In this document: positions 1 through 64,000 of the stretch, in pieces | Layout of the letters: every line of letters begins with the position of its first letter | Numbering within the stretch: the first letter of the stretch is position 1 | Source of the DNA: a virus | Reading direction: 5' to 3' (one strand) | DNA: 64,000 nucleotides | Virus record (IMG/VR): IMGVR_UViG_3300020477_001611 | Location: 37,155-101,154 of that record | Translations under genes and position numbers: made by a program | The notes under the pieces: generated by a model | The model's database searches: none | Told to the model about the DNA's origin: nothing | What the model saw: only the letters and a program-made list of their open reading frames with translations

Positions 1-3000
1 CGTCTAAAGCAGCACCGGGTTCATCCAAGATAATAAGATTGCACTTGGGCATGTTGCTAATATTTAACAAAGCAATCCTGATGGCAACGGCGGCTAGAGT
101 TTTTTCTGCTCCAGAACCATTTTCAAGAGGCCGCGGCTCATGTTTGGGATGATGAATGAAAATATCAAGTTTGTTACCATCTTTTTCAAAATAAACTTCA
201 AAGTTTACAATATTGGCCAACACCTTTGAGATTTCTTCATTAAGAACTGGAAGTGCCTTGTTGATAATATCAAAAGCGATCCCGTTGCTGTGCATACACG
301 TTAAAAACAGATGGTGCGCTGAGTATTCTGCACTCAGCCTATCTTGCTCTGTTTTTAAATGCTGTAAGTTTTCAAGTTTTTGTTCCAAGGCGCCATGTGA
401 GCCAATCAAAGAATAGAGGCACTCATCACACTCATCAATCTTCTTTTGTCTCTCTTCGACTTCATTCTTTTTTGTTGCCAACTCTGAGTATAGTTTTTCT
501 GTATTCTCTAGAAGTTCTCTATTTTCTTCGTAGTAGCGAATCTTTTTCCATAAGTTTTGTATTAATGAAGTGCTCTTTACTAAATTGCCTGACATTCTTT
601 CATGTTGGAATTTTAAATTCATCAGTAGAGACTCTTCATCTTTTCTCTTATCAGTCAGCCTGTTAAAGTTCTCAATCCTCGACCTGATTTTAAAAAGATC
701 TAGTTTTTCTAACTCAGTGGCCTTTAATGATAGCCTCTCTTTAAGATCTTCAACAACCTTTTCAGCTATCTCCACCTGCTTCTTTGCGCTATTTGCATCT
801 TTAATAAACTTACAGGTGGTAATAAATTGATTACCACAAGGCACTTCATTTAAAATATTTGTCTGCCTATTAAAATTGCTAAGATCTTTTTCAGAGTGTC
901 CCTTCTTTTGTGTAAGTTTTACAATCTCTTTTTCTATCTCATCAGCGCGGTCAGATTCGCTATTAAGATTAACAATGCCGAGTGCGCTCAAGAGCTTTTC
1001 ACTCTTTTGTAAAAAAATCTCTTTTTCCTCGATTTGCTGAAGGGTATCTTCTATCTTCTTAACCAATTCATCTTCGCGAACTTGCTGATCAAGCAGTTGC
1101 TGCCTCACCTCTTTAATATGAATAATTTCGTCTGGCAAGTCAAAAAGGGCTGCTTCCAACTCCGTAATTTCCTGTTGAAGCGCACCCAACTCTATTTTTA
1201 AACCAGCGCACTCATTTTTCTTTTTCGCTACGTCTGCCCCCGCTTCAAAAATTTCTTCTTTGACCTTCTTCATGTCCTCGTCATAATCAATATCTTTGAT
1301 CCTTTTTAGGACCCCTCGCAGTTCTGATACCTCTTCTTTAGCTAGCTTAAATTTCTTTTCAAAGAACTCCAAGTCCAAGAACTTAGCAAGGATCTCCTTG
1401 CGCCTTGTCGAGCCTTCGTTAATAAACTGCATAGAGCCAAGCTGAGAAGACATAGATGTTAACAAAAAGTCTTCTAGCGTTCCTAACATTTTTTTAATGT
1501 TTCTATCAGTGCCGTGTCTTTCAGTAGAATTAAGGTTGTATGTCCTGTTCATAACGTTATCAGTGCATACAAATTCTACATCGGTTTTTGCCTCATTCGT
1601 AACAGCGCCTTTAAGCTTCTTAACGTATTTATTTGATTCCCTTGAAATCGTGTAAGTTTTATTACCCGCTTCAATCTCCACCACCGCAGACCCTTGATCC
1701 TTGTGCTCATTGATAATGTTGTAATTCTTTCGAATATTTTTAGAAGTATTATTATAAATTGCGTAGAGTAAACTATCAATGACGCTAGATTTACCACTAT
1801 AGTTTTTACCAAAGATTCCAACAGTTCCAGCAAGTTTAGTAAAATCCAGTTCGTTCCCTTCCCCATAATTGAAGAGATTGTCCCACTTGAAATTTTTGAT
1901 TTTCCACGAAACATTTCTAGTGGTATCCTCACTGGCCTCTGCCAAGGTGTTGTATTTTGCATTAAGAGAGTATACTTCATTTAAAGTCTCCTCATCAATA
2001 TTGTACTCCTTTAAATATTCCGCTATAAGTTTTTCTTGTACACCCTGATCACGCAAATTTTCATGAATGACAGAATCTACTTCTTTTTCGACACTAATCC
2101 GCTTTGCGGCGTGGGCGCGATTCAGGAAAGAAATAGACTCTGGTTTAAAGCGTTTCTTGGCGATATCCACGGCTTTTCTGAAGATTTCGATGCTCTGGTT
2201 GTCTGAGGAAACTAAACGCAGCCTAGCGCCTTCTGGGGGCCTTGCTGACTTGGGGATTCTTCCCTTGGGAGTCAAGTTGATCGTGAAGAAAGGTTTGGGG
2301 TTGATTAGCTGATGGAAATCGCAAGTAAAGTTTTCTTTATCCTTGATGTCCCAAAGTAAAAATCCCTTGTCTAGTGATTCTCCAAAGTTCTGTTGAATAA
2401 GAGAACCCGGGTATCTAGCTTTGCCATGATTATCCACAATCTGGTTTGTTCTGTGGATGTCTCCCAACAAGCCATAATCAAAATTCTCTAAGAAATCGAT
2501 GTCTATTTCGCCATGCTCCATAACCCAGCCAGTGTCCGTTTTTGATCCAGCAACAGCACCGTGATAAAGTGCTAAGTTGATTTTGTTCGGGTCTGATGGT
2601 GGCGCCCACTTGTCCTGATCAAGAATAGAAAGAACATTAAGCACAATGCCCCCACCAACATCCACCTCTTTTGTATATTTATGAAAGTGAATGTTGGGGT
2701 CTTCCAACGCCTCAACAAGTGGTGTAACCGCGTCAAGACGGCTGGAGTTTTTAACATTACAATCGTGATTGCCCAAAATCATATGCAATGGAGCAATCTT
2801 CGCTAGGCTGGTGAACAGCCACGAAGTTAAATTAAAATACTCTGGACTCAGATTACACTTGGTGTGTGCTGTGTCTCCTGTATTAACAATAATGTCTGGT
2901 TTAAGTTCTTCCAGCTTATCAAATAGCTGTTGAAAAACTTCTCTATATTCATAGTGATACTTATAGTTTCGCACATGAATATCGCTAATGTGCGCAATTT

Positions 3001-3004
3001 TCAT
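1..3004 (-). CDS. SbcD-SbcC (Mre11-Rad50, T4 gp47-gp46-like) nuclease-ATPase fusion; 3' end runs off the window
   Basis: Absent from the ORF track because there is no stop in the window; translated by hand from ATG at 3004. Metallophosphoesterase motifs SDIH, GD, GNHD and GDIH are followed by Walker A GKNYSGKS, a coiled coil, signature GSGAE and Walker B IILDEP. Confidence 0.9.
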   Translation of the reverse strand, partial: MKIAHISDIHVRNYKYHYEYREVFQQLFDKLEELKPDIIVNTGDTAHTKCNLSPEYFNLTSWLFTSLAKIAPLHMILGNHDCNVKNSSRLDAVTPLVEALEDPNIHFHKYTKEVDVGGGIVLNVLSILDQDKWAPPSDPNKINLALYHGAVAGSKTDTGWVMEHGEIDIDFLENFDYGLLGDIHRTNQIVDNHGKARYPGSLIQQNFGESLDKGFLLWDIKDKENFTCDFHQLINPKPFFTINLTPKGRIPKSARPPEGARLRLVSSDNQSIEIFRKAVDIAKKRFKPESISFLNRAHAAKRISVEKEVDSVIHENLRDQGVQEKLIAEYLKEYNIDEETLNEVYSLNAKYNTLAEASEDTTRNVSWKIKNFKWDNLFNYGEGNELDFTKLAGTVGIFGKNYSGKSSVIDSLLYAIYNNTSKNIRKNYNIINEHKDQGSAVVEIEAGNKTYTISRESNKYVKKLKGAVTNEAKTDVEFVCTDNVMNRTYNLNSTERHGTDRNIKKMLGTLEDFLLTSMSSQLGSMQFINEGSTRRKEILAKFLDLEFFEKKFKLAKEEVSELRGVLKRIKDIDYDEDMKKVKEEIFEAGADVAKKKNECAGLKIELGALQQEITELEAALFDLPDEIIHIKEVRQQLLDQQVREDELVKKIEDTLQQIEEKEIFLQKSEKLLSALGIVNLNSESDRADEIEKEIVKLTQKKGHSEKDLSNFNRQTNILNEVPCGNQFITTCKFIKDANSAKKQVEIAEKVVEDLKERLSLKATELEKLDLFKIRSRIENFNRLTDKRKDEESLLMNLKFQHERMSGNLVKSTSLIQNLWKKIRYYEENRELLENTEKLYSELATKKNEVEERQKKIDECDECLYSLIGSHGALEQKLENLQHLKTEQDRLSAEYSAHHLFLTCMHSNGIAFDIINKALPVLNEEISKVLANIVNFEVYFEKDGNKLDIFIHHPKHEPRPLENGSGAEKTLAAVAIRIALLNISNMPKCNLIILDEPGAALD

Positions 3005-3013
3005 ATAATAACC

Positions 3014-3955
3014 TCAAAATTTAATGCCAGCGAACAGCAAAGAAAGATCACTCGTTATAGGAGTTGCATTTTCTTTTTTAATCTGGAACTGCTCCTTGGT
3101 CATTTCGCCAACGTCTTTAAACGCGCCTACATCTATTTTAAAGACTTTTATTCCATATTTCAAGAAGTTTTTTATAATTTTCTCTTCCTTGTAAGAAACA
3201 TCGGGATCTAAAGCCAAGTATATCAAAGGCTTGTGTTCAACTATTTTTTGAAACAAATAAGACCCTTCCTTAAGAGTCGAACCCAAAAGGGGAATCGTAT
3301 TTGTCCCTCCCACGATGGCATCAAACACCCCCTCTACTATTGTAACTGGCTTAAAAAAATTAATATTTAATTCATTGAAAATGATTTCATTCTTTGCAAC
3401 GGAAGGATTCAAATATTTTTTTTGACCTTTATTATAAGAGCGGGCAATAAAATAATTTACATCGCCGTTTATATCAAACGAAGGGATAATCAAACGCCCG
3501 CTGTATTCCCCACTTGGACAGTAGCCAATTTTCCACCTAACTATATCTTTTGTGTAGACGCGACGTTTCTTAAGATAGGAGATTGGCCCCAACGAAGAAA
3601 GGGGAAGGTCTGTGTCCGTAAGAGAGACAAACTCTTTAGGCAGGTTCAACGTTGGCCTACGAATTGAACCCCCCTTTTTGAAAAGCTCATTTAATTTACT
3701 TTCTATATCAGAAAAGTCAACTATGTTATTTAATCTTTTCCATGCGTCAAGATGTTCAATCGTGCCAAATCGCTTAATTAAGTATATTATTTTACTTCCT
3801 GATTTATCACACACCCAACATTTAAACTTGTTTTTTCCCAAATTAACTGAGAGTTTCTTTTTTGGGTGGCCACAGTAACCACAATTAAACAAGACCTCAT
3901 CGCCCGAACGATAATAAGACCCTAAAACTTCTTTTAATAATTTTAATTTTTCCAC
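3014..3955 (-). CDS. Phage DNA primase (zinc finger + TOPRIM)
   Basis: N-terminal CGYC...CWVC, GRLIIP, TOPRIM motifs IVEGVFDAI and LDPD; GTG start. Confidence 0.88.
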   Translation of the reverse strand: MEKLKLLKEVLGSYYRSGDEVLFNCGYCGHPKKKLSVNLGKNKFKCWVCDKSGSKIIYLIKRFGTIEHLDAWKRLNNIVDFSDIESKLNELFKKGGSIRRPTLNLPKEFVSLTDTDLPLSSLGPISYLKKRRVYTKDIVRWKIGYCPSGEYSGRLIIPSFDINGDVNYFIARSYNKGQKKYLNPSVAKNEIIFNELNINFFKPVTIVEGVFDAIVGGTNTIPLLGSTLKEGSYLFQKIVEHKPLIYLALDPDVSYKEEKIIKNFLKYGIKVFKIDVGAFKDVGEMTKEQFQIKKENATPITSDLSLLFAGIKF

Positions 3956-3962
3956 AGAACCT

Positions 3963-3990
3963 ATTATACACTATTCTGTTGTTTTGTCAA
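3963..3990 (-). promoter_or_regulatory. Sigma70-type promoter upstream of primase and sbcDC
   Basis: Minus strand reads TTGACA (3990-3985), 16-nt spacer, TATAAT (3968-3963), ending 7 nt before the primase GTG. Confidence 0.75.
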
Positions 3991-4488
3991 GTGTGCATAA
4001 AGCGCCAACACCATGCTGTCTGCCCTATCATAGCTTCCCGGTTTTGGGTTCCCCGCCTTGGTCAGTTCGTATTTAAAGTCGGGGATTGTTTTCTCTACAT
4101 GCTCCAGAACAACCTCTTTTGCCTTTTGTCCTCGTTTAACCTTTATACCAACGCTTTTTCTTGCCGTCGTCGCGGAAACATATTCTGGCTCTATGCCCGT
4201 CAAGCGGTAACACATCCAACTAACAACACCATTAAATTTTGATAGAGTTGTTAGTGTCTTTGCTGATGAAAAACCGGGACGGAACATCTGCAATGATTGC
4301 TCTATCACTATTTTTGTAATGGGGAATTTTATTTTTGTGTCAAGGAGTCGCGTGCGAATAAAAGCCGCCTTTTCAAAAAAGTTTTTATATTTACGAGTAT
4401 CCCAAGCCTCGCACATTAAAACATTACCTTTCTTGTCAATCACTGTTGCGCCGGTAATGCTGGTTGAAATATCTAGTCCAAGTATCAT
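3964..4488 (-). CDS. RuvC-like Holliday junction resolvase
   Basis: RNase H-fold acidic pattern ILGLDIS...IVIEQ...DRADS; 174 aa. Confidence 0.75.
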   Translation of the reverse strand: MILGLDISTSITGATVIDKKGNVLMCEAWDTRKYKNFFEKAAFIRTRLLDTKIKFPITKIVIEQSLQMFRPGFSSAKTLTTLSKFNGVVSWMCYRLTGIEPEYVSATTARKSVGIKVKRGQKAKEVVLEHVEKTIPDFKYELTKAGNPKPGSYDRADSMVLALYAHLTKQQNSV

Positions 4489-4500
4489 ATTATAATGATA

Positions 4501-5964
4501 TTATAAATCTATCTTTAATTTAAATGTATAATCTTGGGCATTCGTTTTTTTGATAGGAGTGGCCAATTTTGCTATCCCGACAAGATTGTGTTCATCATCG
4601 TATACATTTATTTTAGAGATGTATGTTTGATCTTGATAGGAGGATGAGTAATTTGCAAAATTACCCGACACTGTATTTGCCAAGGAAACTTTGTTGTCTT
4701 CTATATAAGCTACCGAACTAGTTTGCTTGACGAAGGTCTTCTGGTAGTCACTCCCTGATACGAGCCCTGAGCGTTGAATAAACGTTGGATTGTTAGACCA
4801 ATTTAATTCGTTTTTGTTCGCATGGGCAAACATTGTTAAAGTGTTGATGGGGTTGGTACCTTGAAAAGAAAGCGTATATGAAGAACTAACGGCTGAAAAG
4901 CTTTGAGAAATCTCTGAATCTGTTTTTTTAATATAAGAATCATATGCTCCAAAATGGACCCATCGAGGATTATCTTTAAAGCCAGCCCTTAATGTGGTGG
5001 GATTCGGAGTTTCTATGGGACAAAGATATCCATCACTTACCTCATCGCTTAAACTGTAATTGCCTGTTACTAGCAGCATTCCTTCATTGTACATAACAAC
5101 GCCAATTGTACTAGAGTCGGAAGGCCCGTAAGTTTCTATTAACTCACCATTCTGGCGGCTATCTTTGGCGGTTGCTATAAGGGTGCCGGTAACATAGAAA
5201 TTTAACTCAACGCTTCCGGGCTTTATTTTTGTGCCTCGATAAATATAGGGAACTTGAAAAAGCGTCATATACTTTTGATAAGGCGCCGCGGCCAATTCTA
5301 TACTGCCATCTTTATCTGCATTGCTTGGATTAGCACTCGTTCCATTGATCGAATTAAAATATCTTTGTGGAAATGCAGCGTCAGCAGTGCCGGAAATATA
5401 ATATTTATTATAATCAAAAAAAGGGCTCATCGGGCGATAATAATCTATAACACTTTCTAAAGCTAACATCCTTCTAACGCTACCACTGAAAGCGAGGCCG
5501 GTTCCCCAAACAGACCCCGAGAGTTCAAAACTAGAATAGGGGGCTGATGATCCTGCGCCAACCAAAAATTCTCGCGTTATTGAAGACGACAAAGGATAGG
5601 CAAGATAAATATCGGCACCCTGACCTACTTGTGTATACCCTGACGGCTTATTAAAGTTAGATGGTAGATCTGCCGCGGCACTGATTAAATCATACTTAGA
5701 CTTGGAAGATGATGCATCTGTCACGAAAGTTATATTTTCAGGATTTTCATTTTTAGTTATAAAACCGTAAGCAAGATTATCTGCAATCAACTGTCGGTCA
5801 ACATTCAACTCATAAAGCGATATACTTCCACTGGGGACGAGATTTCCCTGACTTATTTGGTTATTGATATAAGCTTCATTCTGATAAAAGGTTACATCAT
5901 ACCTTGGATAGGTTTTAAGAGTGCTGTTAAAAAGATCATTAGGCCCGAATTTATATTTTGGCAT
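4501..5964 (-). CDS. Virion baseplate/tail structural protein; C-terminal domain paralogous to 5972..7066
   Basis: In the structural module; C-terminus NPTF...YISKINVYDDEHNLVGIAKLATPIKK. Confidence 0.6.
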   Translation of the reverse strand: MPKYKFGPNDLFNSTLKTYPRYDVTFYQNEAYINNQISQGNLVPSGSISLYELNVDRQLIADNLAYGFITKNENPENITFVTDASSSKSKYDLISAAADLPSNFNKPSGYTQVGQGADIYLAYPLSSSITREFLVGAGSSAPYSSFELSGSVWGTGLAFSGSVRRMLALESVIDYYRPMSPFFDYNKYYISGTADAAFPQRYFNSINGTSANPSNADKDGSIELAAAPYQKYMTLFQVPYIYRGTKIKPGSVELNFYVTGTLIATAKDSRQNGELIETYGPSDSSTIGVVMYNEGMLLVTGNYSLSDEVSDGYLCPIETPNPTTLRAGFKDNPRWVHFGAYDSYIKKTDSEISQSFSAVSSSYTLSFQGTNPINTLTMFAHANKNELNWSNNPTFIQRSGLVSGSDYQKTFVKQTSSVAYIEDNKVSLANTVSGNFANYSSSYQDQTYISKINVYDDEHNLVGIAKLATPIKKTNAQDYTFKLKIDL

Positions 5965-5971
5965 ATTTTCA

Positions 5972-7066
5972 TCAATAGTCTAAACGAACACGTATAGTCA
6001 CATCATTTGAAGTAGTCTTCTTGATGGGCTCACTTAATTTTGCAGTCGCGACTAACGCCCCCTGAGCATTGTACATTCCCACTGTTGTAATATAAGAAAA
6101 TGGAGGATTTTTAGGATCACTGGCTTTGACCCTAATTTGGCTCGCACTTAAATAGGTGGGGTTGCTGCTGAAATTAAATTCATTATGATTAGCTCTACAG
6201 AAATAAATTGTAGAATTCAATTCAGTTGTGTTGTTAAATTGAACGTTCTTAAGTCGATGAATCAGGCCGGCGTTCAAGACATCCATGGTACCAGTTATAA
6301 TACTGTTGTTGTAGCCGGTTACAACCCCCTCTACACTTGCTGAAATAAACTGCGATGTAGCCGTGCTTGAAACGTTGCGGCTCAAACTTTGAGAAACATC
6401 TAAAACCGCAATGCCCGCCTGATAATATAAAGTGCCAACGGCTGTTCCAGTTGCCGAGCCGACACGCAACGTAGAATATTCTCCTATTGGAGAATTAGTA
6501 TCGTTAAAACTAGATGTGGCGCCATAATCACCAATAGTGATGGTAGCCTCGCCATTGCCATCAAACGGAAGATTATAAGTTCCAGTTCCCAAAGTCAGGC
6601 GAAAAGTATCTTTTTGTATTTCATCTTTTGTTAATAATCTACTAAAATTAATAAACATGGGCGCTGTGATTTGACGCAAAGAGGTGTCATAACTGCTTGA
6701 AATGCGAAACTTATCGATTGAGCCCGTGGCGTCGTAGCCCATTAAAAGCTGCCCCATCTGGCTATAGATATTTTGCTTGTCCGTAGAGCCCGAAGAGATA
6801 GCCGCTGTGCCGGGTAAGCCGGCGACATTAGCAGAGGCTAAAAAATTAGTCTCATCAACGCCGAGTGTAACATCAAATAGGTGGTTTGCCGAAGAGCTTA
6901 AATAGGGGTAATCATAAATGGAGGTAAACAAGCCAGCACTATATGTCTTAAGATTCTCTCCGCTATAAGTGCCAGATATAACCGACCCTGTAATCGGAAT
7001 GTTCTCGTGAAGAAGAGTTTTGTTTGTAGTAACGTCATCTTTTGTTAATGGTTTTAAAGTCGTCAT
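5972..7066 (-). CDS. Virion baseplate/tail structural protein
   Basis: S/T/G-rich; C-terminus NPTY...YITTVGMYNAQGALVATAKLSEPIKK resembles the tail-collar fibre domain C-half. Confidence 0.6.
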   Translation of the reverse strand: MTTLKPLTKDDVTTNKTLLHENIPITGSVISGTYSGENLKTYSAGLFTSIYDYPYLSSSANHLFDVTLGVDETNFLASANVAGLPGTAAISSGSTDKQNIYSQMGQLLMGYDATGSIDKFRISSSYDTSLRQITAPMFINFSRLLTKDEIQKDTFRLTLGTGTYNLPFDGNGEATITIGDYGATSSFNDTNSPIGEYSTLRVGSATGTAVGTLYYQAGIAVLDVSQSLSRNVSSTATSQFISASVEGVVTGYNNSIITGTMDVLNAGLIHRLKNVQFNNTTELNSTIYFCRANHNEFNFSSNPTYLSASQIRVKASDPKNPPFSYITTVGMYNAQGALVATAKLSEPIKKTTSNDVTIRVRLDY

Positions 7067-7081
7067 ATTTTTTTTCCTACC

Positions 7082-8047
7082 TTACGAAGCTGCCCTTACG
7101 AATCTAAAGGGAATGTTAACGCTAATTCCCGTCTTATCTCCACGTACCCTAACTATAGCATCAATGGTTTTAGCGGTCGTATTTCCACTAGCCTTCTGAG
7201 TCGGGAAATAACTAGAGACATCCGTACCGATCGTGTCAAATAAATAATCGCTATTGGCAATATCAGAAGAGCCCCATAAAGAAAATTTAAGTCGTTGGCC
7301 GCGGGGTCCGGAAATTACTGAGTCTCCCTGAGATGCGTCCGGGGCAGATGTATAAAAATCAGCCGCACTTAAAACGTAAGTGGCTATATTGTTTGTATCG
7401 ATGAAAGAGGCGTCAATTGGATCTCCGTTGGGGTTAACAACCTTCCCGAGCCTATCATCAATTTCTAGAATATAGGTATCTTCAACCAGATCTGCTGGGA
7501 CGCTCGTATTCCACGATATGGCCGTTGTATCTAAGCCCTGATCTACAGCCACTGCAGTCGTGTAGGCCGTGGTGAATGAGGTGCCATCAATGAAGCCATC
7601 GGGAACAGTTTTCTGATTAGGGTCAGATGTGTCCCTATTTTCTGTATATTTCTTTACTGCGGTATCGTTAACCAACACCACAAACTGGTTAGATGTTCCA
7701 CCATTGTCAGTGGAGGTGGCATATGGCATTCCAACCATAGAGGTGGCGTTAATGCGAGCGACAGGCAAATAAAGCTGTTCATTCAGGCCCTTAAGAGTTA
7801 TTAATCTTTGCTTAATGGCCGCGGCAGCCTCGGGGATAGCCTCCAACACAGGAGTTTTTAAAATGTTCAAGTCGCGGTTTGCGCTGGACTTTGAAGTGTC
7901 ATAAAGTGAGTAGTTTATTTCGTCGTCGCCAAGAGCAAAACTAACTATTCTAAAACTTCCATCAGCCCGGGCTAACATCTTCCGGCCGACATCGGTTAGG
8001 ACAGCGTCTAAAATAATATCACCACTGTTGTCTAAAAAAGAACTCAT
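7082..8047 (-). CDS. Virion tail/baseplate structural protein
   Basis: N-terminus ILDAVLTDVGRKMLA...FALGDDE resembles the tail-collar fibre domain N-half. Confidence 0.6.
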   Translation of the reverse strand: MSSFLDNSGDIILDAVLTDVGRKMLARADGSFRIVSFALGDDEINYSLYDTSKSSANRDLNILKTPVLEAIPEAAAAIKQRLITLKGLNEQLYLPVARINATSMVGMPYATSTDNGGTSNQFVVLVNDTAVKKYTENRDTSDPNQKTVPDGFIDGTSFTTAYTTAVAVDQGLDTTAISWNTSVPADLVEDTYILEIDDRLGKVVNPNGDPIDASFIDTNNIATYVLSAADFYTSAPDASQGDSVISGPRGQRLKFSLWGSSDIANSDYLFDTIGTDVSSYFPTQKASGNTTAKTIDAIVRVRGDKTGISVNIPFRFVRAAS

Positions 8048-8076
8048 TTTTTTCCCCTTAATACGGTTATCACAAA

Positions 8077-8084
8077 TAAATAGT
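8077..8084 (-). promoter_or_regulatory. Candidate late promoter motif ACTATTTA
   Basis: In the 53-nt gap, about 30 nt upstream of the 8047 start; the same core recurs at 13803, 33022 and 62065. Confidence 0.45.
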
Positions 8085-8100
8085 CATTCAAAACTTATTT

Positions 8101-11085
8101 TTACTCAAGCCATTCACCAGCTTGTCCGTTATTCAAAACTTCTTCTACGTTTGAAATATCTTTTAAAGTTTCATATAGATCCGACCACTCTGGATCATCT
8201 TTGAACTTCTTCAATAATGTAAATAGGTTCTCGCATTCATTTTTGTTGGTCGCCTTGTTGGCCAATTCTGTTAGCACGCCAGCCACCATGGCCAAAACTA
8301 AATTTCCAGACGACATCATCACTTTTTGCCAGCCGGCGACGCTGCACTTGCCAGTTTTGGGATAAAACTTTTCAACGGCTGCAGCCAGAGGGTCTTCCCA
8401 CGAAACCAAAACATCGTCAGGGGTGGCACTAAGAACCCCTATAGCCGGGTCGTGTTTGTCCTTTCTATACAAAATATTAAAATCAACCTTGCGACCAGTT
8501 TTGTTAGAAGTAATTCTCATTTTAAACTGTGGCTGTGTTACATCAATATCCGAAAAAACCGAAGGGGCTAAATAGCCCAAATCTGGAATTTTTTGCTTTA
8601 TGTTGGGCGCAGACTGTAAAAGGGCCGGTTCTAATCTCACCTTTTGAGTGAAAGTTTTTTCCGTCTTTCTCTCCGGTGGCGTATCTTGGCCTATCTCCAC
8701 AATATCCACCAATGGATATACAGTCCCCCCTTCATCAAAAATTTTCACTGAATAAACCTGTGAAGGATATGAAACTAAGCCGATATTGCCCACCGCCCTA
8801 AACAAAAAATAATGTTGCACATTTGGTTCGATGTCCAAAATGGTGTGGCTCCCTTCCTTGATTATATTAACCTCTTTCTTTAATGTTTCAAAATCCTTCA
8901 CCGACGTGGGAGGAACATCACCACTAAGCTGATAAACGCGGACGCTTTGCCATGGCTGGTCCTGAAACGGGACTGTGGTGTCCCCCACTGCTTTTTCGGG
9001 ATTTTGAGTTTTATAAAAATCCTGAGCCTTTTGCCAGCCGGCCTCCCAATTTTCTTTTTTAATCTCTTTTAGAATAACTCCCTCGTCACCGCCAACCGAA
9101 ACATGTTTAAAATTAAATAAAATTTTATTATTTATTCCCCTGAAAGGGTAAAACTCAACCCACGCTGGGACTGGCGGGTATTTGAAATTAGATATAGATT
9201 TTGTCTGACTAGGTTTAATAGTCCCCACTTCGCGAACTTCCCAAGCTATTTTCTCATTGTAATCAAAAGAATACATCAAACCTGTAGAAGTGTCAGTCGC
9301 TTCTGTACTTAAAACGTAAGAAGAGTAGACTACCGGCATTAAAATTAATGAAGTCACAGCATACTCATAGATAGAATCATAAAAAAGCTGTGAATCGTAT
9401 AGGGCTATAAGCTCCTTGTCAGACGTGGCATCTTGAGTGTCAATCATGAACGATTGAATTGGAGATGTCTGAACGCTATTATATTTTGCCACCCTGTTTC
9501 CTATTGTAATAATTTTATGTTGTGACTGCAGAGATGCAGGAAGATCTTTCTCCCAAGAATTTGGTGTATCCAACAATTGAGCCGAGCCGTGAAAAAGGCT
9601 CATAAGCGGAAACGCGGCTGGTGCTGACACAACTTTATATTCCTTATCTACCAACATATCAGGGTAGGTGGACATCTTAGTATAGGGCGCTGCGACGCCT
9701 ATATTTTTTAAATATTGGGCTGAAACGGCAGACCACGTATTGGCATCTGTCCAATCCCTGTCTTTTGACAGCGGCATAAAATTCGTTGAGTAACTAGCTA
9801 AATGACTTTTTACAATATTGAGGGTAGGTGGATTTAAACGCTCATCAGCGCCGGGTGTAAAAACTTGGTTATTTTCGTTCAAAAATTGTAAATAGCCTAA
9901 AATCCAATAAGCATAAGATCCTTGAGGGAGCTTATGCTTCAATTTCAATCGCAAGTCGGGAGGCACCAAGTCTTTCAAGGTTATTTGTAGTCTCTTGTAA
10001 AAAGGAATATTGTGAGATGCTCCGTTTATGGTCGTAACACTTTTTTTGGCCGTGTCGATATCCAACAAAACATGAGATGCTTGCGGCCATGACATTAACT
10101 CAGAAGTATAAGATAACACATTTGCTACATCGATAGTGTTACCATCAGGTGTCGTTGTGGGGGGCGCCTTGTCGACCACATCTTCATATGCAAAAGCCAG
10201 AGATGTCTCTTTCTTAACCCCCTCCTCTGTGCTAGGCTTTAAGAGCCGGCCGAAGTCATCAATATAATTTTCCACCGTTGTTAGGCCCACGGGCATTGCT
10301 GCCTGATCTGGATTGGTTTTTGGACTATAATAGTATGACCGCCGCGTTTGGCCAATTTTCTTTTCAATTTTTAACTCATATAGTTTTTTCATCAAGTCAT
10401 CTAATAAAAGACGACGAGCTTCTGGAGTGGCAGCATAAGGGGGTATGGATTTTTGTAGCATGTCTACATAACTGGAGCCTCCCCACAGACTATAATTCCA
10501 CCCCTTTTTACCTTTAGGCAAGTACATATGTAGCAAGAGAATTAAAGCCACCAGTGCATTAGAGTGCGCCTCAATAGTAATTTTAAGCTTACGCGTCTCG
10601 TAAGGCATCTGGCCCGGAGGCCTCACCTCATTAACAATGTATTCCAAAGGGCCGCCCTTTCCAACATGCTGCTGGAGTTGTTGGTTGACTAATAAATAAA
10701 GCCAATCCTTCTGAGTGAAATTGGCATTAATAAACGGGCCACTGGTCATGCCAAAAGCTGGGCATTTACCATCCGAATTGGGCATACACATATAATCAAT
10801 AAAACCCTCAATGCTCCATGTTGATTTCACATTCTTAAAATAGGAAGAGGCCATTTGTGATAAATAAGATTTATAATTATACTGAGTGAGGGCATCCGAG
10901 ATGGTGGGGGAAAACATGATCTTGTCTGGGTGCCATGGATTCTTAAACCACACGCGGTTGAGTATATAAGCTAGCGGATCTCCTATCGGATAGGATGCGT
11001 TCATCGTAGTCTCATACAAATCCTCTCCCAAGGACTGAGCGTAAGAGCCGGCACTAATCTTTAAGCTTTTCTTTTTTTCCACCAT
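8101..11085 (-). CDS. Hypothetical protein, probably structural (994 aa)
   Basis: Long ORF within the structural module; no family recognised. Confidence 0.55.
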   Translation of the reverse strand: MVEKKKSLKISAGSYAQSLGEDLYETTMNASYPIGDPLAYILNRVWFKNPWHPDKIMFSPTISDALTQYNYKSYLSQMASSYFKNVKSTWSIEGFIDYMCMPNSDGKCPAFGMTSGPFINANFTQKDWLYLLVNQQLQQHVGKGGPLEYIVNEVRPPGQMPYETRKLKITIEAHSNALVALILLLHMYLPKGKKGWNYSLWGGSSYVDMLQKSIPPYAATPEARRLLLDDLMKKLYELKIEKKIGQTRRSYYYSPKTNPDQAAMPVGLTTVENYIDDFGRLLKPSTEEGVKKETSLAFAYEDVVDKAPPTTTPDGNTIDVANVLSYTSELMSWPQASHVLLDIDTAKKSVTTINGASHNIPFYKRLQITLKDLVPPDLRLKLKHKLPQGSYAYWILGYLQFLNENNQVFTPGADERLNPPTLNIVKSHLASYSTNFMPLSKDRDWTDANTWSAVSAQYLKNIGVAAPYTKMSTYPDMLVDKEYKVVSAPAAFPLMSLFHGSAQLLDTPNSWEKDLPASLQSQHKIITIGNRVAKYNSVQTSPIQSFMIDTQDATSDKELIALYDSQLFYDSIYEYAVTSLILMPVVYSSYVLSTEATDTSTGLMYSFDYNEKIAWEVREVGTIKPSQTKSISNFKYPPVPAWVEFYPFRGINNKILFNFKHVSVGGDEGVILKEIKKENWEAGWQKAQDFYKTQNPEKAVGDTTVPFQDQPWQSVRVYQLSGDVPPTSVKDFETLKKEVNIIKEGSHTILDIEPNVQHYFLFRAVGNIGLVSYPSQVYSVKIFDEGGTVYPLVDIVEIGQDTPPERKTEKTFTQKVRLEPALLQSAPNIKQKIPDLGYLAPSVFSDIDVTQPQFKMRITSNKTGRKVDFNILYRKDKHDPAIGVLSATPDDVLVSWEDPLAAAVEKFYPKTGKCSVAGWQKVMMSSGNLVLAMVAGVLTELANKATNKNECENLFTLLKKFKDDPEWSDLYETLKDISNVEEVLNNGQAGEWLE

Positions 11086-11088
11086 TGT

Positions 11089-12894
11089 CTAAAAGCCCCC
11101 CTCGCCGATCAGATAAAAAATTCCATTATAATATTCAGAATGTCCTTTGACCCTGCAAAGAATTGCCTGCTGGCCAGTCAATTGATCAACAACCGAACTA
11201 CCCAAATCTTTCCACACAAAACCAGCCACCGTGTCCTTTAAGAAATCTAAATACTCAAATTCATATTTTTGCTCAGAAACTGTTGTCAGTGTAGTAAACT
11301 TTGGCAGCGAAGTAATCGATGTCAACGCTTCTTGAATCTCGTCTGATTCTCCACAATTAATATCTAAATTTTTATCATTTCTAAGCTTATCAGCTGCTAA
11401 TATTTCTTTTATATTTATAACTTTAAAAGAAGGTATTAATTGAAGAGTCGATGTTAGATCAAATGACTTGACATTTAGTTTTGCCAATGTATCTTTCCCC
11501 TCGGTGGCACCCTGAAAAGTTGAGCCCGCCGAAGCCTTTAAGTTATAATTTGCCACAGTAGACAAAGGTAAATTTAAATTTATATTACTCTGTATCCTCA
11601 CCCGCTGTAAAAAAGAAAAATCATAAAAAGTTAATGGTGTTTTAGGGTAAGTAAATTTAGGATATGTAATAGCGGTCGATGGTTTGTTGTTTTTAACAAT
11701 TTTAGTTTTATCAGAATCCAACTTAGATGTAATCTCTCCAATAAAATCAAAAAGTATTTTTTGATATTCCAAATCAGAAACCGCCACGCTCTCATTAACC
11801 AGTGCATCAAACTCCATTGGTATTGGCTCCTTAGTATAAAAAGCACTAACAGTTGCAGAAATAAAACCTTTATCCTGTTTGTTGTCTTCTATTTGAGTAA
11901 TATAGTTGCGTGCAGTCTTTTTAGTTCGATCATCAAAAAGCATTCTCAATTCCAAATCGTATTCAGTAACCCGGCTCACGTCTCTAATAGAAAAATCAAA
12001 GAACAGTTTCCCTGAAGAATTGCCCACCTTAAGATCCTTAGCAACATTACAATCGGCCACCACAGTTGATACCACCACTTGATTGTCTGGTCTTTTTAAT
12101 TTCTTTAAATAAACTTGGCTCTTTAAAACAAAGGCGCTCCAATCAGGAATAGCCGAAGCCAAACTTGGAAATGCAGCGTAAACACTTAAAAACTTTTCCA
12201 TGTCAAAAGCAAAAACCCCAAGCATCTCGTCTGTGGGTGACGCAGTATAATAAATGTTGGAAAGGTATTTTTCCTCAAAAAGCTTTAATTTTGCTTGAGC
12301 TTGCGAGAATAAAGGCGATGTAAAATCTAAAATAGAAAAATTAACTGGTATTTGTGGGAGGCTTTTTATGTTGGCGTTCCCCTTGTCAAAGAGCTTAGTT
12401 TGGTAGACTATCCCTTCTTTGGTGTTTTCATCAAATAAAGAAACAAAAATCTTAAAGTTCTGATAATCACGATTAATATTTAAACTTATCCGCTTTGTCA
12501 TTATTTCGTCTAAAGTGCAAGCCATCTGAGGTATCACAAGCGTCCCCAGTTTTTGATCTTCCGTTCTATTGCTTGTAAAAAAAATAGACTCAATAACGGA
12601 GCGTGAAGCTTCACTGCTACTAAAATTAAAATCATTCAAATAGCTCAATAAATTTTGATCAGCAAAAATTATATTTGCATTCGGAAAATTAAAGTCATCT
12701 TCACGCTCAACATAATTCAATGAAAATGTAGCCACGTCGCCACTTATAACCGGAGTTGTAACTTCAATTTGAAAATCGCCCTCCACAACAGATGATAGCT
12801 CGGGTGGCCACACAAACAATAAATCATTATCATAATTTAATTCTTCTGTGGTAGCCCCTTGTACGGCGCTCATGAGACTATAAAGGCTAGCCAT
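11089..12894 (-). CDS. Hypothetical protein, probably structural (601 aa)
   Basis: Long ORF tightly packed between neighbours. Confidence 0.55.
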   Translation of the reverse strand: MASLYSLMSAVQGATTEELNYDNDLLFVWPPELSSVVEGDFQIEVTTPVISGDVATFSLNYVEREDDFNFPNANIIFADQNLLSYLNDFNFSSSEASRSVIESIFFTSNRTEDQKLGTLVIPQMACTLDEIMTKRISLNINRDYQNFKIFVSLFDENTKEGIVYQTKLFDKGNANIKSLPQIPVNFSILDFTSPLFSQAQAKLKLFEEKYLSNIYYTASPTDEMLGVFAFDMEKFLSVYAAFPSLASAIPDWSAFVLKSQVYLKKLKRPDNQVVVSTVVADCNVAKDLKVGNSSGKLFFDFSIRDVSRVTEYDLELRMLFDDRTKKTARNYITQIEDNKQDKGFISATVSAFYTKEPIPMEFDALVNESVAVSDLEYQKILFDFIGEITSKLDSDKTKIVKNNKPSTAITYPKFTYPKTPLTFYDFSFLQRVRIQSNINLNLPLSTVANYNLKASAGSTFQGATEGKDTLAKLNVKSFDLTSTLQLIPSFKVINIKEILAADKLRNDKNLDINCGESDEIQEALTSITSLPKFTTLTTVSEQKYEFEYLDFLKDTVAGFVWKDLGSSVVDQLTGQQAILCRVKGHSEYYNGIFYLIGEGGF

Positions 12895-12896
12895 TT

Positions 12897-13784
12897 TTAC
12901 CCTCCGCTCCCCGGCTCAACACACTCATCTTCTGTAGTTTTTACGGTCATATCTTCATCGACAAATGTAACTTTAGTTTTGCCAACAGCTTCGTCGGTAG
13001 CAATATTAAAATACCATTCTACAGAATCTTCTGTTATGATTTCATCATTAAAATAGAGTGGCTTCATCTCTTTAAGGTTGTTCTCTTGGTCATACTCGTA
13101 CTTATAAACCTCAATTGTGAAACCGTGAGAAGACGATAATACATTTTCCTCTTGAACAAGCATCGTGAAATCATCAAATGATTTTTTTAAAAACATCACT
13201 GAATTTTCGTTGCCCTTTGGAAAAACATCTTGGGTTGTAAGATTTTTACTAGCAGCTAATTGCTTATTAAAAAACGCACTTTTTGAAGTTGAATTAGTGT
13301 CTGTTTTATCAACCCCTTCGTAAGTTCTTAACTTATAATCGCATCTTAAATCTAATTGAGGAACTTTTTCTCGGCTCCCCCCTGCTGCAGCGGCAGCTTC
13401 AGGAAGATCATAACTAATCTGCGTCGAGCCAGTAACTAATTGGCCTGCGAGCATTTTAATAGACCATGCTGGTTTATAACTATCAAAGATACTAAATGTT
13501 CCCAAGCTTGGATATTGATTTGCCAAGGGTTTTCTCTTTTCTTTAAAATTAATGGCTTTCTGAAACCCGGACTGGGCTTTTATATATGGCCCCTGTTTGA
13601 TTCTATCAGAAGCTTCATTTTGTTCTTCGGTGTCGGTTCGGTTGGCCCAAGCAATGTCATAAAGAACACCCTCATCAAAAAACTCATAATAAGCAGGCTT
13701 CAACTCGCCCCTTGACAACTTTTCCCTGCCAACTCGCGTAAGTCGAAAATCAATCACCTCTTCTTTTCTATCAAAAAACGTCAT
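12897..13784 (-). CDS. Probable virion structural protein; N-terminus related to 7082..8047
   Basis: IDFRLTRVGREKLSRG...FFDE parallels LDAVLTDVGRKMLARA...LGDD. Confidence 0.55.
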   Translation of the reverse strand: MTFFDRKEEVIDFRLTRVGREKLSRGELKPAYYEFFDEGVLYDIAWANRTDTEEQNEASDRIKQGPYIKAQSGFQKAINFKEKRKPLANQYPSLGTFSIFDSYKPAWSIKMLAGQLVTGSTQISYDLPEAAAAAGGSREKVPQLDLRCDYKLRTYEGVDKTDTNSTSKSAFFNKQLAASKNLTTQDVFPKGNENSVMFLKKSFDDFTMLVQEENVLSSSHGFTIEVYKYEYDQENNLKEMKPLYFNDEIITEDSVEWYFNIATDEAVGKTKVTFVDEDMTVKTTEDECVEPGSGG

Positions 13785-13802
13785 TTAATAAACTCTTTCT
13801 TA

Positions 13803-13810
13803 TAATTAGC
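13803..13810 (-). promoter_or_regulatory. Candidate late promoter motif GCTAATTA
   Basis: Overlaps the stop of the giant protein, about 19 nt upstream of the 13784 start. Confidence 0.35.
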
Positions 13811-16800
13811 CATAATATGCTTTTTCCCACGATACATGATCTTTACATGGCATCCAATATTGACCCATAGCATGTACCTGCCCTTGACAGCCTTCGTTGG
13901 TGTAGCTCTCAGATGTTGCTATTGCAGCGTTTCGATCTTCATAAAGCTCTTCTGGCGGGATGCTGGCTAGTGGATCCTCTTCTTCCTCTGCCGGCTCCTC
14001 TTCTTCGTAAACACAACTGCCATCATCAACTGTTGCCTTTTCATTATAGTTGTTGGCGTTAGAATCCGTGCACCCATAGATGATTTCATCCTCAATGCCA
14101 GCCTCAAATGGGTCTTCCTCTTCGAAAGCGCCGAGGTCGGACAGGTCACCAGTAAAAAGCTCATCAGATCTTGAAGGAGGCATCTCATCTGCGCTATCCT
14201 CTAACACGCACTTGCAATTTTTACACACATAGCCGCCATCAGTATCGCACGTTCCAAGGGCTCCGTCACTGCTGCACTCCGCGTCGGGATTAGGCTCACA
14301 AGAAACCGTCACGTCGCTAGATAAGGCGCTCATGGTGGTCTTGCAGGTGTGACACTCTGGGCAGTCATCATCGTTCTTGCAAACCGGCTCTTCTTCTTCC
14401 CGTGGCGGCACATATGGTAGCCCGCACTTAATAACCAATTCTTCAAAAGATTGTCCCTGTTCTGGCGACAACTCTATCCCCAGTGATAAAAGCTCTTGTA
14501 AACGAGCCAACTCTTGCAGTTCGGGTGATGAACAAATTGCTTGTGTTGGCGCAGCGGTGTTTGTTGGCGCTGAGATGGTAAGTGGTTCGCCAAGGGCTGC
14601 TCTTTTCGCAATGACCTCTTCAGGTCTAATATAGCCACCACCACGAATATCTTTTATTCTATTGGGTGCATCGTTTCTGACCTCAAAACCGACTTCCATC
14701 TTACCTAGCTCGATCAACGAGAAATAATCATAGGGCCAATTATAGGAAAAGCGCTGGGCGATTGGATAACGATAAGCGGGCACCCCAGTCAATGCTGCTT
14801 GTGTAACATAATAATCGTATTCGGCTCGCTTTTTAATTTTGAAAATACGCCATCTTATATCTTTAGGTATCTTTTTGTCCCTAAATCCATTATATTGAAA
14901 AATTGTTGGTGATAACAATTCGCCATCCACCAATGGATGTTCTATAATAACAGTCTCAGTTTCGGGGGTAACAGCTTGGGAGGGCATCACCCCCTGCCAC
15001 CATTTTGATAGATCTGCCTGTGTTAGTGTAGAAGTAAACTCGCTAATATACATTGAAAATGGTGGATTAACATTGCCATATTCCTCCTTTGTAGTTGGCA
15101 CCCTTTTGGCCTGATCTCGTTTCCAGACGAAATCATAAATAGGGGGCACCACATACTTATCCATTTTCTTAATCATATCTGCAACCGAATTAGTCGTTAG
15201 GCGGTCCTGCCTTACATCGGCATAGCTTTTTTCAAAAATGTTAAATGGAATTTCAAAGTATGTTTCTTCACCAGTTTCACAATCTACATAAAAAGGTATG
15301 GCACATATTGCTTCTTCCACAATTTGTTCAGCCTTAAATCGCCCAATGGGCTCAGGTCGACTTGCAAAACCACAGGCTTCCACCAATGACCCTGTTAGTT
15401 CGCGGTTAATTGCATCTGGATATACGGAGTTTCCGCTCCACGAGGCCTTGCTCAGTTTCATGTTGAGGCGCGTGGCAGTGCCCGAAAGTTCTGTAGCTGC
15501 AACATCTGAAAACTGATGCCACATTCCCCTAGTACCGCACACGGTGCCCGCCGTGCCGATCGAGTGGGGATTTGGCTCGGCCGTTGGTGCGACTGGGTTG
15601 GCTGTGCTAGCATCACCATCTTTAAAGAAGTTTAATACAGGCGCCTCCCACTTTGTTCGTATTGTCCACCTCTTATCTGCATCAAGCTCAAACATGTCAA
15701 TACTTGCTGACAAAGCCATGAAGCTGGCCGACGAGGGTACCATGGAATTGCTGTTAATGGCAGTGGCACACGCATTATTTCCAGCGCCATTTAGCTCAGT
15801 CCAACTGTTTGAATTTCGTATGGTTGAATTGGCAATGATATCCGAAAATGAAAAAGAAGATTGGCCGACCTTTCCGCTACTTGGCAGTAAATTGGTGGGA
15901 TCGAACTCTAATGTCGCTCTTGTGTAGGCGGGGGCGGAATAATGGAACGAGGAGCCGCCGAAGACATCGCCAATGCAGGCGGCGGGGGCGCCGCAGCCAT
16001 AACAGTTGTTGGCGGCAACAAAATCAAAATACGCCGCTTGTCCCTCATATGCCATAAACATCACCCCGGGTGGGGCATGATGAATATAGGGATATGGTCC
16101 AAAAGCTGCGGGGTTTGAATATTGTACAAAAGAGACTGGCTTTGTTATTATAACGTCCATTGCAAACTTTTTGACGCCGGCGCTTGAACTCAATGGCCCT
16201 TCAAAGGTCCATGATGATTCTGGCGCAGATTTAAAAGTTGTTAGGCCATCTAGGAAAAAATTGGGCACTTCTGCAAAAAAATTATGAGCAGCGTACTGGT
16301 AAAGTCCATCTGTTTTATTGACGGCACCGGTGGTGTCTTGCACTATCGGCATCGGACTATGGGCCGAATAATAGCTGCCGCTACTGGGGCATATTTGAAA
16401 AATGTTGCCCACATATTCATGAGGGGCCAATATTGCATCAAAGGGTGCGCGTGATTCAAATTCTTGATCAATGCTTGCAGATGCGCGGCCGGCGATAGTC
16501 GATTTATAAGGGAAATCACAAGCAAGGCCGGCCTTGATGGAGTTATAGCCAATCCCGGGGGCCCAAAATGGCATTAAAGAAGTCTCATAAGTGGGAGAGT
16601 TTCCAAGCGGAATGCTGGACGGCGTATTTCCGGGCCCTTGGTCGTAGTCTGAATTGGCATAAGACTGAGAGAAAATCTGCGCCAACTGAACTGTTCTTTG
16701 TTGTGGGTAGAAACCATCCTTGGGCAAAATTTGCTTTACGACATCAAACGCCAGTCTTATGGCTGTCGGCTCTCCATAATAGTCTTTCAATTCCTGTAAG

Positions 16801-19800
16801 TAAGTTAATTTACTAGTAGTCGCATATCTTTCTATAGAATCTCTCCTAGATTCTGTATCTCCCGCAGGAGCACCGACGCCGCCATGGCCAGTAAAGCCGC
16901 TACCGGTCAGGGCGTATTCATATATATTGTTAACATAATTGCCGCCATGAGAAATATGCACTTCCCTAACAAAATTAGAAATTGTAAATTCGGGCATGAG
17001 GGAATAATCTTGCCCAATTAACTTTGCATCTTTTGAAAAATCATCGTAAGAGGTAAAAAAGGCACCAGTGCCAGCCTGAGCCTGTACCACATTCTTAGCG
17101 CGGCTTGTATCTAGTGTGAATGCATATCGAGAGTTTATTTCGCCGGCGACGATGGCGCCTTGGCCAGTAGAGCCTGTATTTCTCATTATGACGCCCGATT
17201 CTTCATGATCTGCTGCGGCGCCGGTCGTAGAAACATCCATAGGCCAGCCGCTGGCCGTTATATTGGTGCCAGCGATATCAGCAAGAACATTATCTTCGCG
17301 TATTGCGAGAAGATCGCTCTTCCAAAAAGAAACGTATTGTTCTCTTTCGCGTATTAAATTGCGGAAAACATTTTCATCCTTTGGAAATAGAACCTCAGAG
17401 TATAAAATGTTCTTCCACTTGCCGCTTAATTTATAAAAATCTGAATTTTGTAAATCTCTTGTAGGAGCGTTTAAATCAAAATTCTTATTTTCTATTGCAT
17501 TCTTTTCCTTGCTGTAGTCCCGAGCGAAATAATGATATTCGTTGCCAAAAGCATATTCTATGGTGCCCGTCACATCATCGATAGCCTGAATTACCTTTTT
17601 ATGTTTAATTGTAACGGGCGATTGCACTAAATCAGTGCGACTGTCAATTAGCTTATTTCGATTATCATCAAGCACTTTTCTCACATTTTGATAAAGACTG
17701 TATTTCCTTAAATCATTTGCCGCTTTTGTTTGACGCACCCGAAGTTGTTTCCAAGTCGGCCAACCATATGGACCATTATTGTTTAACAAAAAGGTATTGG
17801 TGGAAATAGCCTGATATTGCTGTGCGTGAGTTTCTCCAAGCGTATAAATATTAAAGTACGATGAGGTGGTGGAGGCAGTTGTAAATATATTACTAGCTGT
17901 ATCAAAAGTGCCTAAAACTATAGTATTATCTCCAACAAAAGAAACTCCTTGCGTATTGCCGCCATAAGTAGCAGCCTTTGCGCCCGGGACGGGGTACCAT
18001 GAGAAGTGGCCGCCGCTGATGAACTGGATGCTAGCTGAATATTCATAGCCATAAATTGGTGAATAATCACTTGCAGTAGCATCATTCTCAAACCCGTTTC
18101 CGGTTCCATATTCAGGGCCCGAACTTGTCAAAAGGCCCGGAGCGGTTGTAAGAAGTGCCTCGTTTGGATATCCCCTCTTTTGAGCAATCCAAGAGTCTGC
18201 TATCCAACGATACTGCACATCCGACTTGGGAATGCCGTGGCCCACATAGGCGTTGTCGTATACTGTCTTGGGAGATTCCAACGATGAGGATATCTGATAG
18301 CCCACGTTTCGCTGATTCTTTTGATAAGAGCCGCTTGGGGCCAACAAGACCGAATCGTAGCCGCCACTAAGAGCGTGCCTTGTTAGCAGTGTCTGCAGCG
18401 CATTTCTCACTACCAAGTTTCTGTAAGGAAGGGCATTGTAGACAGAATACTCTGCACTTTCCACATCAAGGGCGTTTTCTGCAGAAGTTTCGGGGCCGCC
18501 GGGTGCGGAGAACCTATTAACAATAATGCTATCAGTGCTGCCCGTTAAATCGCGGCGCAAGGCTGCTCGATCATCGAAAGTTATATTGGTTACAGTTTCT
18601 ATTGCGTCGTTAGTAACGCCGCTGCCGGTGGTACCCAGAGAGAGAATATAATATCTATTATTTTCGCGGCGCCCAGATGTTTGTACGATCTCGTAATTGT
18701 AATTATAGTTATTATAATTTATTCCAATTGAATTCGAAACTTTAATGTTTGCTATGTTTACTGGGCTTTTGGCGCCTGCCGCTCTTAAAAGAGTTCCCAC
18801 TGGGCGGTCTTTATCATATTCACCGTCAACTATTCTTGGATTCCTAAGCTCAAAGCCATCTGTTGCATGGTCGGCAAAGTTTAATTGATAGCCCTCTTTG
18901 CGAACTCTGGCGTCTCCAGACGAAGAATAGTTTAAAAGATTTCCATGTCTATATTGATAGCCGCCGACCTGTTCTTCGGTGTAAGTTCCTTGCATTGGCA
19001 CTTCTTTATCAAAATGATAAGAGTCAACATGGGCGTTAACAAGGTCGGCATTATTCCCCAAAGTCGTTGCCAATATTTGTTGATAAGCCGAGGGTGTCTC
19101 GCCCGATGCACTCAAAATGGTGAATGGCAAATAAGAGTAAGGTGGAAGTTGTGTTGAATCTTCGTTTGTTGAAACTGAAATTGGGAAACGGCGCCGCCCA
19201 TTAGAAGTTTCATCGCGTGAACCAGAATAAGTATAATACGGCGTATTATTAATGTTTTTAACCGCATTCGACAGGCCGGCACGAGATAGGATGGAAATTC
19301 CATCTGTTGCCGCCCTTTCAGAAAAAGTCCCTAAATAATAATTTGGTCGCGATTCATTGTTTAAATTCACGCCTGCGTGGAGAGATCGGTATGCAGCCAT
19401 ATCAAAATTGCTATAAGGCGTTGCGCTACGAGAGTAAACCATGGCTGCATTATTTTGTAAAGCATAGCGGCTGTGGTTAGCTGGTGCACTTACATTTAAA
19501 ATACCCGTTGAATCGCGGCGGGCGCTGAAGCGCCACCAGATACGACCCTCAGATTGATTTGTGACCACTGGGTCAGTAGGTGCCCTGATCTTACTAACCG
19601 TGGGGTAATCCTCTAATCGTGGCTCCCGTTGGTTGGGGGTGAGCCCCTTAGAACGCTGCATGTCTCTGGGGAATGGAGCATTTCCTGCGAATGAATTCCT
19701 AATTGGAATTTGAAGATTGGGATCCGCTCCGCTACCATCCTTTGGTGGTGGGGGTGGACTATCATCATCAAATTCGGGATCACCGCCTCCGCTGCCGTCG

Positions 19801-22800
19801 CCGCCTTGACCGCCTCCGCTCGAAGGTGATCCCTTGACTAAATCCAAATCTTGCAATTCTTTTATCTTTGTATATTTGTGTCTATATTTATTCCTCTCCA
19901 GAATATGATTTTCAATAACGCTGCGAGCCTTATCGGCCGCGTTCGCAGAGGCGGGTATCAAATTGTTTAAAACGCCGTCTAGGGCTCCATCAATCCATTT
20001 ATATAAATTGATATACTTTTCAACATCCGGATTGTTACTAATATTTTGGAAAAATAAATACCGCAACTTTTCCATAGCCTTATAGTTGGGCCGATACATG
20101 TTTACCGGTTCGCCAATTAAATTATTAAAATCACTAATCGATGCAAAAAAGCCCAACATCGCCTTAGAGATCGTATCGTACATACTGGCCTCGACGGCAA
20201 AGAAGTATTTATTTGGCCTTGATAGGCGTGTGAAAAGAGTGTCGTCTCGCGAAAGAACCTTTACCAAGTCTGAAGTATAAAGATTTTCAGGAAGTTGCTG
20301 ACGGCTGCTATCAATAAACTTAAAATCTACCACATTCGTAGAGGATTCACTAAACTCACTTCCTTGGCCGGCATAATTTGGCCCAACAAGATCAGAATAA
20401 TTGCCTAGGGGATATCGATTAACGGATCCTGTTGAGGAGCCAGAAGTGACATCTTTAATTAAAAATTTTCCGCTTGAGTCACTGCCCGTAACATTGTCAA
20501 AGTTCCAATACAACGCTAGCGTCTCTATTTTTGGAATATAAGTCCCCGAAAGAAGCCCCTCGTAAACAAAAGTATTCCTTTCGGGGTACAAACGCCCATA
20601 TGAACTTACGTCCATAGCGTGCTTTTGAATCTCTTCGTTGGTTAAATAATCATACCACACGCGGGTTGAGACAAGGCGCGTATTTGTTTCATTTTGAAGC
20701 GCGCCAGTAATGTTAGTCCGATCCGCCCCAAGATAAATACGCTTACTGGAGCCGGTCAAAAATGGCCCTGCAGTGTCCGCTACATTCACAGATGCTGAAA
20801 CAGAAAACTCATTTATTTTAGTACCCAAGCTATAATTGACGCCATAAAACTCGTAACTAGCTGTAGGGGAGGAGACTGCCTCAGAAGAAAATGGATATTT
20901 TTCTGGTCTTATTCTGAGAGCAAAATTCCACTTCTGATTTTCGTACACATTGTCATAGTAGGATGAAGTGAGGGTTGGAAACTCTCCCTGTGAAGATGTA
21001 ACATAAAAATAGGTTTTATTATTATTGTTGGTGTGTGCATATACCTTTAAGCCCGCAGGATCATTAGCAGGAACTGTAGTATCAGTAGAATTTGGAGTGG
21101 TGCTTGCACTATGGATACCAAACAAAGAAGAAGTTTTTAATTTTGGCAAATTCCCATCGGGAAAGTTTACAAATTTTGGAAAAAAGATTTCGGCTTCATA
21201 GGTAAAGGGAATATCAGCATCAGAGGCTGCGGGCAGATAACCATTATCCCCTGTACTACTAGCTGCCAAAGATGGATCAGGATATTGATAAACCACTGCT
21301 TGGCGGCTTGTTGAGCTTTTATAACCGGAAAGATCTATTACTTTATGCTTAATTGCGGTATTTTCACGATTTTCTCGTAAATCATATTCTTGATTATCAG
21401 CATACATGTTGAGGCGAATCACCTCATCATCCACACCAAAACACCGGAACAAGTTTCTAAAGGCTTTCTCGGTTCCCTTCGCTTTGTTAATATAGGCTAA
21501 ATTATTATAAATGTTTTGAAAAATTAAGTTTTTTACTTTGAAAACTTTTTCTTCATAAAGCCTTTTATCGTCTTTCGACAAGACCTCCTGAATTACCCCA
21601 GTGTCTATAAACATGCCGGGAATATCAAAACCAAAAGATTTTAAATTTCTATGAGTTTGTGGATTTGGTTTAATTTGAGATCCACTAACATAGGAGGGAT
21701 CCTTTAAACTGGTAAGGGCCCCGATTTGCCCATACAAAACGTCCAAATAGCTTCCCAAGGTCTGGCAGGTTTTTTCAATTAAATAACCATTCGCGGCGTC
21801 CTCGTCGCGGGCCCACTGCGGGATTGAATTATAAAGGCTTCCAAAATTATTTATATCATAGTCGGAACCAGACACAGTCATGTTGGTTTTATAAGTCACA
21901 ACATCTGGCTGTGTCGCATAAATAACCGGGTCTCCCTTTTCAGTTGCGACGCCACTCAATGTAATCGCACTTCCGGTTTGCCTAGAGTACGACGAATTAT
22001 AGCCAGACCAGACACCGTTGGTTAAGCGACCAGAATAATCTAGAACAACAGAATCCACCGAAGACGTAAGCGTTATTCCCTCATTAAATTTATAATAAAC
22101 ACTGAGTTTTAAGGGGTCATCATCATTGACCTTCGATGTGTCGGTATTACCACCGCCCCCAATATCAAAGAAGTAGTTACGTCCGATCTGCTGGGCGTTT
22201 CGCGCCTCTTTCCAATAACGAAACTCATCAATTGAGCCAGAAAGGCCGCCATAGCCTGTTAAGCCAAAAGTTCCGGCGAGGCTGTCTCCACAGGCGCCTA
22301 TCGTTCCAATTAGATTACCACTCATAGCTGTAGGCAACGCAGTTGACAAAGTAAAATTTACTTCCGTTTCAAAATTTCCATCAAGATAGGCAACAATCCT
22401 CATGTTTGTGGCCGAAGTTTCCTGCATAGTGATGGCGTAGTGATGCCATGTTGAATCTGCAAAAGTGGTAAGAGAGGGAAGGGTGAGATTGGTATAAAAC
22501 TTGTTTACCAAGGCCGGATTATACTGAGCGTAGGACAGCCAAAAGGTGTTGTTGTTTAAGCTATGGCGGATATACAACCCCAACTCGTGGCCCGGGTTGC
22601 CGTGGCTTGTTTGACCTCCACTAACATGAAATATCATTTCATCAGTAGTGCCGCCGGCTCCGACGAGTGGTGGAAAATCATCCTTCTTCATCCAAAACTC
22701 GATAGTGCTGCCGCTGGCCCAGTTAGCCTCTAGGCTGCCAACTTGATTTGTAGTCGTATCATAGATGAGATCCTTTGTAAAACCATCAAAATAAACATAT

Positions 22801-23228
22801 TGAGGATCGTTACTTAAACCAAAATTACCATTTGTAGCAACCTTTGTACCCCATGTCGGCGTGCCAAAGTTGGCATATCCCGTTTTGCGCGGATATTCGT
22901 TTTCTAAAACATATTGGCCGATCGGAGTTAAATCATTTTCAAATTTTAATCTTTCGGCTCGTGAGCCATCATAAGGGTATTGTCCCACAATACGATCGAC
23001 GGTATCAACGTAGTATCGTTTTGCAGATCCAAATTTGACAAAGTTGGCAGGGTCGCTGTAATCCAACTCTGGAATAAACTCAAACTTCTTTCTTGTGTAT
23101 TCTTTGACATAGGCTGCTGACTCAACATCTGTTGTAAAAGACTGCGCAGAGCCTGATTGTACAGAGCGCAGTTCGGTAGTCGGACTTAATTGTTCGGCCT
23201 TGTTTCGTTTAAAAAACTTTTTTGTCAT
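13806..23228 (-). CDS. Giant baseplate/tail-associated protein (3140 aa) with LamG/concanavalin-like domain(s) and a Cys-rich acidic C-terminus
   Basis: LamG pattern STIEFWMK...WHHYAIT...YLDG...GSIDEFRYW. KAKGTEKAFRNLFRCFG resembles the baseplate 'KGT' motif. Lies just downstream of gp6 and the 494-aa protein. Confidence 0.7.
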   Translation of the reverse strand: MTKKFFKRNKAEQLSPTTELRSVQSGSAQSFTTDVESAAYVKEYTRKKFEFIPELDYSDPANFVKFGSAKRYYVDTVDRIVGQYPYDGSRAERLKFENDLTPIGQYVLENEYPRKTGYANFGTPTWGTKVATNGNFGLSNDPQYVYFDGFTKDLIYDTTTNQVGSLEANWASGSTIEFWMKKDDFPPLVGAGGTTDEMIFHVSGGQTSHGNPGHELGLYIRHSLNNNTFWLSYAQYNPALVNKFYTNLTLPSLTTFADSTWHHYAITMQETSATNMRIVAYLDGNFETEVNFTLSTALPTAMSGNLIGTIGACGDSLAGTFGLTGYGGLSGSIDEFRYWKEARNAQQIGRNYFFDIGGGGNTDTSKVNDDDPLKLSVYYKFNEGITLTSSVDSVVLDYSGRLTNGVWSGYNSSYSRQTGSAITLSGVATEKGDPVIYATQPDVVTYKTNMTVSGSDYDINNFGSLYNSIPQWARDEDAANGYLIEKTCQTLGSYLDVLYGQIGALTSLKDPSYVSGSQIKPNPQTHRNLKSFGFDIPGMFIDTGVIQEVLSKDDKRLYEEKVFKVKNLIFQNIYNNLAYINKAKGTEKAFRNLFRCFGVDDEVIRLNMYADNQEYDLRENRENTAIKHKVIDLSGYKSSTSRQAVVYQYPDPSLAASSTGDNGYLPAASDADIPFTYEAEIFFPKFVNFPDGNLPKLKTSSLFGIHSASTTPNSTDTTVPANDPAGLKVYAHTNNNNKTYFYVTSSQGEFPTLTSSYYDNVYENQKWNFALRIRPEKYPFSSEAVSSPTASYEFYGVNYSLGTKINEFSVSASVNVADTAGPFLTGSSKRIYLGADRTNITGALQNETNTRLVSTRVWYDYLTNEEIQKHAMDVSSYGRLYPERNTFVYEGLLSGTYIPKIETLALYWNFDNVTGSDSSGKFLIKDVTSGSSTGSVNRYPLGNYSDLVGPNYAGQGSEFSESSTNVVDFKFIDSSRQQLPENLYTSDLVKVLSRDDTLFTRLSRPNKYFFAVEASMYDTISKAMLGFFASISDFNNLIGEPVNMYRPNYKAMEKLRYLFFQNISNNPDVEKYINLYKWIDGALDGVLNNLIPASANAADKARSVIENHILERNKYRHKYTKIKELQDLDLVKGSPSSGGGQGGDGSGGGDPEFDDDSPPPPPKDGSGADPNLQIPIRNSFAGNAPFPRDMQRSKGLTPNQREPRLEDYPTVSKIRAPTDPVVTNQSEGRIWWRFSARRDSTGILNVSAPANHSRYALQNNAAMVYSRSATPYSNFDMAAYRSLHAGVNLNNESRPNYYLGTFSERAATDGISILSRAGLSNAVKNINNTPYYTYSGSRDETSNGRRRFPISVSTNEDSTQLPPYSYLPFTILSASGETPSAYQQILATTLGNNADLVNAHVDSYHFDKEVPMQGTYTEEQVGGYQYRHGNLLNYSSSGDARVRKEGYQLNFADHATDGFELRNPRIVDGEYDKDRPVGTLLRAAGAKSPVNIANIKVSNSIGINYNNYNYNYEIVQTSGRRENNRYYILSLGTTGSGVTNDAIETVTNITFDDRAALRRDLTGSTDSIIVNRFSAPGGPETSAENALDVESAEYSVYNALPYRNLVVRNALQTLLTRHALSGGYDSVLLAPSGSYQKNQRNVGYQISSSLESPKTVYDNAYVGHGIPKSDVQYRWIADSWIAQKRGYPNEALLTTAPGLLTSSGPEYGTGNGFENDATASDYSPIYGYEYSASIQFISGGHFSWYPVPGAKAATYGGNTQGVSFVGDNTIVLGTFDTASNIFTTASTTSSYFNIYTLGETHAQQYQAISTNTFLLNNNGPYGWPTWKQLRVRQTKAANDLRKYSLYQNVRKVLDDNRNKLIDSRTDLVQSPVTIKHKKVIQAIDDVTGTIEYAFGNEYHYFARDYSKEKNAIENKNFDLNAPTRDLQNSDFYKLSGKWKNILYSEVLFPKDENVFRNLIREREQYVSFWKSDLLAIREDNVLADIAGTNITASGWPMDVSTTGAAADHEESGVIMRNTGSTGQGAIVAGEINSRYAFTLDTSRAKNVVQAQAGTGAFFTSYDDFSKDAKLIGQDYSLMPEFTISNFVREVHISHGGNYVNNIYEYALTGSGFTGHGGVGAPAGDTESRRDSIERYATTSKLTYLQELKDYYGEPTAIRLAFDVVKQILPKDGFYPQQRTVQLAQIFSQSYANSDYDQGPGNTPSSIPLGNSPTYETSLMPFWAPGIGYNSIKAGLACDFPYKSTIAGRASASIDQEFESRAPFDAILAPHEYVGNIFQICPSSGSYYSAHSPMPIVQDTTGAVNKTDGLYQYAAHNFFAEVPNFFLDGLTTFKSAPESSWTFEGPLSSSAGVKKFAMDVIITKPVSFVQYSNPAAFGPYPYIHHAPPGVMFMAYEGQAAYFDFVAANNCYGCGAPAACIGDVFGGSSFHYSAPAYTRATLEFDPTNLLPSSGKVGQSSFSFSDIIANSTIRNSNSWTELNGAGNNACATAINSNSMVPSSASFMALSASIDMFELDADKRWTIRTKWEAPVLNFFKDGDASTANPVAPTAEPNPHSIGTAGTVCGTRGMWHQFSDVAATELSGTATRLNMKLSKASWSGNSVYPDAINRELTGSLVEACGFASRPEPIGRFKAEQIVEEAICAIPFYVDCETGEETYFEIPFNIFEKSYADVRQDRLTTNSVADMIKKMDKYVVPPIYDFVWKRDQAKRVPTTKEEYGNVNPPFSMYISEFTSTLTQADLSKWWQGVMPSQAVTPETETVIIEHPLVDGELLSPTIFQYNGFRDKKIPKDIRWRIFKIKKRAEYDYYVTQAALTGVPAYRYPIAQRFSYNWPYDYFSLIELGKMEVGFEVRNDAPNRIKDIRGGGYIRPEEVIAKRAALGEPLTISAPTNTAAPTQAICSSPELQELARLQELLSLGIELSPEQGQSFEELVIKCGLPYVPPREEEEPVCKNDDDCPECHTCKTTMSALSSDVTVSCEPNPDAECSSDGALGTCDTDGGYVCKNCKCVLEDSADEMPPSRSDELFTGDLSDLGAFEEEDPFEAGIEDEIIYGCTDSNANNYNEKATVDDGSCVYEEEEPAEEEEDPLASIPPEELYEDRNAAIATSESYTNEGCQGQVHAMGQYWMPCKDHVSWEKAYYG

Positions 23229-24712
23229 TATCCCACCCTAAATGTAAAGGTCTCGTTAAGTTCTCGGTATCTGGTGCCATACTTATAAAGAAATTTAAGA
23301 CCATACTTAAAATCAGTCTCCAACATTGACATATCCAAATTAAAATAACTGCCGGAAACATCGTAAGACAACTTAGTATACGCTGGCTCTGAAGAGCTTC
23401 CAGTTCCGTAATTAATAATTGTTAGGTCATCGACCACTCGATAAAGCTTATAATACATTTCAGGTATAACGACCGATTTGGCATCTGTTGTCGCCACCGT
23501 ATAAACGTTAGGGCTCCAATTTTTGTTCCTTGTGTATAATCTAAAACGAGCATTTTCTTTTGTAGAATACTCTCGCTTTAAATTAGTAATTTTACAAACA
23601 TATGCTGGCTCCTCATCGTCGCCGCGGTCGTCAAATCGATTAACCTCTATTGATCCCGTAAAATATTGTGTATTTCTGTCGCCATCGTCGGCAGGCTGTG
23701 AGCCAGTGCTCCACACGTCATAAATTAATGAAGCTGTTGTATTCATATACACCGAAGCGGTATATATTCCTGTTAAATTTTGACCATTTATGTATGCCAA
23801 ACTTGCAGTAAAAGAAGAGCTAACGCTGCTTGTAAGAGAATTGGCATGTAAGGTAACAAACATGTAATCGCTTGTAAGCGTAGGAATGTTTTTTAAAGTG
23901 CCGCGAATACGATTATAAAAATATAAAGTATTTAAATTATCAGCAGCCGAGGCCAGCGAACTACTCGCATAAAAGTCGCCGCGATTGTCTGGACGGGAGT
24001 CGTTCCAGCGGGCCTCAATCACTGGCCTCTTGTAAAAATATTGACTATTGCGTGCAAAAAATCGCTTAGTATAATAAGACGTGGTGCTGCCCGACAATTC
24101 TTGAGAGCCTGTCAAATAGACTCCAAAGCCGTAACTGCTTGTATTAGTATTAAGCCACTCTTCCATTTGAGCAGTAATATCCATTTCAAGATCTTCTAGT
24201 CCCGTACTAAAAGTTTGTTTTGCAGAGGGTGCCAAATCATTTCCAAGAGACCCCGTTAAAAAGTCGCCACCCTCATTCTTCCAATCGTCTGAAGAAGCAG
24301 TGTTTTGTTGCCAATTGCTGGCTCCTAAATCTTTATAGTCCTCCATATCCAGACCGATACCCTCAGTCCACGAACTAGAAATAGCTGACGCAACCAAGGT
24401 GAAATCTCGTGGAGTGGTGGTACTGTGTTCAGCATTAAAAAGTCGCAAATAAAAATTTACATTTCCAGAGGTCGGAAGATCGCCGTTGTCGCGGCTCCCA
24501 CTAATACTGGCCGTGGTTGTTCCAACAACAGGGAAATCAATTAAAATTCTGGCGGCCTCTTGTGAAGATGTTGAACTTTGCGCATAGAGGTTGAAGACTT
24601 CTAAAATATCAGAAGCGCCCATATTAGAGCCAGTCCCTCTTGTAGACAAGTTGTTGGCATACGCATTAGTAATTGTATTATCTTTTGTGGCATAAAATCT
24701 TTTAATAGGCAT
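23228..24712 (-). CDS. Virion structural protein (494 aa), S/T-rich
   Basis: Shares 1-nt stop/start overlaps with gp6 and the giant protein; beta-rich composition. Confidence 0.6.
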   Translation of the reverse strand: MPIKRFYATKDNTITNAYANNLSTRGTGSNMGASDILEVFNLYAQSSTSSQEAARILIDFPVVGTTTASISGSRDNGDLPTSGNVNFYLRLFNAEHSTTTPRDFTLVASAISSSWTEGIGLDMEDYKDLGASNWQQNTASSDDWKNEGGDFLTGSLGNDLAPSAKQTFSTGLEDLEMDITAQMEEWLNTNTSSYGFGVYLTGSQELSGSTTSYYTKRFFARNSQYFYKRPVIEARWNDSRPDNRGDFYASSSLASAADNLNTLYFYNRIRGTLKNIPTLTSDYMFVTLHANSLTSSVSSSFTASLAYINGQNLTGIYTASVYMNTTASLIYDVWSTGSQPADDGDRNTQYFTGSIEVNRFDDRGDDEEPAYVCKITNLKREYSTKENARFRLYTRNKNWSPNVYTVATTDAKSVVIPEMYYKLYRVVDDLTIINYGTGSSSEPAYTKLSYDVSGSYFNLDMSMLETDFKYGLKFLYKYGTRYRELNETFTFRVG

Positions 24713-26502
24713 TATTTCACGGCTCCCACTATATCAATGTCTGGATATTTTATTTCCATAACCACGTTCTCTGGTACAATAATAAATCTCCCATCGGCTG
24801 TTGTTGCATTATCAATATCAAAATCATAAGTGCTATAATTGGTACCCGTTTTTTGTACTATTTTAACGGTCTGTGCGTCAACAACATCAGGGATATCGTT
24901 TAAAACGCGATAGATATCAGATATATAAAATGGTGCTCCAAATAATAATTGCTCAGCAAATTTTTGCTTAAGAGCACTATTGCACTTCTCTAGAATTTCA
25001 GTTTGATTTGCATCTAATTTTCCCAATACCGTAAACTCAATACCAATGTTGACAATCTGTCCGTCTAAAATATCAATAGTATCATTTATCATCTTATACT
25101 GGCTTAGCCAAATTTTGAGATTTTCTTTAATAGTTGAGCTACTTTGAGCCAACCTTCCATTAACGTCCTCAGACACCACATAAAGGTTAAGGTTCCTCTT
25201 AAAAGAATCTTTATCCTGAACAATGTTGGCCCTCTTAACAGCCCCAAGCTTAGGTGGCATTCGATAAATGATACTTAAATAATCTTGACGTGTGACTGCT
25301 CTGTTTTGTGAAGCGTAGGCATCAATAGCCCTTGTACGAATCTCCTCTGCGGTAAGATCTTTAATATCTCCAACCAAAGGTTCTTCATTTTCCACATCTA
25401 AGCTCGCGACAATTGTCTGATAATTATCACTAGATGGCAGATCATCAGTTGTGAATGAAAGCTCTGGGGTAACTACGGTGTTAATTGCGCCGGCGGCTGT
25501 ATTAACAGAATCACTGTCATTCCTCCTATAGGTAACGATTAACTGCCCCTGTGGTGGGACTATTCCAAATTTGTCTGTCTTTAACAAAATTGAAGGATCA
25601 AACGAATCGTCAGAATAATAATTTCTGGCATATCGGTTCAAAGCTACATCCGTTGGATCAGGGAATTCATTGTCTGTCAAAGTTGACTCCGAGCCATATC
25701 CAAATCTTAAAGAGGTGACTCCTTCATCATCGACTTCTACAATAAACCGGCGCGGTACCAACTTTTCTCGCAAAATATAGGGGGCATCTTCAGTGTCAGT
25801 GCTTGGATTTCTCAAAGCCTGATATACCGTATTTTGTGATAAGTACGGAACTTCGCTATATTCATTTCCTTCTGCATCAACCACTGAGATAATCTCTGAA
25901 ATATTTTCGCCACCCAAATCCAGCTTAAGGAACTTTTTATAACTTCCGACCGTCAAAATTTCCGTCTCTGTTATTCCCGATATAACATCTCCATAAGCTT
26001 TATAGGCGTAAGTCTTGGCGGAACCATCTGAATTCATCTCCGCTACAACCTTTTGAACGTCACTTCGGGTAAAGTCAACATCGGATGAAAGAATAAAAGA
26101 ATTGCCGGCCGATGAGGCAAGTGTGGTGCCCGCTTTCAAAATGGGAACTAAATCAGAATCGGGATCGCCAGTTGAGTTGGAGGGAACCTGCACATAAAAT
26201 GCGCACTTTCCTGTAGCTGTAAAAGCTTGAGGCCTCTTATATCCTAATTGTTTTGCCAAAGAAAAAAGGTTTTTCTTTTCAATAGCCGTGTCCAAATAGG
26301 TTTCATTGGCCTGATAATCTAAATAAAATGATAGTACATCACCAACATAAGCCACCATATCCATCATCAAGGAACCAAATGATGCTTCGCTAAAATCTTG
26401 ATAAGTGTCAGGGTAATAAACCTTGGCATAATTAATCAAGTCTGCTTTGATACTCTCAAAGTCTCGGTTTGTATATTTAACTGGTGTAGTTTTTTTAGCC
26501 AT
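24712..26502 (-). CDS. Baseplate wedge subunit (T4 gp6 / baseplate J-like)
   Basis: RDFESIK...DFSEAS.G..MMDM.AYVGD.LSFY.D.QANE, AKQLGY, and QNRAVTRQDY. Confidence 0.88.
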   Translation of the reverse strand: MAKKTTPVKYTNRDFESIKADLINYAKVYYPDTYQDFSEASFGSLMMDMVAYVGDVLSFYLDYQANETYLDTAIEKKNLFSLAKQLGYKRPQAFTATGKCAFYVQVPSNSTGDPDSDLVPILKAGTTLASSAGNSFILSSDVDFTRSDVQKVVAEMNSDGSAKTYAYKAYGDVISGITETEILTVGSYKKFLKLDLGGENISEIISVVDAEGNEYSEVPYLSQNTVYQALRNPSTDTEDAPYILREKLVPRRFIVEVDDEGVTSLRFGYGSESTLTDNEFPDPTDVALNRYARNYYSDDSFDPSILLKTDKFGIVPPQGQLIVTYRRNDSDSVNTAAGAINTVVTPELSFTTDDLPSSDNYQTIVASLDVENEEPLVGDIKDLTAEEIRTRAIDAYASQNRAVTRQDYLSIIYRMPPKLGAVKRANIVQDKDSFKRNLNLYVVSEDVNGRLAQSSSTIKENLKIWLSQYKMINDTIDILDGQIVNIGIEFTVLGKLDANQTEILEKCNSALKQKFAEQLLFGAPFYISDIYRVLNDIPDVVDAQTVKIVQKTGTNYSTYDFDIDNATTADGRFIIVPENVVMEIKYPDIDIVGAVK

Positions 26503-26518
26503 TTATTCGTCTTCCCTG

Positions 26519-26905
26519 CTATAGAAATTGATTCTCAATATCCAATTCTAACTTATCTGACACCCCCAAAGTTGGAATAATATATTCTATCTGTAAGACA
26601 ACCATATTTTTTTCTCTTATCAGGTCGGTCTTTAAATTCGTTATGTTTATATAAGGTAAATATTTAGATGTTTGATCAAATACTCGTTCTCTCAAAAGCT
26701 CTAAAGTTTCGGAAGTGACACTCTCAAACAACATCCGTTGAAATCCGACGCCAAAATTAACATCCATAATCTTTTCACCGGGCATTGTTAAAACCATGTG
26801 CTTAAAGTTTTGTTTTGCGGTCTCTGATAAGTCTTTTGTAAGTCCATAAGGACCGTCCACCTTATCATATATAAAGGGCACCCTAACCGATAAGCCTTGA
26901 GCCAT
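26519..26905 (-). CDS. Baseplate gp25/GpW-like protein
   Basis: KQNFKHMVLTMPGEKIMDVNFGVG..RMLFE; 128 aa; adjacent to gp6. Confidence 0.85.
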   Translation of the reverse strand: MAQGLSVRVPFIYDKVDGPYGLTKDLSETAKQNFKHMVLTMPGEKIMDVNFGVGFQRMLFESVTSETLELLRERVFDQTSKYLPYINITNLKTDLIREKNMVVLQIEYIIPTLGVSDKLELDIENQFL

Positions 26906-29041
26906 TTAGTTTACCCCCTCCAGCAACTTGTTGATGGCAATTTTTAAATTATTGTCAATAGTTTTGTCCATTTGTTCTTTCACTTCCTTCGCGAATTCAG
27001 ACTGTTTGGTGCTCCCTTCTGAATAATATGGAACTTCACCCTTCTTGAATGTGCCAATCACTTCCTTATCATAATAATTAGGGTCTCCCGACATAACTGG
27101 CCTTCCTAAATTTACCGCGATGCTGTTTATAAAATCAACCACCTTTTTATCGTTCGCCAAATGGTCAAGTATCTGCCCACTGTGCTCCTTAACTATTACC
27201 CTATCTATTTCTTGATCCATGTACCACGGAAGACTGTTGTTGTGGTCCGGGGCCTGAGAGCCATAGCCGGGGTCATAATACTTCAACATTGCCAAAAACA
27301 TACCCTCCAACTCTTCAGCAGTGATTTTTTCATGTTGCTCGGCCAATGTTAAAACGCCATGGTGTTTGGAGATCCAATCTATGAACGTATTGGTGTACGC
27401 CCCATCAACCTTCCAACGAGCATTGCCATACAAAAAATTGTATACATAAGTCTTGTTTCTGTATACTCCCGGGGCTGGGTCTCCCGCTTTCCACCTCTCT
27501 AAAGATGCATCGCTAAAGGGGCTGTTTTGGTCACTATACTTATTCACAATTGGCCGGTAAATCCCGGTACCATATTTAATACTAGTTTTTGGATTAAATG
27601 ACTGATCGGTCACACTATTATTATATTTGGTAGAAATAAGTTTATTTTTGGTAGTTTGAGAAGAGAGCTTGGGTACGCTTGCTACCAAGCGAACGCCGTA
27701 ACGCACATTCATTTTTTTGGCGATCTCGTCAACAAGCTGATACTTGTTCAAGCTACTAGCATTTTCAATATTGCCTTTAAAATACGCCCAACCCTGCTGC
27801 TCGTTCAGTCGGTCCATAATTGTCTTAATAAGTAAAGACACCTCTCGAAAAGAAAGGTAGTCCGAGTAATAGGGTGATGGCCAATAATCTTTGTGAAGGG
27901 GGATATTATCGATTTTAAAAAAATATTCTAACCAATAGCCACCGTCAATTATTTCATCCCATCCAATATATTCAAAATTGGCGGCGCGTATACCATACGC
28001 ACCAGCACAACCCGTATAAGTGTTGGCCGGTTTTGCCTGATAAACATAATAAGGTTTTAATCCAGAACCGGGAGAGGGACCCTTATAATCGCACTTTGTC
28101 CAGTTGCCTTTATACTTGGTCGTCGCTAAGGTCGCGTCAGGGGCGGGCCAGCGAAAAAGACTATCGCCTTTAAAATTAAACGCTTTTGTATCATATAACG
28201 CGGCGCGGGGGTCTGGGTCTGCGTCTTTTTTGCACCCGACCACACCAGCGTTCTTACAAGCTCCGCGTGTGTCATATACCCTAGCGCCACCATCTTTGGG
28301 CGCCCAAGGCCACTTAGATGCATTAGAAGGAGGGGAGGGAAGGCCAGCGGATTCTAGATTAAAGTTTAAAGGCTGACCGTCCTCTCCGATAAAAGAGGGT
28401 GTAGAAGAGTCATCGGCAGAGGCATCATTAGGATTCTTAAAGGCATACGGATGCTCAAAATTAAACAGGGGCGCCTCCCACATTGCACTTGAAAAATCCC
28501 AAGTTTTATTTTTTAGATGGCCAACGAACCAGCCAACTAAATTATCTGGTACGAAAGTTTTCTGAAGATTGCTTAAATAATTCTCTGTCTCGGAAGCTCC
28601 CATCTTAAGAGGCGGCCCAAAATATTTTTCATTTCCTGCATTTCCCGCCAACAACACTGCGGATAGCACTTCTGCAAAATATAATTTTAAAGATTCATCC
28701 CACTGCCATGGCTCCTCTGGCATCGCCTTTGCATGAGGGTTTTTAGAATAAAAAGCCGCAAAGCGATACAAATCTAACAACTTATCACCGAACAATTCAT
28801 TTGAAAAGTCAACCCACAGTGTATTAAAAAATGAACTGCCTATATCCATCTCCTTATAAGATTGCTTAACCAGTTGATTCCCGTACTCCTTATCATCCTT
28901 GTTCTTCAAAGTCTGCAGACTTGCCGAGTCTTGCAAAAATAAAAAAATTCGCGGTGAGGCCTTTCTAGTGAGGAACGAACGAATTTTCTCCTCCACTGAA
29001 ATTCCAAACATCATTATAATATATTGTTTTGATCCTATCAT
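26906..29041 (-). CDS. Hypothetical protein in baseplate module (711 aa)
   Basis: Long ORF with ATGA overlap; no family recognised. Confidence 0.55.
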   Translation of the reverse strand: MIGSKQYIIMMFGISVEEKIRSFLTRKASPRIFLFLQDSASLQTLKNKDDKEYGNQLVKQSYKEMDIGSSFFNTLWVDFSNELFGDKLLDLYRFAAFYSKNPHAKAMPEEPWQWDESLKLYFAEVLSAVLLAGNAGNEKYFGPPLKMGASETENYLSNLQKTFVPDNLVGWFVGHLKNKTWDFSSAMWEAPLFNFEHPYAFKNPNDASADDSSTPSFIGEDGQPLNFNLESAGLPSPPSNASKWPWAPKDGGARVYDTRGACKNAGVVGCKKDADPDPRAALYDTKAFNFKGDSLFRWPAPDATLATTKYKGNWTKCDYKGPSPGSGLKPYYVYQAKPANTYTGCAGAYGIRAANFEYIGWDEIIDGGYWLEYFFKIDNIPLHKDYWPSPYYSDYLSFREVSLLIKTIMDRLNEQQGWAYFKGNIENASSLNKYQLVDEIAKKMNVRYGVRLVASVPKLSSQTTKNKLISTKYNNSVTDQSFNPKTSIKYGTGIYRPIVNKYSDQNSPFSDASLERWKAGDPAPGVYRNKTYVYNFLYGNARWKVDGAYTNTFIDWISKHHGVLTLAEQHEKITAEELEGMFLAMLKYYDPGYGSQAPDHNNSLPWYMDQEIDRVIVKEHSGQILDHLANDKKVVDFINSIAVNLGRPVMSGDPNYYDKEVIGTFKKGEVPYYSEGSTKQSEFAKEVKEQMDKTIDNNLKIAINKLLEGVN

Positions 29042-31206
29042 GATAATTGAAGCTCCCCGGGCCCGAGGAAGCCTTCCTTGATTTTCTTTAATACCATGAC
29101 ATCATTATCAGAATTTCCTTGCTTTTGCACGTCATATTCTGTATTGTCGAACAACTCTTTCATTTTATCCTGTATTGTGCTCTTGGGATATCTATTTTTT
29201 CCATAATATCCATAATCGCTTTGAGCGGCCTTTTGCTCCTTTGGCGCTTCGCCTGCTTTGATTATGGGCAGAATAAAGGGCCCGCTCTCACTACTAAATG
29301 GCCATGAACTGGTTGCAGTTAGCTTTCCCTTGACATAAACAGCCTCAATGGGAAATAATTCTCGGCCTATCAATTGCAACAATTTCAAATAAGCATTTCG
29401 CATTTTATTTTGATTTTCCACTGTGCTGCTTGAAAATTTCATAGGTGATATAAAAAGGCCTTTTTTGCCACCAGCCCAAGGCGCAGGACTTACAGATATG
29501 GCGGTGTTGATCCCCATCGCGAGGTCGTATACCCAATATTTTTTCAAGGCCTCCTCAAACATGGTGATATTTACAGAAGAATCCTCTGCAACTATTTTGG
29601 GAGTCTCTAGTATTAAGCCATCGTTGTAAAAATTCCCCAATTCCAGCCCTTTTTGAGTGACGGCCACCTCATAGTTCGTACTTTGTGTGGCGCCGGCCAT
29701 TTTTGTAATGACCTTAAGAGACTGATTTTCTTTTTCTGTGGTGGTTGGTGTCTTAGTAAATTCAAAAGACAGATTATCAGGAGATAAAATCCAATCGTAC
29801 AAATAGGGGTTTGAACGCTCAGTGGAAAAAACACGATCCATTCGTTGATATTCTTCTTTGAAAACGCCGCTGGCTTGCTCTGAGATAACATTATCTGCAC
29901 CAATGGCCTTCATGAGATCTCCCATTGGTAATGGGGGGATCTGGGGCTTGGGGTCGAGGAGCGCGCAAAGTTTCTGAGCAGCCGTAGCAATTGCATTTAA
30001 ATTCTCATCTGTTACTTCACACACATTTGGCAAGCAAAGATTTGCACGAGAATCGTTAATAATGTCCAAGGTATTTGTGGAGGTTCCAAGGAATGTAAAG
30101 AAATCTATAATTTTTTTATCCGTATTCAGGCCAAGCTGAGAATAATCTTTAAAGGTAAAATTACTACTGTCTTTAGATCCTCTTATAGTTTTTAAGGCGC
30201 GCTGGATTGATGGCGTATCAGAAGTGGCCAACTCTGTTCTAAATTTATCATCCAACTGAGTTGCCAATATTGTATCAAGAATTTTACACTCGGCAGCACC
30301 CATCAGTAAAAAGATCATTTCTTGTTGTTTCACGAATGGCAATTCTTGTATATAAGAAATAAACTCCCTTACAGTTGTAATGGTTGCTGGTTGAATTAAT
30401 TTTCGTTCAACAGCCTGTTCGATAGTTTTATCACTAATATATGGATTGATATCAACCTTTTCTAAATCGGGGAGCTTTCCGTTGTCGAAGTCAACAAACA
30501 TGTCATCCACAGCATACATTGCCTCGGCAACTTCTCTAATAATTCGTGTTGTGATCATACAAAATGTAAAACACCAACCGCGAATAATAAGCTGCTCGAT
30601 AATCTTGCTTAAGTCTGGTATCGGAATGTAGGGAATGGGGGGTATTCTAGGTAATTCAAGTTGTGGGAGATAATTCTCAAACACCTCAGTTTGCTTGATG
30701 CTTTCCCCACAAGGGCCTTGGACAGCCTCTTCAAGAATTTTAGAATTGCCAACCTCTTTAGCCAAGTCCTGCAGCAACAAGAGAAGATAATATTGTACTG
30801 GGATGACGGCAAAAAACTTTACCATCTGTTCTTTTACACAGGCAATGGCGTCATATTTTGTCGTAGAGAGAATATCTGATAAAGTTTTTAAAACGCCAGC
30901 AGCGATGCCGGCAGCATCATCCTCGTTAGCAAAATTTTGAGCAAACGGGTTACACCCCTTAATATCATTCCAAAATTGTCCTTCTTTTTCTTTTTCAGAC
31001 AATGGCAGCTTTGCGTCCTGTAAGCGCTTCTTACATGGGCTTGGATCATCTGCATTTGCCAACTGCGCGACCATTTGGTCGGTAGCCTGAGCTAAATCCA
31101 ACAACACCGTAGCAGAAGCATACAGGCCGCCGGCGCTCCACGTAGAGGCGGGCTGCTGATCACTATCCTTTATCTGCTCTTGTATGGTTTTCTTTTCTTC
31201 TGTCAT
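29038..31206 (-). CDS. Hypothetical protein in baseplate module (~722 aa)
   Basis: Start moved to MTEEKK (ATG 31206), just after the upstream stop. Confidence 0.55.
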   Translation of the reverse strand: MTEEKKTIQEQIKDSDQQPASTWSAGGLYASATVLLDLAQATDQMVAQLANADDPSPCKKRLQDAKLPLSEKEKEGQFWNDIKGCNPFAQNFANEDDAAGIAAGVLKTLSDILSTTKYDAIACVKEQMVKFFAVIPVQYYLLLLLQDLAKEVGNSKILEEAVQGPCGESIKQTEVFENYLPQLELPRIPPIPYIPIPDLSKIIEQLIIRGWCFTFCMITTRIIREVAEAMYAVDDMFVDFDNGKLPDLEKVDINPYISDKTIEQAVERKLIQPATITTVREFISYIQELPFVKQQEMIFLLMGAAECKILDTILATQLDDKFRTELATSDTPSIQRALKTIRGSKDSSNFTFKDYSQLGLNTDKKIIDFFTFLGTSTNTLDIINDSRANLCLPNVCEVTDENLNAIATAAQKLCALLDPKPQIPPLPMGDLMKAIGADNVISEQASGVFKEEYQRMDRVFSTERSNPYLYDWILSPDNLSFEFTKTPTTTEKENQSLKVITKMAGATQSTNYEVAVTQKGLELGNFYNDGLILETPKIVAEDSSVNITMFEEALKKYWVYDLAMGINTAISVSPAPWAGGKKGLFISPMKFSSSTVENQNKMRNAYLKLLQLIGRELFPIEAVYVKGKLTATSSWPFSSESGPFILPIIKAGEAPKEQKAAQSDYGYYGKNRYPKSTIQDKMKELFDNTEYDVQKQGNSDNDVMVLKKIKEGFLGPGELQLS

Positions 31207-31207
31207 T

Positions 31208-32203
31208 TTAGTTCGTTTTATTCCACACACTGCTGATGCCATCAGTTGAAACTGGTGACATGTTTATTGTCTGACTTACTTGATTAATTTTGCCCGTTAT
31301 CAGCTTTAAAAAGTTAAATACATCGCTGAAACTCTTTGTCACGACCGTAATCGCCAATTCGGGAGAGGGAAGGGTGTAAACAAGAGCAGCCGGATGAGTA
31401 TGAAGTGCTAAAATAGTCTGTAGCAGCATCATATCAGTCTGCATTGAAAAAACAGTGCCGTTTAGCTCAGAGATTCTATCGTTCAAGGCACTAATCGCCT
31501 TTTCCACTTTTGGACCCTTGGCGATTCCATATAAAGCATAGGGAGAATTTTCATCGTTAAGCTGCTCTTTGGTGGGGTTTCCATATATCAAATTAACGCC
31601 AAGAGGCGACATGTTTGCTCTTTCGCCCGGGCTTGATGCACCATAAGTTGGTAATGTGGGGTCGATGCCCGCAACAATATTAACACCTTGGCGTCCCTTA
31701 ACCTCTATGATGTCTCCTAACACCTCAACAGAGGACACGTTCTGCAATGAAACTGGGCCCGTAGCCATGCGCTCGGCTGTCTTGGGGCCCTTTAAGTCAT
31801 CGTCAAACACATTATCTTTACCAGTTGCAGTGCGCTGATAAATGGAAATTCCAGCGCCCATTCGAACATTGGGGCTTTCTAAATTAATATCATCACCACC
31901 GGGTCGACCCTCATTCAAAAAACCAACCCCTAAAATCACCTTATTAGCAAAATCGCCCCCTTTCGATTTTCCGCCGATAACAGTCCCGTAGCGGCGATCT
32001 TGACCCATAAACAGTACAGAGTCTGCCTCACCCTTAACAATCGTCGCTCCCGACCTCTCAGACGCCTTAAACGCGGGGGCCTGCAAACCTTTGTAAGTTG
32101 CATTTTCGCCACCACCGGCAGCTTGGAGTTTAATGTTGTCTTCAACTCCGGGGCCGGCAGTCTCATTATTGCGCTGCCGTATTTTAGATACTTCGTTGCT
32201 CAT
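31208..32203 (-). CDS. Possible baseplate hub/spike (gp5-like) C-terminal part
   Basis: Gly-rich beta segment, short coiled coil, then an H-x-H motif (LHTHP) like spike tips; position upstream of gp25. Confidence 0.4.
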   Translation of the reverse strand: MSNEVSKIRQRNNETAGPGVEDNIKLQAAGGGENATYKGLQAPAFKASERSGATIVKGEADSVLFMGQDRRYGTVIGGKSKGGDFANKVILGVGFLNEGRPGGDDINLESPNVRMGAGISIYQRTATGKDNVFDDDLKGPKTAERMATGPVSLQNVSSVEVLGDIIEVKGRQGVNIVAGIDPTLPTYGASSPGERANMSPLGVNLIYGNPTKEQLNDENSPYALYGIAKGPKVEKAISALNDRISELNGTVFSMQTDMMLLQTILALHTHPAALVYTLPSPELAITVVTKSFSDVFNFLKLITGKINQVSQTINMSPVSTDGISSVWNKTN

Positions 32204-32715
32204 TCAAAATAACCTTTAGTGTTTTTTCCTGAATACATACCCAAATAAGGATCTAACATAATTTTATCAGTTGGATAGCCATCAAATTGAGGCGTAGTTA
32301 TATTTTCATATTTAATTTGAACCACCTCGTGAACCCGAGGAATTCTCTTCAAGTTCATTCCGGAAACATCCAGAAAAAACAAAGAACTTTCGTATTCTTC
32401 TAACGTTATCTGCCCCCTCGTGTAAGACATAAAGCGCGGGCACAACATATTAGTAGCCGGTATTTCTACCTTTAAAATAGTAATTTGCGGATCGGTCTTT
32501 GTTTGTTCGTTATTCAAAAGATCTTGATTGTTGGCCTGAAGAGACATCAAAAAATGAGGCTCTTTTTCGATCCCCCTAACGATGGCGAGAGGCTTTGATT
32601 TTTCTCCGTTGGCCGCTAGCTTATTTAAATATTCGGCAAAAAGAATGGTGACAGCTTTATGCTGCGCTATAGAGCCATAATCATTCACATACCCTCTAAG
32701 ACCATTAAAATTCAT
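32200..32715 (-). CDS. Hypothetical protein, possibly a spike-type OB-fold
   Basis: IPRVHEVVQIKY resembles the P-x-x-G-E-x-V strand of gp5/gpV OB folds. Confidence 0.35.
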   Translation of the reverse strand: MNFNGLRGYVNDYGSIAQHKAVTILFAEYLNKLAANGEKSKPLAIVRGIEKEPHFLMSLQANNQDLLNNEQTKTDPQITILKVEIPATNMLCPRFMSYTRGQITLEEYESSLFFLDVSGMNLKRIPRVHEVVQIKYENITTPQFDGYPTDKIMLDPYLGMYSGKNTKGYFE

Positions 32716-33005
32716 TTTTCGCCCGTCTTCTTTATCATATCAAAAAGATTTTCCCTCTCTTTGTCATCCAAGCTAATGTCTTCTTCGTGAGAATTCATTT
32801 TTTGCATTAAAGCAACAATCTTCACCAACTGCTCATTTGAGCGCTGCAGCGTTTCAACGTACTTCGCCGCCACGACGCCGGCCCGGGCATTTGTTGCGTC
32901 GTTAGCGGCGATTTCGCCCTTCAAGCTACTCAAAAGTCTATTAGTTTCTTTACGGTCTTCTCTTAAATTGTCTAGAGCCTCTTCAATTAATTCTTGCTTT
33001 GTCAT
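32712..33005 (-). CDS. Hypothetical helical protein (97 aa)
   Basis: SD AGGGGAG upstream; ATGA overlap with the next gene. Confidence 0.6.
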   Translation of the reverse strand: MTKQELIEEALDNLREDRKETNRLLSSLKGEIAANDATNARAGVVAAKYVETLQRSNEQLVKIVALMQKMNSHEEDISLDDKERENLFDMIKKTGEK

Positions 33006-33021
33006 GCGATCTCCCCTAGAC

Positions 33022-33029
33022 TAATTAGG
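33022..33029 (-). promoter_or_regulatory. Candidate late promoter motif CCTAATTA at the head of the structural module
   Basis: In the gap between the sigma-like gene and the first gene of the structural module. Confidence 0.45.
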
Positions 33030-33034
33030 GAAAA

Positions 33035-33745
33035 CTACAGTTTTCCATCGTTCCAATCATTCGCAAAAATAGCATACTTGACTCTAGCCTTTTTTAGAGT
33101 GTTTGCAATCTGCTTGGTATTGAGTCCAGTAATTTCTCTCAAATATAAATAAATAGCCTTCTTGTTTAAAATTTCTAATTCATCAGGATCTTTTAATATT
33201 TGAAATATTGCCAATACCACCTTTCGATCATTATCGTTTTTAACAACCTCGTGATCTTCCAACATGACATTTACAAATTTTAAAAGATGGGCCCAAAATT
33301 CCCTCTCAGTACGCTTTTTCTCATAGGTGTGCTGGGTTACAGTGTTTTGAGATTCTATCAGCTTAACAGCATCATCAAGCTGAATCGTTGTCCTGTTGGT
33401 TTTTTGATTTACCTTTACCTTGTGAATAAACCAGTTTTTAGTTATGACACTGAAATAGGAGAAGGCTTTGGATCCCCGATTAGGATTATATTTATCCAAA
33501 ATTGTAGTTAGCCATAGCTTGCAGTCATCTCTTAAATAATCTATGTTGGGGAGGGTCGTAAATTTATATGTAAAAACAATTTTATCAACCAACTCAGAAA
33601 AGGCGGGCTGGATTAGATCCTTATAAAGTTTTGTTTTCTCATTAATGTCGGTTGATACCGCATATTTTACAATAGCAGCCTCATGCTCTGGTCCAAAATA
33701 AAGTCGCTTTGTTGATTTGCGCCTCTTACGCCTTTGACGTGCCAT
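33035..33745 (-). CDS. Phage sigma factor (sigma70 region 2 / T4 gp55-like)
   Basis: LDKYNPNRGSKAFSYFSVITKNWFI matches the region-2 pattern (F/Y)-D/N-P-x-K/R...F-x-Y-F; helical C-terminal segment (LREITGLNTKQI). Start moved to MARQ (33745). Confidence 0.65.
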   Translation of the reverse strand: MARQRRKRRKSTKRLYFGPEHEAAIVKYAVSTDINEKTKLYKDLIQPAFSELVDKIVFTYKFTTLPNIDYLRDDCKLWLTTILDKYNPNRGSKAFSYFSVITKNWFIHKVKVNQKTNRTTIQLDDAVKLIESQNTVTQHTYEKKRTEREFWAHLLKFVNVMLEDHEVVKNDNDRKVVLAIFQILKDPDELEILNKKAIYLYLREITGLNTKQIANTLKKARVKYAIFANDWNDGKL

Positions 33746-34013
33746 CTTCATACCTATCCTTAAATTCCTGCAAATCACCTTTTAATTGTTTTGAATGTTC
33801 CAATAAAGCACTCAAAGTTTCATCCCCATAAAATGTTTGCATTTCATAAATTTTTTCTAAATGCCTTGTAAATTCATCAGTTGATACGATTACCAAGTCT
33901 AAATTTTCATTAAAATAAAGCAGTTTTTTCACTACATAAAAATTCAAAGCGATAGAAGCTATGACGAATCCAACAAATAAAACAAAGCCACCAATGGCAA
34001 GTATTTCAAACAT
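33726..34013 (-). CDS. Small membrane protein (N-terminal TM helix + coiled coil)
   Basis: Hydrophobic residues ~3-28; SD GGAGG. Confidence 0.6.
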   Translation of the reverse strand: MFEILAIGGFVLFVGFVIASIALNFYVVKKLLYFNENLDLVIVSTDEFTRHLEKIYEMQTFYGDETLSALLEHSKQLKGDLQEFKDRYEDGTSKA

Positions 34014-34281
34014 TTTTTTCCTCCTTCACCATATTATTTTTTCTCATTTCTTTCCTCTGTTCCTTTAGCTCGCTGCGACTCTGCTCAATAAACTCTTTTG
34101 TGACATCTCCCACTTTTTTCTCTTGCTTGGGAAGATCCTTCTTTAAGGTGAAAGAGGGGGGGAGTCGACTAATATCGATCTCAGACTTGCACGAGGGGCA
34201 CCCTTGAGGTTTATCCCCCATAGAATGCCAAGCCCCCCATACATGTTTACAACAGCCGCAATGATATTTATAGCGCGGCAT
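34006..34281 (-). CDS. FmdB-family zinc-ribbon protein
   Basis: MPRYKYHCGCC...CPSC. Confidence 0.75.
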   Translation of the reverse strand: MPRYKYHCGCCKHVWGAWHSMGDKPQGCPSCKSEIDISRLPPSFTLKKDLPKQEKKVGDVTKEFIEQSRSELKEQRKEMRKNNMVKEEKNV

Positions 34282-34484
34282 TAATTATCTTCAGCGGAAT
34301 CTTTATCATATTCAGAGTTGGAAATCTTAAAAGTTGGTGGATTTTCAACAACCAACTCTGAGTGGTTTTCCGCCACCAGCATAAAGTTAAAACTCTTCAA
34401 TATTGGTACAATATCCGTTTGCTCTAATAGCGATTTTTGTAGTGCCATCATAACAGCACCTAGGGCTTGATCTGATAATTTCAT
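34281..34484 (-). CDS. Hypothetical protein (67 aa)
   Basis: Start MKLSDQ overlaps the upstream TGA (ATGA); SD AGGAG. Confidence 0.6.
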   Translation of the reverse strand: MKLSDQALGAVMMALQKSLLEQTDIVPILKSFNFMLVAENHSELVVENPPTFKISNSEYDKDSAEDN

Positions 34485-35380
34485 TTTATTTCTCCTTTTA
34501 TCCATTCTTTTAGCGTGTCTGTTGGGTGCCAGCCAAACGTCTCACTAAACAAAGTAGTGCTAGCTAAAGTTTCTTGTGATTCGGCCAAACGTGGTGGTAA
34601 ATTAATAGTGTTTTTACTTATAAGTGAAGCCAACTCGTTAACCGAATAATTGATTCCCGTTCCAACATTTATTATTTTACCAACACATTTTTTGTTTAAT
34701 TTATTTGCAGCAGATATATTGGCTTTCACGACATCTAAAACGTGTGTAAAGTCTCTTCTTTGCTGGCCGTTTCCGACAATTGTAAGACTTTCGTTGCCGG
34801 CTCGCTGTCTCAAAAATATACCAACCACTGGTGCATATTGGCCGCGCACGGGTTGTCTTTCCCCATACACATTAAAGTATCTAAACACAACAGTCTCTAA
34901 GCCAAACAATCTTGTATACATCATACATAATTCTTCTGCGGCGGTTTTTGAGACGGAATATGGGTTCAAACAATCTTTTGGCATACTTTCTTTAAGTGGC
35001 GGCTTGTTTTTTAAGCCATAGGCAGATGATGTAGAGGAATAAACAACCCTCTTAACCCCCGCCTCTCTAGAGCACTGCAAAACATTAGCAGTTCCTAAAA
35101 CATTCGTCTTTACAGTCAGCAATGGATTTTCTATAGATGGTTGTATTCTTGCTTCGGCCGCCAAGTGAAAAACAACATCAACGCCATCAAACAAAGGCCT
35201 AATTTGCTCACATTCATTAATGTCAAATTTATAATTTTGAGCCTTATCATTCCAGTAAAACTGTTCATTTGCGCCCGATGATTCATTATCGATAACAATA
35301 ACCTCCCATCGACCCTTTAAAAGTGTATCTACTAAATTTGAACCAATAAAGCCGGCGCCGCCGGTGACTAAGCCCCTCAT
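34481..35380 (-). CDS. NAD-dependent nucleotide-sugar epimerase (GalE/WbpP-like)
   Basis: TGGAGFIG, YSVSK, FRYFNVYG, RDFTHV. Confidence 0.88.
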   Translation of the reverse strand: MRGLVTGGAGFIGSNLVDTLLKGRWEVIVIDNESSGANEQFYWNDKAQNYKFDINECEQIRPLFDGVDVVFHLAAEARIQPSIENPLLTVKTNVLGTANVLQCSREAGVKRVVYSSTSSAYGLKNKPPLKESMPKDCLNPYSVSKTAAEELCMMYTRLFGLETVVFRYFNVYGERQPVRGQYAPVVGIFLRQRAGNESLTIVGNGQQRRDFTHVLDVVKANISAANKLNKKCVGKIINVGTGINYSVNELASLISKNTINLPPRLAESQETLASTTLFSETFGWHPTDTLKEWIKGEIK

Positions 35381-36372
35381 TATTTCCACCCCTTGGTCGC
35401 GACGATGTTGCTCAAATCTGATTTATACATATCCCTAGCCAAAGCATCAAAATTATAATTCGGAGACCAGCCCAAAACTTGCTTCGCTTTTGAACAGTCG
35501 CCGAGCAAATAAGGCACTTCTTGCGGTCTAAAATACTTCCTATTCGTCCTAATAGTATCTGGAAATTGGTTTATCCCCGCTATTTCCCAGACCCTGTCTA
35601 AAAACTCTTTCACTGAATGTGTTTCTCCGGTGGCGATAACATAATCATCTGGGCTATCTTGCTGCAGCATTAGCCACATGGCGTCTACATAATCTTTCGC
35701 GTGACCCCAATCTCTTTTAGCGTCTAAATTACCAAGCTCAACATATTTCTGATTTCCAGTTCGAATATTGGCTGCAGCCATGGTAATTTTTCGCGTAACA
35801 AAGGTCTCTCCACGCCTAGGGGACTCATGATTAAAAAGAATCCCACTACTGGCGTGGAGGCCATATGAAATACGATAATTTCTTACCAAATTATGAGCAA
35901 AAACTTTAGCGCACGCATAAGGGGACGCAGGCATCAATCTTGACTCTTCATTAAAACCTTTTTTCGGAATATCGGGATTGTCCCCGTACATCTCAGAGGA
36001 GCTAGCCTGATAAAAACGACATGTTGGCAAAATATGTCGTATTGCTTCTAAAATTCTTGTTGTGCCAAGAACAATACCATTTACAGTATCCTCTGGGATA
36101 TTGAAAGATACTTTCACATGAGACTGCGCAGCCAAATTATAAAATTCATCTGGCTTATACTGTAACAGTAGGCGATAAGTTGCGCCGGCGTCGTTAAGAT
36201 CCCAATATTCCATTTTAAAATTTTTATGTTTATAAATGTGGTCAATGCGCCCCGTACAAATAACAGAAGAGCGCCGCTTGAGCCCCACAACATAGCAGCC
36301 CTTGCTGAGCAGTAGTTCTGCCAAGTATGAGCCATCCTGTCCGGTAATTCCGCTTACAAAGGCCGTTTTCAC
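35380..36372 (-). CDS. gmd: GDP-mannose 4,6-dehydratase
   Basis: GITGQDGSYL, LAAQSHV, QASSSEMYG, SPYACAK, LFNHESPRRGETFVTRKIT. Confidence 0.93.
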   Translation of the reverse strand: MKTAFVSGITGQDGSYLAELLLSKGCYVVGLKRRSSVICTGRIDHIYKHKNFKMEYWDLNDAGATYRLLLQYKPDEFYNLAAQSHVKVSFNIPEDTVNGIVLGTTRILEAIRHILPTCRFYQASSSEMYGDNPDIPKKGFNEESRLMPASPYACAKVFAHNLVRNYRISYGLHASSGILFNHESPRRGETFVTRKITMAAANIRTGNQKYVELGNLDAKRDWGHAKDYVDAMWLMLQQDSPDDYVIATGETHSVKEFLDRVWEIAGINQFPDTIRTNRKYFRPQEVPYLLGDCSKAKQVLGWSPNYNFDALARDMYKSDLSNIVATKGWK

Positions 36373-37295
36373 TCTACCCCTCGTATATTATGAGGATAGT
36401 TGTCCAAAAACCACTCACATGTATTTCTTATAGCCGAATCAAAAGACACATATTCATCTTGTGTCCACCCCATTGCACGCATCTTGGATTTATCAGACGG
36501 CTTCTTAAATTGTCCAGCAGGCATTTTAATATCCCAATTTATTTTTCCCCTATAATCCATAACTTCTGCTATTTTCTCGGCAGCCTGCCGAATAGACACT
36601 TCCCGGGAATTACCAACATTTATAGGGCCCTCTCCATTATAGTTTTTTAATACGAACAACAACTCTCTAGCCAAGTCCCTAGAGTAGGTAAACTCTCTAA
36701 GCGGAGAGCCGTCGCCCCACAATACAATATCAGCTTCATTGATCTGTGCCTCATGCATTTTTCGGATAATGGCGGGAATCACATGCGAATCATTTAAATC
36801 AAAATTATCATATTCGCCAAATAAATTATTAGGAACCGCTGTAATATAATTACAACCATATTCTTTCCGGTAAGCTCGCGATTGCACATCCAGCATTCTT
36901 TTAACATGTGCATAGGCAAAGTTGCTGGGGTGTGGTGGGCCCGAATGAACCTGTTTCTCCGTTAATGGATATTTGATAGCATCGGGAAATATACATGTGC
37001 TCAGCATCGACAAAACCTTTTTAACGCCGGCCCTCCTGCAAGCCTCTAGCGTATTCGTGTTAATAAGGATATTGTCAAAATAAAAGTTGCCGGGGGAATC
37101 AGAATTTGCTTTTATGCCCCCTACTTTTCCAGCCAAGTGTATAACGTGAGTCGGCCGATGTTTTGAAATAACAGTACAGGCCTCCTCTAGGTTTCTCAAA
37201 TCACACTCACGAGAAGACAGATATATTGCCTCGCAGCCATTGGCCTGAAAGGCCTTTCCTAACATGCCGGATCCGCCGGTAATCAAAATTTTCAT
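36369..37295 (-). CDS. fcl: GDP-L-fucose synthase (epimerase/reductase)
   Basis: HLAGKVGGI, STCIFP, YAHVK, SHVIPA, WGDGSPLREF; adjacent to gmd. Confidence 0.88.
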   Translation of the reverse strand: MKILITGGSGMLGKAFQANGCEAIYLSSRECDLRNLEEACTVISKHRPTHVIHLAGKVGGIKANSDSPGNFYFDNILINTNTLEACRRAGVKKVLSMLSTCIFPDAIKYPLTEKQVHSGPPHPSNFAYAHVKRMLDVQSRAYRKEYGCNYITAVPNNLFGEYDNFDLNDSHVIPAIIRKMHEAQINEADIVLWGDGSPLREFTYSRDLARELLFVLKNYNGEGPINVGNSREVSIRQAAEKIAEVMDYRGKINWDIKMPAGQFKKPSDKSKMRAMGWTQDEYVSFDSAIRNTCEWFLDNYPHNIRGVE

Positions 37296-37305
37296 ATTTT
37301 TTCCT

Positions 37306-38079
37306 CTATGATTTTTCTATTGTAATGCGCGTGGATGGGAGCAAAACAGCGCTACTTGTTGAAGGTAGCCTAAAGCTCTCCTCGGGGAGGCCCTCTAGAT
37401 ACTCGCGAACTTTTCGCTTATCCTCTTCCCACAATGGCTTATCTTCATTGTAAAACTTATCACATGTATAGTTGGGCACGTTTCTTTTATCCCAGTCATG
37501 CCAAAAAGTCAAATCCTCGTCCGTGAGTTGAAATCCAAGATCAGTGGCGATGTCTCCCATCCATAAGTCAATTTGCATATTGTATGAAACATGGCCCATT
37601 GCATCATAAAAGTCTCTATTAAGATATGGAACCGTTGCACATGGATGCGTATGGCCATCGGCACCATCATACACCATCGTTCTGATATGTACAAATTTTC
37701 CCCGATATCTCTCTTTTATTAGCTTATCCCAACATTCCGTTGTGTTGGTCATATCATCAGTGGCAAAGTGGATCCACTCCCCACGAGCCATCGAGGCCAG
37801 CTTATTCCAACATTCGTGCAGTTCTCCCCATGGGCGCCGAGTTTGAAAAATGTGATATTTGAAATTCAAGGACCCCCACGCTCTTACTTGATAACTTTGA
37901 AGTTGACTAATACTAGCCACATCATCATGGTCCATTCCAACAATAAATTCTATATCATTAAGATCGTGCGCCTTATCAATAAAACTATGTAATGTTTTGA
38001 TCATGCCCATCAGCCGCTCTCTAGTCAGCAGCAGAACACTCACAAATGGCCTTTTTTCTTCTAAATTTTCTTCTGGCAT
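37306..38079 (-). CDS. GT2/GT-A-like glycosyltransferase
   Basis: VSVLLLTRER, IVGMDHDD, N...A.GEW...TDD, D.W. Confidence 0.65.
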   Translation of the reverse strand: MPEENLEEKRPFVSVLLLTRERLMGMIKTLHSFIDKAHDLNDIEFIVGMDHDDVASISQLQSYQVRAWGSLNFKYHIFQTRRPWGELHECWNKLASMARGEWIHFATDDMTNTTECWDKLIKERYRGKFVHIRTMVYDGADGHTHPCATVPYLNRDFYDAMGHVSYNMQIDLWMGDIATDLGFQLTDEDLTFWHDWDKRNVPNYTCDKFYNEDKPLWEEDKRKVREYLEGLPEESFRLPSTSSAVLLPSTRITIEKS

Positions 38080-38094
38080 CGTGTATTTTCCTTT

Positions 38095-39102
38095 TTACCT
38101 TGTTAAAAACTGCCTTTCAGATGACACCCTATTTCTCCAATAATCCAATAAATCGTTCATAGTCTCTTCAAAAGATATTTCAGGGTGCCAGCCAGTATGA
38201 GAAGTAAATTTAGTAGTGTCAGGAACTTGCAAATCGGCATCTACAGGCCTTAGTCTTTCTTTATCAACTTCCACCATGATGTTTTTACTTGTTGATTTAG
38301 ATATTAAATATTTCAACATTTCCCCTATGGTACATGAAAAAGTGCCCCCTATGTTATAATATTCTCCAGAAACAGGATTTTTGGTGACAAGCAAATAATA
38401 AGCCCTCACGGCATCTCTCACATCTGTCCAAGTCCTTAAAGAATCCAAATTCCCAACCTTTACAACCGGCGGAATAAGACCGAGTTCTATCATTGCAATC
38501 TGCTTTGCAAAGGTCGATTCGGCAAAAACATCGCCGCGGCGAGGGCCCGTATGTGTAAACATCCTTGTTGTCATGATTTTCATGTTATATGCTTCTGCAT
38601 AATATCTTCCAATTAGGTCAGTTCCAATTTTAGATATTGCATACGGTGAAGCTGGATGGAAATTTTCTTCCTCAGTGATTGGCGTTCTGTCGGCAGGAAC
38701 TCTGCCATACACCTCCGAAGAGGCACAAACGTGTATGTGGGGATCAAAATTACCCTTTCTCAAAGCTTCTAACAGCTTTGCAGTCCCAATAATATTTGTA
38801 TTGAGTGTATCAAGCGGAGCATTAAAGCTGGTTTTGGGGTAGCTCTGTGCTGCTAGGTGAAAAACATAATCCGGCCTTGATTCTGCAGACGCGTCCATTA
38901 AAGAGGGTAAATCATTTAAATCGCCGTATAAAAGAAACACCCTATTTTTATTATTAATCCTGTTTGACAAATGCTCAATGTTTTCCAGATTGTCATTCCA
39001 GCGTAAAAAACCATATATCTGCCAATCAGTATTTTCTAAAAGAAAATCCGCCAAATGTGATCCGACCATACCGGTTATGCCGGTTATTAGACACCTAGTC
39101 AT
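38095..39102 (-). CDS. GDP-sugar 4,6-dehydratase/reductase (Gmd/Rmd-like)
   Basis: GITGMVG, HLAAQSY, ASSEVYG, SPYAISK, GNLDSLR. Start moved to MTRCL (39102). Confidence 0.85.
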   Translation of the reverse strand: MTRCLITGITGMVGSHLADFLLENTDWQIYGFLRWNDNLENIEHLSNRINNKNRVFLLYGDLNDLPSLMDASAESRPDYVFHLAAQSYPKTSFNAPLDTLNTNIIGTAKLLEALRKGNFDPHIHVCASSEVYGRVPADRTPITEEENFHPASPYAISKIGTDLIGRYYAEAYNMKIMTTRMFTHTGPRRGDVFAESTFAKQIAMIELGLIPPVVKVGNLDSLRTWTDVRDAVRAYYLLVTKNPVSGEYYNIGGTFSCTIGEMLKYLISKSTSKNIMVEVDKERLRPVDADLQVPDTTKFTSHTGWHPEISFEETMNDLLDYWRNRVSSERQFLTR

Positions 39103-40084
39103 TGAAGTAATTGTTCCTTGTCTTGTAAAGATCTCTGTTTTCCGCAAACCAATCGACTGTTTCTTTAAGTCCCTCGTACAAAGATGTCTTGTTTTTAATC
39201 CCATGGGATTCTGCTCTAGAAGTATCCATGATCCTCTTCGCGTCACCCTTTGGTTTGCTTGTATCCCAAACAATGTCAACATTTTTATCGTAAATGTCTC
39301 TAATGGTTTCTGCCAATTCTTTAATGGTGATTCCTGTGCCCGATCCTAAGTTAACCGGCTCTGTGACACCGTTTTCTACTAATTTAATCATTGCTGCTGC
39401 GCAGTCGTCGGCATAAATGAAATCTCTAATGGGGGCCCCATCCCCCCAGCAGACTAACGGTGATTCTCCAGAAGCTATTCGATTAATTAAAGATGGAATC
39501 ACCATAGCATTATTTGGATCAAAATTGTCCCATTTTCCATATACGTTAGCGGGGCGCGCAATTGAAATATTATTCTTTCCATTTTGTACCGCGTAGGCGC
39601 CCGCTTGAAGTTCCCCGATCCTCTTAGACCAGCCGGGATATTTGTCGTTCTCTGAAGGGAACGTTTTCCAAACATCGTCCTCCTTAAAAACTGGGGCTGG
39701 ATGGTACACTCCAACAGAACTAGTGTACAAGTACCACTCAACCCCCTCTCTCATAGCCGCTTCCATCATATTCGTATTAAACATCAACATTGGTACCATA
39801 AATTTTGCTGGCTTTTCGCGTGACATTTTTGGGGAACCCTTAATGCCAATTAAATTAAATACATATTCTTGGCCCTCAACAGCCTTAAGGCAATTTTCAA
39901 ATGAGGTCAAATCTAGCTTTTTAAAATTAACACCTGTGGGCAGTCCCGCAGGATCGTCCAAGGAAACAACAGTCACTCTACAGCCTTTTTCGACGAGCCT
40001 ATCTACCAAGTAACGGCCGATCATGCCGGTTCCGCCAGTAACTAAAACTTTTTTATTTACTAAGTTATTTTTAAAAATAGACAC
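39095..40084 (-). CDS. Fcl/GME-like extended SDR lacking the canonical catalytic Tyr
   Basis: TGGTGMIG, RPANVYG, WGDG..IRDF; active-site segment YPGWSK. Probable GTG start at 40084. Confidence 0.8.
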   Translation of the reverse strand: MSIFKNNLVNKKVLVTGGTGMIGRYLVDRLVEKGCRVTVVSLDDPAGLPTGVNFKKLDLTSFENCLKAVEGQEYVFNLIGIKGSPKMSREKPAKFMVPMLMFNTNMMEAAMREGVEWYLYTSSVGVYHPAPVFKEDDVWKTFPSENDKYPGWSKRIGELQAGAYAVQNGKNNISIARPANVYGKWDNFDPNNAMVIPSLINRIASGESPLVCWGDGAPIRDFIYADDCAAAMIKLVENGVTEPVNLGSGTGITIKELAETIRDIYDKNVDIVWDTSKPKGDAKRIMDTSRAESHGIKNKTSLYEGLKETVDWFAENRDLYKTRNNYFND

Positions 40085-40853
40085 TCTCGCCCCCATCTGC
40101 CGCAATTGATGCCCCGCTTATCAAACTAGCTTTGTCCGAACATAGAAAAACAACCAAGTTGGCAACCTCTTCGGGAGTGCCCATACTGCCTCGCGGGAAG
40201 TTGGACCTAATAAATTCTTCAAAACCTTGTGGGTCCTTCTCCCTCATTGTCTCCCAGCCCGTATTTGGAATCCAAATACCCCCGGGCGCGACAGAATTAA
40301 ATGTAATGTTTGCCGATGCATATGCTGGATTTCTTGATAAATTTTTCATTAATGTTGTTTGCGCTGATTTTGCCACATTAAACCATGGTCGGCCGCCGGC
40401 CTGTTTTCCATAAATTGATGTAATTGCAATAACGCGCCCCCACTTTTTTTCAATCATGTGCGGTAAAAACATTCTACTATATTTCATTGCAGAAGTTAAA
40501 TTTTTATCATAAACTTCTTGCCAAACCAGATCGGTGGTCTCTAGAAGGTCTGGGGATCCCCATCGGCCGCCGCCGCCGACGTTATTTACGACAATATCAA
40601 CTCCACCCCATTTTTCTTTTATAGCAGATTCGACTTTGAAGAAGGATTCATTATCCAGTACATCTGCCACAATACAAATACTTTCTATATCATATTCAGA
40701 TAAGAAATCTTTTGCCTCTTTAACCCTTTCTGGTGTGCGGCTAAATACGGCGATGTCAACTCCCTCCTTGGCCAGTTCAATAGCGATGGCCTTTCCTATA
40801 CCATGTGTTCCGCCACTAACAAGAGCCCTCTTTCCCCTTAAATCTAAATTCAT
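40071..40853 (-). CDS. Classical SDR oxidoreductase (FabG-like) with Tyr->Phe
   Basis: GGTHGIG, VNNVG, NSVAPG; FNVAK in place of YxxxK. Confidence 0.85.
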   Translation of the reverse strand: MNLDLRGKRALVSGGTHGIGKAIAIELAKEGVDIAVFSRTPERVKEAKDFLSEYDIESICIVADVLDNESFFKVESAIKEKWGGVDIVVNNVGGGGRWGSPDLLETTDLVWQEVYDKNLTSAMKYSRMFLPHMIEKKWGRVIAITSIYGKQAGGRPWFNVAKSAQTTLMKNLSRNPAYASANITFNSVAPGGIWIPNTGWETMREKDPQGFEEFIRSNFPRGSMGTPEEVANLVVFLCSDKASLISGASIAADGGESVYF

Positions 40854-41776
40854 TTTTGCTCCAAAAAATTTGTTATCTTGTTCACAACGCTAGCCTCATC
40901 TAATGAATATTTTTTATGAAGTTTTTGGCGAGTGCCATAATAAAAACAATGCTGATCTCTCACGGCTATTGGTAGAAATTTTTTATGCAAATGATGCTTA
41001 GCCAGCAAAAATCCAATCTTCTCGCCCACACCGCCCGAGTATGTATTTTCTTCTAGCGTGATAATGTTCTCGGCATTTTGTAATAATTTAAGTATTTTAT
41101 TTTCGTTCAAAGGTTTAAGTCTATAAATATCAATAACAGAAACCCCCTCAAGCCGATTTGCCGCCCCAACTGCAACATGGGTCATGTAGCCTGTAGATAA
41201 AATCAAGGTATTCTGTGGCGGGCCTTTAAGCAAGTGAGCGCCCTCTTGAACATTAAAATCGTGATTATAAATTCTATTACACACGCCCTTTTCTATTCTA
41301 AAATATTTTGGACCGTGGGTGTAATAAGCCATCTCTGCCAAGCTTCTTGAGTTTACTTCATCTGTAACGTTAAAAACTTGTAACCCGGGGAGGGTCATCA
41401 TCGCCTGAGCGTCCTGCATCCCTTGATGTGTTGGGCCATCCGTACTATATGTAAAGCCGGCGCCGACGCCAATTAAATTGACGTGAGAGTTCATTGCGCA
41501 CAAATCTATATTAACTTGCTCTAAACTCCTCATTGATATAAAGTTATTGATACTATAAACATAAACAACTTTTCCTGTTGCTGCCAACCCTGCGGCAAAA
41601 CTAATCATATTTTGTTCAGCTATGCCAACATTCAGATACTGTGAAGGGAAATCTTTTTCTATTCTTGATAACCCAAAAGCTCCATGATCTGCTGTCAATA
41701 TAATCGCTTCTTTATGTTCACTAATGATTTTATAAACGCCATCAAAAAAAGCGTCTCTCATGTCCACAATACTCAT
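40850..41776 (-). CDS. Transketolase-like C-terminal (beta) subunit
   Basis: NVGIAEQNM...AAGLA, DGPTHQ, ITLEE. Confidence 0.88.
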   Translation of the reverse strand: MSIVDMRDAFFDGVYKIISEHKEAIILTADHGAFGLSRIEKDFPSQYLNVGIAEQNMISFAAGLAATGKVVYVYSINNFISMRSLEQVNIDLCAMNSHVNLIGVGAGFTYSTDGPTHQGMQDAQAMMTLPGLQVFNVTDEVNSRSLAEMAYYTHGPKYFRIEKGVCNRIYNHDFNVQEGAHLLKGPPQNTLILSTGYMTHVAVGAANRLEGVSVIDIYRLKPLNENKILKLLQNAENIITLEENTYSGGVGEKIGFLLAKHHLHKKFLPIAVRDQHCFYYGTRQKLHKKYSLDEASVVNKITNFLEQK

Positions 41777-42597
41777 TGTGTGCCCCTGCTGATTTCTTCT
41801 TTACAGAGATGATATGTGTCTTTATCAATGCCGCCGTGATGCCACTTATGATTATTCTCCATAAAAGAAACGCCTTTTCCCTTGGTCGTATTTGCTATAA
41901 TTACTGTTGGCTTATCGCCCCCTATAGCAGAAAAAACCTCAAAAAGTTTTTTATGATCGTGGCCGTCAACTTCAACAACGTTCCACCCAAAGGCCCTCCA
42001 TTTGTCACCAAAAGGATTTAATCTATTTATTTTTTCAGTTTGCCCGTGAATACACAGCCCATTTCTGTCCACAATAGCAATAAGATTATTAAGCGATAGG
42101 TGGGCAGAAAGTTGTGCCGCTTCCCAGATCGTCCCTTCGCAACACTCCCCATCGCCCAATACAACATACGTCTTACAGTTTTTATTGTCAAGCTTTGCTG
42201 AATATGCCATACCAGAGGCTACTCCCAAGCCATGACCCAAAGAGCCGGTGTCAAATTCAATTCCCGGGATATTATGATCCGGATGTTCTCCCAGCAACCC
42301 TTCATTATTCATCGACATAAGATCTTTTTCTGTAATTAATCCAAGCTCTTGTAATATCACATATTGCGCGATGGCGGCGTGACCCTTGCTTAATAAAAAT
42401 CGATTTCTATCTTGACTTAAATAATTTTTCTTGTTCAATCCGAGGAATCCACCATAATATAATACAGTTAGAATATCTACACACGAGTATGCTCCACCAA
42501 TATGGCCCTTCCCCGCGTTATAGATTGTTTTTAAAATTTTAAGTCTGAATTTTGTACTTAAACTTCTTAACTGCTTTACCAAAGCCTCTTTTTGCAT
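41773..42597 (-). CDS. Transketolase-like N-terminal (alpha) subunit
   Basis: GHIGG, LSKGHA, TGSLGHGL, ThDP motif GDGE..EG..WEA...DRN. Confidence 0.9.
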   Translation of the reverse strand: MQKEALVKQLRSLSTKFRLKILKTIYNAGKGHIGGAYSCVDILTVLYYGGFLGLNKKNYLSQDRNRFLLSKGHAAIAQYVILQELGLITEKDLMSMNNEGLLGEHPDHNIPGIEFDTGSLGHGLGVASGMAYSAKLDNKNCKTYVVLGDGECCEGTIWEAAQLSAHLSLNNLIAIVDRNGLCIHGQTEKINRLNPFGDKWRAFGWNVVEVDGHDHKKLFEVFSAIGGDKPTVIIANTTKGKGVSFMENNHKWHHGGIDKDTYHLCKEEISRGTQ

Positions 42598-42603
42598 CGT
42601 GCC

Positions 42604-43161
42604 TCACATCTTGGTGCATATCATTTTTGTGTTTATTCTAGACTTCATAATGTCCTTCATCAACTCTGGACATTCATATTTCTTTAATTGCTCGACCTCA
42701 AAGCCTCTCTTCATCATATATTTTTCTATATCCACATGATAATATTTTGAAGAAAAATTATTATTAAAAAGTATTTTACCACCCTTGACAACGTTATTTA
42801 TAGCCCATTCTAAACACTGAAGGCGCAACTCGGGATGTGTTGCGGCTGCAGCAACATCGATCTCACAAAAAGCTAAATCAATTTTTTTATTTAAATTATT
42901 ACAATCAACTATTTGTATATTTGGATGTCCAAGAGGATTAAGCCAATCATACCCTATCACGCGCTCCGGCCCATATATGGAACAAAGATTTTCGATGGCC
43001 AAGCCCAAACCACAACCGACCTGCACAATGTAGCCGTTGGGCGGTATATTTAATCTTGGCAGCACATATTTTGAAACTAAAAAAGAACAATATTCATACC
43101 CATAGTGCGTCCACTTAAGAGAAGAAAAAGATTCGTCCATTTTTTCTTTTTCTGTCATCAT
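42604..43161 (-). CDS. Class I SAM-dependent methyltransferase-like protein
   Basis: IVQVGCGLG, VIGYD, GGKILF. Start moved to 43161 (ATGA overlap, SD AGGAG). Confidence 0.6.
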   Translation of the reverse strand: MMTEKEKMDESFSSLKWTHYGYEYCSFLVSKYVLPRLNIPPNGYIVQVGCGLGLAIENLCSIYGPERVIGYDWLNPLGHPNIQIVDCNNLNKKIDLAFCEIDVAAAATHPELRLQCLEWAINNVVKGGKILFNNNFSSKYYHVDIEKYMMKRGFEVEQLKKYECPELMKDIMKSRINTKMICTKM

Positions 43162-43835
43162 ATGATAAACTCCTTTTCCTCTAAAAGGTGTAAAGAGTCT
43201 GGTGTTGTTATTCCCGTAACTTGTAATGTCCACTTGTCCGCAATGCCTGCGTTGCAAGATAAATGATACATACCATAAGGCCATGTGTAAGTATCGCCTC
43301 TTTTCCAATTTGTTACAACATTATTGCCGATTTGTACCATGTGGCCCCAATGCCAATCTTCTAAAAACATCAAATATCTTCTCACGGTGGTAAGGTCGGA
43401 GATGTTTTGGGAGTCTCTAATCATCTTATATGTATCAAAATGCCATGGCACAACATTTCCGGGGCGCTGTCTTATCATTGCCAATGAGCAATTTGATAGT
43501 CCAGAAATTTCTGCGATGCGATGACAAAATTCAGGGAATTTGTGATCATTGGTGCTGGTGATTTGGAATCTACGTGTATTATGCTCAGTATATCCAGCGG
43601 CCACATAAAGCTCTTTGCCCCAACTCAAATTAAACTCATCTAATGGTTTATCATAATCTTCTGGGTATATATCCACGGCATGGCCTTCCTCAACTTGTTC
43701 AGTCGCTACTTTAAAATTATCAAAATCGCCCACAAATCTACCCACATATTGACCATCTTGTGATTCAATTTGTGGATCATAGTGCCAATCCTGAAGGGAT
43801 TTTTTATATTCTAGCTGACTGTCAAATTTAAACAT
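43158..43835 (-). CDS. 2OG-Fe(II)/DSBH oxygenase-like protein
   Basis: PGNVVPWHFD (HxD), distal H in YHLSCNAG, terminal TLQVTG strand. Confidence 0.6.
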   Translation of the reverse strand: MFKFDSQLEYKKSLQDWHYDPQIESQDGQYVGRFVGDFDNFKVATEQVEEGHAVDIYPEDYDKPLDEFNLSWGKELYVAAGYTEHNTRRFQITSTNDHKFPEFCHRIAEISGLSNCSLAMIRQRPGNVVPWHFDTYKMIRDSQNISDLTTVRRYLMFLEDWHWGHMVQIGNNVVTNWKRGDTYTWPYGMYHLSCNAGIADKWTLQVTGITTPDSLHLLEEKEFII

Positions 43836-43837
43836 TC

Positions 43838-44776
43838 TTAAATTCCTTTATACCTTTCTTCTAGGGGTGTCCCGTTTGAAACCAAGGGCATATCCCCCAA
43901 AAGACCAGAAATTGTGACCCTTCTCCAATCTGTCCCCCTTTGAAAATCCTTAAATCTTTCATCATCTTTTGCCGCCAAACCAAAAGAAATGCAATTTGTG
44001 GGAATCAAATTGGACTCGTCACACACCATAATTTGTTTTTCCCTATATTTATCTTGAATATAATCAGGCGAAAAATGATTACATATGGCATCTCCGACAA
44101 TGCACCCCATTGTAGATACTTGGCCCAAACTGTTAAAAACATCCACCGGATCATCGTTAAATTCTCTTTTACACCTCATACCAATTCTTATTTTTTCAGT
44201 GCCATAAAACCCCTTACTCATACTAAAAGCGACACCCTTGATGCACTCTCTTTCTAAACTAAAATTTATATTTCTAGCCATAACATAATACGCACAATCA
44301 ATAAATACTGGTACTCCCAATAAGTCACACTTGTCTAAAACAGACTCTAGTTTCGGGTGAATTGAGCCATAATCACTAAACGGGACTGATACTATAAAAG
44401 CATCCCCCTCTCGGATCTCGTCATCCTCAACATAGGCCCAGCCATGATAGTTGTTTCTCCAAGAAAGCCAATGATAAGCAAATTCACCTTTAAAGCATCT
44501 CATTCTCCTATCCTTATATTCAGAATAGAAAAAATCAAAGGCCTGTGTTGAACCATGCACATAGCTTAATTTGTTAAATTCTCTTATTCCTTTCAGATTA
44601 TTATGTTTGCTTTCTTGAACCCATTCGTGAAATCTACATAAAAAATCACTTTGGATACCCCTGTCAAATAACTTAGAGGGATCATGAGCCTTTTTTATAA
44701 ATTCAAATGCCACAGAGTCTGGGACTGGGCGGGAGCCCTTTTGCAGTCCGGGCGGGCATAGCCGATTTTGTTGCAT
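43838..44776 (-). CDS. Fold-type I PLP-dependent enzyme
   Basis: GSTQAF, FIDCAY (PLP Asp), FSMSKGF...RIG (Schiff-base Lys). Confidence 0.65.
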   Translation of the reverse strand: MQQNRLCPPGLQKGSRPVPDSVAFEFIKKAHDPSKLFDRGIQSDFLCRFHEWVQESKHNNLKGIREFNKLSYVHGSTQAFDFFYSEYKDRRMRCFKGEFAYHWLSWRNNYHGWAYVEDDEIREGDAFIVSVPFSDYGSIHPKLESVLDKCDLLGVPVFIDCAYYVMARNINFSLERECIKGVAFSMSKGFYGTEKIRIGMRCKREFNDDPVDVFNSLGQVSTMGCIVGDAICNHFSPDYIQDKYREKQIMVCDESNLIPTNCISFGLAAKDDERFKDFQRGTDWRRVTISGLLGDMPLVSNGTPLEERYKGI

Positions 44777-44786
44777 TTCTTAACTC

Positions 44787-45320
44787 CTATTGATTATAGT
44801 ATTCGCCATATTCCACCAATAACGTTGGCTTTGAATCTTTTCTTGTCAATGCTTTTTGATACGCCGGAAAAATGTCTTCCTTGTTTTCCAGCAACACTAC
44901 TTCAACATTGGTTAGTAAGTGGCGAAACGCCTCAGTATGGTCCTGCGTGTGTTGCACCCCCCCATTAAGGGGAACTTTGGCACCAATTGAAGTGCGCACT
45001 ATAACCCGTGGTTTGTAGGTCCCGCGAGTCATCTCTTCCATCTTGTCTAAATGATTAACCAATTGATTTATTGCAAGCAGTAAAAAATCAAAACGCGGAT
45101 AGCAAGTAACAGGAACATACCCCTCCATGGCCAACCCAATAGAAAGGCCCATCTGCGTTTCTTCAAACACTGGAGTTTCGATCTTTCTATCTTTATTGAT
45201 TGTTTTTAAGGTGTTATAAATTGAATTTCCGCTATAGCTGACAGACTGGCCAAGAAAAACAACTCTTGGGTCCTCTGCTAAATATTCCATCGATTTAACT
45301 AAATGATCTACATACTTCAT
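44787..45320 (-). CDS. Short 2-oxoacid dehydrogenase E1-beta-like ThDP subunit (177 aa, no C-terminal domain)
   Basis: VFLGQ, ETPVFE..QMG..IG.A, DFL..A.NQ.VN, G.QH.QD. Start moved to MKYVD (45320). Confidence 0.8.
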   Translation of the reverse strand: MKYVDHLVKSMEYLAEDPRVVFLGQSVSYSGNSIYNTLKTINKDRKIETPVFEETQMGLSIGLAMEGYVPVTCYPRFDFLLLAINQLVNHLDKMEEMTRGTYKPRVIVRTSIGAKVPLNGGVQHTQDHTEAFRHLLTNVEVVLLENKEDIFPAYQKALTRKDSKPTLLVEYGEYYNQ

Positions 45321-45330
45321 CTTTTTTTCC

Positions 45331-45972
45331 TTAAAACAAAATCCACTGGCCAGTGCCATGATGTGGGTATCCCCTCTCGTAAGAATAATAAAAAACGTCT
45401 TCAGGCGGTATTGTTTTTGTTCCATTCCACGTTTCATCTGTTGGCGTATTAGTACTCATATTGTTGTCCTCGACAACAAACTCCAATGGAAGGTTGTGTC
45501 TTCTGGAGTATTTATATACCTCATTAAAAATACCAGTTTCATAAGTCATATCACCTACGAAAGCCCACACTTTTCTATCTGTACCCTTCATTTGTTGAGC
45601 TTTGGCGGCGCCAAGTGCAATTGGAATAATTCCGCCCACAATAGAAGATGTATACAATTTTGGACTTTTACAATAAACACTCATGCTCTTTCCAGCAGTT
45701 ATTAATTCCCACAAATGTTCTTCTGAGACGCCATGTAAAAGAGCGTGATAGTGGTTTCTCCAAGACGAAAAAACCCAATCCTCTGGGTTGACATATTTAA
45801 AGACTTCAATCAACTGTTTTTCATTGCCCTTTGACATGTGAACTGGACCAGTAATTGTGCCCTTTTCATATTCCTCTTTGACGCGCAACTCAAAATTTAC
45901 TAGATCTTGAGCAGTTAATTTCACATCATTAATTTCTTTATTTTTAAATTTCTCTGGAATGTGCAAATTCAT
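45331..45972 (-). CDS. Short E1-alpha-like ThDP subunit (213 aa)
   Basis: GPVH...G.E, WRNH, SIVGG, GDM...EDNN. Start moved to 45972. Confidence 0.82.
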   Translation of the reverse strand: MNLHIPEKFKNKEINDVKLTAQDLVNFELRVKEEYEKGTITGPVHMSKGNEKQLIEVFKYVNPEDWVFSSWRNHYHALLHGVSEEHLWELITAGKSMSVYCKSPKLYTSSIVGGIIPIALGAAKAQQMKGTDRKVWAFVGDMTYETGIFNEVYKYSRRHNLPLEFVVEDNNMSTNTPTDETWNGTKTIPPEDVFYYSYERGYPHHGTGQWILF

Positions 45973-45973
45973 T

Positions 45974-46948
45974 TTATTCCTTATAACTTTTTTTATACCA
46001 TTCAATGGTTTTTTGGATTCCCTCTTCTAGTGAAGTCATAGGATGCCAACCCAACTCTTCCTTCGCCTTAGTTGAAATTAACGCGAGCTTTGTGTTAATT
46101 GAAGGTTTCGTTAAATCATGCTTTATGGTAACATTTTTATTAGAAATTTTTATTATTTTTTTCACTATCTCTTTAACAGAAAATGATTCTCCATAGCCCA
46201 CATTATAAAGTTCATATTGGCTTTTCTGACTGTTAATTGCTTTGTGTATGAAGCCTACAACATCATCCACATAAAGAAGGTCTCTTTCAGTAGAGCCATC
46301 GCCCCAAACAATAATTTCTTCTCCGTCTTTGGCGTTCAAGACCTTAGTAATAGTTGCGCCGAACATGTGAGATTTTTCTAAGTCATACTTGTCGTGAGGG
46401 CCATAAGTGTTGCTGTGGCGAATAGAAGTGTGTTTTGTTTTGCCCAATCCAGCAAAAAACTCACACATTTTTTCAACATAAACTTTTGTCCAGCCAACAC
46501 CAAAATAATTTTTGAAAATTGGCTCATCTAAATAATAGTCTTTCTCTGTTACGGGCGAGCGTGCGGGATTATACATGACTCCACAGCTTAAAAACAAAAA
46601 GTGCTCTATCGAATGGTCATAACATGCCCGCAGAATAAGAGAATTCATGACTGCATTATCTGTGACATGTAGATAGGGTCTTTCTATAATGTCCTTTGCC
46701 CCTGAAGTGGTTGCTGCTGCTTGAATAACAATATCAAACTTTTCGCTATTAAACACTGCGTCGATGCCGCCTTGTGTTGTCAAATCCTCATAAAATATCT
46801 TTTTACCGGGCCAGTCATCATACCTCCTAGTATTGGCAACGCCATATACTTGAAAGTTCTCCAAATTGGAAAAATATTCTGATATGTTCCTTCCCATGAA
46901 GCCGGTAGCGCCGCAAACTAAAATCTTTTTCACCAGCTTATCTCCCAA
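45974..46948 (-). CDS. Fcl-like extended SDR lacking the canonical catalytic Tyr
   Basis: GATGFMG, SCGVMY, VGWTK, SN.YGP.D, SHMF, WGDG...RD. Confidence 0.8.
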   Translation of the reverse strand: MGDKLVKKILVCGATGFMGRNISEYFSNLENFQVYGVANTRRYDDWPGKKIFYEDLTTQGGIDAVFNSEKFDIVIQAAATTSGAKDIIERPYLHVTDNAVMNSLILRACYDHSIEHFLFLSCGVMYNPARSPVTEKDYYLDEPIFKNYFGVGWTKVYVEKMCEFFAGLGKTKHTSIRHSNTYGPHDKYDLEKSHMFGATITKVLNAKDGEEIIVWGDGSTERDLLYVDDVVGFIHKAINSQKSQYELYNVGYGESFSVKEIVKKIIKISNKNVTIKHDLTKPSINTKLALISTKAKEELGWHPMTSLEEGIQKTIEWYKKSYKE

Positions 46949-47343
46949 TCTTTAAACTCTGCGGCCAAACAATCAATTTTATAGTCTTTTCGGCCGCCGG
47001 CATATTCCTGAATTTTATTCTTTGCTGTATTTCTAATGCCATTTAAACCATGTGTAAGCTCTAGGTTGTTTCCGTCTTTAATTCCTTTGCGGTAATTGCT
47101 TTCGTTGTGCCAAATGTGCAAATTCATCTGAGAGAGAACAACGATTGCCCTAACCGTCTCCGCATCTATATTTTCGGCCTTATTCAGTATAAGCTGAATA
47201 TCGTGACATATATCCTCTATTTCTTGCGCATACTCACTTTTATGATCTGAAATAAACACTTCCTTAAGCTGAGCGATAGAAAGTCTATCAACTAGTTCAG
47301 ATAGCGTAGGCAAGTATTTTCTTTCCGCATTATTTTCCAACAT
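46930..47343 (-). CDS. Helical protein, DUF4254/DUF6165-like
   Basis: ELVDRLSI..LK...N..IWH.E...R...N..R...K..I pattern. Confidence 0.5.
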   Translation of the reverse strand: MLENNAERKYLPTLSELVDRLSIAQLKEVFISDHKSEYAQEIEDICHDIQLILNKAENIDAETVRAIVVLSQMNLHIWHNESNYRKGIKDGNNLELTHGLNGIRNTAKNKIQEYAGGRKDYKIDCLAAEFKDWEISW

Positions 47344-47348
47344 GAACC

Positions 47349-47378
47349 ATTATACCACTTAAACGAAAACAGTTTAAG
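47349..47378 (-). promoter_or_regulatory. Extended -10 promoter with an overlapping inverted repeat
   Basis: TTAAAC-17 nt-TATAAT with TGn extension, 5 nt before the ATG at 47343; 7-bp inverted repeat CTTAAAC-N7-GTTTAAG (47358-47378). Confidence 0.6.
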
Positions 47379-47390
47379 GGGTGGACGATG

Positions 47391-48032
47391 TTATGAGGAG
47401 GCCCTCTTAAAGGCAATAAAGCCGTTTCTTTCATTGGAATAGTCTTTCAAAACATCCCATTCCTTAGATACAAGGAGGTCTTTCTTGACATCATAATTTT
47501 TTAATATGTTGGAGTCATCTAAAAGAATAATATTGGCGCGATCATTTATTTTTTTATATTCTGCATAAGAACTAAATTCGCCGCCGTCCAACAGGAGTAC
47601 ATCTATAGATGGTGGCAATTTATCAAATATATTTATACACTCCTTTTTATTATACCACTTTATGTCTCCGCTATGCCACTCCTCCCAGCCAGTATGGCGC
47701 GGTGGGCCGACCTCTGATGTTTTTATTTCTTCTAAAGTCATAATTTCTGACGGCTCAATAATTCTTCCCAAAAGGAGGTGAATTTTTTTTCGGCGATAGG
47801 CTGCTGTAATCGGCGCCCAATATGTAACAGCTTGATCGTAAAAAACAGAATGAGACTCTATACTATATAATACACTGTCGTCATCCCTCTCAAATAGCGC
47901 ATCCATAAAACATTTCGTGCTACCTTGCCCATTCCAAGTGCCTATTTCCACAAATGTTTTATTTGTTGTATCTCTTGAAAGATCATAAATTAACTCTCCG
48001 GGCCTGCTGCCTCTATTTATTTGGCCACTCAT
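47391..48032 (-). CDS. Class I SAM-dependent methyltransferase-like protein
   Basis: FVEIGTWNGQGST, YSIE, IDVLLLDGG, ILLDD. Confidence 0.7.
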   Translation of the reverse strand: MSGQINRGSRPGELIYDLSRDTTNKTFVEIGTWNGQGSTKCFMDALFERDDDSVLYSIESHSVFYDQAVTYWAPITAAYRRKKIHLLLGRIIEPSEIMTLEEIKTSEVGPPRHTGWEEWHSGDIKWYNKKECINIFDKLPPSIDVLLLDGGEFSSYAEYKKINDRANIILLDDSNILKNYDVKKDLLVSKEWDVLKDYSNERNGFIAFKRASS

Positions 48033-49549
48033 TTTCTCTCTCCCCCATAGTTTAAACTATCACAAGTCTGTTTTAAAATAAATTCTGGTATAATAATATT
48101 ACCCTGTCCCATTGAATGTTCGTATTTAACACCGGGTCGGGCAGAATAAAAAGGAATATTAAGTTTTGTTCTAACTTCCCTTTCTAGGGCTTCTCTCTCC
48201 TTTACCAAGCTCTCTGCAGAAATATGGTCTGTCCATACATATGAAATATATCCACCACTTGGATCTCCTTTATAATAATCCTGTTCTGTCAAATAGTTAA
48301 GAGGTTTTTGATAAAGTTTATCGCCTGATATATCAGACGTATACACATAGTGGTCTCCTTGCTTTACTGCCTCATCAAAATAGGGTGAGCCCGGATATGT
48401 TGTAATAATTGTGCAGTCAAACTCTTCTGGCTGTGTTTTTAATAGCCAATTTTTAGTATTTTCAATCGTTTCTGCGCTTTCGCCAGCGTGGCCTACAGAC
48501 ATAAGAGCTTTTACTTTAAGACCGTGCTTCTTTGCAATTTCAACACATCTAGTGTTGTCGTCTTTTGAGGCCCTCTTCTTAATATTTGTTAAAATTCTTT
48601 CATCACCAGATTCAAAGCCGGTCAAAATCCACCTAAAACCAGCGCGGTACATTGCCTGTGCCTGCACCTCATTAAATAACTCAGCCTTTATGAAACCTCT
48701 CAATTTAAAATCTACACCGTGCTTTTCCTGTAAATCACTAATCTGATTCATCATCGGCACCATATTTTTATTAACGTTAAGTTCGTCGTCGTAAAACATG
48801 AATGCTTTGAATCCGTACTCCAAATATAAATGTTCAATCTCTTTAATTACCGAATCGGTGCCACGCGTGCGGATTTTTCTTAGGAATGGAGAATTGCGGC
48901 CACTACAAAAAGTACAAAAAAACGGACAGCCCAATTGAGCTATTAAACTAACGGCGTCCTCGCCCTCAATCTGATATTTATATGAGCCAACATCGACCAA
49001 GTGCCTTGCTGGCATCGGGAAGTTGGTAAACTGCTTATTGCTCAAAAATAACGGTGAACGCCTATCATCAGCATCAACAACACCGCTGTCTATTTTAAGA
49101 GCCTCAAAAATTGCCAATTCGCCGTCACCGCAGACCAGCACATCATATAAACCAAGCAACTGTTCAATGTCTTTTGTCGCCCGATCACTACCCACAAAGT
49201 TCTTTTCTTTTTCTTTTTTTGATGCCGAGTGCATCAAAGAAACGTGCGGACCACCCAGCATCAACTTTCCCACTTTTCCTTTTAAAGCGTGTGCGATTTT
49301 TACAGCAAACGGCACCTGTGGTGTTGTTGCAGTCACTCCAATAACCTTCGCGCTCCCGGGCATTTTAACATAATCATTTAACACATCAACAAAATTTGAA
49401 ATACCACTCAAATCAACAAAATCAACTTTATATCCCTCCTGTTCAAGTACGGCTGCAACTTTTAAAACGCCAATATGCATAAACACCCGCTCATCCAAAA
49501 GGAACGGCGAAGGTGGAGTAACCAAACATATGTGCTTATTTACATTCAT
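48029..49549 (-). CDS. Cobalamin-binding radical SAM protein (class B methylase-like)
   Basis: N-terminal B12 domain (GGPH, GDGE), GCPFFCTFC, FYDD, GFESG, YPGS. Confidence 0.9.
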   Translation of the reverse strand: MNVNKHICLVTPPSPFLLDERVFMHIGVLKVAAVLEQEGYKVDFVDLSGISNFVDVLNDYVKMPGSAKVIGVTATTPQVPFAVKIAHALKGKVGKLMLGGPHVSLMHSASKKEKEKNFVGSDRATKDIEQLLGLYDVLVCGDGELAIFEALKIDSGVVDADDRRSPLFLSNKQFTNFPMPARHLVDVGSYKYQIEGEDAVSLIAQLGCPFFCTFCSGRNSPFLRKIRTRGTDSVIKEIEHLYLEYGFKAFMFYDDELNVNKNMVPMMNQISDLQEKHGVDFKLRGFIKAELFNEVQAQAMYRAGFRWILTGFESGDERILTNIKKRASKDDNTRCVEIAKKHGLKVKALMSVGHAGESAETIENTKNWLLKTQPEEFDCTIITTYPGSPYFDEAVKQGDHYVYTSDISGDKLYQKPLNYLTEQDYYKGDPSGGYISYVWTDHISAESLVKEREALEREVRTKLNIPFYSARPGVKYEHSMGQGNIIIPEFILKQTCDSLNYGGERK

Positions 49550-50339
49550 TTAAAATTTTTTCTTCCCAGTATTTCATATATAGCATGTCTTTGGGGTTAT
49601 CCTTAACCCTTTCGTATTCTGAATTTAAAAAATCTAAATCTGCCAATTTGTCCCATGTCTCCAGTGCTATAACGGGCAATTCAGTAAAAAAAGAATTTCC
49701 CCTACTCCTTTTAATTATTGGAACTCTCCCTAAATAGAGAGCTTCCCAAAACCGATGAGTTTCTGCCGGCGCATTCCCTCTGGGGCATACAACCATCTTG
49801 TGATTCAAAATGCCCATTAAGTATTTTGTGTATGACCTATATCTTGATTCTTCATGAGTTTGGGATATACTATCAGTTATATATGGCAAACCCTGAGATA
49901 TATCATACACCCGCTGCCTTATAGGGTGAGTTGTTAAGCTATAATTTGCATATAGTTCTTTTTCTGGGTGGCAAAAAGGGGGGCTGCACAGTAAGATTAT
50001 CTTCTCTGCAGCCTCTGAGTGGCCCTTACCATGCCCCCTCAACATACAATCTTCATGATTTTCGATACCGTATGGCATCCCAACGACCAAAGGGTTTTTA
50101 GTAACAACGCCCTGAGCAAACCACTTTTTAATACACGAAGGTGCAGAATATAATATTTCATCGGTAAGTCCAATATCACTATTACCGGAGATTAAAATAG
50201 AGGGCTTATTATGATTTTTTAGAGAGTTAAAAAGTTGTGGTAGGTAATCTGTTTTACAAAAAAATACATTTTCTCCGTTATGAAAACGAGCGAATTTATT
50301 AAACTGTACTATATCAGCCGGCGTAAAAAAATGATGCAT
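49536..50339 (-). CDS. Exostosin/GT47-like glycosyltransferase
   Basis: VCPRGN...THRFWEALYLGRVPI. Start moved to MHHFF (50339). Confidence 0.6.
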   Translation of the reverse strand: MHHFFTPADIVQFNKFARFHNGENVFFCKTDYLPQLFNSLKNHNKPSILISGNSDIGLTDEILYSAPSCIKKWFAQGVVTKNPLVVGMPYGIENHEDCMLRGHGKGHSEAAEKIILLCSPPFCHPEKELYANYSLTTHPIRQRVYDISQGLPYITDSISQTHEESRYRSYTKYLMGILNHKMVVCPRGNAPAETHRFWEALYLGRVPIIKRSRGNSFFTELPVIALETWDKLADLDFLNSEYERVKDNPKDMLYMKYWEEKILNECK

Positions 50340-50340
50340 G

Positions 50341-50697
50341 TTAATCCCCGCTGATAATCCGATAAGAATCGCTGTCAAAATGTTGAGTTGAAAATTCAAA
50401 TAACTCTGTATCATCTAAAGCCAACATTTGGTGTCTTAAGCCACGATAAACATGAAAATTATCACCCTTGCTTAAAACCACTTCTTTTGATTTTTCGATG
50501 TCATCTTGTTCTGAAAACCTTACTAGGATCTTCCCTGATTGGATGTAAAACACTTCGTCTTTAAGCTTGTGGTAATGCCAAGAGCATTTTTTTCCTTTCA
50601 CAAAATATAATAATTTTCCGCAATATTCTTCGCAGTTTACAATCCACTTTTCAAAACCCCAGCCCTTGGGGACAAACTTAATCGGCAAAGAAGTCAC
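50341..50697 (-). CDS. Cupin protein (sugar-phosphate isomerase-like)
   Basis: KGWG.E, CSWHYH...DE.F...G, distal H, EFST. Probable GTG start at 50697. Confidence 0.78.
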   Translation of the reverse strand: MTSLPIKFVPKGWGFEKWIVNCEEYCGKLLYFVKGKKCSWHYHKLKDEVFYIQSGKILVRFSEQDDIEKSKEVVLSKGDNFHVYRGLRHQMLALDDTELFEFSTQHFDSDSYRIISGD

Positions 50698-50998
50698 TAT
50701 CTCTAATCCCCTTATCATCTATATAGAAATCAGCGCTAGGCTTTCCCAAAAATAGATGATGATATTTTACCCCCCACTCTTTTAATTGGTTGGCGGTAAG
50801 CTCATAAAAATCCTGTATTGCCAACATCATGTTGTTTTTATGTCGGCCCATTCCCCGCGCAGTATAGCATATAATTGTATGCCCCTCATTATAAAGAGTG
50901 TTTATTTTTTTTATCCGCTCTTTAAAAGGCTCTGCGTTTTTATAGCGCGGCGATGCGTGGCTACAAATTGTACCATCTATATCAAATACATAAATCAC
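50678..50998 (-). CDS. Minimal HAD phosphatase (EcbF/BcbF capsule-phosphatase-like)
   Basis: FDIDGT, YTARG, GKP.AD.YIDDK. Start at GTG 50998 (or ATG 51013). Confidence 0.82.
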   Translation of the reverse strand: MIYVFDIDGTICSHASPRYKNAEPFKERIKKINTLYNEGHTIICYTARGMGRHKNNMMLAIQDFYELTANQLKEWGVKYHHLFLGKPSADFYIDDKGIRDSDFFAD

Positions 50999-51804
50999 AC
51001 GCTGCTCCTCCATTTTTCTACATCTTCCTCTCTTATAACATAAGTTCCGAAATTTTTTACCGCAATCGAAGCACAAAAATTAGCAAATTTAATTGCTTCC
51101 GGGGGGTCCTCGCCGGCCAAACAAGACGTAACAAAGGCAGCCAAAAAAGTATCGCCGGCCCCGCAAACGTTGGGGGAGAGTCCAGTGTTATCTATCTCGC
51201 TCGGATATGACTCATAAATTCTGTCTTGATATAAAGCGCCCCTCTTACCAAGGGTAATTATAAACTGACAATTAGAAGGTTCTCGCTTCATAGATTCAAA
51301 TTCATTTTCATTTATTTTCAAAAAACAATCTTTATAGCAAGAAAGATCTTTCTTTTTAGAGTCGGCAAAAACAGGGACATTAGCTTTGGCAGCCTCCTTT
51401 AAAATTATATTAATAGAAGTCTCGTCTAAAAAACCCTTATCATAATCTGAAATAACAATTGCATCATATTTTTTAAAATTAATATTTTGTTTAAGGCGTG
51501 TTGGTTTTGTTTTCTTTGTTTCGCCCGTGTCTAGCCGCATGATATGGTGATTGCTGGTGGTTACCACAAACCTCTCTTTTGTTATTTTATTATTGTGAGT
51601 AATCAAAGAAACTTTATTTCCAAGATTAATTAAATTCAGGCAGACATTTCCTGCCATACCTTGGCTTTCTTGTGTGTTTACCAATTTGAATATAGGAACT
51701 GGAGCTTCCGGGCTTAGGCGAATGCACTCCCCAAAGTGATACCTATCGATGCACGAATCACCTATCACTAATATCTTTGATGATTTTGGTTGTGGAATAT
51801 CCAT
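50995..51804 (-). CDS. rfaE1: Heptose-7-phosphate kinase-like PfkB protein (HldE kinase domain)
   Basis: IGD..ID.Y..G...RLSPEAPVP, G.AGNV..N, ISDYDKG, CGAGDTF. Confidence 0.85.
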   Translation of the reverse strand: MDIPQPKSSKILVIGDSCIDRYHFGECIRLSPEAPVPIFKLVNTQESQGMAGNVCLNLINLGNKVSLITHNNKITKERFVVTTSNHHIMRLDTGETKKTKPTRLKQNINFKKYDAIVISDYDKGFLDETSINIILKEAAKANVPVFADSKKKDLSCYKDCFLKINENEFESMKREPSNCQFIITLGKRGALYQDRIYESYPSEIDNTGLSPNVCGAGDTFLAAFVTSCLAGEDPPEAIKFANFCASIAVKNFGTYVIREEDVEKWRSSV

Positions 51805-52147
51805 CTATGAACTCAAATATATGAACTGTTGCCAGATCAGACCCTACAACATCTGCCGCCTTATAGTCGCCGCCCTTTACAATTATATCAGGCTTTATTC
51901 CCTTTATTAAGTTGTATGGAGTGTCTTCTTCAAAAATTTTTACTTCATCAACATATTTTAAGCTCTCTAATAAATATTTTCTGTCCTGTTCTGAATTAAT
52001 GGGGCGATCGGGACCTTTTAGGCGTGCTACGCTAGCATTGCTGTTTAGACCCACAGTGACATGCCCCAAAGACTTACAATATTTTAACAATTCTAAATGA
52101 CCTCGATGAAAAATATCGAAGCACCCATTAGTAAAAACCTTAATCAT
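51758..52147 (-). CDS. rfaE2: Heptose-1-phosphate nucleotidyltransferase (HldE C-terminal domain)
   Basis: VFTNGCFDIFHRGH, GLNS..SV.RLKG.DRP, KGGDY, GYSTT. Confidence 0.9.
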   Translation of the reverse strand: MIKVFTNGCFDIFHRGHLELLKYCKSLGHVTVGLNSNASVARLKGPDRPINSEQDRKYLLESLKYVDEVKIFEEDTPYNLIKGIKPDIIVKGGDYKAADVVGSDLATVHIFEFIDGYSTTKIIKDISDR

Positions 52148-53102
52148 GGTGCGCATCTTGCCTTAAAAGGGCTATATCGTTCATGACCATTTTTTCAGCC
52201 ATTTTTTCAAAAGTAACCTTGGGCCTCCAGCCCAATATTTTCTTTGCCTTTGTACAGTCGCCAACAACATTGTCCACATCTAGTGGGCGCATATATCTTT
52301 CATCATACCTAATATACTTTTCCCAATCACGAATATTAACACATTCAAACGCTGCAGCAAGGAAGTTTCTAATAGAGTTAATTTTTTCGGTAGCGATAAC
52401 ATAATCATCTGGCTGCTCTTGTTGCAATATCAACCACATAGCCTCGACAAAATCTGGAGCATACCCCCAGTCGCGGCGGCCGTCTATATTCCCCAAAACA
52501 AGGTGATCCTCCAAGCCTAAATATATTTTTGCCACACCCTTGGATATTTTCCTAGTAACAAATTTCTCCGGCCTTCGTTCTGATTCGTGATTAAAGAGGA
52601 TTCCGCTGCAAGCAAACATCCCGTATGATTCACGATAATTTCTTGTTATGCAGTGTCCGAATAATTTTGAAACTCCATAAGGGCTCCTCGGATGAAATTG
52701 TGTTGCCTCATTCTGCGGCGCTTCTAGTGGTTTTCCATACATCTCGCTAGTAGAGGCTTGATAAAATTTTATTGATTTATTATAATTTTTTATTGCGTCC
52801 AACAATCGAAGGACGCCAACACCATTAATGTCGTTTGTATATTCTGGGGCTTGCCAAGATGCACCTACGGAAGAAATGCCCCCTAGGTTATAAACTTCAT
52901 CAGGATCGACCTCTTCCAAGCAGCCAATTAAAGATTTCTTGTCTGTGAGATTCCCCGCAACACATATAATACTCTCATTTAGATGATTGCCCTTTAAGCC
53001 GGTTCTGGACATTCCATATACTTTATAGCCTTTCAACAATAAAAACTCAGAAAGATAGTAGCCGTCTTGACCATTGATTCCAGTTATAAGGGCCCTTTTC
53101 AT
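52140..53102 (-). CDS. gmd: GDP-mannose 4,6-dehydratase, second copy
   Basis: GINGQDG, QASTSEMYG, PRSPYGVSK, LFNHES, FVTRKI. Confidence 0.9.
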   Translation of the reverse strand: MKRALITGINGQDGYYLSEFLLLKGYKVYGMSRTGLKGNHLNESIICVAGNLTDKKSLIGCLEEVDPDEVYNLGGISSVGASWQAPEYTNDINGVGVLRLLDAIKNYNKSIKFYQASTSEMYGKPLEAPQNEATQFHPRSPYGVSKLFGHCITRNYRESYGMFACSGILFNHESERRPEKFVTRKISKGVAKIYLGLEDHLVLGNIDGRRDWGYAPDFVEAMWLILQQEQPDDYVIATEKINSIRNFLAAAFECVNIRDWEKYIRYDERYMRPLDVDNVVGDCTKAKKILGWRPKVTFEKMAEKMVMNDIALLRQDAHHD

Positions 53103-54175
53103 GAAATACCTCTTAGTACCTCTTTCCACAAATCATAAATTTTTTCCTTTCTAACCTTATTAAAAGAAAGCATGTTCTGGCTTACAGCAGTAGTATCCAC
53201 CTCATTTAACATGGCTGAAAGCTCGTGGAACGAATCAAAGTAGTTTATATGCGGCATCCACTCCTCATCATAGAAGTCGGCCAGTTCAATCCATGGCCTT
53301 TCTTGGGCGACATTCCCATAATTATTAATATCTGTTTCGCCCGGTGGTCCAGAAATTATAGTTCCTGAAGGAAGGCCCCAGACCTCTCTCCACGAAAGTT
53401 GATTCAGCACCCCCATGTTACCAAAAGTCCCTCTCAGCTTCAACATGAATTCTAAAGAGGGGAAAAACATGGGCATCCCAGAAGTATAATTTTCAAAAAT
53501 GGACATGGTTGAAATATTATATGGTATGTGGACTATTCCACGATATTCTGTTAATTCGTGCCACTTATAATGTGGACCAAGAGCCTCTTTCTTGTTCTGT
53601 ATAATCGGATCATAGTGTAATGTGTGCAGGGGAAGCAGCGAATGATAAAGAAAAGAAAGGTTCTTCGGATCATATAGCGACTCAGTATATTCACAAAGAC
53701 TCGGAATGTGTTTCCACTTTCTTTGTGTGAGCGTCTCACAATATTTTTTATCACACTTGTTGTTGGCTATTGGAATTATTAATCCGCTATCAATACCTTC
53801 TCTCAAATATTCGTTATACCATTCCCACTTTTCCTTGTCATTCCAGAATGGCGCTTCATATCTAATAGGAGCAACTGTTATTATGGGTTTTTTAAATTTC
53901 TCATATAACAAACAAAAACTTGGAGCATATGTACAAATAAATCCATCATATTGACTTAATTCGTCCTTGTATCGCTCATAAAAAGCATCGCACATATTCT
54001 TATCTAGATTGTGCCAATTTGCAGCGCTGATAATGTCTACCTTATCAGGAGAGCGGCCCATGGCCCAACTATGACCCGATAAAGTCCAATCATCTACTTG
54101 ATGTCCCAAATCTTCAAAAATGCGCTTAATGTCCGCAATGACGGCAATATGTAAATCTAAATTAAAAAATTTCAC
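53099..54175 (-). CDS. Putative GT-B-like glycosyltransferase
   Basis: HIPYNISTMSIFE....MP.F.P resembles a GT-B donor-binding segment; island context. Confidence 0.45.
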   Translation of the reverse strand: MKFFNLDLHIAVIADIKRIFEDLGHQVDDWTLSGHSWAMGRSPDKVDIISAANWHNLDKNMCDAFYERYKDELSQYDGFICTYAPSFCLLYEKFKKPIITVAPIRYEAPFWNDKEKWEWYNEYLREGIDSGLIIPIANNKCDKKYCETLTQRKWKHIPSLCEYTESLYDPKNLSFLYHSLLPLHTLHYDPIIQNKKEALGPHYKWHELTEYRGIVHIPYNISTMSIFENYTSGMPMFFPSLEFMLKLRGTFGNMGVLNQLSWREVWGLPSGTIISGPPGETDINNYGNVAQERPWIELADFYDEEWMPHINYFDSFHELSAMLNEVDTTAVSQNMLSFNKVRKEKIYDLWKEVLRGIS

Positions 54176-54828
54176 TTTAAAGCCTCTTTAAGAATATTCA
54201 CATGCTCTTCAATTGTGTTGTCGTTTTCATCAAAAACTTGCCCCACAAATTCGTTGTCTTGGCGAAGCGTTGGAAAAGAATTCCCCTCAAAAAATTCATC
54301 ATGTACAAGTATATCATCTTCAATTCTAGGCAGCACAACATCAGCAAGAAATTTGTAATCGGTGCCGTAAGCATCCTCTTGGGAAAAATTATCTATAAGA
54401 TCCCTTATGCTTGATAATATACCAGACTTGATACCCCACATGCCCCCCAATACTGGAAACCTGTGCCATGGGTGATCGCGCATAATATGGAAACCCTTGT
54501 CAGACGTTGCCCACTGATCCACAGCGGCCTTTTCACGGTAATTAAGCCGCGAGTCAGCATCTCGCGAAATCATAATTTCTACGCCCCTTTCATCGATAGC
54601 CTCAAAGCGCCAGAACATCCCCCTCCAATCGCCGAATTCGGATCTTTCTACAATCTGAACATTTTCTCTTTTTTTTAATTCATGGATCACGGAAAAAGGA
54701 ACACTCTGCCCAACATAAAAACGACAAAACCAATCTGGATATATTTCTCTAGCTAGGTCCGCGTTTTTTATAGCGCCAACCAAATATTTTGGATCGTTGC
54801 CCCAAAGAGAAAAAGTGATTAATTTCAT
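54172..54828 (-). CDS. Putative GT-A-like protein
   Basis: FSLWG, MFWRF, ISRDADSR (DxD), MRDHP.H, GGMWG. Confidence 0.5.
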   Translation of the reverse strand: MKLITFSLWGNDPKYLVGAIKNADLAREIYPDWFCRFYVGQSVPFSVIHELKKRENVQIVERSEFGDWRGMFWRFEAIDERGVEIMISRDADSRLNYREKAAVDQWATSDKGFHIMRDHPWHRFPVLGGMWGIKSGILSSIRDLIDNFSQEDAYGTDYKFLADVVLPRIEDDILVHDEFFEGNSFPTLRQDNEFVGQVFDENDNTIEEHVNILKEALK

Positions 54829-56816
54829 CCTGCGGCTGTAACATCCTTATACTTCTCATAAATTTCTGCTTCTTCTTTACGCTTCCAGTCAAAATTTTCT
54901 GGATTTGTAGAAATACCCTTCGGATTAAAATAATATAATCCTAAAGGCTGCTGCATTTTTTTAAATTTTGAGCCCTTAGAGGCCGCTCTCAACCACATCT
55001 CCCAGTCTCCAGCAGATCTATATTTATCTTCGAACTTTCCATATTTATCATGAATGGTTTTTCTCCACATAGGAGAAGCATGTGGCATATTAACCATCTT
55101 CAAGTTATCAAAAGAAAATTCCGGAAAATTATACTTAGCGTTGTTGCAAGAGTTGTTTTCAAATGTTTCGTTTGGCTTTTGTGTGATCAACATATCCGCA
55201 TACACCAAATCTATGTCATCAGCTTGGTATAAAGCTTTGGCGTGTTCTTCTAGTGAATTGGTGGCCTTCCGATCATCCAAGTTCGCATTTGTTAAATATT
55301 CCCCAGAGGCCATTTCGACTCCCATGTTCCAAACGCCATAAATGCCGGGATCATCATCTAACTTTACATATTTAATGTTATCTGGATATTTTTCCACATA
55401 TTTATTGATAATATTTTCTTCATTGCCCGGAGAATTTGCGTTAATCAATAATAACTCACACTTCTCCTCAAATATGGTTTGACGAGTAATATCCTCCAAA
55501 AATGGCTCAATATAATCATCGCCGTCATAAACCGAAGTAATGATGGAAATGGTTGGAAGATCCTCTATTTTGACAGGAGGTTTGATTTCTTCACCTAAAA
55601 TATTTTCACAAAATTTGTGATAAATCGTTTCTTCGGAAAATTTTCCACTTTCATAAATATATTTTTTAAGGGTCCGAGCTTTGTTCTGTGCAAGGCTATA
55701 ATTTTCACAAACCTCGCGCATAGCGATTTTGGCGCTCTGCTCATTCACAAAAGCCCATTTCGCTTCGGGCTCCAATACCCCGGGCCAGACCGCCTCTTTT
55801 TGTATAGGCCTTACCTCATAGACAACCTTGGAGAAAAAAGCACGCATCTTTTCTTTCTTGGTTTTTTTGTCCTTCTTTGGAGCGTATAAAAAATCTCTTT
55901 GGCCACCCCAATCATGAGTAATCACTGGAACTCCACAACAAGCCGCTTCGTACAGTGGAAGGCCAAAGCCCTCACCGTGACCAAAATTAATCATAGCCTT
56001 AATTTTGGGACTTTTGATTAAAGAGCCCATCTCTTCATCTGTCAAATAGCCATGAATTAATTTAACAGAACAAACACGATCTGGATAATTTCTTAAGACC
56101 TCTCGCAGTCTTTTTTCAGTTTCGTGCCTGTCAATAATTGAATTCCCCGCAAGATGAGCCTTAATCACAAGGCCCACCTCATCATCATGAAACTCTTCTA
56201 AAAACATTTTTAAAGTGCCTTCAAAATTTTTACGGGGGCCCCATTGCGATACACACAAAAAATTAAAGTCATGTTTAAAATCAATTGTTAACTTATTTTT
56301 ACTCTCCGTCACAAGGGAATTGATAGGATAATTAACTGGGTGTATCGGTGTTTCTATCTTAAGCTCAAAGACCTGTCCTTGTGGGTTCTGTGCGTTATAT
56401 ACAGCATCTATAAACCCCTTCTTAGCGAAATCAGCAGTAACTATGATTCTATCTACAAATTGATTTGCGGCTGCTAGCCAATGCCCAGATACTTTATCTG
56501 CTTCAATGCCAGCACACACGCCGATATTTACTGGTGCGTTACGATATTGTTCCCACTCGCTAGGAATGGTCACCATCACACAAAGATCAAAAGTTCCCTT
56601 TTGCTGTAAATAATTAGCGGCCTTGCTAACCGCACTATCTATTTCGCGGCGTTCTTCGGAGTCTTCAAATTGCCAAGAAGTCTGCCCCCACCCAATTGGC
56701 ATCACATATAAATCAAAAAGATCTGGGCGACTCTTCAAGGCCCGATAGACTGTTCTTGCGTGTACACCGTATCCTGATTGGGTAAGGATCGGCCCTACTA
56801 ATAATACTTTTTTCAT
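54825..56816 (-). CDS. Bifunctional glycosyltransferase (GT4 + GT2 fusion)
   Basis: N-terminal SGYG...RKN...GEGFGLPLYEAA (GT4); C-terminal ISIITSVY...N.G...A.GEY...NLDD...GDWEMWLR (GT2). Confidence 0.88.
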   Translation of the reverse strand: MKKVLLVGPILTQSGYGVHARTVYRALKSRPDLFDLYVMPIGWGQTSWQFEDSEERREIDSAVSKAANYLQQKGTFDLCVMVTIPSEWEQYRNAPVNIGVCAGIEADKVSGHWLAAANQFVDRIIVTADFAKKGFIDAVYNAQNPQGQVFELKIETPIHPVNYPINSLVTESKNKLTIDFKHDFNFLCVSQWGPRKNFEGTLKMFLEEFHDDEVGLVIKAHLAGNSIIDRHETEKRLREVLRNYPDRVCSVKLIHGYLTDEEMGSLIKSPKIKAMINFGHGEGFGLPLYEAACCGVPVITHDWGGQRDFLYAPKKDKKTKKEKMRAFFSKVVYEVRPIQKEAVWPGVLEPEAKWAFVNEQSAKIAMREVCENYSLAQNKARTLKKYIYESGKFSEETIYHKFCENILGEEIKPPVKIEDLPTISIITSVYDGDDYIEPFLEDITRQTIFEEKCELLLINANSPGNEENIINKYVEKYPDNIKYVKLDDDPGIYGVWNMGVEMASGEYLTNANLDDRKATNSLEEHAKALYQADDIDLVYADMLITQKPNETFENNSCNNAKYNFPEFSFDNLKMVNMPHASPMWRKTIHDKYGKFEDKYRSAGDWEMWLRAASKGSKFKKMQQPLGLYYFNPKGISTNPENFDWKRKEEAEIYEKYKDVTAAG

Positions 56817-58084
56817 AAATCAATCGCCTTCCAAGGTTCATAGCCCTTTCTACTTTCCCAAGAACCATGCTTTTTATGGGTATCTTCCATTAAACTAACC
56901 CACCTTTCATTAAAATCTTTAAAATTAAAATTTTCCTTAACATGCTTTCTGGCACGTTTAGTAAGCTTCGTCTTTTCCTTATCGGTCATATTATAAACCT
57001 TCATCAGGGCCTCCAAAAAATCTTCTTTAGAAATCCGATCTTCATAAATGTAAGGAACCTGTTGTGAGCCTACAATTTGTTGAGAGCACGGATAGATTGG
57101 AATGCCACATTCCTCATCACCATTCTTAATTTGATCTTGAAGACCACCTGTCATAATAGACACAATCGGCACCTCACAAGACATCGCCTCCAAAGTAGAG
57201 AGGCCAAAACCCTCTGCATCTGAAATGTTAACTACGCAGTCTGCCATGTTGTATAAGCGACCCATTTGGTCCAGCGGAATTCGCTCTCGTGAAAACAACA
57301 CTTCCCCGTTTGCGATCTCAAGATCCTCGATCATCCGCTGTAAATTTGGACCGTTGGTGTCAAATGGGTCTGTGTGCATGATTAAAGTTGCTTTGTCGTG
57401 CCCTACTCGGTCTAAAAATTCTTTAAACCACAAAATTAAAGTACCAGAATGTTTTCTTCTGGCGTTCCTATTACACCAAAAGACAATAAATTTGTCCTCC
57501 ATGGACTTTCCATCGGGCGTTTTGTTTGTTTCCCGCAGAATTTTTCTATTTTCGGCGCCCTCATTCTTATATATTTCAGAATCAACTGCATGGGGTATGT
57601 GATGCAACTCAACCTCCGGAGCTACATGTTCAACCAAGTCGTTTGTAAGTTGTGAAATGGAGACTATCACATCATTCGATAAATAGGGTGCTCTATTATA
57701 GTGAGGATAGGGATAGTTATCCCACACATGATAATATACCATTGGCATCAAAGGCCTAATTTCGTTTTCCATTTCCCACAACCAACCCCAAAAACGCGGG
57801 TCGGTCATAAACCACAATATATCTGGCTTTTCTCGGCGGATAATAGAGCGCAACAAATCTTTCGTTCCAAAATTATCTACTGGTAAGACCCTCCAGTCTT
57901 CTCCATACTCTTCCGTTTGAATTATATTATATTGGCTGTGCTTAATTGCGCCCCCAATAGAAAAAACTTGAAACTTGCCGCTCTTAAGCAGCGCTTCAAT
58001 CATATTCCTAGTTTGAATGCCGACGCCTGAGAACGCCAAGGGATGATCGCCTAGTGTAAGGACTTTTATTTTTTTATCTGTCAT
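56813..58084 (-). CDS. GT4-family glycosyltransferase
   Basis: NRNARRK, YNMADC, EGFGLSTLEAMSCEVP. Confidence 0.9.
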   Translation of the reverse strand: MTDKKIKVLTLGDHPLAFSGVGIQTRNMIEALLKSGKFQVFSIGGAIKHSQYNIIQTEEYGEDWRVLPVDNFGTKDLLRSIIRREKPDILWFMTDPRFWGWLWEMENEIRPLMPMVYYHVWDNYPYPHYNRAPYLSNDVIVSISQLTNDLVEHVAPEVELHHIPHAVDSEIYKNEGAENRKILRETNKTPDGKSMEDKFIVFWCNRNARRKHSGTLILWFKEFLDRVGHDKATLIMHTDPFDTNGPNLQRMIEDLEIANGEVLFSRERIPLDQMGRLYNMADCVVNISDAEGFGLSTLEAMSCEVPIVSIMTGGLQDQIKNGDEECGIPIYPCSQQIVGSQQVPYIYEDRISKEDFLEALMKVYNMTDKEKTKLTKRARKHVKENFNFKDFNERWVSLMEDTHKKHGSWESRKGYEPWKAIDL

Positions 58085-58896
58085 GGACAATTTTCCGTAT
58101 TCTTAAAAACACAATATTTGCAAGACAGCCTATTTTTAAACGGCTTATTGTTTTTTATATTATATACGAACCTTTCTAAAGATTTAATTGCATTTTGTGT
58201 TTTCTTTGTACCGCTTGTTACACGATAGATTTCTACATTATCACGTTTTGCCGTTCTTTTAAGTAAAATAAAATAAGTTTCCACATCTTTTGGATCTAAG
58301 TCATATTTTTTTACAAAATAATTTTTATAAAGAGTCAATTGATACGTGGTCAATGGGCTAGTTTTTTTCTGAAAATTCCAACCCCATGAGCATGTTTTCC
58401 AATCAATAACATGATATTTGTTATCTGGAGTCTTAATAACCAAATCTATATATCCCTTAAACTTATAATCAGGCTCAGGAAATTCCTCTATTGGTTCATA
58501 TAGGGCCTCTTCGGCTGCCACCACCTCAAATTCTCCAAAATGGTCCTTGAGAGCCGGCATTATTTGAGGGATAATTCTTTTTCCCTGTTCAACGAACTGC
58601 TCCTTTACATCCTCAGTAATTTGCTTTGTAACCTCTAATAGTTCTTTATCAAAAGACTTTTCAAAGAGAAGCTTGCCTTGAGCGGGGCCCTGCACACGTC
58701 CCAATGTCATTTTCTCACATACTTCATGAATGGCGGTTCCAAATGCAGTATATTCGTTGCTTGAAAAATAAGGAATCTTATCTAAATAAACCAATTTGTG
58801 CCGCCATGGGCACTCACTCCAGTTTTTATATTCAGAATAACTTATATGTGTTTTATTTGTTTGATTTTGTGATTGTGAGCTTTGTGAGTTTGTCAA
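58081..58896 (-). CDS. PD-(D/E)XK (RecB/AddB/Cas4-like) nuclease with probable Fe-S staple
   Basis: SYS...CP, FGTAIH, GYIDLV, IDWKT, QL..Y, C-terminal CKYC......C. Confidence 0.85.
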   Translation of the reverse strand: MTNSQSSQSQNQTNKTHISYSEYKNWSECPWRHKLVYLDKIPYFSSNEYTAFGTAIHEVCEKMTLGRVQGPAQGKLLFEKSFDKELLEVTKQITEDVKEQFVEQGKRIIPQIMPALKDHFGEFEVVAAEEALYEPIEEFPEPDYKFKGYIDLVIKTPDNKYHVIDWKTCSWGWNFQKKTSPLTTYQLTLYKNYFVKKYDLDPKDVETYFILLKRTAKRDNVEIYRVTSGTKKTQNAIKSLERFVYNIKNNKPFKNRLSCKYCVFKNTENCP

Positions 58897-59155
58897 TTAA
58901 TGCCTCTTTACTTTTTTTCCAATACTCAGGAATGTTTTTATTTTTAGCCTCAGTACGAAGTTCTTTATAAGTCATTATAACAAATTTTTGTCTTTGTTGC
59001 AAATATTTTTTTTCTTCGGCTAAAAGGGCGGCGCTCTTCTTCTTTTCTCTTTCTAGGCGGCCGTGCTCAACCACTTTATTATGAGCCTTCTGTTTTTCAG
59101 AAGCGATAGCAGCGACCTTTGACGCAAAATTTGTACGAGCATTACTTCTCTTCAT
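58853..59155 (-). CDS. Basic protein with a Rho-N-like C-terminal domain
   Basis: MTYKELRTEAKNKNIPEYWKKSKEALIDKL. Confidence 0.6.
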   Translation of the reverse strand: MKRSNARTNFASKVAAIASEKQKAHNKVVEHGRLEREKKKSAALLAEEKKYLQQRQKFVIMTYKELRTEAKNKNIPEYWKKSKEALIDKLTKLTITKSNK

Positions 59156-59826
59156 AGTGTGTTCTCAACCTCTTCTACTTTTTCCAGCAAAACTGGGCAT
59201 TCCTTTAAATCTCTTGGACGTTCTAAAAAGTATATTTCAAAGCCACTAGCAAAATACTCTCTCAAAGAAGTCACACTATAAGTATTTGGAAACAATCCTA
59301 AAATAAAAAATTCTAATTTTTCGTATCCCAACTCTTTATACAAAAAATTATCGAAACTTGAAGAATAATCAGAATTTACGAATTCTTCTTTAGAAACTTC
59401 ATAATTATGGGCTTTTAAAATTTGATATAATTTATATCTCTTAGCTAAGAATTCTCGCTGAAGACGGCCATCGCCATATATTAGAGTATTGTTTTTTTCT
59501 TCGATAGAGTGGGCCATTTCGTGGATCAAGTCGTCCACTAAATCTTGATGGTCATCTTGGTCATTACTAACAAAAATAGCGCCATCCTCGTAAGCGGCAT
59601 TAAGATTTCTTTTTTTTAAAAAATCAAAATCCCCCACATATATGGTATCAACACTTTTTAGTACCCCGAGAGGCAGACGTTGCTTTATATCCATAAGAGC
59701 ATCGTGAATAGAAACTCCGTTGCTTATTTTGTCTTTTACGATGACATGGGCGCCGCCGACAACAAAATCTTGACTCTCAAGAAGACGCTTGTGTTTGTTT
59801 TGGATGTACTTCAACTTGATCTCCAT
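59152..59826 (-). CDS. HExxH zinc-metallopeptidase-like protein
   Basis: LIHEMAHSI with downstream Y...S.REYFA. Confidence 0.6.
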   Translation of the reverse strand: MEIKLKYIQNKHKRLLESQDFVVGGAHVIVKDKISNGVSIHDALMDIKQRLPLGVLKSVDTIYVGDFDFLKKRNLNAAYEDGAIFVSNDQDDHQDLVDDLIHEMAHSIEEKNNTLIYGDGRLQREFLAKRYKLYQILKAHNYEVSKEEFVNSDYSSSFDNFLYKELGYEKLEFFILGLFPNTYSVTSLREYFASGFEIYFLERPRDLKECPVLLEKVEEVENTL

Positions 59827-60067
59827 ATTTTTTCTTTAATTCTTGGATATCGTTTAATGCCTGCTCATAACCGCGAATATAATTTTCTTCTGCGAGTACC
59901 AGCAAAAATTCTGGGAATTCATCAGCCATTACCCCCAGCACCATGTCGATGGTTACATTTCCATCCTCTGGCTGTAGTTTGTTGCCTGCATACTGAACAA
60001 TCAATTCTTTAATTTTTGTATTTTCTTCGACTAAATTATCTTTTATTGATAAATCTTCTTGATTCAT
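59777..60067 (-). CDS. Hypothetical acidic protein (96 aa)
   Basis: SD TAAGG upstream; fills the gap between neighbours. Confidence 0.6.
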   Translation of the reverse strand: MNQEDLSIKDNLVEENTKIKELIVQYAGNKLQPEDGNVTIDMVLGVMADEFPEFLLVLAEENYIRGYEQALNDIQELKKKYGDQVEVHPKQTQASS

Positions 60068-60076
60068 TTTTTTTCC

Positions 60077-61411
60077 TTATAAAATTTTTGCTGCAAGTGT
60101 GGCCACCTTAGACCTTTCGCCTCGTGTTAAAGTTACATGTCCTGCAATGTCATGTTCCTTGAATTTTTCTACTGCATGTGTAAGACCATTGGTTGTTTCA
60201 TCGATATAAACATTATCAATCTGCTCAATGTCTCCCATTAAAACAATTTTTGAATTATCTCCGACGCGAGTCACAACAGTTTTAAGTTCGTGGGCTGTCA
60301 TATTCTGAATTTCGTCAACTACAATAAAAGCATTGTTTATACTTCGCCCACGAATATAAGTAAGCGCTTCAATCTCAATTATACCCTCATTAACATATTC
60401 TTTTAAACTATCCTTGCCGTTTCCTAAAAGATACTGTAAATTGTCATTAATTGGGGCCAGCCAAGGAGACATCTTCTCCTCTAAGCTGCCGGGAAGATAT
60501 CCAATGTCCTTGCCCATGGGTTGTATCGGTCTAGAGACGATAAGGCGGTTGTAACGCGCTTGTTTGGGAATTACGGTGTGCCAGTCGTCTACAGCCTGAC
60601 AAAGCCCAGCAAACAGCGCTATCATCGTTTTACCGGTACCTGCTGGTCCGACAAGAGTCACAACCTTGACGTTGGGATCCATCAGAAGGTTCAAGGCAAA
60701 ATCTTGTTCTTTGTTTCGAGATTTTATATTCCATTTTTTGTTAGAGTAATCAATAATCTTGCCTAAGTGTTTATTATAACCAGAAAATCTTGCTAGCGCC
60801 GTTTTCTTCTCGTTACCCACAGAAACAAGCAGCACAAATTGATTTGGATAAAGCTTTACTTCATCTTTATCCAAGAAAACATTCTCGCCGGCGTAGAACT
60901 GGTCGATCACCTGATCATCTACCAAATGCTTGGTTACTCCGGTAAAAATCTCCGATCTGCTTTTGACCACTTTTTCAGTTTCATAGTCTTCGCCTAAAAT
61001 ATCAAGAGCATCACATTTAACGCGCATGTTGATGTCGCGAGACACAACAACAACCTTTCTTCTAGGATTGTCCTTCTTTTCACTTAGGGCCGTTGCTAAA
61101 ATCTGGTTGTCAGGGTCTTTGTCATCGAAGCCGGGAGGAAGCAGCCCTAATTCATAGCTCCTAGCCCTCAGAATGCCCGCTCCGCGTCTTATCCGCACTC
61201 CCTTGGACAAGTTCCCCTTTGAGCGGAGTTCGTCCAGTGTACGGATTATACGGCGGGCATTTGAGCCGACACTATCTTGGCGCTTTTTATGTTTGTCGAT
61301 TTCTTCTAAAACTTTAATAGGAACAACAATGTCGTTGTTGCTGAACGAGAAGATCGAATTTGAGTCTGTTAGATATACATTGGTATCTAAAATGTAGGTT
61401 TTTTTAGCCAT
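60077..61411 (-). CDS. phoH: PIN-PhoH (PhoH2/YlaK-like) ATPase
   Basis: PIN motifs ILDTNV, DNQIL, SRD.N.R; PhoH motifs GPAGTGKT, GYLPG..EEK, YIRGRS, DEIQN, GD.EQID. Confidence 0.92.
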   Translation of the reverse strand: MAKKTYILDTNVYLTDSNSIFSFSNNDIVVPIKVLEEIDKHKKRQDSVGSNARRIIRTLDELRSKGNLSKGVRIRRGAGILRARSYELGLLPPGFDDKDPDNQILATALSEKKDNPRRKVVVVSRDINMRVKCDALDILGEDYETEKVVKSRSEIFTGVTKHLVDDQVIDQFYAGENVFLDKDEVKLYPNQFVLLVSVGNEKKTALARFSGYNKHLGKIIDYSNKKWNIKSRNKEQDFALNLLMDPNVKVVTLVGPAGTGKTMIALFAGLCQAVDDWHTVIPKQARYNRLIVSRPIQPMGKDIGYLPGSLEEKMSPWLAPINDNLQYLLGNGKDSLKEYVNEGIIEIEALTYIRGRSINNAFIVVDEIQNMTAHELKTVVTRVGDNSKIVLMGDIEQIDNVYIDETTNGLTHAVEKFKEHDIAGHVTLTRGERSKVATLAAKIL

Positions 61412-61413
61412 TT

Positions 61414-62055
61414 TTAAATGATTTCGTCAACAAGGCCCCACTTTAAACACTTTTCATGGTCGAGCCAAAGATCCCTCTTTAAAATTTTATCCAACTCTCG
61501 CTTTGGAATCGATGTGTGGAGTGTGTAAATCCTCTTTATATTTTCCATGAGCATTTCTAAATTTTCCATCTCATCCTTGATCTCTTCAAACTTTCCCCAC
61601 ACAGAGGAAGATAACTGATGGATTAACATATAACTATTTCTTGACATATATCTCTTAGTAGTACAACATGAAATCAAAGTAGCTGCGCTAGCAGCAGACC
61701 CGTCGATATAAGAATGAACCGGCGTTTTAAGCTGGCTAAGGGTATCCACTACGGCGAATGCAGAAAAGAGGCTTCCCCCATAGCTGTTTATATGTAATTC
61801 AATTGGGGGCGCCTCACATCCATATTTAATAGTAAATATTTGAGATTCTTTATCTAAATGCCGCAGGGCACGATTCAATAATTTTATATTGCCATCATCG
61901 ACCACGCCGTAAAAATAAATTATATTATTTTGAACATCCACGGCGTGTTGACCGCCGCTGCCGTCATCGTGATTTAGAACAATAATAGGAGTCTTTTCTT
62001 TGGAGGGTGCCTCGTCTCCCTCTTTAGGCTTTGATGCCCAATATAAATCTTTCAT
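61414..62055 (-). CDS. clpP: ClpP-like serine protease
   Basis: INSYGGS, AASAA (Ser), MLIHQ (His), RD (Asp), GLVDEI. Confidence 0.85.
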   Translation of the reverse strand: MKDLYWASKPKEGDEAPSKEKTPIIVLNHDDGSGGQHAVDVQNNIIYFYGVVDDGNIKLLNRALRHLDKESQIFTIKYGCEAPPIELHINSYGGSLFSAFAVVDTLSQLKTPVHSYIDGSAASAATLISCCTTKRYMSRNSYMLIHQLSSSVWGKFEEIKDEMENLEMLMENIKRIYTLHTSIPKRELDKILKRDLWLDHEKCLKWGLVDEII

Positions 62056-62064
62056 TGCTTTCCA

Positions 62065-62072
62065 TAATTAGT
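62065..62072 (-). promoter_or_regulatory. Candidate late promoter motif ACTAATTA
   Basis: In the 58-nt gap, about 10 nt upstream of the clpP start. Confidence 0.4.
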
Positions 62073-62113
62073 TAGTAGGTTGATTATGACTTAAATTGTT
62101 ATGCTCAATAAGT

Positions 62114-63112
62114 TCAAATTTTTTCTGGGGAGTCTGAAAAAAATATTTCCTCCACTCCCCACCTCTTTAATTTAAATTTGAAATACTCTTCAAATTTTTT
62201 CCGACCTTCAAAAACTTCGTAACTATTTTTCTTGTGTCTTATCACCCAACGATTAACCTCTTCTAAAATATCCATTTTATTAAAAACTAATTTATTGACA
62301 CCATTAATTTTAACAGATTTTTCTAAAAATGGCACTTGTATCCAGCCGCACTGGCGAGGACGACCAGTTGTGGCGCCGTATTCTTTTCCTAAATTTCTAA
62401 TCTGTGAGAAAACTGGGTTAGGTAGCTCAAACTTCTTTGCACCGACATATGTTTCATATGCCTTCGCAACACCCCAAACATCCCTAATGGCTTGTGGTGG
62501 AATCCCGTTTAAAAGAGCAGACCCGACAGTGCAATGACTGCTGGTGACAAAAGGATAGTCGCCCCAATCAATATCAAGGCCGAATCCTTGTGCTCCCTCG
62601 CAGAGAATGATTGGAATTTGTGTGTTTTTGTGTAATTCATCATAAATGTTCACCAAGTAAGACTGTAAATAGGCCAAATCTTTTGCTAAAAGCCCGTTTC
62701 TAGCATATTTTTCTCTATAGGCTGGCCCGTTGCCTCGTTTAGTAGTACCAATGGTGGTATCCCTCCCATCTTCTTCTAAATGTTCGTCTGTAATAATATG
62801 GGCGTTTTCTGCAATATAAACTAAATTTTCCACATCGACGCCGCCTTCCCTAAGCTCTTCAAGTTCTTTAAAAAATTGAGTTGGGTTAACGACACAGCCG
62901 GGTCCAATAATACTTTTGATTCCAAAAAATACGCCGGCGGGAATATGGTGTGTAACAAACTTTCTGCCTTTGTGATAAATGGTGTGACCGGCGTTACACC
63001 CACCATTAAAACGAATTACGTGTGTATAATTGCCAGTCTTGCATAGATGATGAGTAATTTTTCCTTTTCCTTCATCACCGTACTGAAGGCCGAGAACAAC
63101 ATCAGCTATCAT
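62114..63112 (-). CDS. purA: Adenylosuccinate synthetase, short 332-aa form
   Basis: QYGDEGKGK, NAGHT, GTT.RG.GPAY, EGAQG, YPFVTSS, GATTGRPR. Confidence 0.92.
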   Translation of the reverse strand: MIADVVLGLQYGDEGKGKITHHLCKTGNYTHVIRFNGGCNAGHTIYHKGRKFVTHHIPAGVFFGIKSIIGPGCVVNPTQFFKELEELREGGVDVENLVYIAENAHIITDEHLEEDGRDTTIGTTKRGNGPAYREKYARNGLLAKDLAYLQSYLVNIYDELHKNTQIPIILCEGAQGFGLDIDWGDYPFVTSSHCTVGSALLNGIPPQAIRDVWGVAKAYETYVGAKKFELPNPVFSQIRNLGKEYGATTGRPRQCGWIQVPFLEKSVKINGVNKLVFNKMDILEEVNRWVIRHKKNSYEVFEGRKKFEEYFKFKLKRWGVEEIFFSDSPEKI

Positions 63113-63353
63113 TTCTCACCCCCGCCTTTTTGTAGAAATTTTTATTTTTACGTTTACTCTTATTTCGGTGAGCTTCTACCACCGTAGAGCGAACTTTTAC
63201 TACATACCCTGCGCGCAATTTTTTAACTTTCGCTTGGCGATCTCTCTCTGTAAGGTATTTTTTTCTGGCCTTATCGGCCTCTTCAAACGTATTAAACCGG
63301 GCTACACTTTTCCATGGGCGCCCATATAATGGATCTCTTGCTTCTGCCTCCAT
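63102..63353 (-). CDS. Hypothetical basic protein (83 aa)
   Basis: Strong SD AGGAGG. Confidence 0.6.
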   Translation of the reverse strand: MEAEARDPLYGRPWKSVARFNTFEEADKARKKYLTERDRQAKVKKLRAGYVVKVRSTVVEAHRNKSKRKNKNFYKKAGVRNDS

Positions 63354-63361
63354 AGTTCCTC

Positions 63362-63676
63362 CTATTTCGTTGGCTGCTTTAATAACTCTAAATTCCTTAT
63401 ATGATATCCTCTAATCACATAATTCACAGAATCAGATAATAACATAAATGTATGCTGAATATAAAATAAACTTTTTTGTTCTCGGTGCAACAATCGCTTT
63501 ATCTTTTGTTTTCCAAGATATTGAAATAAACTATCTCGCTGCAAAATACATTCATGTCGATTAGTAGATCCCCATCTAACAACTGGGATATCCATTATAG
63601 AAGTTTTATATGCATCCAAGCGAGCGGAGCCTTTTATTCTATAAAGCCTACCAATTTCTAATTCTGACACTTTCAT
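63362..63676 (-). CDS. Hypothetical protein (104 aa)
   Basis: Start moved to MKVSEL (63676), just downstream of the tmRNA CCA. Confidence 0.5.
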   Translation of the reverse strand: MKVSELEIGRLYRIKGSARLDAYKTSIMDIPVVRWGSTNRHECILQRDSLFQYLGKQKIKRLLHREQKSLFYIQHTFMLLSDSVNYVIRGYHIRNLELLKQPTK

Positions 63677-63682
63677 AACAAA

Positions 63683-64000
63683 TGGTGGAGACGGCGGGAG
63701 TCGAACCCGCGTCCTCAACATCTCTATTATACCATCATTCACAAGGTTAGTTAAGCTCCCTACCTAACTTAACAATCCGTTTAAACCTTCTGCGCCACGC
63801 GCCACTTATTTTTTTAATGAGAAATAAGAAACTCTGGCGGCATAACCTCCACCAAATTTATTCAATAGGAAAACTTGGAAAACCCTTCGGACACATCCGC
63901 GGTGCCCCATTAGCAGTCTTTGTTTTACAGGGCGCTGCGCTTCCCCGTGATTATGCCGCTAGGGCGTAATCAAATGCAACGTTATCGTTGGCAATTATTG
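63683..64000 (-). ncRNA. ssrA: tmRNA; 5' end lies beyond the window
   Basis: 3' end reads GCGGG-TTCGACT-CCCGC-CGTCTCC-A-CCA (T arm, acceptor strand with U70 and A73, encoded CCA). Tag frame 63992-63951 encodes ANDNVAFDYALAA*. Confidence 0.95.

What the first reader, a model, noticed from the sequence alone, without database searches (positions are those of the whole stretch)
4501..24712. [S/T]-[G/A]-S tripeptide is strongly enriched in a subset of virion proteins: a candidate sequon for phage-encoded glycosylation
Seen (hand counts): 14 [ST][GA]S in the 494-aa protein (6 TGS, 3 SGS, 5 TAS), about 30 in the 3140-aa protein, 5 in the 364-aa and 4 in the 487-aa protein, plus many [ST]SS. A rough composition estimate predicts only 1-2 in the 494-aa protein, and I saw no reversed S[GA]T in it. 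I found none in gp6 (596 aa) and almost none in the 711/722/994-aa proteins. The hits are scattered across unrelated sequence rather than in tandem, so they are not a simple structural repeat. Inference: this is a recognition motif for post-translational modification of exposed virion proteins, most plausibly O-glycosylation by the glycosyltransferase island about 10 kb upstream. Together these would form a self-contained virion glycan-coat system.
Basis: partly seen in the sequence, partly recalled or inferred. Interest (0 to 1): 0.85.

Follow-up and report, generated by a model that had tools for sequence, protein, structure and literature searches.

The report
Ser/Thr-Gly/Ala-Ser motif on phage tails
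A short, directional motif ([Ser/Thr]-[Gly/Ala]-Ser) is 4-8 times over-represented in the outward-facing tail and baseplate proteins of a whole clade of ocean and freshwater T4-like phages that all carry the same glycosyltransferase gene, so it may mark where these phages attach sugars to their own particles, but no sugar attachment has been shown.

Summary
Enrichment in the 494-aa and 3140-aa proteins survives whole-protein and 10-40-residue block shuffles (p<=0.0003). It is weak for the 364-aa protein and not significant for the 487-aa protein.

The motif is sharply defined. In [ST]xS only x=G or A is clearly enriched. Position 3 is Ser rather than Thr, and T[GA]S outnumbers S[GA]T about 5:1. 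Flanks are hydrophobic and codons vary.

The motif recurs in over 100 homologues, in a second sub-clade (982 vs 224), and in phages immuto, Mel-JY01 and RM378. It is absent from T4, a cyanophage and three jumbo phages. An unbiased scan of all 8,000 tripeptides on independent data ranks SGS and TGS first (z 33 and 30; next 12.5).

Sites avoid gp6, portal and terminase, and concentrate in the outward-facing part of the tail sheath.

Every complete clade genome tested carries an orthologue of the window's GT4. No GT4-lacking clade member was found, so co-occurrence reflects one clade, not independent events.

The sequon reading is plausible (about 0.4) but unproven. A clade-inherited structural feature remains a serious rival.

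The scan noted the same motif in an overlapping window of this genome.

The parts
23228..24712 (-). 494-aa protein directly downstream of gp6. It has 14 [ST][GA]S sites. Its architecture is a CBM-like jelly roll (residues 1-237) followed by two Ig/FN3-like sandwiches.
   Evidence: Searches give 14 observed vs 1.7 expected. One search finds more than 3,600 homologues, one search gives a mean of 9.7 vs 1.8 in 120 homologues, and one search shows the conserved columns. One search is the AF2 model (pTM 0.82). One search matches 8wab (Z 17.5) and 7vbo (Z 13.9).
13806..23228 (-). 3140-aa giant baseplate/fibre protein with 30 sites scattered over residues 25-2614. It has a Laminin_G_3 domain at residues 171-348.
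   Evidence: Searches give the counts and positions. One search gives the Pfam hit. Searches show that all 44 homologues are enriched (16-45 observed vs 5.5-10.9 expected). One search shows weak homology to immuto protein 161.
5972..7066 (-). 364-aa distal tail protein with 5 sites (weak enrichment). It belongs to a paralogous family shared with immuto 164/165, Mel-JY01 513-517 and RM378 p128.
   Evidence: p about 0.015.
4501..5964 (-). 487-aa paralogue of the 364-aa protein with 4 sites, all SGS. On its own it is not significantly enriched.
   Evidence: p about 0.1.
24712..26502 (-). gp6 baseplate wedge subunit. This is a motif-free internal control (0 sites) and marks a sharp boundary, because enrichment starts with the next gene.
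   Evidence: phrog_219, E 4e-19; (gp6 53 vs 68, downstream ORFs 982 vs 224).
26519..26905 (-). gp25-like baseplate wedge protein with 0 sites.
   Evidence: PF04965.
56813..58090 (-). GT4-A, a 425-aa family-4 (GT-B) glycosyltransferase with an intact EX7E motif (E293...E301). It is a core gene of the clade and the proposed initiating protein O-glycosyltransferase.
   Evidence: PF00534, 54 bits; orthologues at 28-37% identity in immuto, Mel-JY01, RM378, LR756508, G006-G008; best solved relative is chlorovirus B736L, E 7e-9.
54825..56816 (-). 663-aa fusion of a second GT4 (EX7E at E282...E290) with a GT2 domain (residues ~420-625). These are the proposed glycan-extending enzymes. In most relatives they are two separate genes.
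   Evidence: (tandem GT4 pair plus GT2 in relatives; fused form also in G004).
34481..54828 (-). Nucleotide-sugar biosynthesis island. It contains three GDP-mannose-4,6-dehydratase-like enzymes, other SDR epimerases/reductases, split transketolase and E1-like ThDP enzymes, a B12-radical SAM enzyme, a cupin, a PfkB kinase, a cytidylyltransferase-like enzyme and a weak GT2 (37306-38079). No membrane proteins are present.
   Evidence: no transmembrane-like segments in 29 ORFs apart from one marginal N-terminal stretch; the number of SDR genes varies from 2 to 5 among relatives.

Best explanation
The motif phi-[Ser/Thr]-[Gly/Ala]-Ser-phi (phi = hydrophobic) is proposed to be the acceptor signature of a phage-encoded cytoplasmic protein O-glycosylation system shared by a deep clade of T4-like phages. 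The clade is probably the 'Far-T4' phages.

Proposed mechanism (all inferred):
- Late in infection, the conserved GT4-A transfers a sugar from a nucleotide-sugar to a hydroxyl of the motif on selected virion proteins.
- The strict Ser at position 3 is the likeliest acceptor, with the position-1 Ser/Thr as the alternative.
- The neighbouring second GT4 and the GT2 extend the glycan.
- The variable nucleotide-sugar island supplies lineage-specific donors.

The likely targets are the outward-facing parts of the virion: the outer domains of the sheath, a neck protein, and the proteins distal to gp6 in the baseplate and fibres.

Shown here: the motif, its specificity, its distribution among proteins and phages, and the conservation of the GT genes. 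Inferred: every biochemical step, including that any protein is glycosylated at all.
For: 1. The motif is real, narrow and directional. In [ST]xS only G (O/E 5-8) and A (O/E 2.6-4.5) are clearly enriched. The Ser:Thr ratio at position 3 is 71:16, 82:9, 54:8 and 36:10 in four phages. It survives local-composition shuffles.

2. It was rediscovered without bias. SGS and TGS rank first and second of 8,000 tripeptides (z 33 and 30, next 12.5) in 105 non-redundant proteins from a different sub-clade.

3. It is confined to a subset of virion proteins. Other ORFs pool to an O/E of about 1. gp6 gives 53 vs 68, while the genes just downstream give 982 vs 224.

4. Within the sheath, the outer region (residues 101-750) has 13 vs 2.4 and the conserved core has 0 vs 0.5.

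5. It is not a generic property of beta-rich phage proteins. T4, cyanophage S-H9-1, Vibrio phage 2.275.O, Salicola SCTP-2 and LR756511 show none.

6. It tracks a GT4-A orthologue. The orthologue is present in all complete clade genomes tested (G001-G007), immuto, Mel-JY01 and RM378, and absent from the motif-negative outgroups. RM378's most enriched proteins have no detectable homology to the window's.

7. GT4-A is about as conserved as gp6 (34-37% vs about 33% identity), whereas the sugar genes vary. This suggests a core virion-related role.

8. Other acceptors look less likely. The island has no flippase, polymerase or priming transferase and no membrane protein. Four complete relatives lack any ThyA-family enzyme, which known DNA glycosylation routes need.

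9. There is precedent. Mycobacteriophage virions are glycosylated by phage GTs (cited), and the closest solved relative of GT4-A is a chlorovirus GT.
Against: - There is no direct evidence of any glycan on any protein.
- All motif-positive phages form one clade, as judged by gp6 and homologous tail modules. The GT-motif association may therefore be one inherited state, not repeated co-evolution.
- LR756508 has a GT4 orthologue but only marginal enrichment.
- About two-thirds of the sites in the giant-protein family are positionally conserved or semi-conserved. Lineage-specific sites alone give an O/E of only about 1.3. Several sites are among the most conserved residues of the 494-aa family, for example the invariant T437-G438. 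This pattern is as typical of structural residues as of acceptor sites.
- Substitutions at position 1 include Val and Ile, and at position 3 include Ala and Gly. Shape may matter as much as the hydroxyl.
- Many sites lie in or at the ends of beta-strands with hydrophobic flanks. To my knowledge, most characterised bacterial cytoplasmic O-glycosyltransferases act on disordered segments.
- The GT4s could instead modify a host glycan using host machinery.
Confidence: 0.4

Rival explanations
1. The motif is a clade-inherited structural feature. Under this reading, phi-[ST]-[GA]-S-phi is a preferred way of building strand ends, bulges or tight sheet packing in beta-sandwich modules. These modules spread by duplication through the tail, baseplate and decoration proteins of this clade. 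The motif is kept by purifying selection on folding or stability, and the GT genes are unrelated passengers of the same lineage.
For: - Many sites are strongly conserved columns.
- About two-thirds of the giant-family sites are shared by at least 4 of 30 homologues.
- Sites sit at strand starts and ends or inside strands of a confident model.
- The hydrophobic flanks fit an amphipathic strand.
- Substitutions such as T to V/I and S to A/G look steric.
- The enriched proteins of this phage, immuto and Mel-JY01 are homologous and syntenic.
- There is mild clustering at 9-17 residues, roughly one hairpin.
Against: - The motif occurs in several different folds and in proteins with no detectable homology, namely RM378 p077, p078, p082, p083 and p085.
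- Equally beta-rich Ig-, CBM- and fibre-type proteins of T4, a cyanophage and jumbo phages show none. A purely physical preference should not stop at a clade boundary.
- Ser is strongly preferred over Thr at position 3, although Thr is generally the better strand former (general knowledge).
- No internal repeat or fixed structural register was found.
Confidence: 0.3
2. The motif is recognised by a different clade-specific trans-acting factor. This could be another modification enzyme (for example a kinase, an acyl- or acetyltransferase, or a radical-SAM enzyme), or a dedicated tail-protein chaperone that binds extended phi-[ST]-[GA]-S-phi segments during folding.
For: The clade-restricted, protein-selective and directional pattern argues for some trans-acting recogniser. 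Hydrophobic flanks are typical of chaperone-binding segments (general knowledge). Many clade-specific genes of unknown function exist, so the GT4 is not the only candidate.
Against: No candidate enzyme or chaperone was identified. The GT4 pair is the only conserved modification machinery found here next to a large donor-supply island.
Confidence: 0.15
3. The GT island acts on something other than virion proteins, either the host cell envelope (for example superinfection exclusion) or phage DNA. The motif would then be unrelated to it.
For: Most phage GT and sugar islands are interpreted this way in the literature. The closest NCBIfam and PDB relatives of the GTs are small-molecule, exopolysaccharide and teichoic-acid enzymes.
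Against: - No flippase, polymerase, priming transferase or any membrane protein is encoded in the island.
- Four complete relatives have no ThyA-family hydroxymethylase or hydroxylase, and no Tet/JBP match was found. That control rang nowhere, so the Tet/JBP result is weak.
- GT4-A is a vertically conserved core gene, not a patchy accessory gene.
Confidence: 0.15

Closest known systems
Mycobacteriophage virion glycosylation (Che8, Corndog, Myrna; Freeman et al. 2023, as cited in PMC12619734)
   Same: Phage-encoded glycosyltransferases would decorate the phage's own structural proteins in the cytoplasm, giving a glycan coat on the particle.
   Different: In mycobacteriophages the glycans sit on C-terminal ends of capsid and tail-tube subunits. 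Here the candidate sites are internal and scattered, and they lie in the outer domains of the sheath, the neck and the distal baseplate proteins. The capsid and tube proteins have no Ser/Thr-rich C-terminal tails. GT4-A has no mycobacteriophage orthologue at E<=1e-8 among 50,697 phage records. Glycosylation is demonstrated there and only inferred here.
Chlorovirus-encoded capsid glycosylation (PBCV-1 type) and the chlorovirus GT B736L (PDB 3oy2)
   Same: This is a virus-encoded glycosylation system that is independent of host membranes. B736L is the closest solved relative of GT4-A.
   Different: The similarity is weak (E 7e-9, C-terminal domain only). To my knowledge, chlorovirus capsid glycans are N-linked at unusual sequons, and B736L's acceptor is unknown.
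GtfA/GtfB O-GlcNAc transferase of serine-rich repeat adhesins (GT4 family)
   Same: It is a cytoplasmic GT4 enzyme that glycosylates Ser in Ser-Ala/Ser-Thr-rich sequence, using a tandem pair of GT4-fold proteins followed by extending GTs (own knowledge).
   Different: Both phage GT4s keep the EX7E catalytic motif, so neither looks like the inactive GtfB partner. GtfA is not among the PDB sequence hits. The substrates here are folded beta-rich proteins with isolated tripeptides, not long disordered dipeptide repeats.
Autotransporter heptosyltransferases (AAH/TibC) acting on AIDA-I/TibA
   Same: They carry out cytoplasmic O-glycosylation of Ser/Thr in beta-structure-forming segments of surface-exposed proteins (own knowledge). 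The window's island includes a kinase plus nucleotidyltransferase pair of the heptose-activation type.
   Different: The enzyme family is different (not GT4), and no such enzyme was detected here. The acceptors there are regular beta-helix repeats, which are not seen here.
Bacteroidota general O-glycosylation sequon D-[ST]-[AILVMT]
   Same: It is a three-residue O-glycosylation sequon, and some hosts of this clade are Bacteroidota or Rhodothermota.
   Different: That sequon is not enriched in the motif-rich proteins (21 vs 22.8). Charged residues are strongly depleted at position -1. To my knowledge that system works in the periplasm, whereas virions assemble in the cytoplasm.

Membership tests
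T4-type contractile-tail phage (baseplate module) | gp6 and gp25 baseplate wedge homologues, a tail sheath, and gp23-type capsid, portal and large terminase proteins | tested here: met
   gp6 matches phrog_219 (E 4e-19). gp25 matches PF04965. Sheath, major head protein, portal and terminase are identified on the same contig. The sheath core aligns to T4 gp18 residues 318-652.
Far-T4 phage clade (RM378-related) | Phylogenetic placement of the major capsid protein (g23) with RM378 and Far-T4 contigs; PhoH present | tested here: inconclusive
   The capsid, sheath and two tail proteins have their best cultured matches in RM378 (MCP 39% identity). The GT4 orthologue is shared with RM378. A PIN-PhoH gene is present. 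No g23 tree was built, so the assignment is an inference from PMC4360716.
CAZy GT4 / Pfam Glycos_transf_1 glycosyltransferases | Glycos_transf_1 domain above the Pfam cut-off | tested here: met
   GT4-A scores 54.0 bits and the GT4 domain of the 663-aa fusion scores 33.2 bits, against a cut-off of 26.4.
CAZy GT4 / Pfam Glycos_transf_1 glycosyltransferases | EX7E catalytic or donor-binding motif in the C-terminal Rossmann domain | tested here: met
   E293-x7-E301 in GT4-A and E282-x7-E290 in the second GT4 lie within the aligned EGFGL block.
Phage-encoded virion glycosylation (mycobacteriophage type) | Glycans demonstrated on virion proteins | not testable with these tools
   This needs glycoprotein staining or mass spectrometry of virions.
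Phage-encoded virion glycosylation (mycobacteriophage type) | Acceptor sites in C-terminal extensions of capsid and tail-tube subunits | tested here: not met
   The capsid and tube C-termini are not Ser/Thr-rich, and the tube has 0 motif sites. The candidate sites are internal.
Phage-encoded virion glycosylation (mycobacteriophage type) | Glycosyltransferases orthologous to those of Che8, Corndog or Myrna | tested here: not met
   tblastn of GT4-A against 50,697 phage records at E<=1e-8 returns only immuto, Mel-JY01, LR756508, RM378 and TJE1.
GtfA/GtfB serine-rich-repeat glycosylation | One catalytic GT4 paired with a catalytically dead GT4-fold partner; substrate made of long Ser-rich dipeptide repeats | tested here: not met
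   Both GT4s keep EX7E. There are no tandem or internal repeats in the substrates. GtfA is not among the PDB sequence hits.
Bacteroidota O-glycosylation sequon | D-[ST]-[AILVMT] enriched at candidate sites | tested here: not met
   21 observed vs 22.8 expected in the six motif-rich proteins. Charged residues at -1 are at 0.14-0.37 times background.
Phage DNA glycosylation (5hmC, 5hmU or 5hoC routes) | A ThyA-family hydroxymethylase or hydroxylase that creates the DNA acceptor | tested here: not met
   PF00303 is absent from the window's contig and from four 100%-complete relatives, and the control genomes rang. The requirement is taken from PMC13326640. The Tet/JBP search also found nothing, but its control rang nowhere.

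The most novel reading that the evidence does not exclude
An entire, globally abundant clade of T4-like phages (thousands of marine and freshwater metagenomic relatives, plus cultured phages of Flavobacterium, Microcystis and Rhodothermus) uses a core, vertically inherited GT4-GT4-GT2 module to O-glycosylate its own tail, neck and baseplate proteins. Glycosylation would occur at a defined sequon, phi-[S/T]-[G/A]-S-phi, with lineage-variable sugars supplied by a swappable nucleotide-sugar island. To my knowledge this would be the first sequon for phage-encoded protein glycosylation, and the first evidence of a glycan-coated virion outside actinobacteriophages.
Probability: 0.35. Interest if true: 0.85.

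Novelty: new variant of a known kind. Interest (0 to 1): 0.7.

Why it matters
If the motif is a sequon, glycan-coated virions would be common in the ocean rather than a peculiarity of mycobacteriophages.

- Phage glycosylation sites would become predictable from sequence alone.
- The large, puzzling sugar islands of marine phages would gain a concrete function.
- A variable glycan coat on sheath and baseplate could affect host recognition, protease resistance, sticking to marine gels and particles, and decay rates of abundant phages.
- A three-residue tag with a soluble cytoplasmic transferase could also be a useful glyco-engineering tool.

If the motif is structural instead, it is still an unusually sharp, clade-specific sequence signature. 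It marks the outward-facing parts of the virion and could be used to annotate them.

The hypothesis is directly testable, because three clade members are in culture.

Tried and rejected
- **Local composition or low complexity:** rejected by block shuffles and Markov expectations and by the class table.
- **A DNA-level word:** rejected because codons vary and both Ser codon families are used.
- **An internal structural repeat:** self-BLAST of the giant protein finds none, and spacing shows only mild clustering at 9-17 residues.
- **Motif number maintained with free positional turnover:** I first read this way. With a tolerance of +-6 columns, about two-thirds of the sites are shared, and lineage-specific sites give an O/E of only about 1.3. 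The claim is withdrawn.
- **Generic property of beta-rich phage tail proteins:** rejected by T4, cyanophage S-H9-1, Vibrio phage 2.275.O, Salicola SCTP-2 and LR756511.
- **Any GT4 is sufficient:** Tetrasphaera phage TJE1 has a distant GT4 (24% identity) plus sugar genes but no enrichment (23 vs 20.6). Only the orthologous GT4-A tracks the motif.
- **GtfA/GtfB-like active/inactive pair:** rejected.
- **Late-promoter timing of the GT genes:** TATAAATA is not enriched (10 vs 6.2) and mostly falls inside genes, so this is uninformative.
- **Searches that found nothing:** PHROGs and Pfam find nothing for the 494-, 364- and 487-aa proteins. tblastn of the 494-aa protein against cultured phages finds nothing at 1e-5. 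PDB sequence searches for the 494- and 364-aa families find nothing.
- **Literature:** Freeman et al. 2023 could not be opened. Searches found no report of this motif or of virion glycosylation in this clade.


Full report
**Setting.** All genes in the window lie on the minus strand. The window is bases 37155-101154 of a 101-kb IMG/VR viral contig estimated to be 41% complete. The phage is a T4-type myovirus.
- gp25 (26519-26905) and gp6 (24712-26502) are recognisable.
- The upstream part of the contig encodes the tail sheath, a gp13-like neck protein, the major head protein, portal and terminase.
- The nearest cultured relatives by gp6 are Flavobacterium phage immuto (33% identity), Microcystis phage Mel-JY01 (32%) and an uncultured 484-kb phage.
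- Capsid, sheath and two tail proteins also match Rhodothermus phage RM378, the classical 'Far-T4' phage (PMC4360716). I therefore regard the lineage as Far-T4-like, but I built no tree.

| Protein | [ST][GA]S observed | Expected from shuffles |
|---|---|---|
| 494 aa | 14 | 1.7 |
| 3140 aa | 30 | 7.3 |
| 364 aa | 5 | 1.5 |
| 487 aa | 4 | 1.5 |
| gp6, 994 aa, 734 aa | 0 each | about 0.8-1.3 |
| 711 aa | 1 | 0.9 |

The enzymes of the sugar island have essentially none. Shuffling within blocks of 10-40 residues leaves the two large signals at p<=0.0003, the 364-aa protein at about 0.015 and the 487-aa protein non-significant. The sites are scattered, the giant protein has no internal repeat, and the motif uses both Ser codon families. 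The signal is therefore at the protein level and is not local composition.

**How specific the motif is.**
- Among all triplets of S, T, G and A, the class [ST][GA][ST] is the most enriched in both unrelated proteins, and TGS is the top tripeptide in each.
- Across the motif-rich proteins of four phages, [ST]xS is clearly enriched only for x=G (O/E 5-8) and x=A (O/E 2.6-4.5). Position 3 is Ser rather than Thr at 71:16, 82:9, 54:8 and 36:10. The non-palindromic T[GA]S outnumbers S[GA]T about 5:1.
- The flanks are shared. Position -1 is hydrophobic (1.6-1.8 times background) and almost never charged (0.14-0.37 times). Position +1 is hydrophobic or aromatic and almost never Pro.
- In a strand, this puts phi, G/A and phi on one face and the two hydroxyls on the other.

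**Replication on independent data.**
- The 494-aa protein has more than 3,600 metagenomic homologues. In 120 of them, at about 50% identity, the mean is 9.7 sites vs 1.8 expected.
- All 44 long homologues of the giant protein are enriched, with 16-45 observed vs 5.5-10.9 expected.
- In 80 related marine loci, only these two families are enriched. All other ORFs pool to 326 vs 291.
- A second, immuto-like sub-clade (80 further loci) shows 982 vs 224 in the ORFs downstream of gp6, 53 vs 68 in gp6 itself and 49 vs 58 upstream.
- An unbiased scan of all 8,000 tripeptides on 105 non-redundant proteins of that sub-clade ranks SGS (276 vs 47.5, z 33) and TGS (226 vs 38.3, z 30) first. The next word is at z 12.5. 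This removes the concern that the motif was picked after the fact.

**Which proteins carry it.**
- The 494-aa protein folds confidently (pTM 0.82). It has an N-terminal jelly roll resembling polysaccharide-binding modules (8wab Z 17.5, 7vbo Z 13.9) and two Ig/FN3-like sandwiches.
- The giant protein contains a LamG domain.
- Upstream on the contig, a 1038-aa tail sheath has 13 sites vs 2.7 expected, and a 431-aa gp13-like neck protein has 5 vs 1.0.
- In the sheath, all 13 sites lie between residues 142 and 677. The C-terminal part, which aligns to the conserved inner core of T4 gp18 (residues 318-652), has none. The outer region gives 13 vs 2.4 and the core 0 vs 0.5. In T4 the N-terminal domains of gp18 face outward (established knowledge).
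- The three sites of the capsid protein all fall in its insertion.
- The motif therefore marks outward-facing, lineage-specific parts of the virion across several folds.

**Conservation.** In the 494-aa family, six or seven sites are strongly conserved columns: query positions 27, 82, 153, 318, 352 and 437, with T437-G438 invariant. For the giant family I first thought sites turned over freely. With a tolerance for alignment error, about two-thirds are shared by at least 4 of 30 homologues, and lineage-specific sites alone give an O/E of only about 1.3. The enrichment is therefore carried mainly by conserved and semi-conserved sites. That fits either a functional acceptor or a structural residue.

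**Controls outside the clade.** T4 shows no enrichment in 22 structural proteins, including gp7, gp10, gp12, gp18, gp34-37, wac and Hoc. Cyanophage S-H9-1 shows none either, including a 3530-aa giant protein at 12 vs 7.0. Vibrio phage 2.275.O (18 vs 17.2, including a 3771-aa protein at 5 vs 5.2), Salicola phage SCTP-2 (12 vs 9.9) and LR756511 (9 vs 8.5) are likewise flat. The motif is therefore not a general property of beta-rich phage tail proteins.

**The glycosyltransferase link.**
- The window's 34.5-58.1 kb region is a nucleotide-sugar island. It contains GDP-mannose-dehydratase-like and other SDR enzymes, ThDP enzymes, a B12-radical SAM enzyme, and a kinase with a nucleotidyltransferase. 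It ends with a GT4-GT2 fusion (54825-56816) and a GT4 (56813-58090), with a weak GT2 at 37306-38079.
- Both GT4s keep the EX7E motif.
- Five near-complete marine relatives each have two tandem GT4s, four of the five have a GT2, and they have 2-5 SDR genes.
- Orthologues of GT4-A (28-37% identity) occur in immuto, Mel-JY01 (as two adjacent ORFs), LR756508 and RM378, and in both complete genomes of the second sub-clade. They are absent from T4 and S-H9-1. No orthologue was found in the other three outgroups at E<=1e-8.
- Immuto and Mel-JY01 are strongly motif-positive downstream of gp6, for example 53 vs 12 and 13 vs 2.3.
- RM378 is positive in a cluster of proteins, p077-p089, with O/E of 4-10. 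Five of these (p077, p078, p082, p083 and p085) have no detectable homology to the window's proteins.
- TJE1, which has only a distant GT4, is negative.
- LR756508 is only marginal.
- GT4-A is about as conserved as gp6, whereas the sugar genes vary. This is the behaviour of a core gene.

**Other possible acceptors.** The island has no multi-pass membrane protein, so it has no flippase, polymerase or priming transferase. Four complete relatives lack any ThyA-family enzyme. The known routes to glycosylated pyrimidines in phage DNA need such an enzyme (PMC13326640). A Tet/JBP search was also negative, but its control rang nowhere. These results favour a soluble cytoplasmic acceptor without proving that it is protein.

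**Weighing.** I commit to the sequon reading at about 0.4.
- In favour: the motif's narrow definition, directionality, protein selectivity, restriction to outward-facing regions, clade boundary and perfect association with a core GT4 all point to a trans-acting recogniser. The GT module with its donor island is the only such machinery found.
- Against: there is no direct evidence. The association is phylogenetically a single event. One GT4-positive phage has a weak signal. Conservation and substitution patterns (T to V/I, S to A/G) fit a structural role equally well.
- The structural rival (0.3) has difficulty explaining why the preference stops at the clade boundary and appears in unrelated folds.
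- A different modification or a chaperone (0.15) cannot be excluded.

**Comparison with known systems.**
- Virion glycosylation by phage GTs is established in mycobacteriophages (cited). There it is on C-terminal tails of capsid and tube, which this phage lacks, and the GTs are not orthologous.
- The closest solved relative of GT4-A is a chlorovirus GT.
- The GtfA/GtfB parallel fails on the inactive-partner criterion.
- The Bacteroidota sequon is not enriched.
- No paper in the held library reports this motif or glycosylated virions in this clade.
- If true, this would be a new variant of a known kind of system, with what would be, to my knowledge, the first defined sequon.

Noticed in passing
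window 23228-24712 (-): The protein directly after gp6 has an N-terminal jelly roll that closely resembles chondroitin-sulfate- and alginate-binding carbohydrate-binding modules (Z 17.5 and 13.9). It belongs to a family of more than 3,600 marine metagenomic proteins with no annotation. It is a candidate polysaccharide-binding baseplate or receptor-binding protein. Some homologues (about 780 aa) carry an extra LamG domain.
   Followed up: partly
G000:C1:16676-19792 (upstream of the window): The tail sheath is 1038 aa. That is about 390 residues more than T4 gp18, and all the extra sequence lies in the outward-facing N-terminal part. RM378's sheath (742 aa) lacks this extension and is not motif-enriched.
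   Followed up: partly
window 54825-58090 (-) and relatives G001-G007: GT4-GT4-GT2 is a conserved core module of the clade, fused as GT4+GT2 in this phage and in G004. The adjacent nucleotide-sugar genes vary in number and type between relatives (2-5 SDR genes). The pattern is constant transferases with swappable donors.
   Followed up: partly
PP395634.1 (Mel-JY01) 83444-84917: The GT4-A orthologue of Microcystis phage Mel-JY01 is split into two adjacent ORFs (198 and 313 aa) near the boundary between the two Rossmann domains, yet the phage keeps strong motif enrichment. This could be a functional split GT-B enzyme, a recent break or a sequencing error.
   Followed up: no
LR756508.1 (L093) 21884-41868: This uncultured 484-kb phage has a close gp6 and a GT4-A orthologue, but only marginal motif enrichment downstream of gp6 (about 9 vs 4). 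It is a partial exception to the association. Its proteins are poor in Ser/Thr, so statistical power is low.
   Followed up: partly
window 34481-58090 (-): None of the 29 ORFs of the sugar/GT island has a convincing transmembrane segment. There is no flippase, polymerase or priming phosphoglycosyltransferase.
   Followed up: yes
window 60077-63112 (-): A PIN-PhoH fusion protein, a ClpP-like protease and an adenylosuccinate synthetase lie just upstream of the island, after a PD-(D/E)XK nuclease at 58081-58896.
   Followed up: no
window 13806-23228 (-), C-terminus: The giant protein ends with a weak match to DUF3721 (residues 3113-3131, below the cut-off). I recalled this domain as cyanophage-associated, but did not check that here.
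   Followed up: no
window 8101-12894 (-): The 994-aa and 601-aa proteins sit in the middle of the motif-rich module but have 0 and 1 sites. If they shared the 4-8-fold enrichment, about 5-6 sites would be expected. Virion proteins therefore fall into two distinct classes. Their folds and locations are unknown.
   Followed up: no

What the first reader, a model, noticed from the sequence alone, without database searches (positions are those of the whole stretch)
38095..47378. Sub-operon with two different ThDP enzymes: putative branched or chain-extended sugar pathway
Seen: behind its own promoter, the order is DUF4254-like, SDR, E1-alpha, E1-beta, [3 genes], transketolase-N, transketolase-C, SDR, SDR, Gmd-like. 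No E2/E3 subunits are in the window. Established: ThDP enzymes add C2 units to NDP-keto-sugars (YerE for yersiniose; E1 alpha/beta-like pairs AviB1/B2 for eurekanate and AlmDI/DII for aldgarose). Inference: the Gmd-like enzyme supplies a GDP-4-keto-6-deoxy sugar, and the two ThDP enzymes add an acetyl unit (from pyruvate) and a glycolyl unit (from a ketose). The product would be a doubly extended or branched sugar of unknown structure.
Basis: partly seen in the sequence, partly recalled or inferred. Interest (0 to 1): 0.78.

Follow-up and report, generated by a model that had tools for sequence, protein, structure and literature searches.

The report
Phage branched-heptose pathway, two ThDP enzymes
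A marine phage carries a sugar-tailoring gene set, shared with SAR11 and other ocean bacteria, that pairs a heptose 4,6-dehydratase with a miniaturised E1-like enzyme and an altered split transketolase; it most likely builds an unknown carbon-branched 6-deoxy-heptose.

Summary
On the minus strand, 47343 to 38095, the gene order is as described, and no E2, lipoyl or E3 gene occurs in the 101-kb virus record.

Four corrections:
- The "Gmd-like" gene is a close homologue of the C. jejuni GDP-D-glycero-D-manno-heptose 4,6-dehydratase (7US5, E 1e-108), so the likely substrate is a heptose nucleotide, not GDP-mannose.
- The E1 pair is a distinct miniature family (213 + 177 aa, PP and Pyr domains only). 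It is widespread in marine viruses, SAR11, SAR202, Nitrospira and Burkholderiales, and is almost always next to sugar-nucleotide genes.
- The split transketolase belongs to a cluster-linked clade separate from housekeeping TKs. It keeps the catalytic residues but changes three substrate-site residues (S385 to hydrophobic, H461G, R520K).
- The three neighbouring SDRs all lack the canonical catalytic Tyr, and this is conserved in homologues. The "DUF4254" label is unsupported.

Both ThDP enzymes track the dehydratase across dozens of independent loci, together or singly. Published precedents exist for E1-like (acetyl) and split-TK (hydroxyacetyl) branching of keto-sugars in actinomycete antibiotics.

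Best reading: C-branching of an NDP-6-deoxy-4-keto-heptose. The product and the TK's exact role are inferred, not shown. I class it as a new variant of a known kind.

The parts
46930..47343 (-). 137-aa protein of unknown function (u137), first gene of the sub-operon. Predicted four-helix bundle.
   Evidence: No Pfam hit above threshold. AlphaFold model pLDDT 84 with four helices. No informative PDB neighbour. 12 of 20 distinct homologues lie less than 300 nt from a Tyr-less Fcl-like/SDR324-type SDR.
45974..46948 (-). Extended SDR (Fcl/epimerase-like, 324 aa) with VGWTK in place of YxxxK.
   Evidence: Epimerase 1.7e-39. Motif alignment. Homologues in most E1a loci.
45331..45972 (-). Miniature E1alpha-like ThDP subunit (213 aa, PP domain only; GDM...EDNN Mg/ThDP motif).
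   Evidence: E1_dh 1.1e-16, covering profile positions 6-176 of 300. More than 4000 homologues, the top 120 being 202-224 aa. The best 150 clusters at 50% identity are about 200 aa, with some fused, fragmentary or insert-bearing forms, and none is a full-length E1alpha. Best PDB hit is human PDH E1alpha at only 3e-9.
44787..45320 (-). Miniature E1beta-like subunit (177 aa, Pyr domain only; no C-terminal E2-docking domain).
   Evidence: Transket_pyr 6.8e-14 only. 89 distinct homologues, mostly 170-190 aa, with the catalytic Glu (E53) and the QH motif conserved in at least 95%. Fused to E1a in cyanophage S-SM2 gene SSM2_198 and in P0131.
43838..44776 (-). 312-aa protein with a class I/II aminotransferase (PLP) fold and an SMSK lysine motif.
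   Evidence: Atlas: feature score 0.99 and TM 0.86-0.90 to viral 'aminotransferase class I/II' clusters. Weak Aminotran_1_2 hit, E 0.12. Found only in the window and L003/L113.
43158..43835 (-). 225-aa protein, function unknown (HxD...H pattern read from the sequence only).
   Evidence: No Pfam, PHROG or NCBIfam hit. Structure prediction failed, pLDDT 30.
42604..43161 (-). 185-aa protein, possibly a class I SAM methyltransferase (weak).
   Evidence: Methyltransf_23/25 at E 0.23, not significant. Gly-rich VQVGCGLG motif read from the sequence.
41773..42597 (-). Split transketolase, N-terminal (PP) subunit.
   Evidence: Transketolase_N 1e-36. Best PDB hit 6YAK split TK, 3e-62. H26, H66, H100, D155, N185 and H261 equivalents are kept.
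40850..41776 (-). Split transketolase, C-terminal (Pyr + TKC) subunit with an altered substrate site.
   Evidence: Pfam and 6YAJ at 1e-35. R358, E411, D469 and H473 are kept; S385 becomes F, H461 becomes G and R520 becomes K, in all 20 cluster-linked homologues aligned.
40071..40853 (-). FabG-like classical SDR travelling with the split TK; catalytic Tyr replaced by Phe (WFNVAK).
   Evidence: adh_short_C2 4.5e-45. The Y-to-F change is seen in the HMMER alignment to FabG 2P68. The WF(N/T)xxK motif is kept in all 10 cluster-linked homologues, while three unrelated SDRs in the same loci have Y.
39095..40105 (-). GDP-fucose-synthase-like extended SDR (FclL) with PGW(A/S)K in place of YxxxK.
   Evidence: Epimerase 9.4e-44. 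Best PDB hit is GDP-L-fucose synthase at 9e-36. The Tyr position is not conserved in about 45 homologues. Present in 17 of 18 viral E1a loci.
38095..39102 (-). NDP-heptose 4,6-dehydratase homologue (GmdL) with a canonical YAISK and SSE.
   Evidence: 7US5 GDP-D-glycero-D-manno-heptose 4,6-dehydratase, E 1.4e-108, 366 bits, aligned end to end. GDP-mannose dehydratases score about 1e-40. TIGR gmd 181 bits, below the 415 cut-off.
50341..52156 (-). Associated NDP-heptose-type activation module outside the finding's coordinates: cupin, HAD phosphatase, pfkB kinase, RfaE-domain-II-like nucleotidyltransferase.
   Evidence: rfaE_dom_I 2e-46. rfaE_dom_II 9e-45 and EcbF/BcbF phosphatase 7e-13. Cupin. Sits directly downstream of GmdL in L110, L112 and L114.
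48029..49549 (-). B12-binding radical SAM enzyme just upstream; frequent companion of both ThDP enzymes.
   Evidence: Radical_SAM + B12-binding. 90% identical in L003. Co-occurs in 41 of 110 E1a loci and 17 of 58 TK loci, loci not deduplicated.

Best explanation
The sub-operon is a tailoring module for a carbon-branched 6-deoxy-heptose nucleotide. It sits inside a 24-kb glycan island of an uncultured marine T4-like myovirus.

Proposed steps:
1. The phage's kinase / phosphatase / nucleotidyltransferase set makes an NDP-heptose.
2. GmdL converts it to an NDP-6-deoxy-4-keto-heptose.
3. The miniature E1alpha/beta-like enzyme has only the ThDP-binding PP and Pyr domains, so it cannot dock on an E2. 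It acts as a stand-alone carboligase: it decarboxylates a 2-keto acid (most simply pyruvate) and adds the acyl anion to the sugar's keto carbon, giving a tertiary alcohol with an acetyl branch. This is what the E1-like 'alphaKADH2' enzymes do in antibiotic sugar pathways.
4. The split transketolase, whose sugar-phosphate pocket is remodelled, handles a second C2 (hydroxyacetyl) unit on the same or a sister keto-sugar.
5. The atypical SDRs, the PLP-fold enzyme, the putative methyltransferase and the B12-radical-SAM enzyme tailor the product.
6. Glycosyltransferases in the island then use it.

Shown: gene content, domain truncation, residue changes, conserved synteny, separation from housekeeping enzymes.
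Inferred: substrates, the order of steps, the product, and what the phage uses the sugar for.
For: Dehydratase identity: GmdL matches 7US5 at 1e-108.

Synteny:
- E1a + E1b + FclL + GmdL occur together in 16 of 18 viral loci; the two exceptions are truncated.
- The same module is found in SAR11, SAR202 and gammaproteobacterial genomes.
- TK-N/TK-C with the FabG-like SDR joins the module in 8 of 18 viral and 11 of 80 cellular loci.
- TK found on its own search is accompanied by GmdL in 17 of 41 loci and by E1a in 12.
- In three relatives GmdL is followed directly by the heptose activation genes.

Not housekeeping:
- The short E1a scores 245-294 bits in 18 of 201 Pelagibacteraceae genomes, while their full-length E1alpha scores 77-110 bits.
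- Pelagibacter HIMB1412 has a separate 659-aa TK.
- In the tree, housekeeping TKs are separated from cluster-linked TKs with 92/97 support.
- No E2, lipoyl or E3 gene is present.

Catalytic competence:
- E1a has GDM...EDNN, and E1b has the conserved Glu and QH.
- The TK catalytic His, Glu and Asp residues are kept.
- The TK substrate site is changed at S385, H461 and R520. These residues are listed as substrate-binding in PMC4601599.

Precedents:
- E1-like pairs add pyruvate-derived C2 branches to NDP-keto-sugars: Plm8/9, AviB1/B2, and KbDH tested in vitro (PMC4802897; PMC12247030).
Against: - No biochemical data exist for any member of either clade.
- The known branching E1-like enzymes are described as similar to full-length E1 subunits; these are truncated, and I could not compare sequences directly.
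- The split-TK precedent is itself unproven.
- All three neighbouring SDRs lack the canonical Tyr, so the expected reduction steps have no obvious catalyst.
- The activation genes look like the ADP-heptose (RfaE) type, whereas 7US5 uses GDP-heptose. The nucleotide is therefore uncertain.
- TK and E1 also occur separately, so a single doubly modified product is not required.
- Some 'cellular' MAG contigs could be mis-binned viral DNA. Against that, the Pelagibacter HIMB1412 locus lies on a 1.3-Mb contig and the Herbaspirillum and Massilia genomes carry no MAG label.
Confidence: 0.55

Rival explanations
1. Donor-builder model. Only one ThDP enzyme touches the sugar nucleotide. The other, with its SDR, makes a functionalised donor (a hydroxylated 2-keto acid or ketose) that is then attached as a longer branch, as proposed for erwiniose, caryophyllose and gastriose.
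For: PMC9306805 shows that the ThDP enzymes ErwE and MygE take C4-C8 hydroxy-keto acids made by neighbouring enzymes. TK and the FabG-like SDR form a tight conserved sub-module. The TK has lost sugar-phosphate contacts, which fits a non-phosphorylated small substrate.
Against: E1-only and TK-only clusters both exist with GmdL. According to PMC12247030, alphaKADH2-type enzymes appear restricted to C2 donors. No aldolase was detected in the module.
Confidence: 0.2
2. The split transketolase is an auxiliary pentose-phosphate gene that raises sedoheptulose-7-phosphate supply for the phage's heptose pathway and does not touch the nucleotide sugar.
For: Heptose synthesis starts from S7P (PMC10680097). 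The island carries heptose activation genes. In L125 and L127, TK sits with GmdL and the heptose genes but without E1a/b.
Against: Three substrate-binding residues, S385, H461 and R520, are replaced in every cluster-linked TK. The clade is separate from housekeeping TKs. SAR11 carriers already have a normal TK. The TK directly follows E1b in several loci and travels with a Tyr-less SDR. SAR11 loci with TK show no phage-type heptose module within 10 kb.
Confidence: 0.1
3. The mini-E1 is a plain decarboxylase or acyloin-cleaving enzyme that provides a small acyl or aldehyde unit for a non-carbon-linked decoration (O- or N-acyl), or decarboxylates a keto-acid sugar. It does not form a C-C branch.
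For: E1-family enzymes naturally decarboxylate 2-keto acids or cleave acetoin. In Nitrospira and Burkholderiales the pair sits with different partners (Fcl-like, epimerase, B12-rSAM) and without GmdL.
Against: No acyl carrier, CoA-transferase or E2-like acceptor is present. The linkage to a 4-keto-sugar-forming dehydratase is strict in the marine set. The truncation removes the part of E1alpha/beta used for lipoyl-E2 transfer.
Confidence: 0.1
4. The genes are degenerate remnants of host PDH and TK genes with no function.
For: Both are shorter or altered relative to canonical enzymes.
Against: Frames are intact. Identity across distant viral and cellular homologues is 60-90%, with cofactor and catalytic residues conserved in at least 90-95% of them. 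The family spans more than 100 clusters at 50% identity.
Confidence: 0.01

Closest known systems
alphaKADH2-type (E1alpha/beta-like) keto-sugar branching enzymes: AviB1/B2 (eurekanate), AlmDI/DII (aldgarose), Plm8/Plm9 (paulomycose), KbDH-alpha/beta (kibdelomycin)
   Same: A two-subunit E1-type ThDP enzyme without E2/E3, encoded next to an NDP-sugar 4,6-dehydratase and tailoring enzymes. The branch ketone can later be reduced, methylated or transaminated, which matches the SDR, methyltransferase-like and PLP-fold neighbours here.
   Different: Here each subunit is cut down to a single domain (213 + 177 aa). The context is a surface-glycan island of phages and marine bacteria, not an actinomycete antibiotic cluster. 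The scaffold is probably a heptose. Sequence kinship with the characterised enzymes was not tested.
Split-gene transketolases proposed for hydroxyacetyl transfer in miharamycin and amipurimycin biosynthesis
   Same: A split TK-N/TK-C pair inside a sugar-tailoring cluster, next to an enzyme that creates a keto-sugar.
   Different: The 13 known candidates are all from Streptomycetes and none is characterised. The clade here is marine viral, SAR11 and SAR202, has an S385F/H461G/R520K site, and is paired with a Tyr-less FabG-like SDR.
YerE / ErwE-type (decarboxylase-superfamily) branching enzymes of LPS sugars (yersiniose, erwiniose)
   Same: ThDP-dependent C-branching of a 4-keto-deoxy sugar nucleotide for a cell-surface glycan, followed by side-chain processing.
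   Different: A different ThDP superfamily (ALS-like, single chain). The window has none, but the related Pelagibacter HIMB1412 cluster has one between E1b and TK-N.
Campylobacter jejuni GDP-heptose modification pathway (4,6-dehydratase 7US5, PLP C3-dehydratase, epimerases, C4-reductases)
   Same: GmdL matches the heptose 4,6-dehydratase end to end. The cluster also has Fcl-like SDRs and a PLP-fold enzyme, and cellular relatives have RmlC-like epimerases.
   Different: No ThDP step is known in C. jejuni. The Fcl-like proteins here lack the catalytic Tyr. The activation genes are RfaE-like rather than HddA/HddC-like.
LPS/heptose gene cluster of cyanomyoviruses S-SM2 and P-TIM68
   Same: Cultured T4-like cyanophages carry the mini-E1, as a fused 402-aa 'transketolase central region-containing protein', among heptose kinase, adenylyltransferase, epimerase and glycosyltransferase genes.
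   Different: 37-39% identity; fused rather than split; no split TK within 12 kb.

Membership tests
alphaKADH2 keto-sugar branching enzymes (E1alpha/beta-like) | E1alpha-type PP domain with the ThDP/Mg2+ motif | tested here: met
   E1_dh 1.1e-16. The G-D of GDM and the first Asn of EDNN are invariant across 24 diverse homologues; the Glu is nearly invariant.
alphaKADH2 keto-sugar branching enzymes (E1alpha/beta-like) | E1beta-type Pyr domain with the cofactor-activating Glu | tested here: met
   Transket_pyr 6.8e-14. E53 and QH123-124 are at least 95% conserved in 89 homologues.
alphaKADH2 keto-sugar branching enzymes (E1alpha/beta-like) | Full-length E1 subunit architecture (alpha over 300 aa; beta with a C-terminal domain) | tested here: not met
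   213 aa covering profile positions 6-176 of 300, and 177 aa with no Transketolase_C. The short length is the family norm.
alphaKADH2 keto-sugar branching enzymes (E1alpha/beta-like) | Encoded with an NDP-sugar 4,6-dehydratase and sugar-tailoring genes, without E2/E3 | tested here: met
alphaKADH2 keto-sugar branching enzymes (E1alpha/beta-like) | Carboligation of pyruvate-derived acetyl to a keto-sugar | not testable with these tools
   Needs an enzyme assay.
Keto-sugar-branching split-gene transketolases (miharamycin/amipurimycin type) | Separate TK-N and TK-C genes with intact ThDP and catalytic residues | tested here: met
Keto-sugar-branching split-gene transketolases (miharamycin/amipurimycin type) | Location in a sugar-tailoring cluster beside a keto-sugar-forming enzyme | tested here: met
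   GmdL lies within 10 kb in 17 of 41 viral TK loci and in the SAR11/SAR202 loci.
Keto-sugar-branching split-gene transketolases (miharamycin/amipurimycin type) | Sequence relationship to the Streptomyces enzymes | not tested
   No tool gave me those sequences.
Canonical transketolase (EC 2.2.1.1) | Substrate (sugar-phosphate) binding residues R358, S385, H461, R520, D469 | tested here: not met
   R358 and D469 are kept. S385 becomes F/Y/L/M, H461 becomes G and R520 becomes K in all 20 cluster-linked sequences. The four full-length 650-704-aa TKs keep H461 and R520, and three of them also keep R358 and S385. Residue roles are from PMC4601599.
Canonical transketolase (EC 2.2.1.1) | Groups with housekeeping TKs in a tree | tested here: not met
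   Full-length TKs plus the Herbaspirillum split TKs are separated from the cluster-linked clade (92/97). The window groups with other viral sequences and a SAR202 sequence. The taxon sample is small.
Pyruvate dehydrogenase E1 (complex-forming) | Beta-subunit C-terminal domain for E2 docking, and E2/E3 partners | tested here: not met
   No Transketolase_C in E1b. No PF00198, PF00364 or PF07992 in the record. NCBIfam PDH scores are far below the cut-offs.
GDP-D-glycero-D-manno-heptose 4,6-dehydratase | Full-length close similarity to the characterised enzyme, with the SDR catalytic Tyr-Lys and Ser/Glu | tested here: met
   7US5, 366 bits, residues 4-330 aligned. YAISK and SSE are present.
GDP-D-glycero-D-manno-heptose 4,6-dehydratase | Activity on GDP-heptose | not testable with these tools
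   The nucleotide is uncertain because the activation genes are RfaE-like.
DUF4254 | Pfam match of the 137-aa protein | tested here: not met
   No DUF4254 hit at E <= 0.01; only DUF7164 (21.6 bits) and DUF7783, both below the cut-off. The Atlas gives 'hypothetical protein'.

The most novel reading that the evidence does not exclude
Marine phages and abundant ocean bacteria (SAR11, SAR202) share an undescribed route to a highly tailored, possibly doubly C-branched (acetyl plus hydroxyacetyl) 6-deoxy-heptose. The route would use three new enzyme solutions: a two-domain 'minimal' E1-type carboligase; a transketolase clade that has given up sugar-phosphate recognition to act on a nucleotide keto-sugar; and Tyr-less SDRs that may work with a small four-helix partner (u137).
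Probability: 0.2. Interest if true: 0.8.

Novelty: new variant of a known kind. Interest (0 to 1): 0.64.

Why it matters
- A 2025 review (PMC12247030) places E1-like branching enzymes in secondary metabolites. It says the candidate branching TKs are all from Streptomycetes and none is characterised. This module would move both chemistries into the cell-surface glycans of some of the ocean's most abundant bacteria and their viruses.
- It would supply small, possibly robust carboligases (about 390 aa for the two subunits together) for making tertiary alcohols.
- For phage biology, it points to a phage-encoded unusual sugar that could alter the host surface or decorate the virion.
- Cultured systems exist in which to test it: cyanophage S-SM2 with Synechococcus WH8017, and Pelagibacter HIMB1412.

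Tried and rejected
- Megablast of the 9.3-kb region against phage records found no match.
- PHROGs gave nothing for the unknown genes.
- The 24-sequence E1a alignment was too diverse for the pattern scan. A narrower alignment worked.
- The single-protein TK-C scan found only 2 loci. The alignment scan found 41.
- The 225-aa protein folded at pLDDT 30, so nothing can be said about a cupin or 2OG fold.
- The u137 model gave no Foldseek hit at E < 1 and only generic helical matches with VIA (best Z 8.4, below the level meaningful for helical bundles).
- Test of whether long E1a forms are Rosetta-stone fusions with u137: the P0132 N-terminus shows no similarity to u137. The 550-aa forms are intein/LAGLIDADG insertions or a kinase fusion.
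- PurZ reading of the PurA-like gene: 132 bits against a cut-off of 300, not supported.
- Cluster names: all ten looked-up clusters are unnamed metagenomic proteins.
- A housekeeping origin for both enzymes was rejected.
- I could not obtain sequences of AviB, AlmD, Plm8/9, KbDH or the miharamycin TKs, so direct kinship is untested.

Full report
**Setting.** The window is bases 37155-101154 of a 101-kb IMG/VR virus record that CheckV rates about 41% complete.
- All genes lie on the minus strand.
- A T4-type baseplate wedge gene is nearest to those of Flavobacterium phage immuto and Microcystis phage Mel-JY01, at about 32% identity.
- No psbA is present in the record. The host is unknown.
- The finding sits inside a glycan island of about 24 kb (34481-58090). 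The island holds GT4 and GT2 glycosyltransferases, two bona fide GDP-mannose dehydratases, a GDP-fucose synthase, a four-gene heptose-type activation set and a B12-radical-SAM enzyme.

**Observation.**
- No E2 (PF00198), lipoyl (PF00364) or E3 (PF07992) match exists in the record.
- The 'DUF4254-like' label is not supported.
- The 'own promoter' is a 47-bp spacer with a TGgTATAAT box and a small hairpin. It is shared only with the closest relative, L003.

**The dehydratase.** The 335-aa product of 38095-39102 aligns end to end with the C. jejuni GDP-D-glycero-D-manno-heptose 4,6-dehydratase (7US5, E 1.4e-108, 366 bits). GDP-mannose dehydratases score near 1e-40.
- It keeps the normal YxxxK and SSE.
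- In three related viral contigs it is followed directly by the kinase, nucleotidyltransferase, HAD and cupin genes.
- The likely keto-sugar is therefore an NDP-6-deoxy-4-keto-heptose, as in the Campylobacter pathway (PMC10440746, PMC10680097).
- The nucleotide is uncertain, because the activation genes are RfaE-like.

**The E1-like pair.** E1a (213 aa) covers only positions 6-176 of the 300-position E1_dh profile. E1b (177 aa) is a bare pyrimidine-binding domain.
- The short form is a family trait, not a truncation:
  - The word-index search gave more than 4000 homologues, and the top 120 are 202-224 aa.
  - In the exhaustive search, the best 150 clusters at 50% identity are about 200 aa, with some fused, fragmentary or insert-bearing forms. 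None is a full-length E1alpha.
  - 89 distinct E1b homologues are mostly 170-190 aa.
- The ThDP/Mg motif (GDM...EDNN), the activating Glu and the QH motif are conserved.
- The best solved relative is human PDH E1alpha, at only 3e-9.
- Cultured cyanomyoviruses S-SM2 and P-TIM68 carry a fused version inside their heptose/LPS cluster.
- In the species-representative genome collection, 216 stretches encode a relative. They include a Pelagibacter HIMB1412 genome with a 1.3-Mb contig, Herbaspirillum and Massilia genomes that carry no MAG label, and Nitrospira, SAR202 and Patescibacteria genomes.
- Among 201 Pelagibacteraceae genomes, 18 have the short form (245-294 bits), while their ordinary E1alpha scores 77-110 bits. 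The gene is distinct and patchily distributed.

**The split transketolase.** TK-N and TK-C are most similar to the Carboxydothermus split TK (6YAK/6YAJ).
- They keep the equivalents of H26, H66, H100, D155, N185, H261, E411, D469 and H473.
- All 20 cluster-linked sequences aligned (viral, SAR11, SAR202, gammaproteobacterial, Omnitrophota) carry S385 to F/Y/L/M, H461 to G and R520 to K.
- The four full-length 650-704-aa TKs in the alignment keep H461 and R520, and three of them also keep R358 and S385. The C. hydrogenoformans enzyme keeps the equivalents of all four in its printed alignment.
- These positions are substrate-binding residues (PMC4601599). That they bind the substrate's phosphate is from my own knowledge of the yeast and E. 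coli enzymes.
- A maximum-likelihood tree separates housekeeping TKs from the cluster-linked clade with 92/97 support.
- HIMB1412 has an ordinary 659-aa TK elsewhere in its genome.

**Synteny.**

| Set of loci | Result |
|---|---|
| 18 viral loci found through E1a | 16 hold E1a, E1b, FclL and GmdL together; the two exceptions are truncated. 8 also hold the TK. |
| 80 cellular loci | The marine set repeats GmdL-E1a-E1b-FclL. TK-N is in 11, TK-C in 10 and the FabG-like SDR in 11 loci, usually adjacent to one another. |
| 80 cellular loci | A second set (Nitrospira, Burkholderiales) pairs the mini-E1 with an Fcl-like gene, an epimerase and a B12-rSAM, with no TK. |
| 41 viral loci found through TK-C | 17 have GmdL and 12 have E1a; a few have TK, GmdL and rSAM without E1. 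|

- Both ThDP enzymes therefore follow the dehydratase, together or singly.
- In Pelagibacter HIMB1412, a YerE/ALS-type ThDP enzyme sits between E1b and TK-N, so three ThDP classes lie in a row.

**Atypical partners.** An earlier first-reader note said the three SDRs lack the YxxxK Tyr. I tested this.
- The FabG-like SDR reads WFNVAK. HMMER aligns the F to FabG's catalytic Tyr. The WF(N/T)xxK motif is kept in all 10 cluster-linked homologues, while three unrelated SDRs in the same loci have Y.
- FclL reads PGW(A/S)K, and no Tyr is conserved there across about 45 homologues. SDR324 reads VGWTK.
- GmdL, Fcl and Gmd1 are normal.
- The 137-aa protein is a confident four-helix bundle with no informative structural neighbour. 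12 of 20 distinct copies abut one of the Tyr-less extended SDRs. I record this as a lead only.
- The 312-aa protein has a class I/II aminotransferase fold.
- The 185-aa 'methyltransferase' is only weakly indicated.
- The 225-aa protein remains unknown.
- These three genes occur only in the window and its closest relative, L003, where they sit after the TK rather than before it.

**Interpretation.**
- E1alpha/beta-like pairs attach pyruvate-derived C2 branches to NDP-keto-sugars: Plm8/9 and AviB1/B2, with KbDH tested in vitro.
- Split-gene TKs are proposed, but not proven, to transfer hydroxyacetyl to a keto-sugar.
- The truncated E1 cannot dock on an E2, and no E2 is present, which fits a stand-alone carboligase.
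- The remodelled TK pocket argues against ordinary pentose-phosphate work.
- I therefore favour C-branching of a 6-deoxy-4-keto-heptose nucleotide (confidence 0.55).

The rivals are:

| Rival | Basis | Confidence |
|---|---|---|
| Donor-builder scheme | Modelled on erwiniose | 0.2 |
| TK as a supplier of sedoheptulose-7-phosphate | Heptose synthesis starts from S7P | 0.1 |
| Non-branching decarboxylase role for the mini-E1 | Natural E1-family chemistry | 0.1 |

None of the chemistry is shown. The Tyr-less SDRs are an unexplained feature that any model must absorb.

**Novelty.** Each enzyme type has a known counterpart. The new elements are:
- the miniature E1 architecture;
- the TK substrate-site signature;
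- the atypical SDRs;
- the heptose scaffold;
- the setting in phage, SAR11 and SAR202 surface-glycan islands.

I class it as a new variant of a known kind. Earlier notes of this scan had already flagged the mini-E1, the SDR motifs, the three-gene insert and the heptose module on this same DNA. I tested them here.

Noticed in passing
L037:9017-15412 (Pelagibacter sp. HIMB1412, 1.3-Mb contig): One contiguous plus-strand run: heptose-dehydratase-like gene, mini-E1a, mini-E1b, a 292-aa unknown, a 559-aa YerE/ALS-type ThDP enzyme, TK-N, TK-C. All three ThDP classes known to branch keto-sugars sit side by side in a SAR11 genome.
   Followed up: partly
window 46930-47343 and homologues (e.g. L110:11912-12313, L117:13767-14482): The 137-aa four-helix protein is often duplicated. 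In 12 of 20 distinct copies it lies within 300 nt of an Fcl-like SDR that lacks the catalytic Tyr. It may be a partner subunit.
   Followed up: partly
P0146, P0159, P0247 (metagenomic homologues of the gene at window 45331-45972): Some mini-E1a genes carry an intein/Hint (P0146) or LAGLIDADG-containing (P0159) insertion. One (P0247) is fused to an APH-type kinase domain.
   Followed up: no
window 62114-63112: Short (332 aa) adenylosuccinate-synthetase-like gene. It scores below the curated cut-offs for both PurA (287 against 402 bits) and PurZ (132 against 300 bits), so it cannot be called PurA or PurZ from this evidence.
   Followed up: partly
window 48029-49549: The B12-binding radical SAM gene is the most conserved gene of the island (90% identity to L003). 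rSAM genes recur next to both ThDP enzymes in viral and cellular loci.
   Followed up: partly
window 50341-52156: The heptose-type activation set (cupin, EcbF-like HAD, pfkB kinase, RfaE-II-like transferase) has no SIS-fold isomerase anywhere in the record. In relatives it directly follows the heptose dehydratase.
   Followed up: partly
window 61414-64000: ARAGORN reported no tRNA or tmRNA anywhere in the window. An earlier first-reader note proposed a tmRNA in this stretch.
   Followed up: no
window 13806-23228: A single 3140-aa ORF downstream of the baseplate genes; not examined.
   Followed up: no
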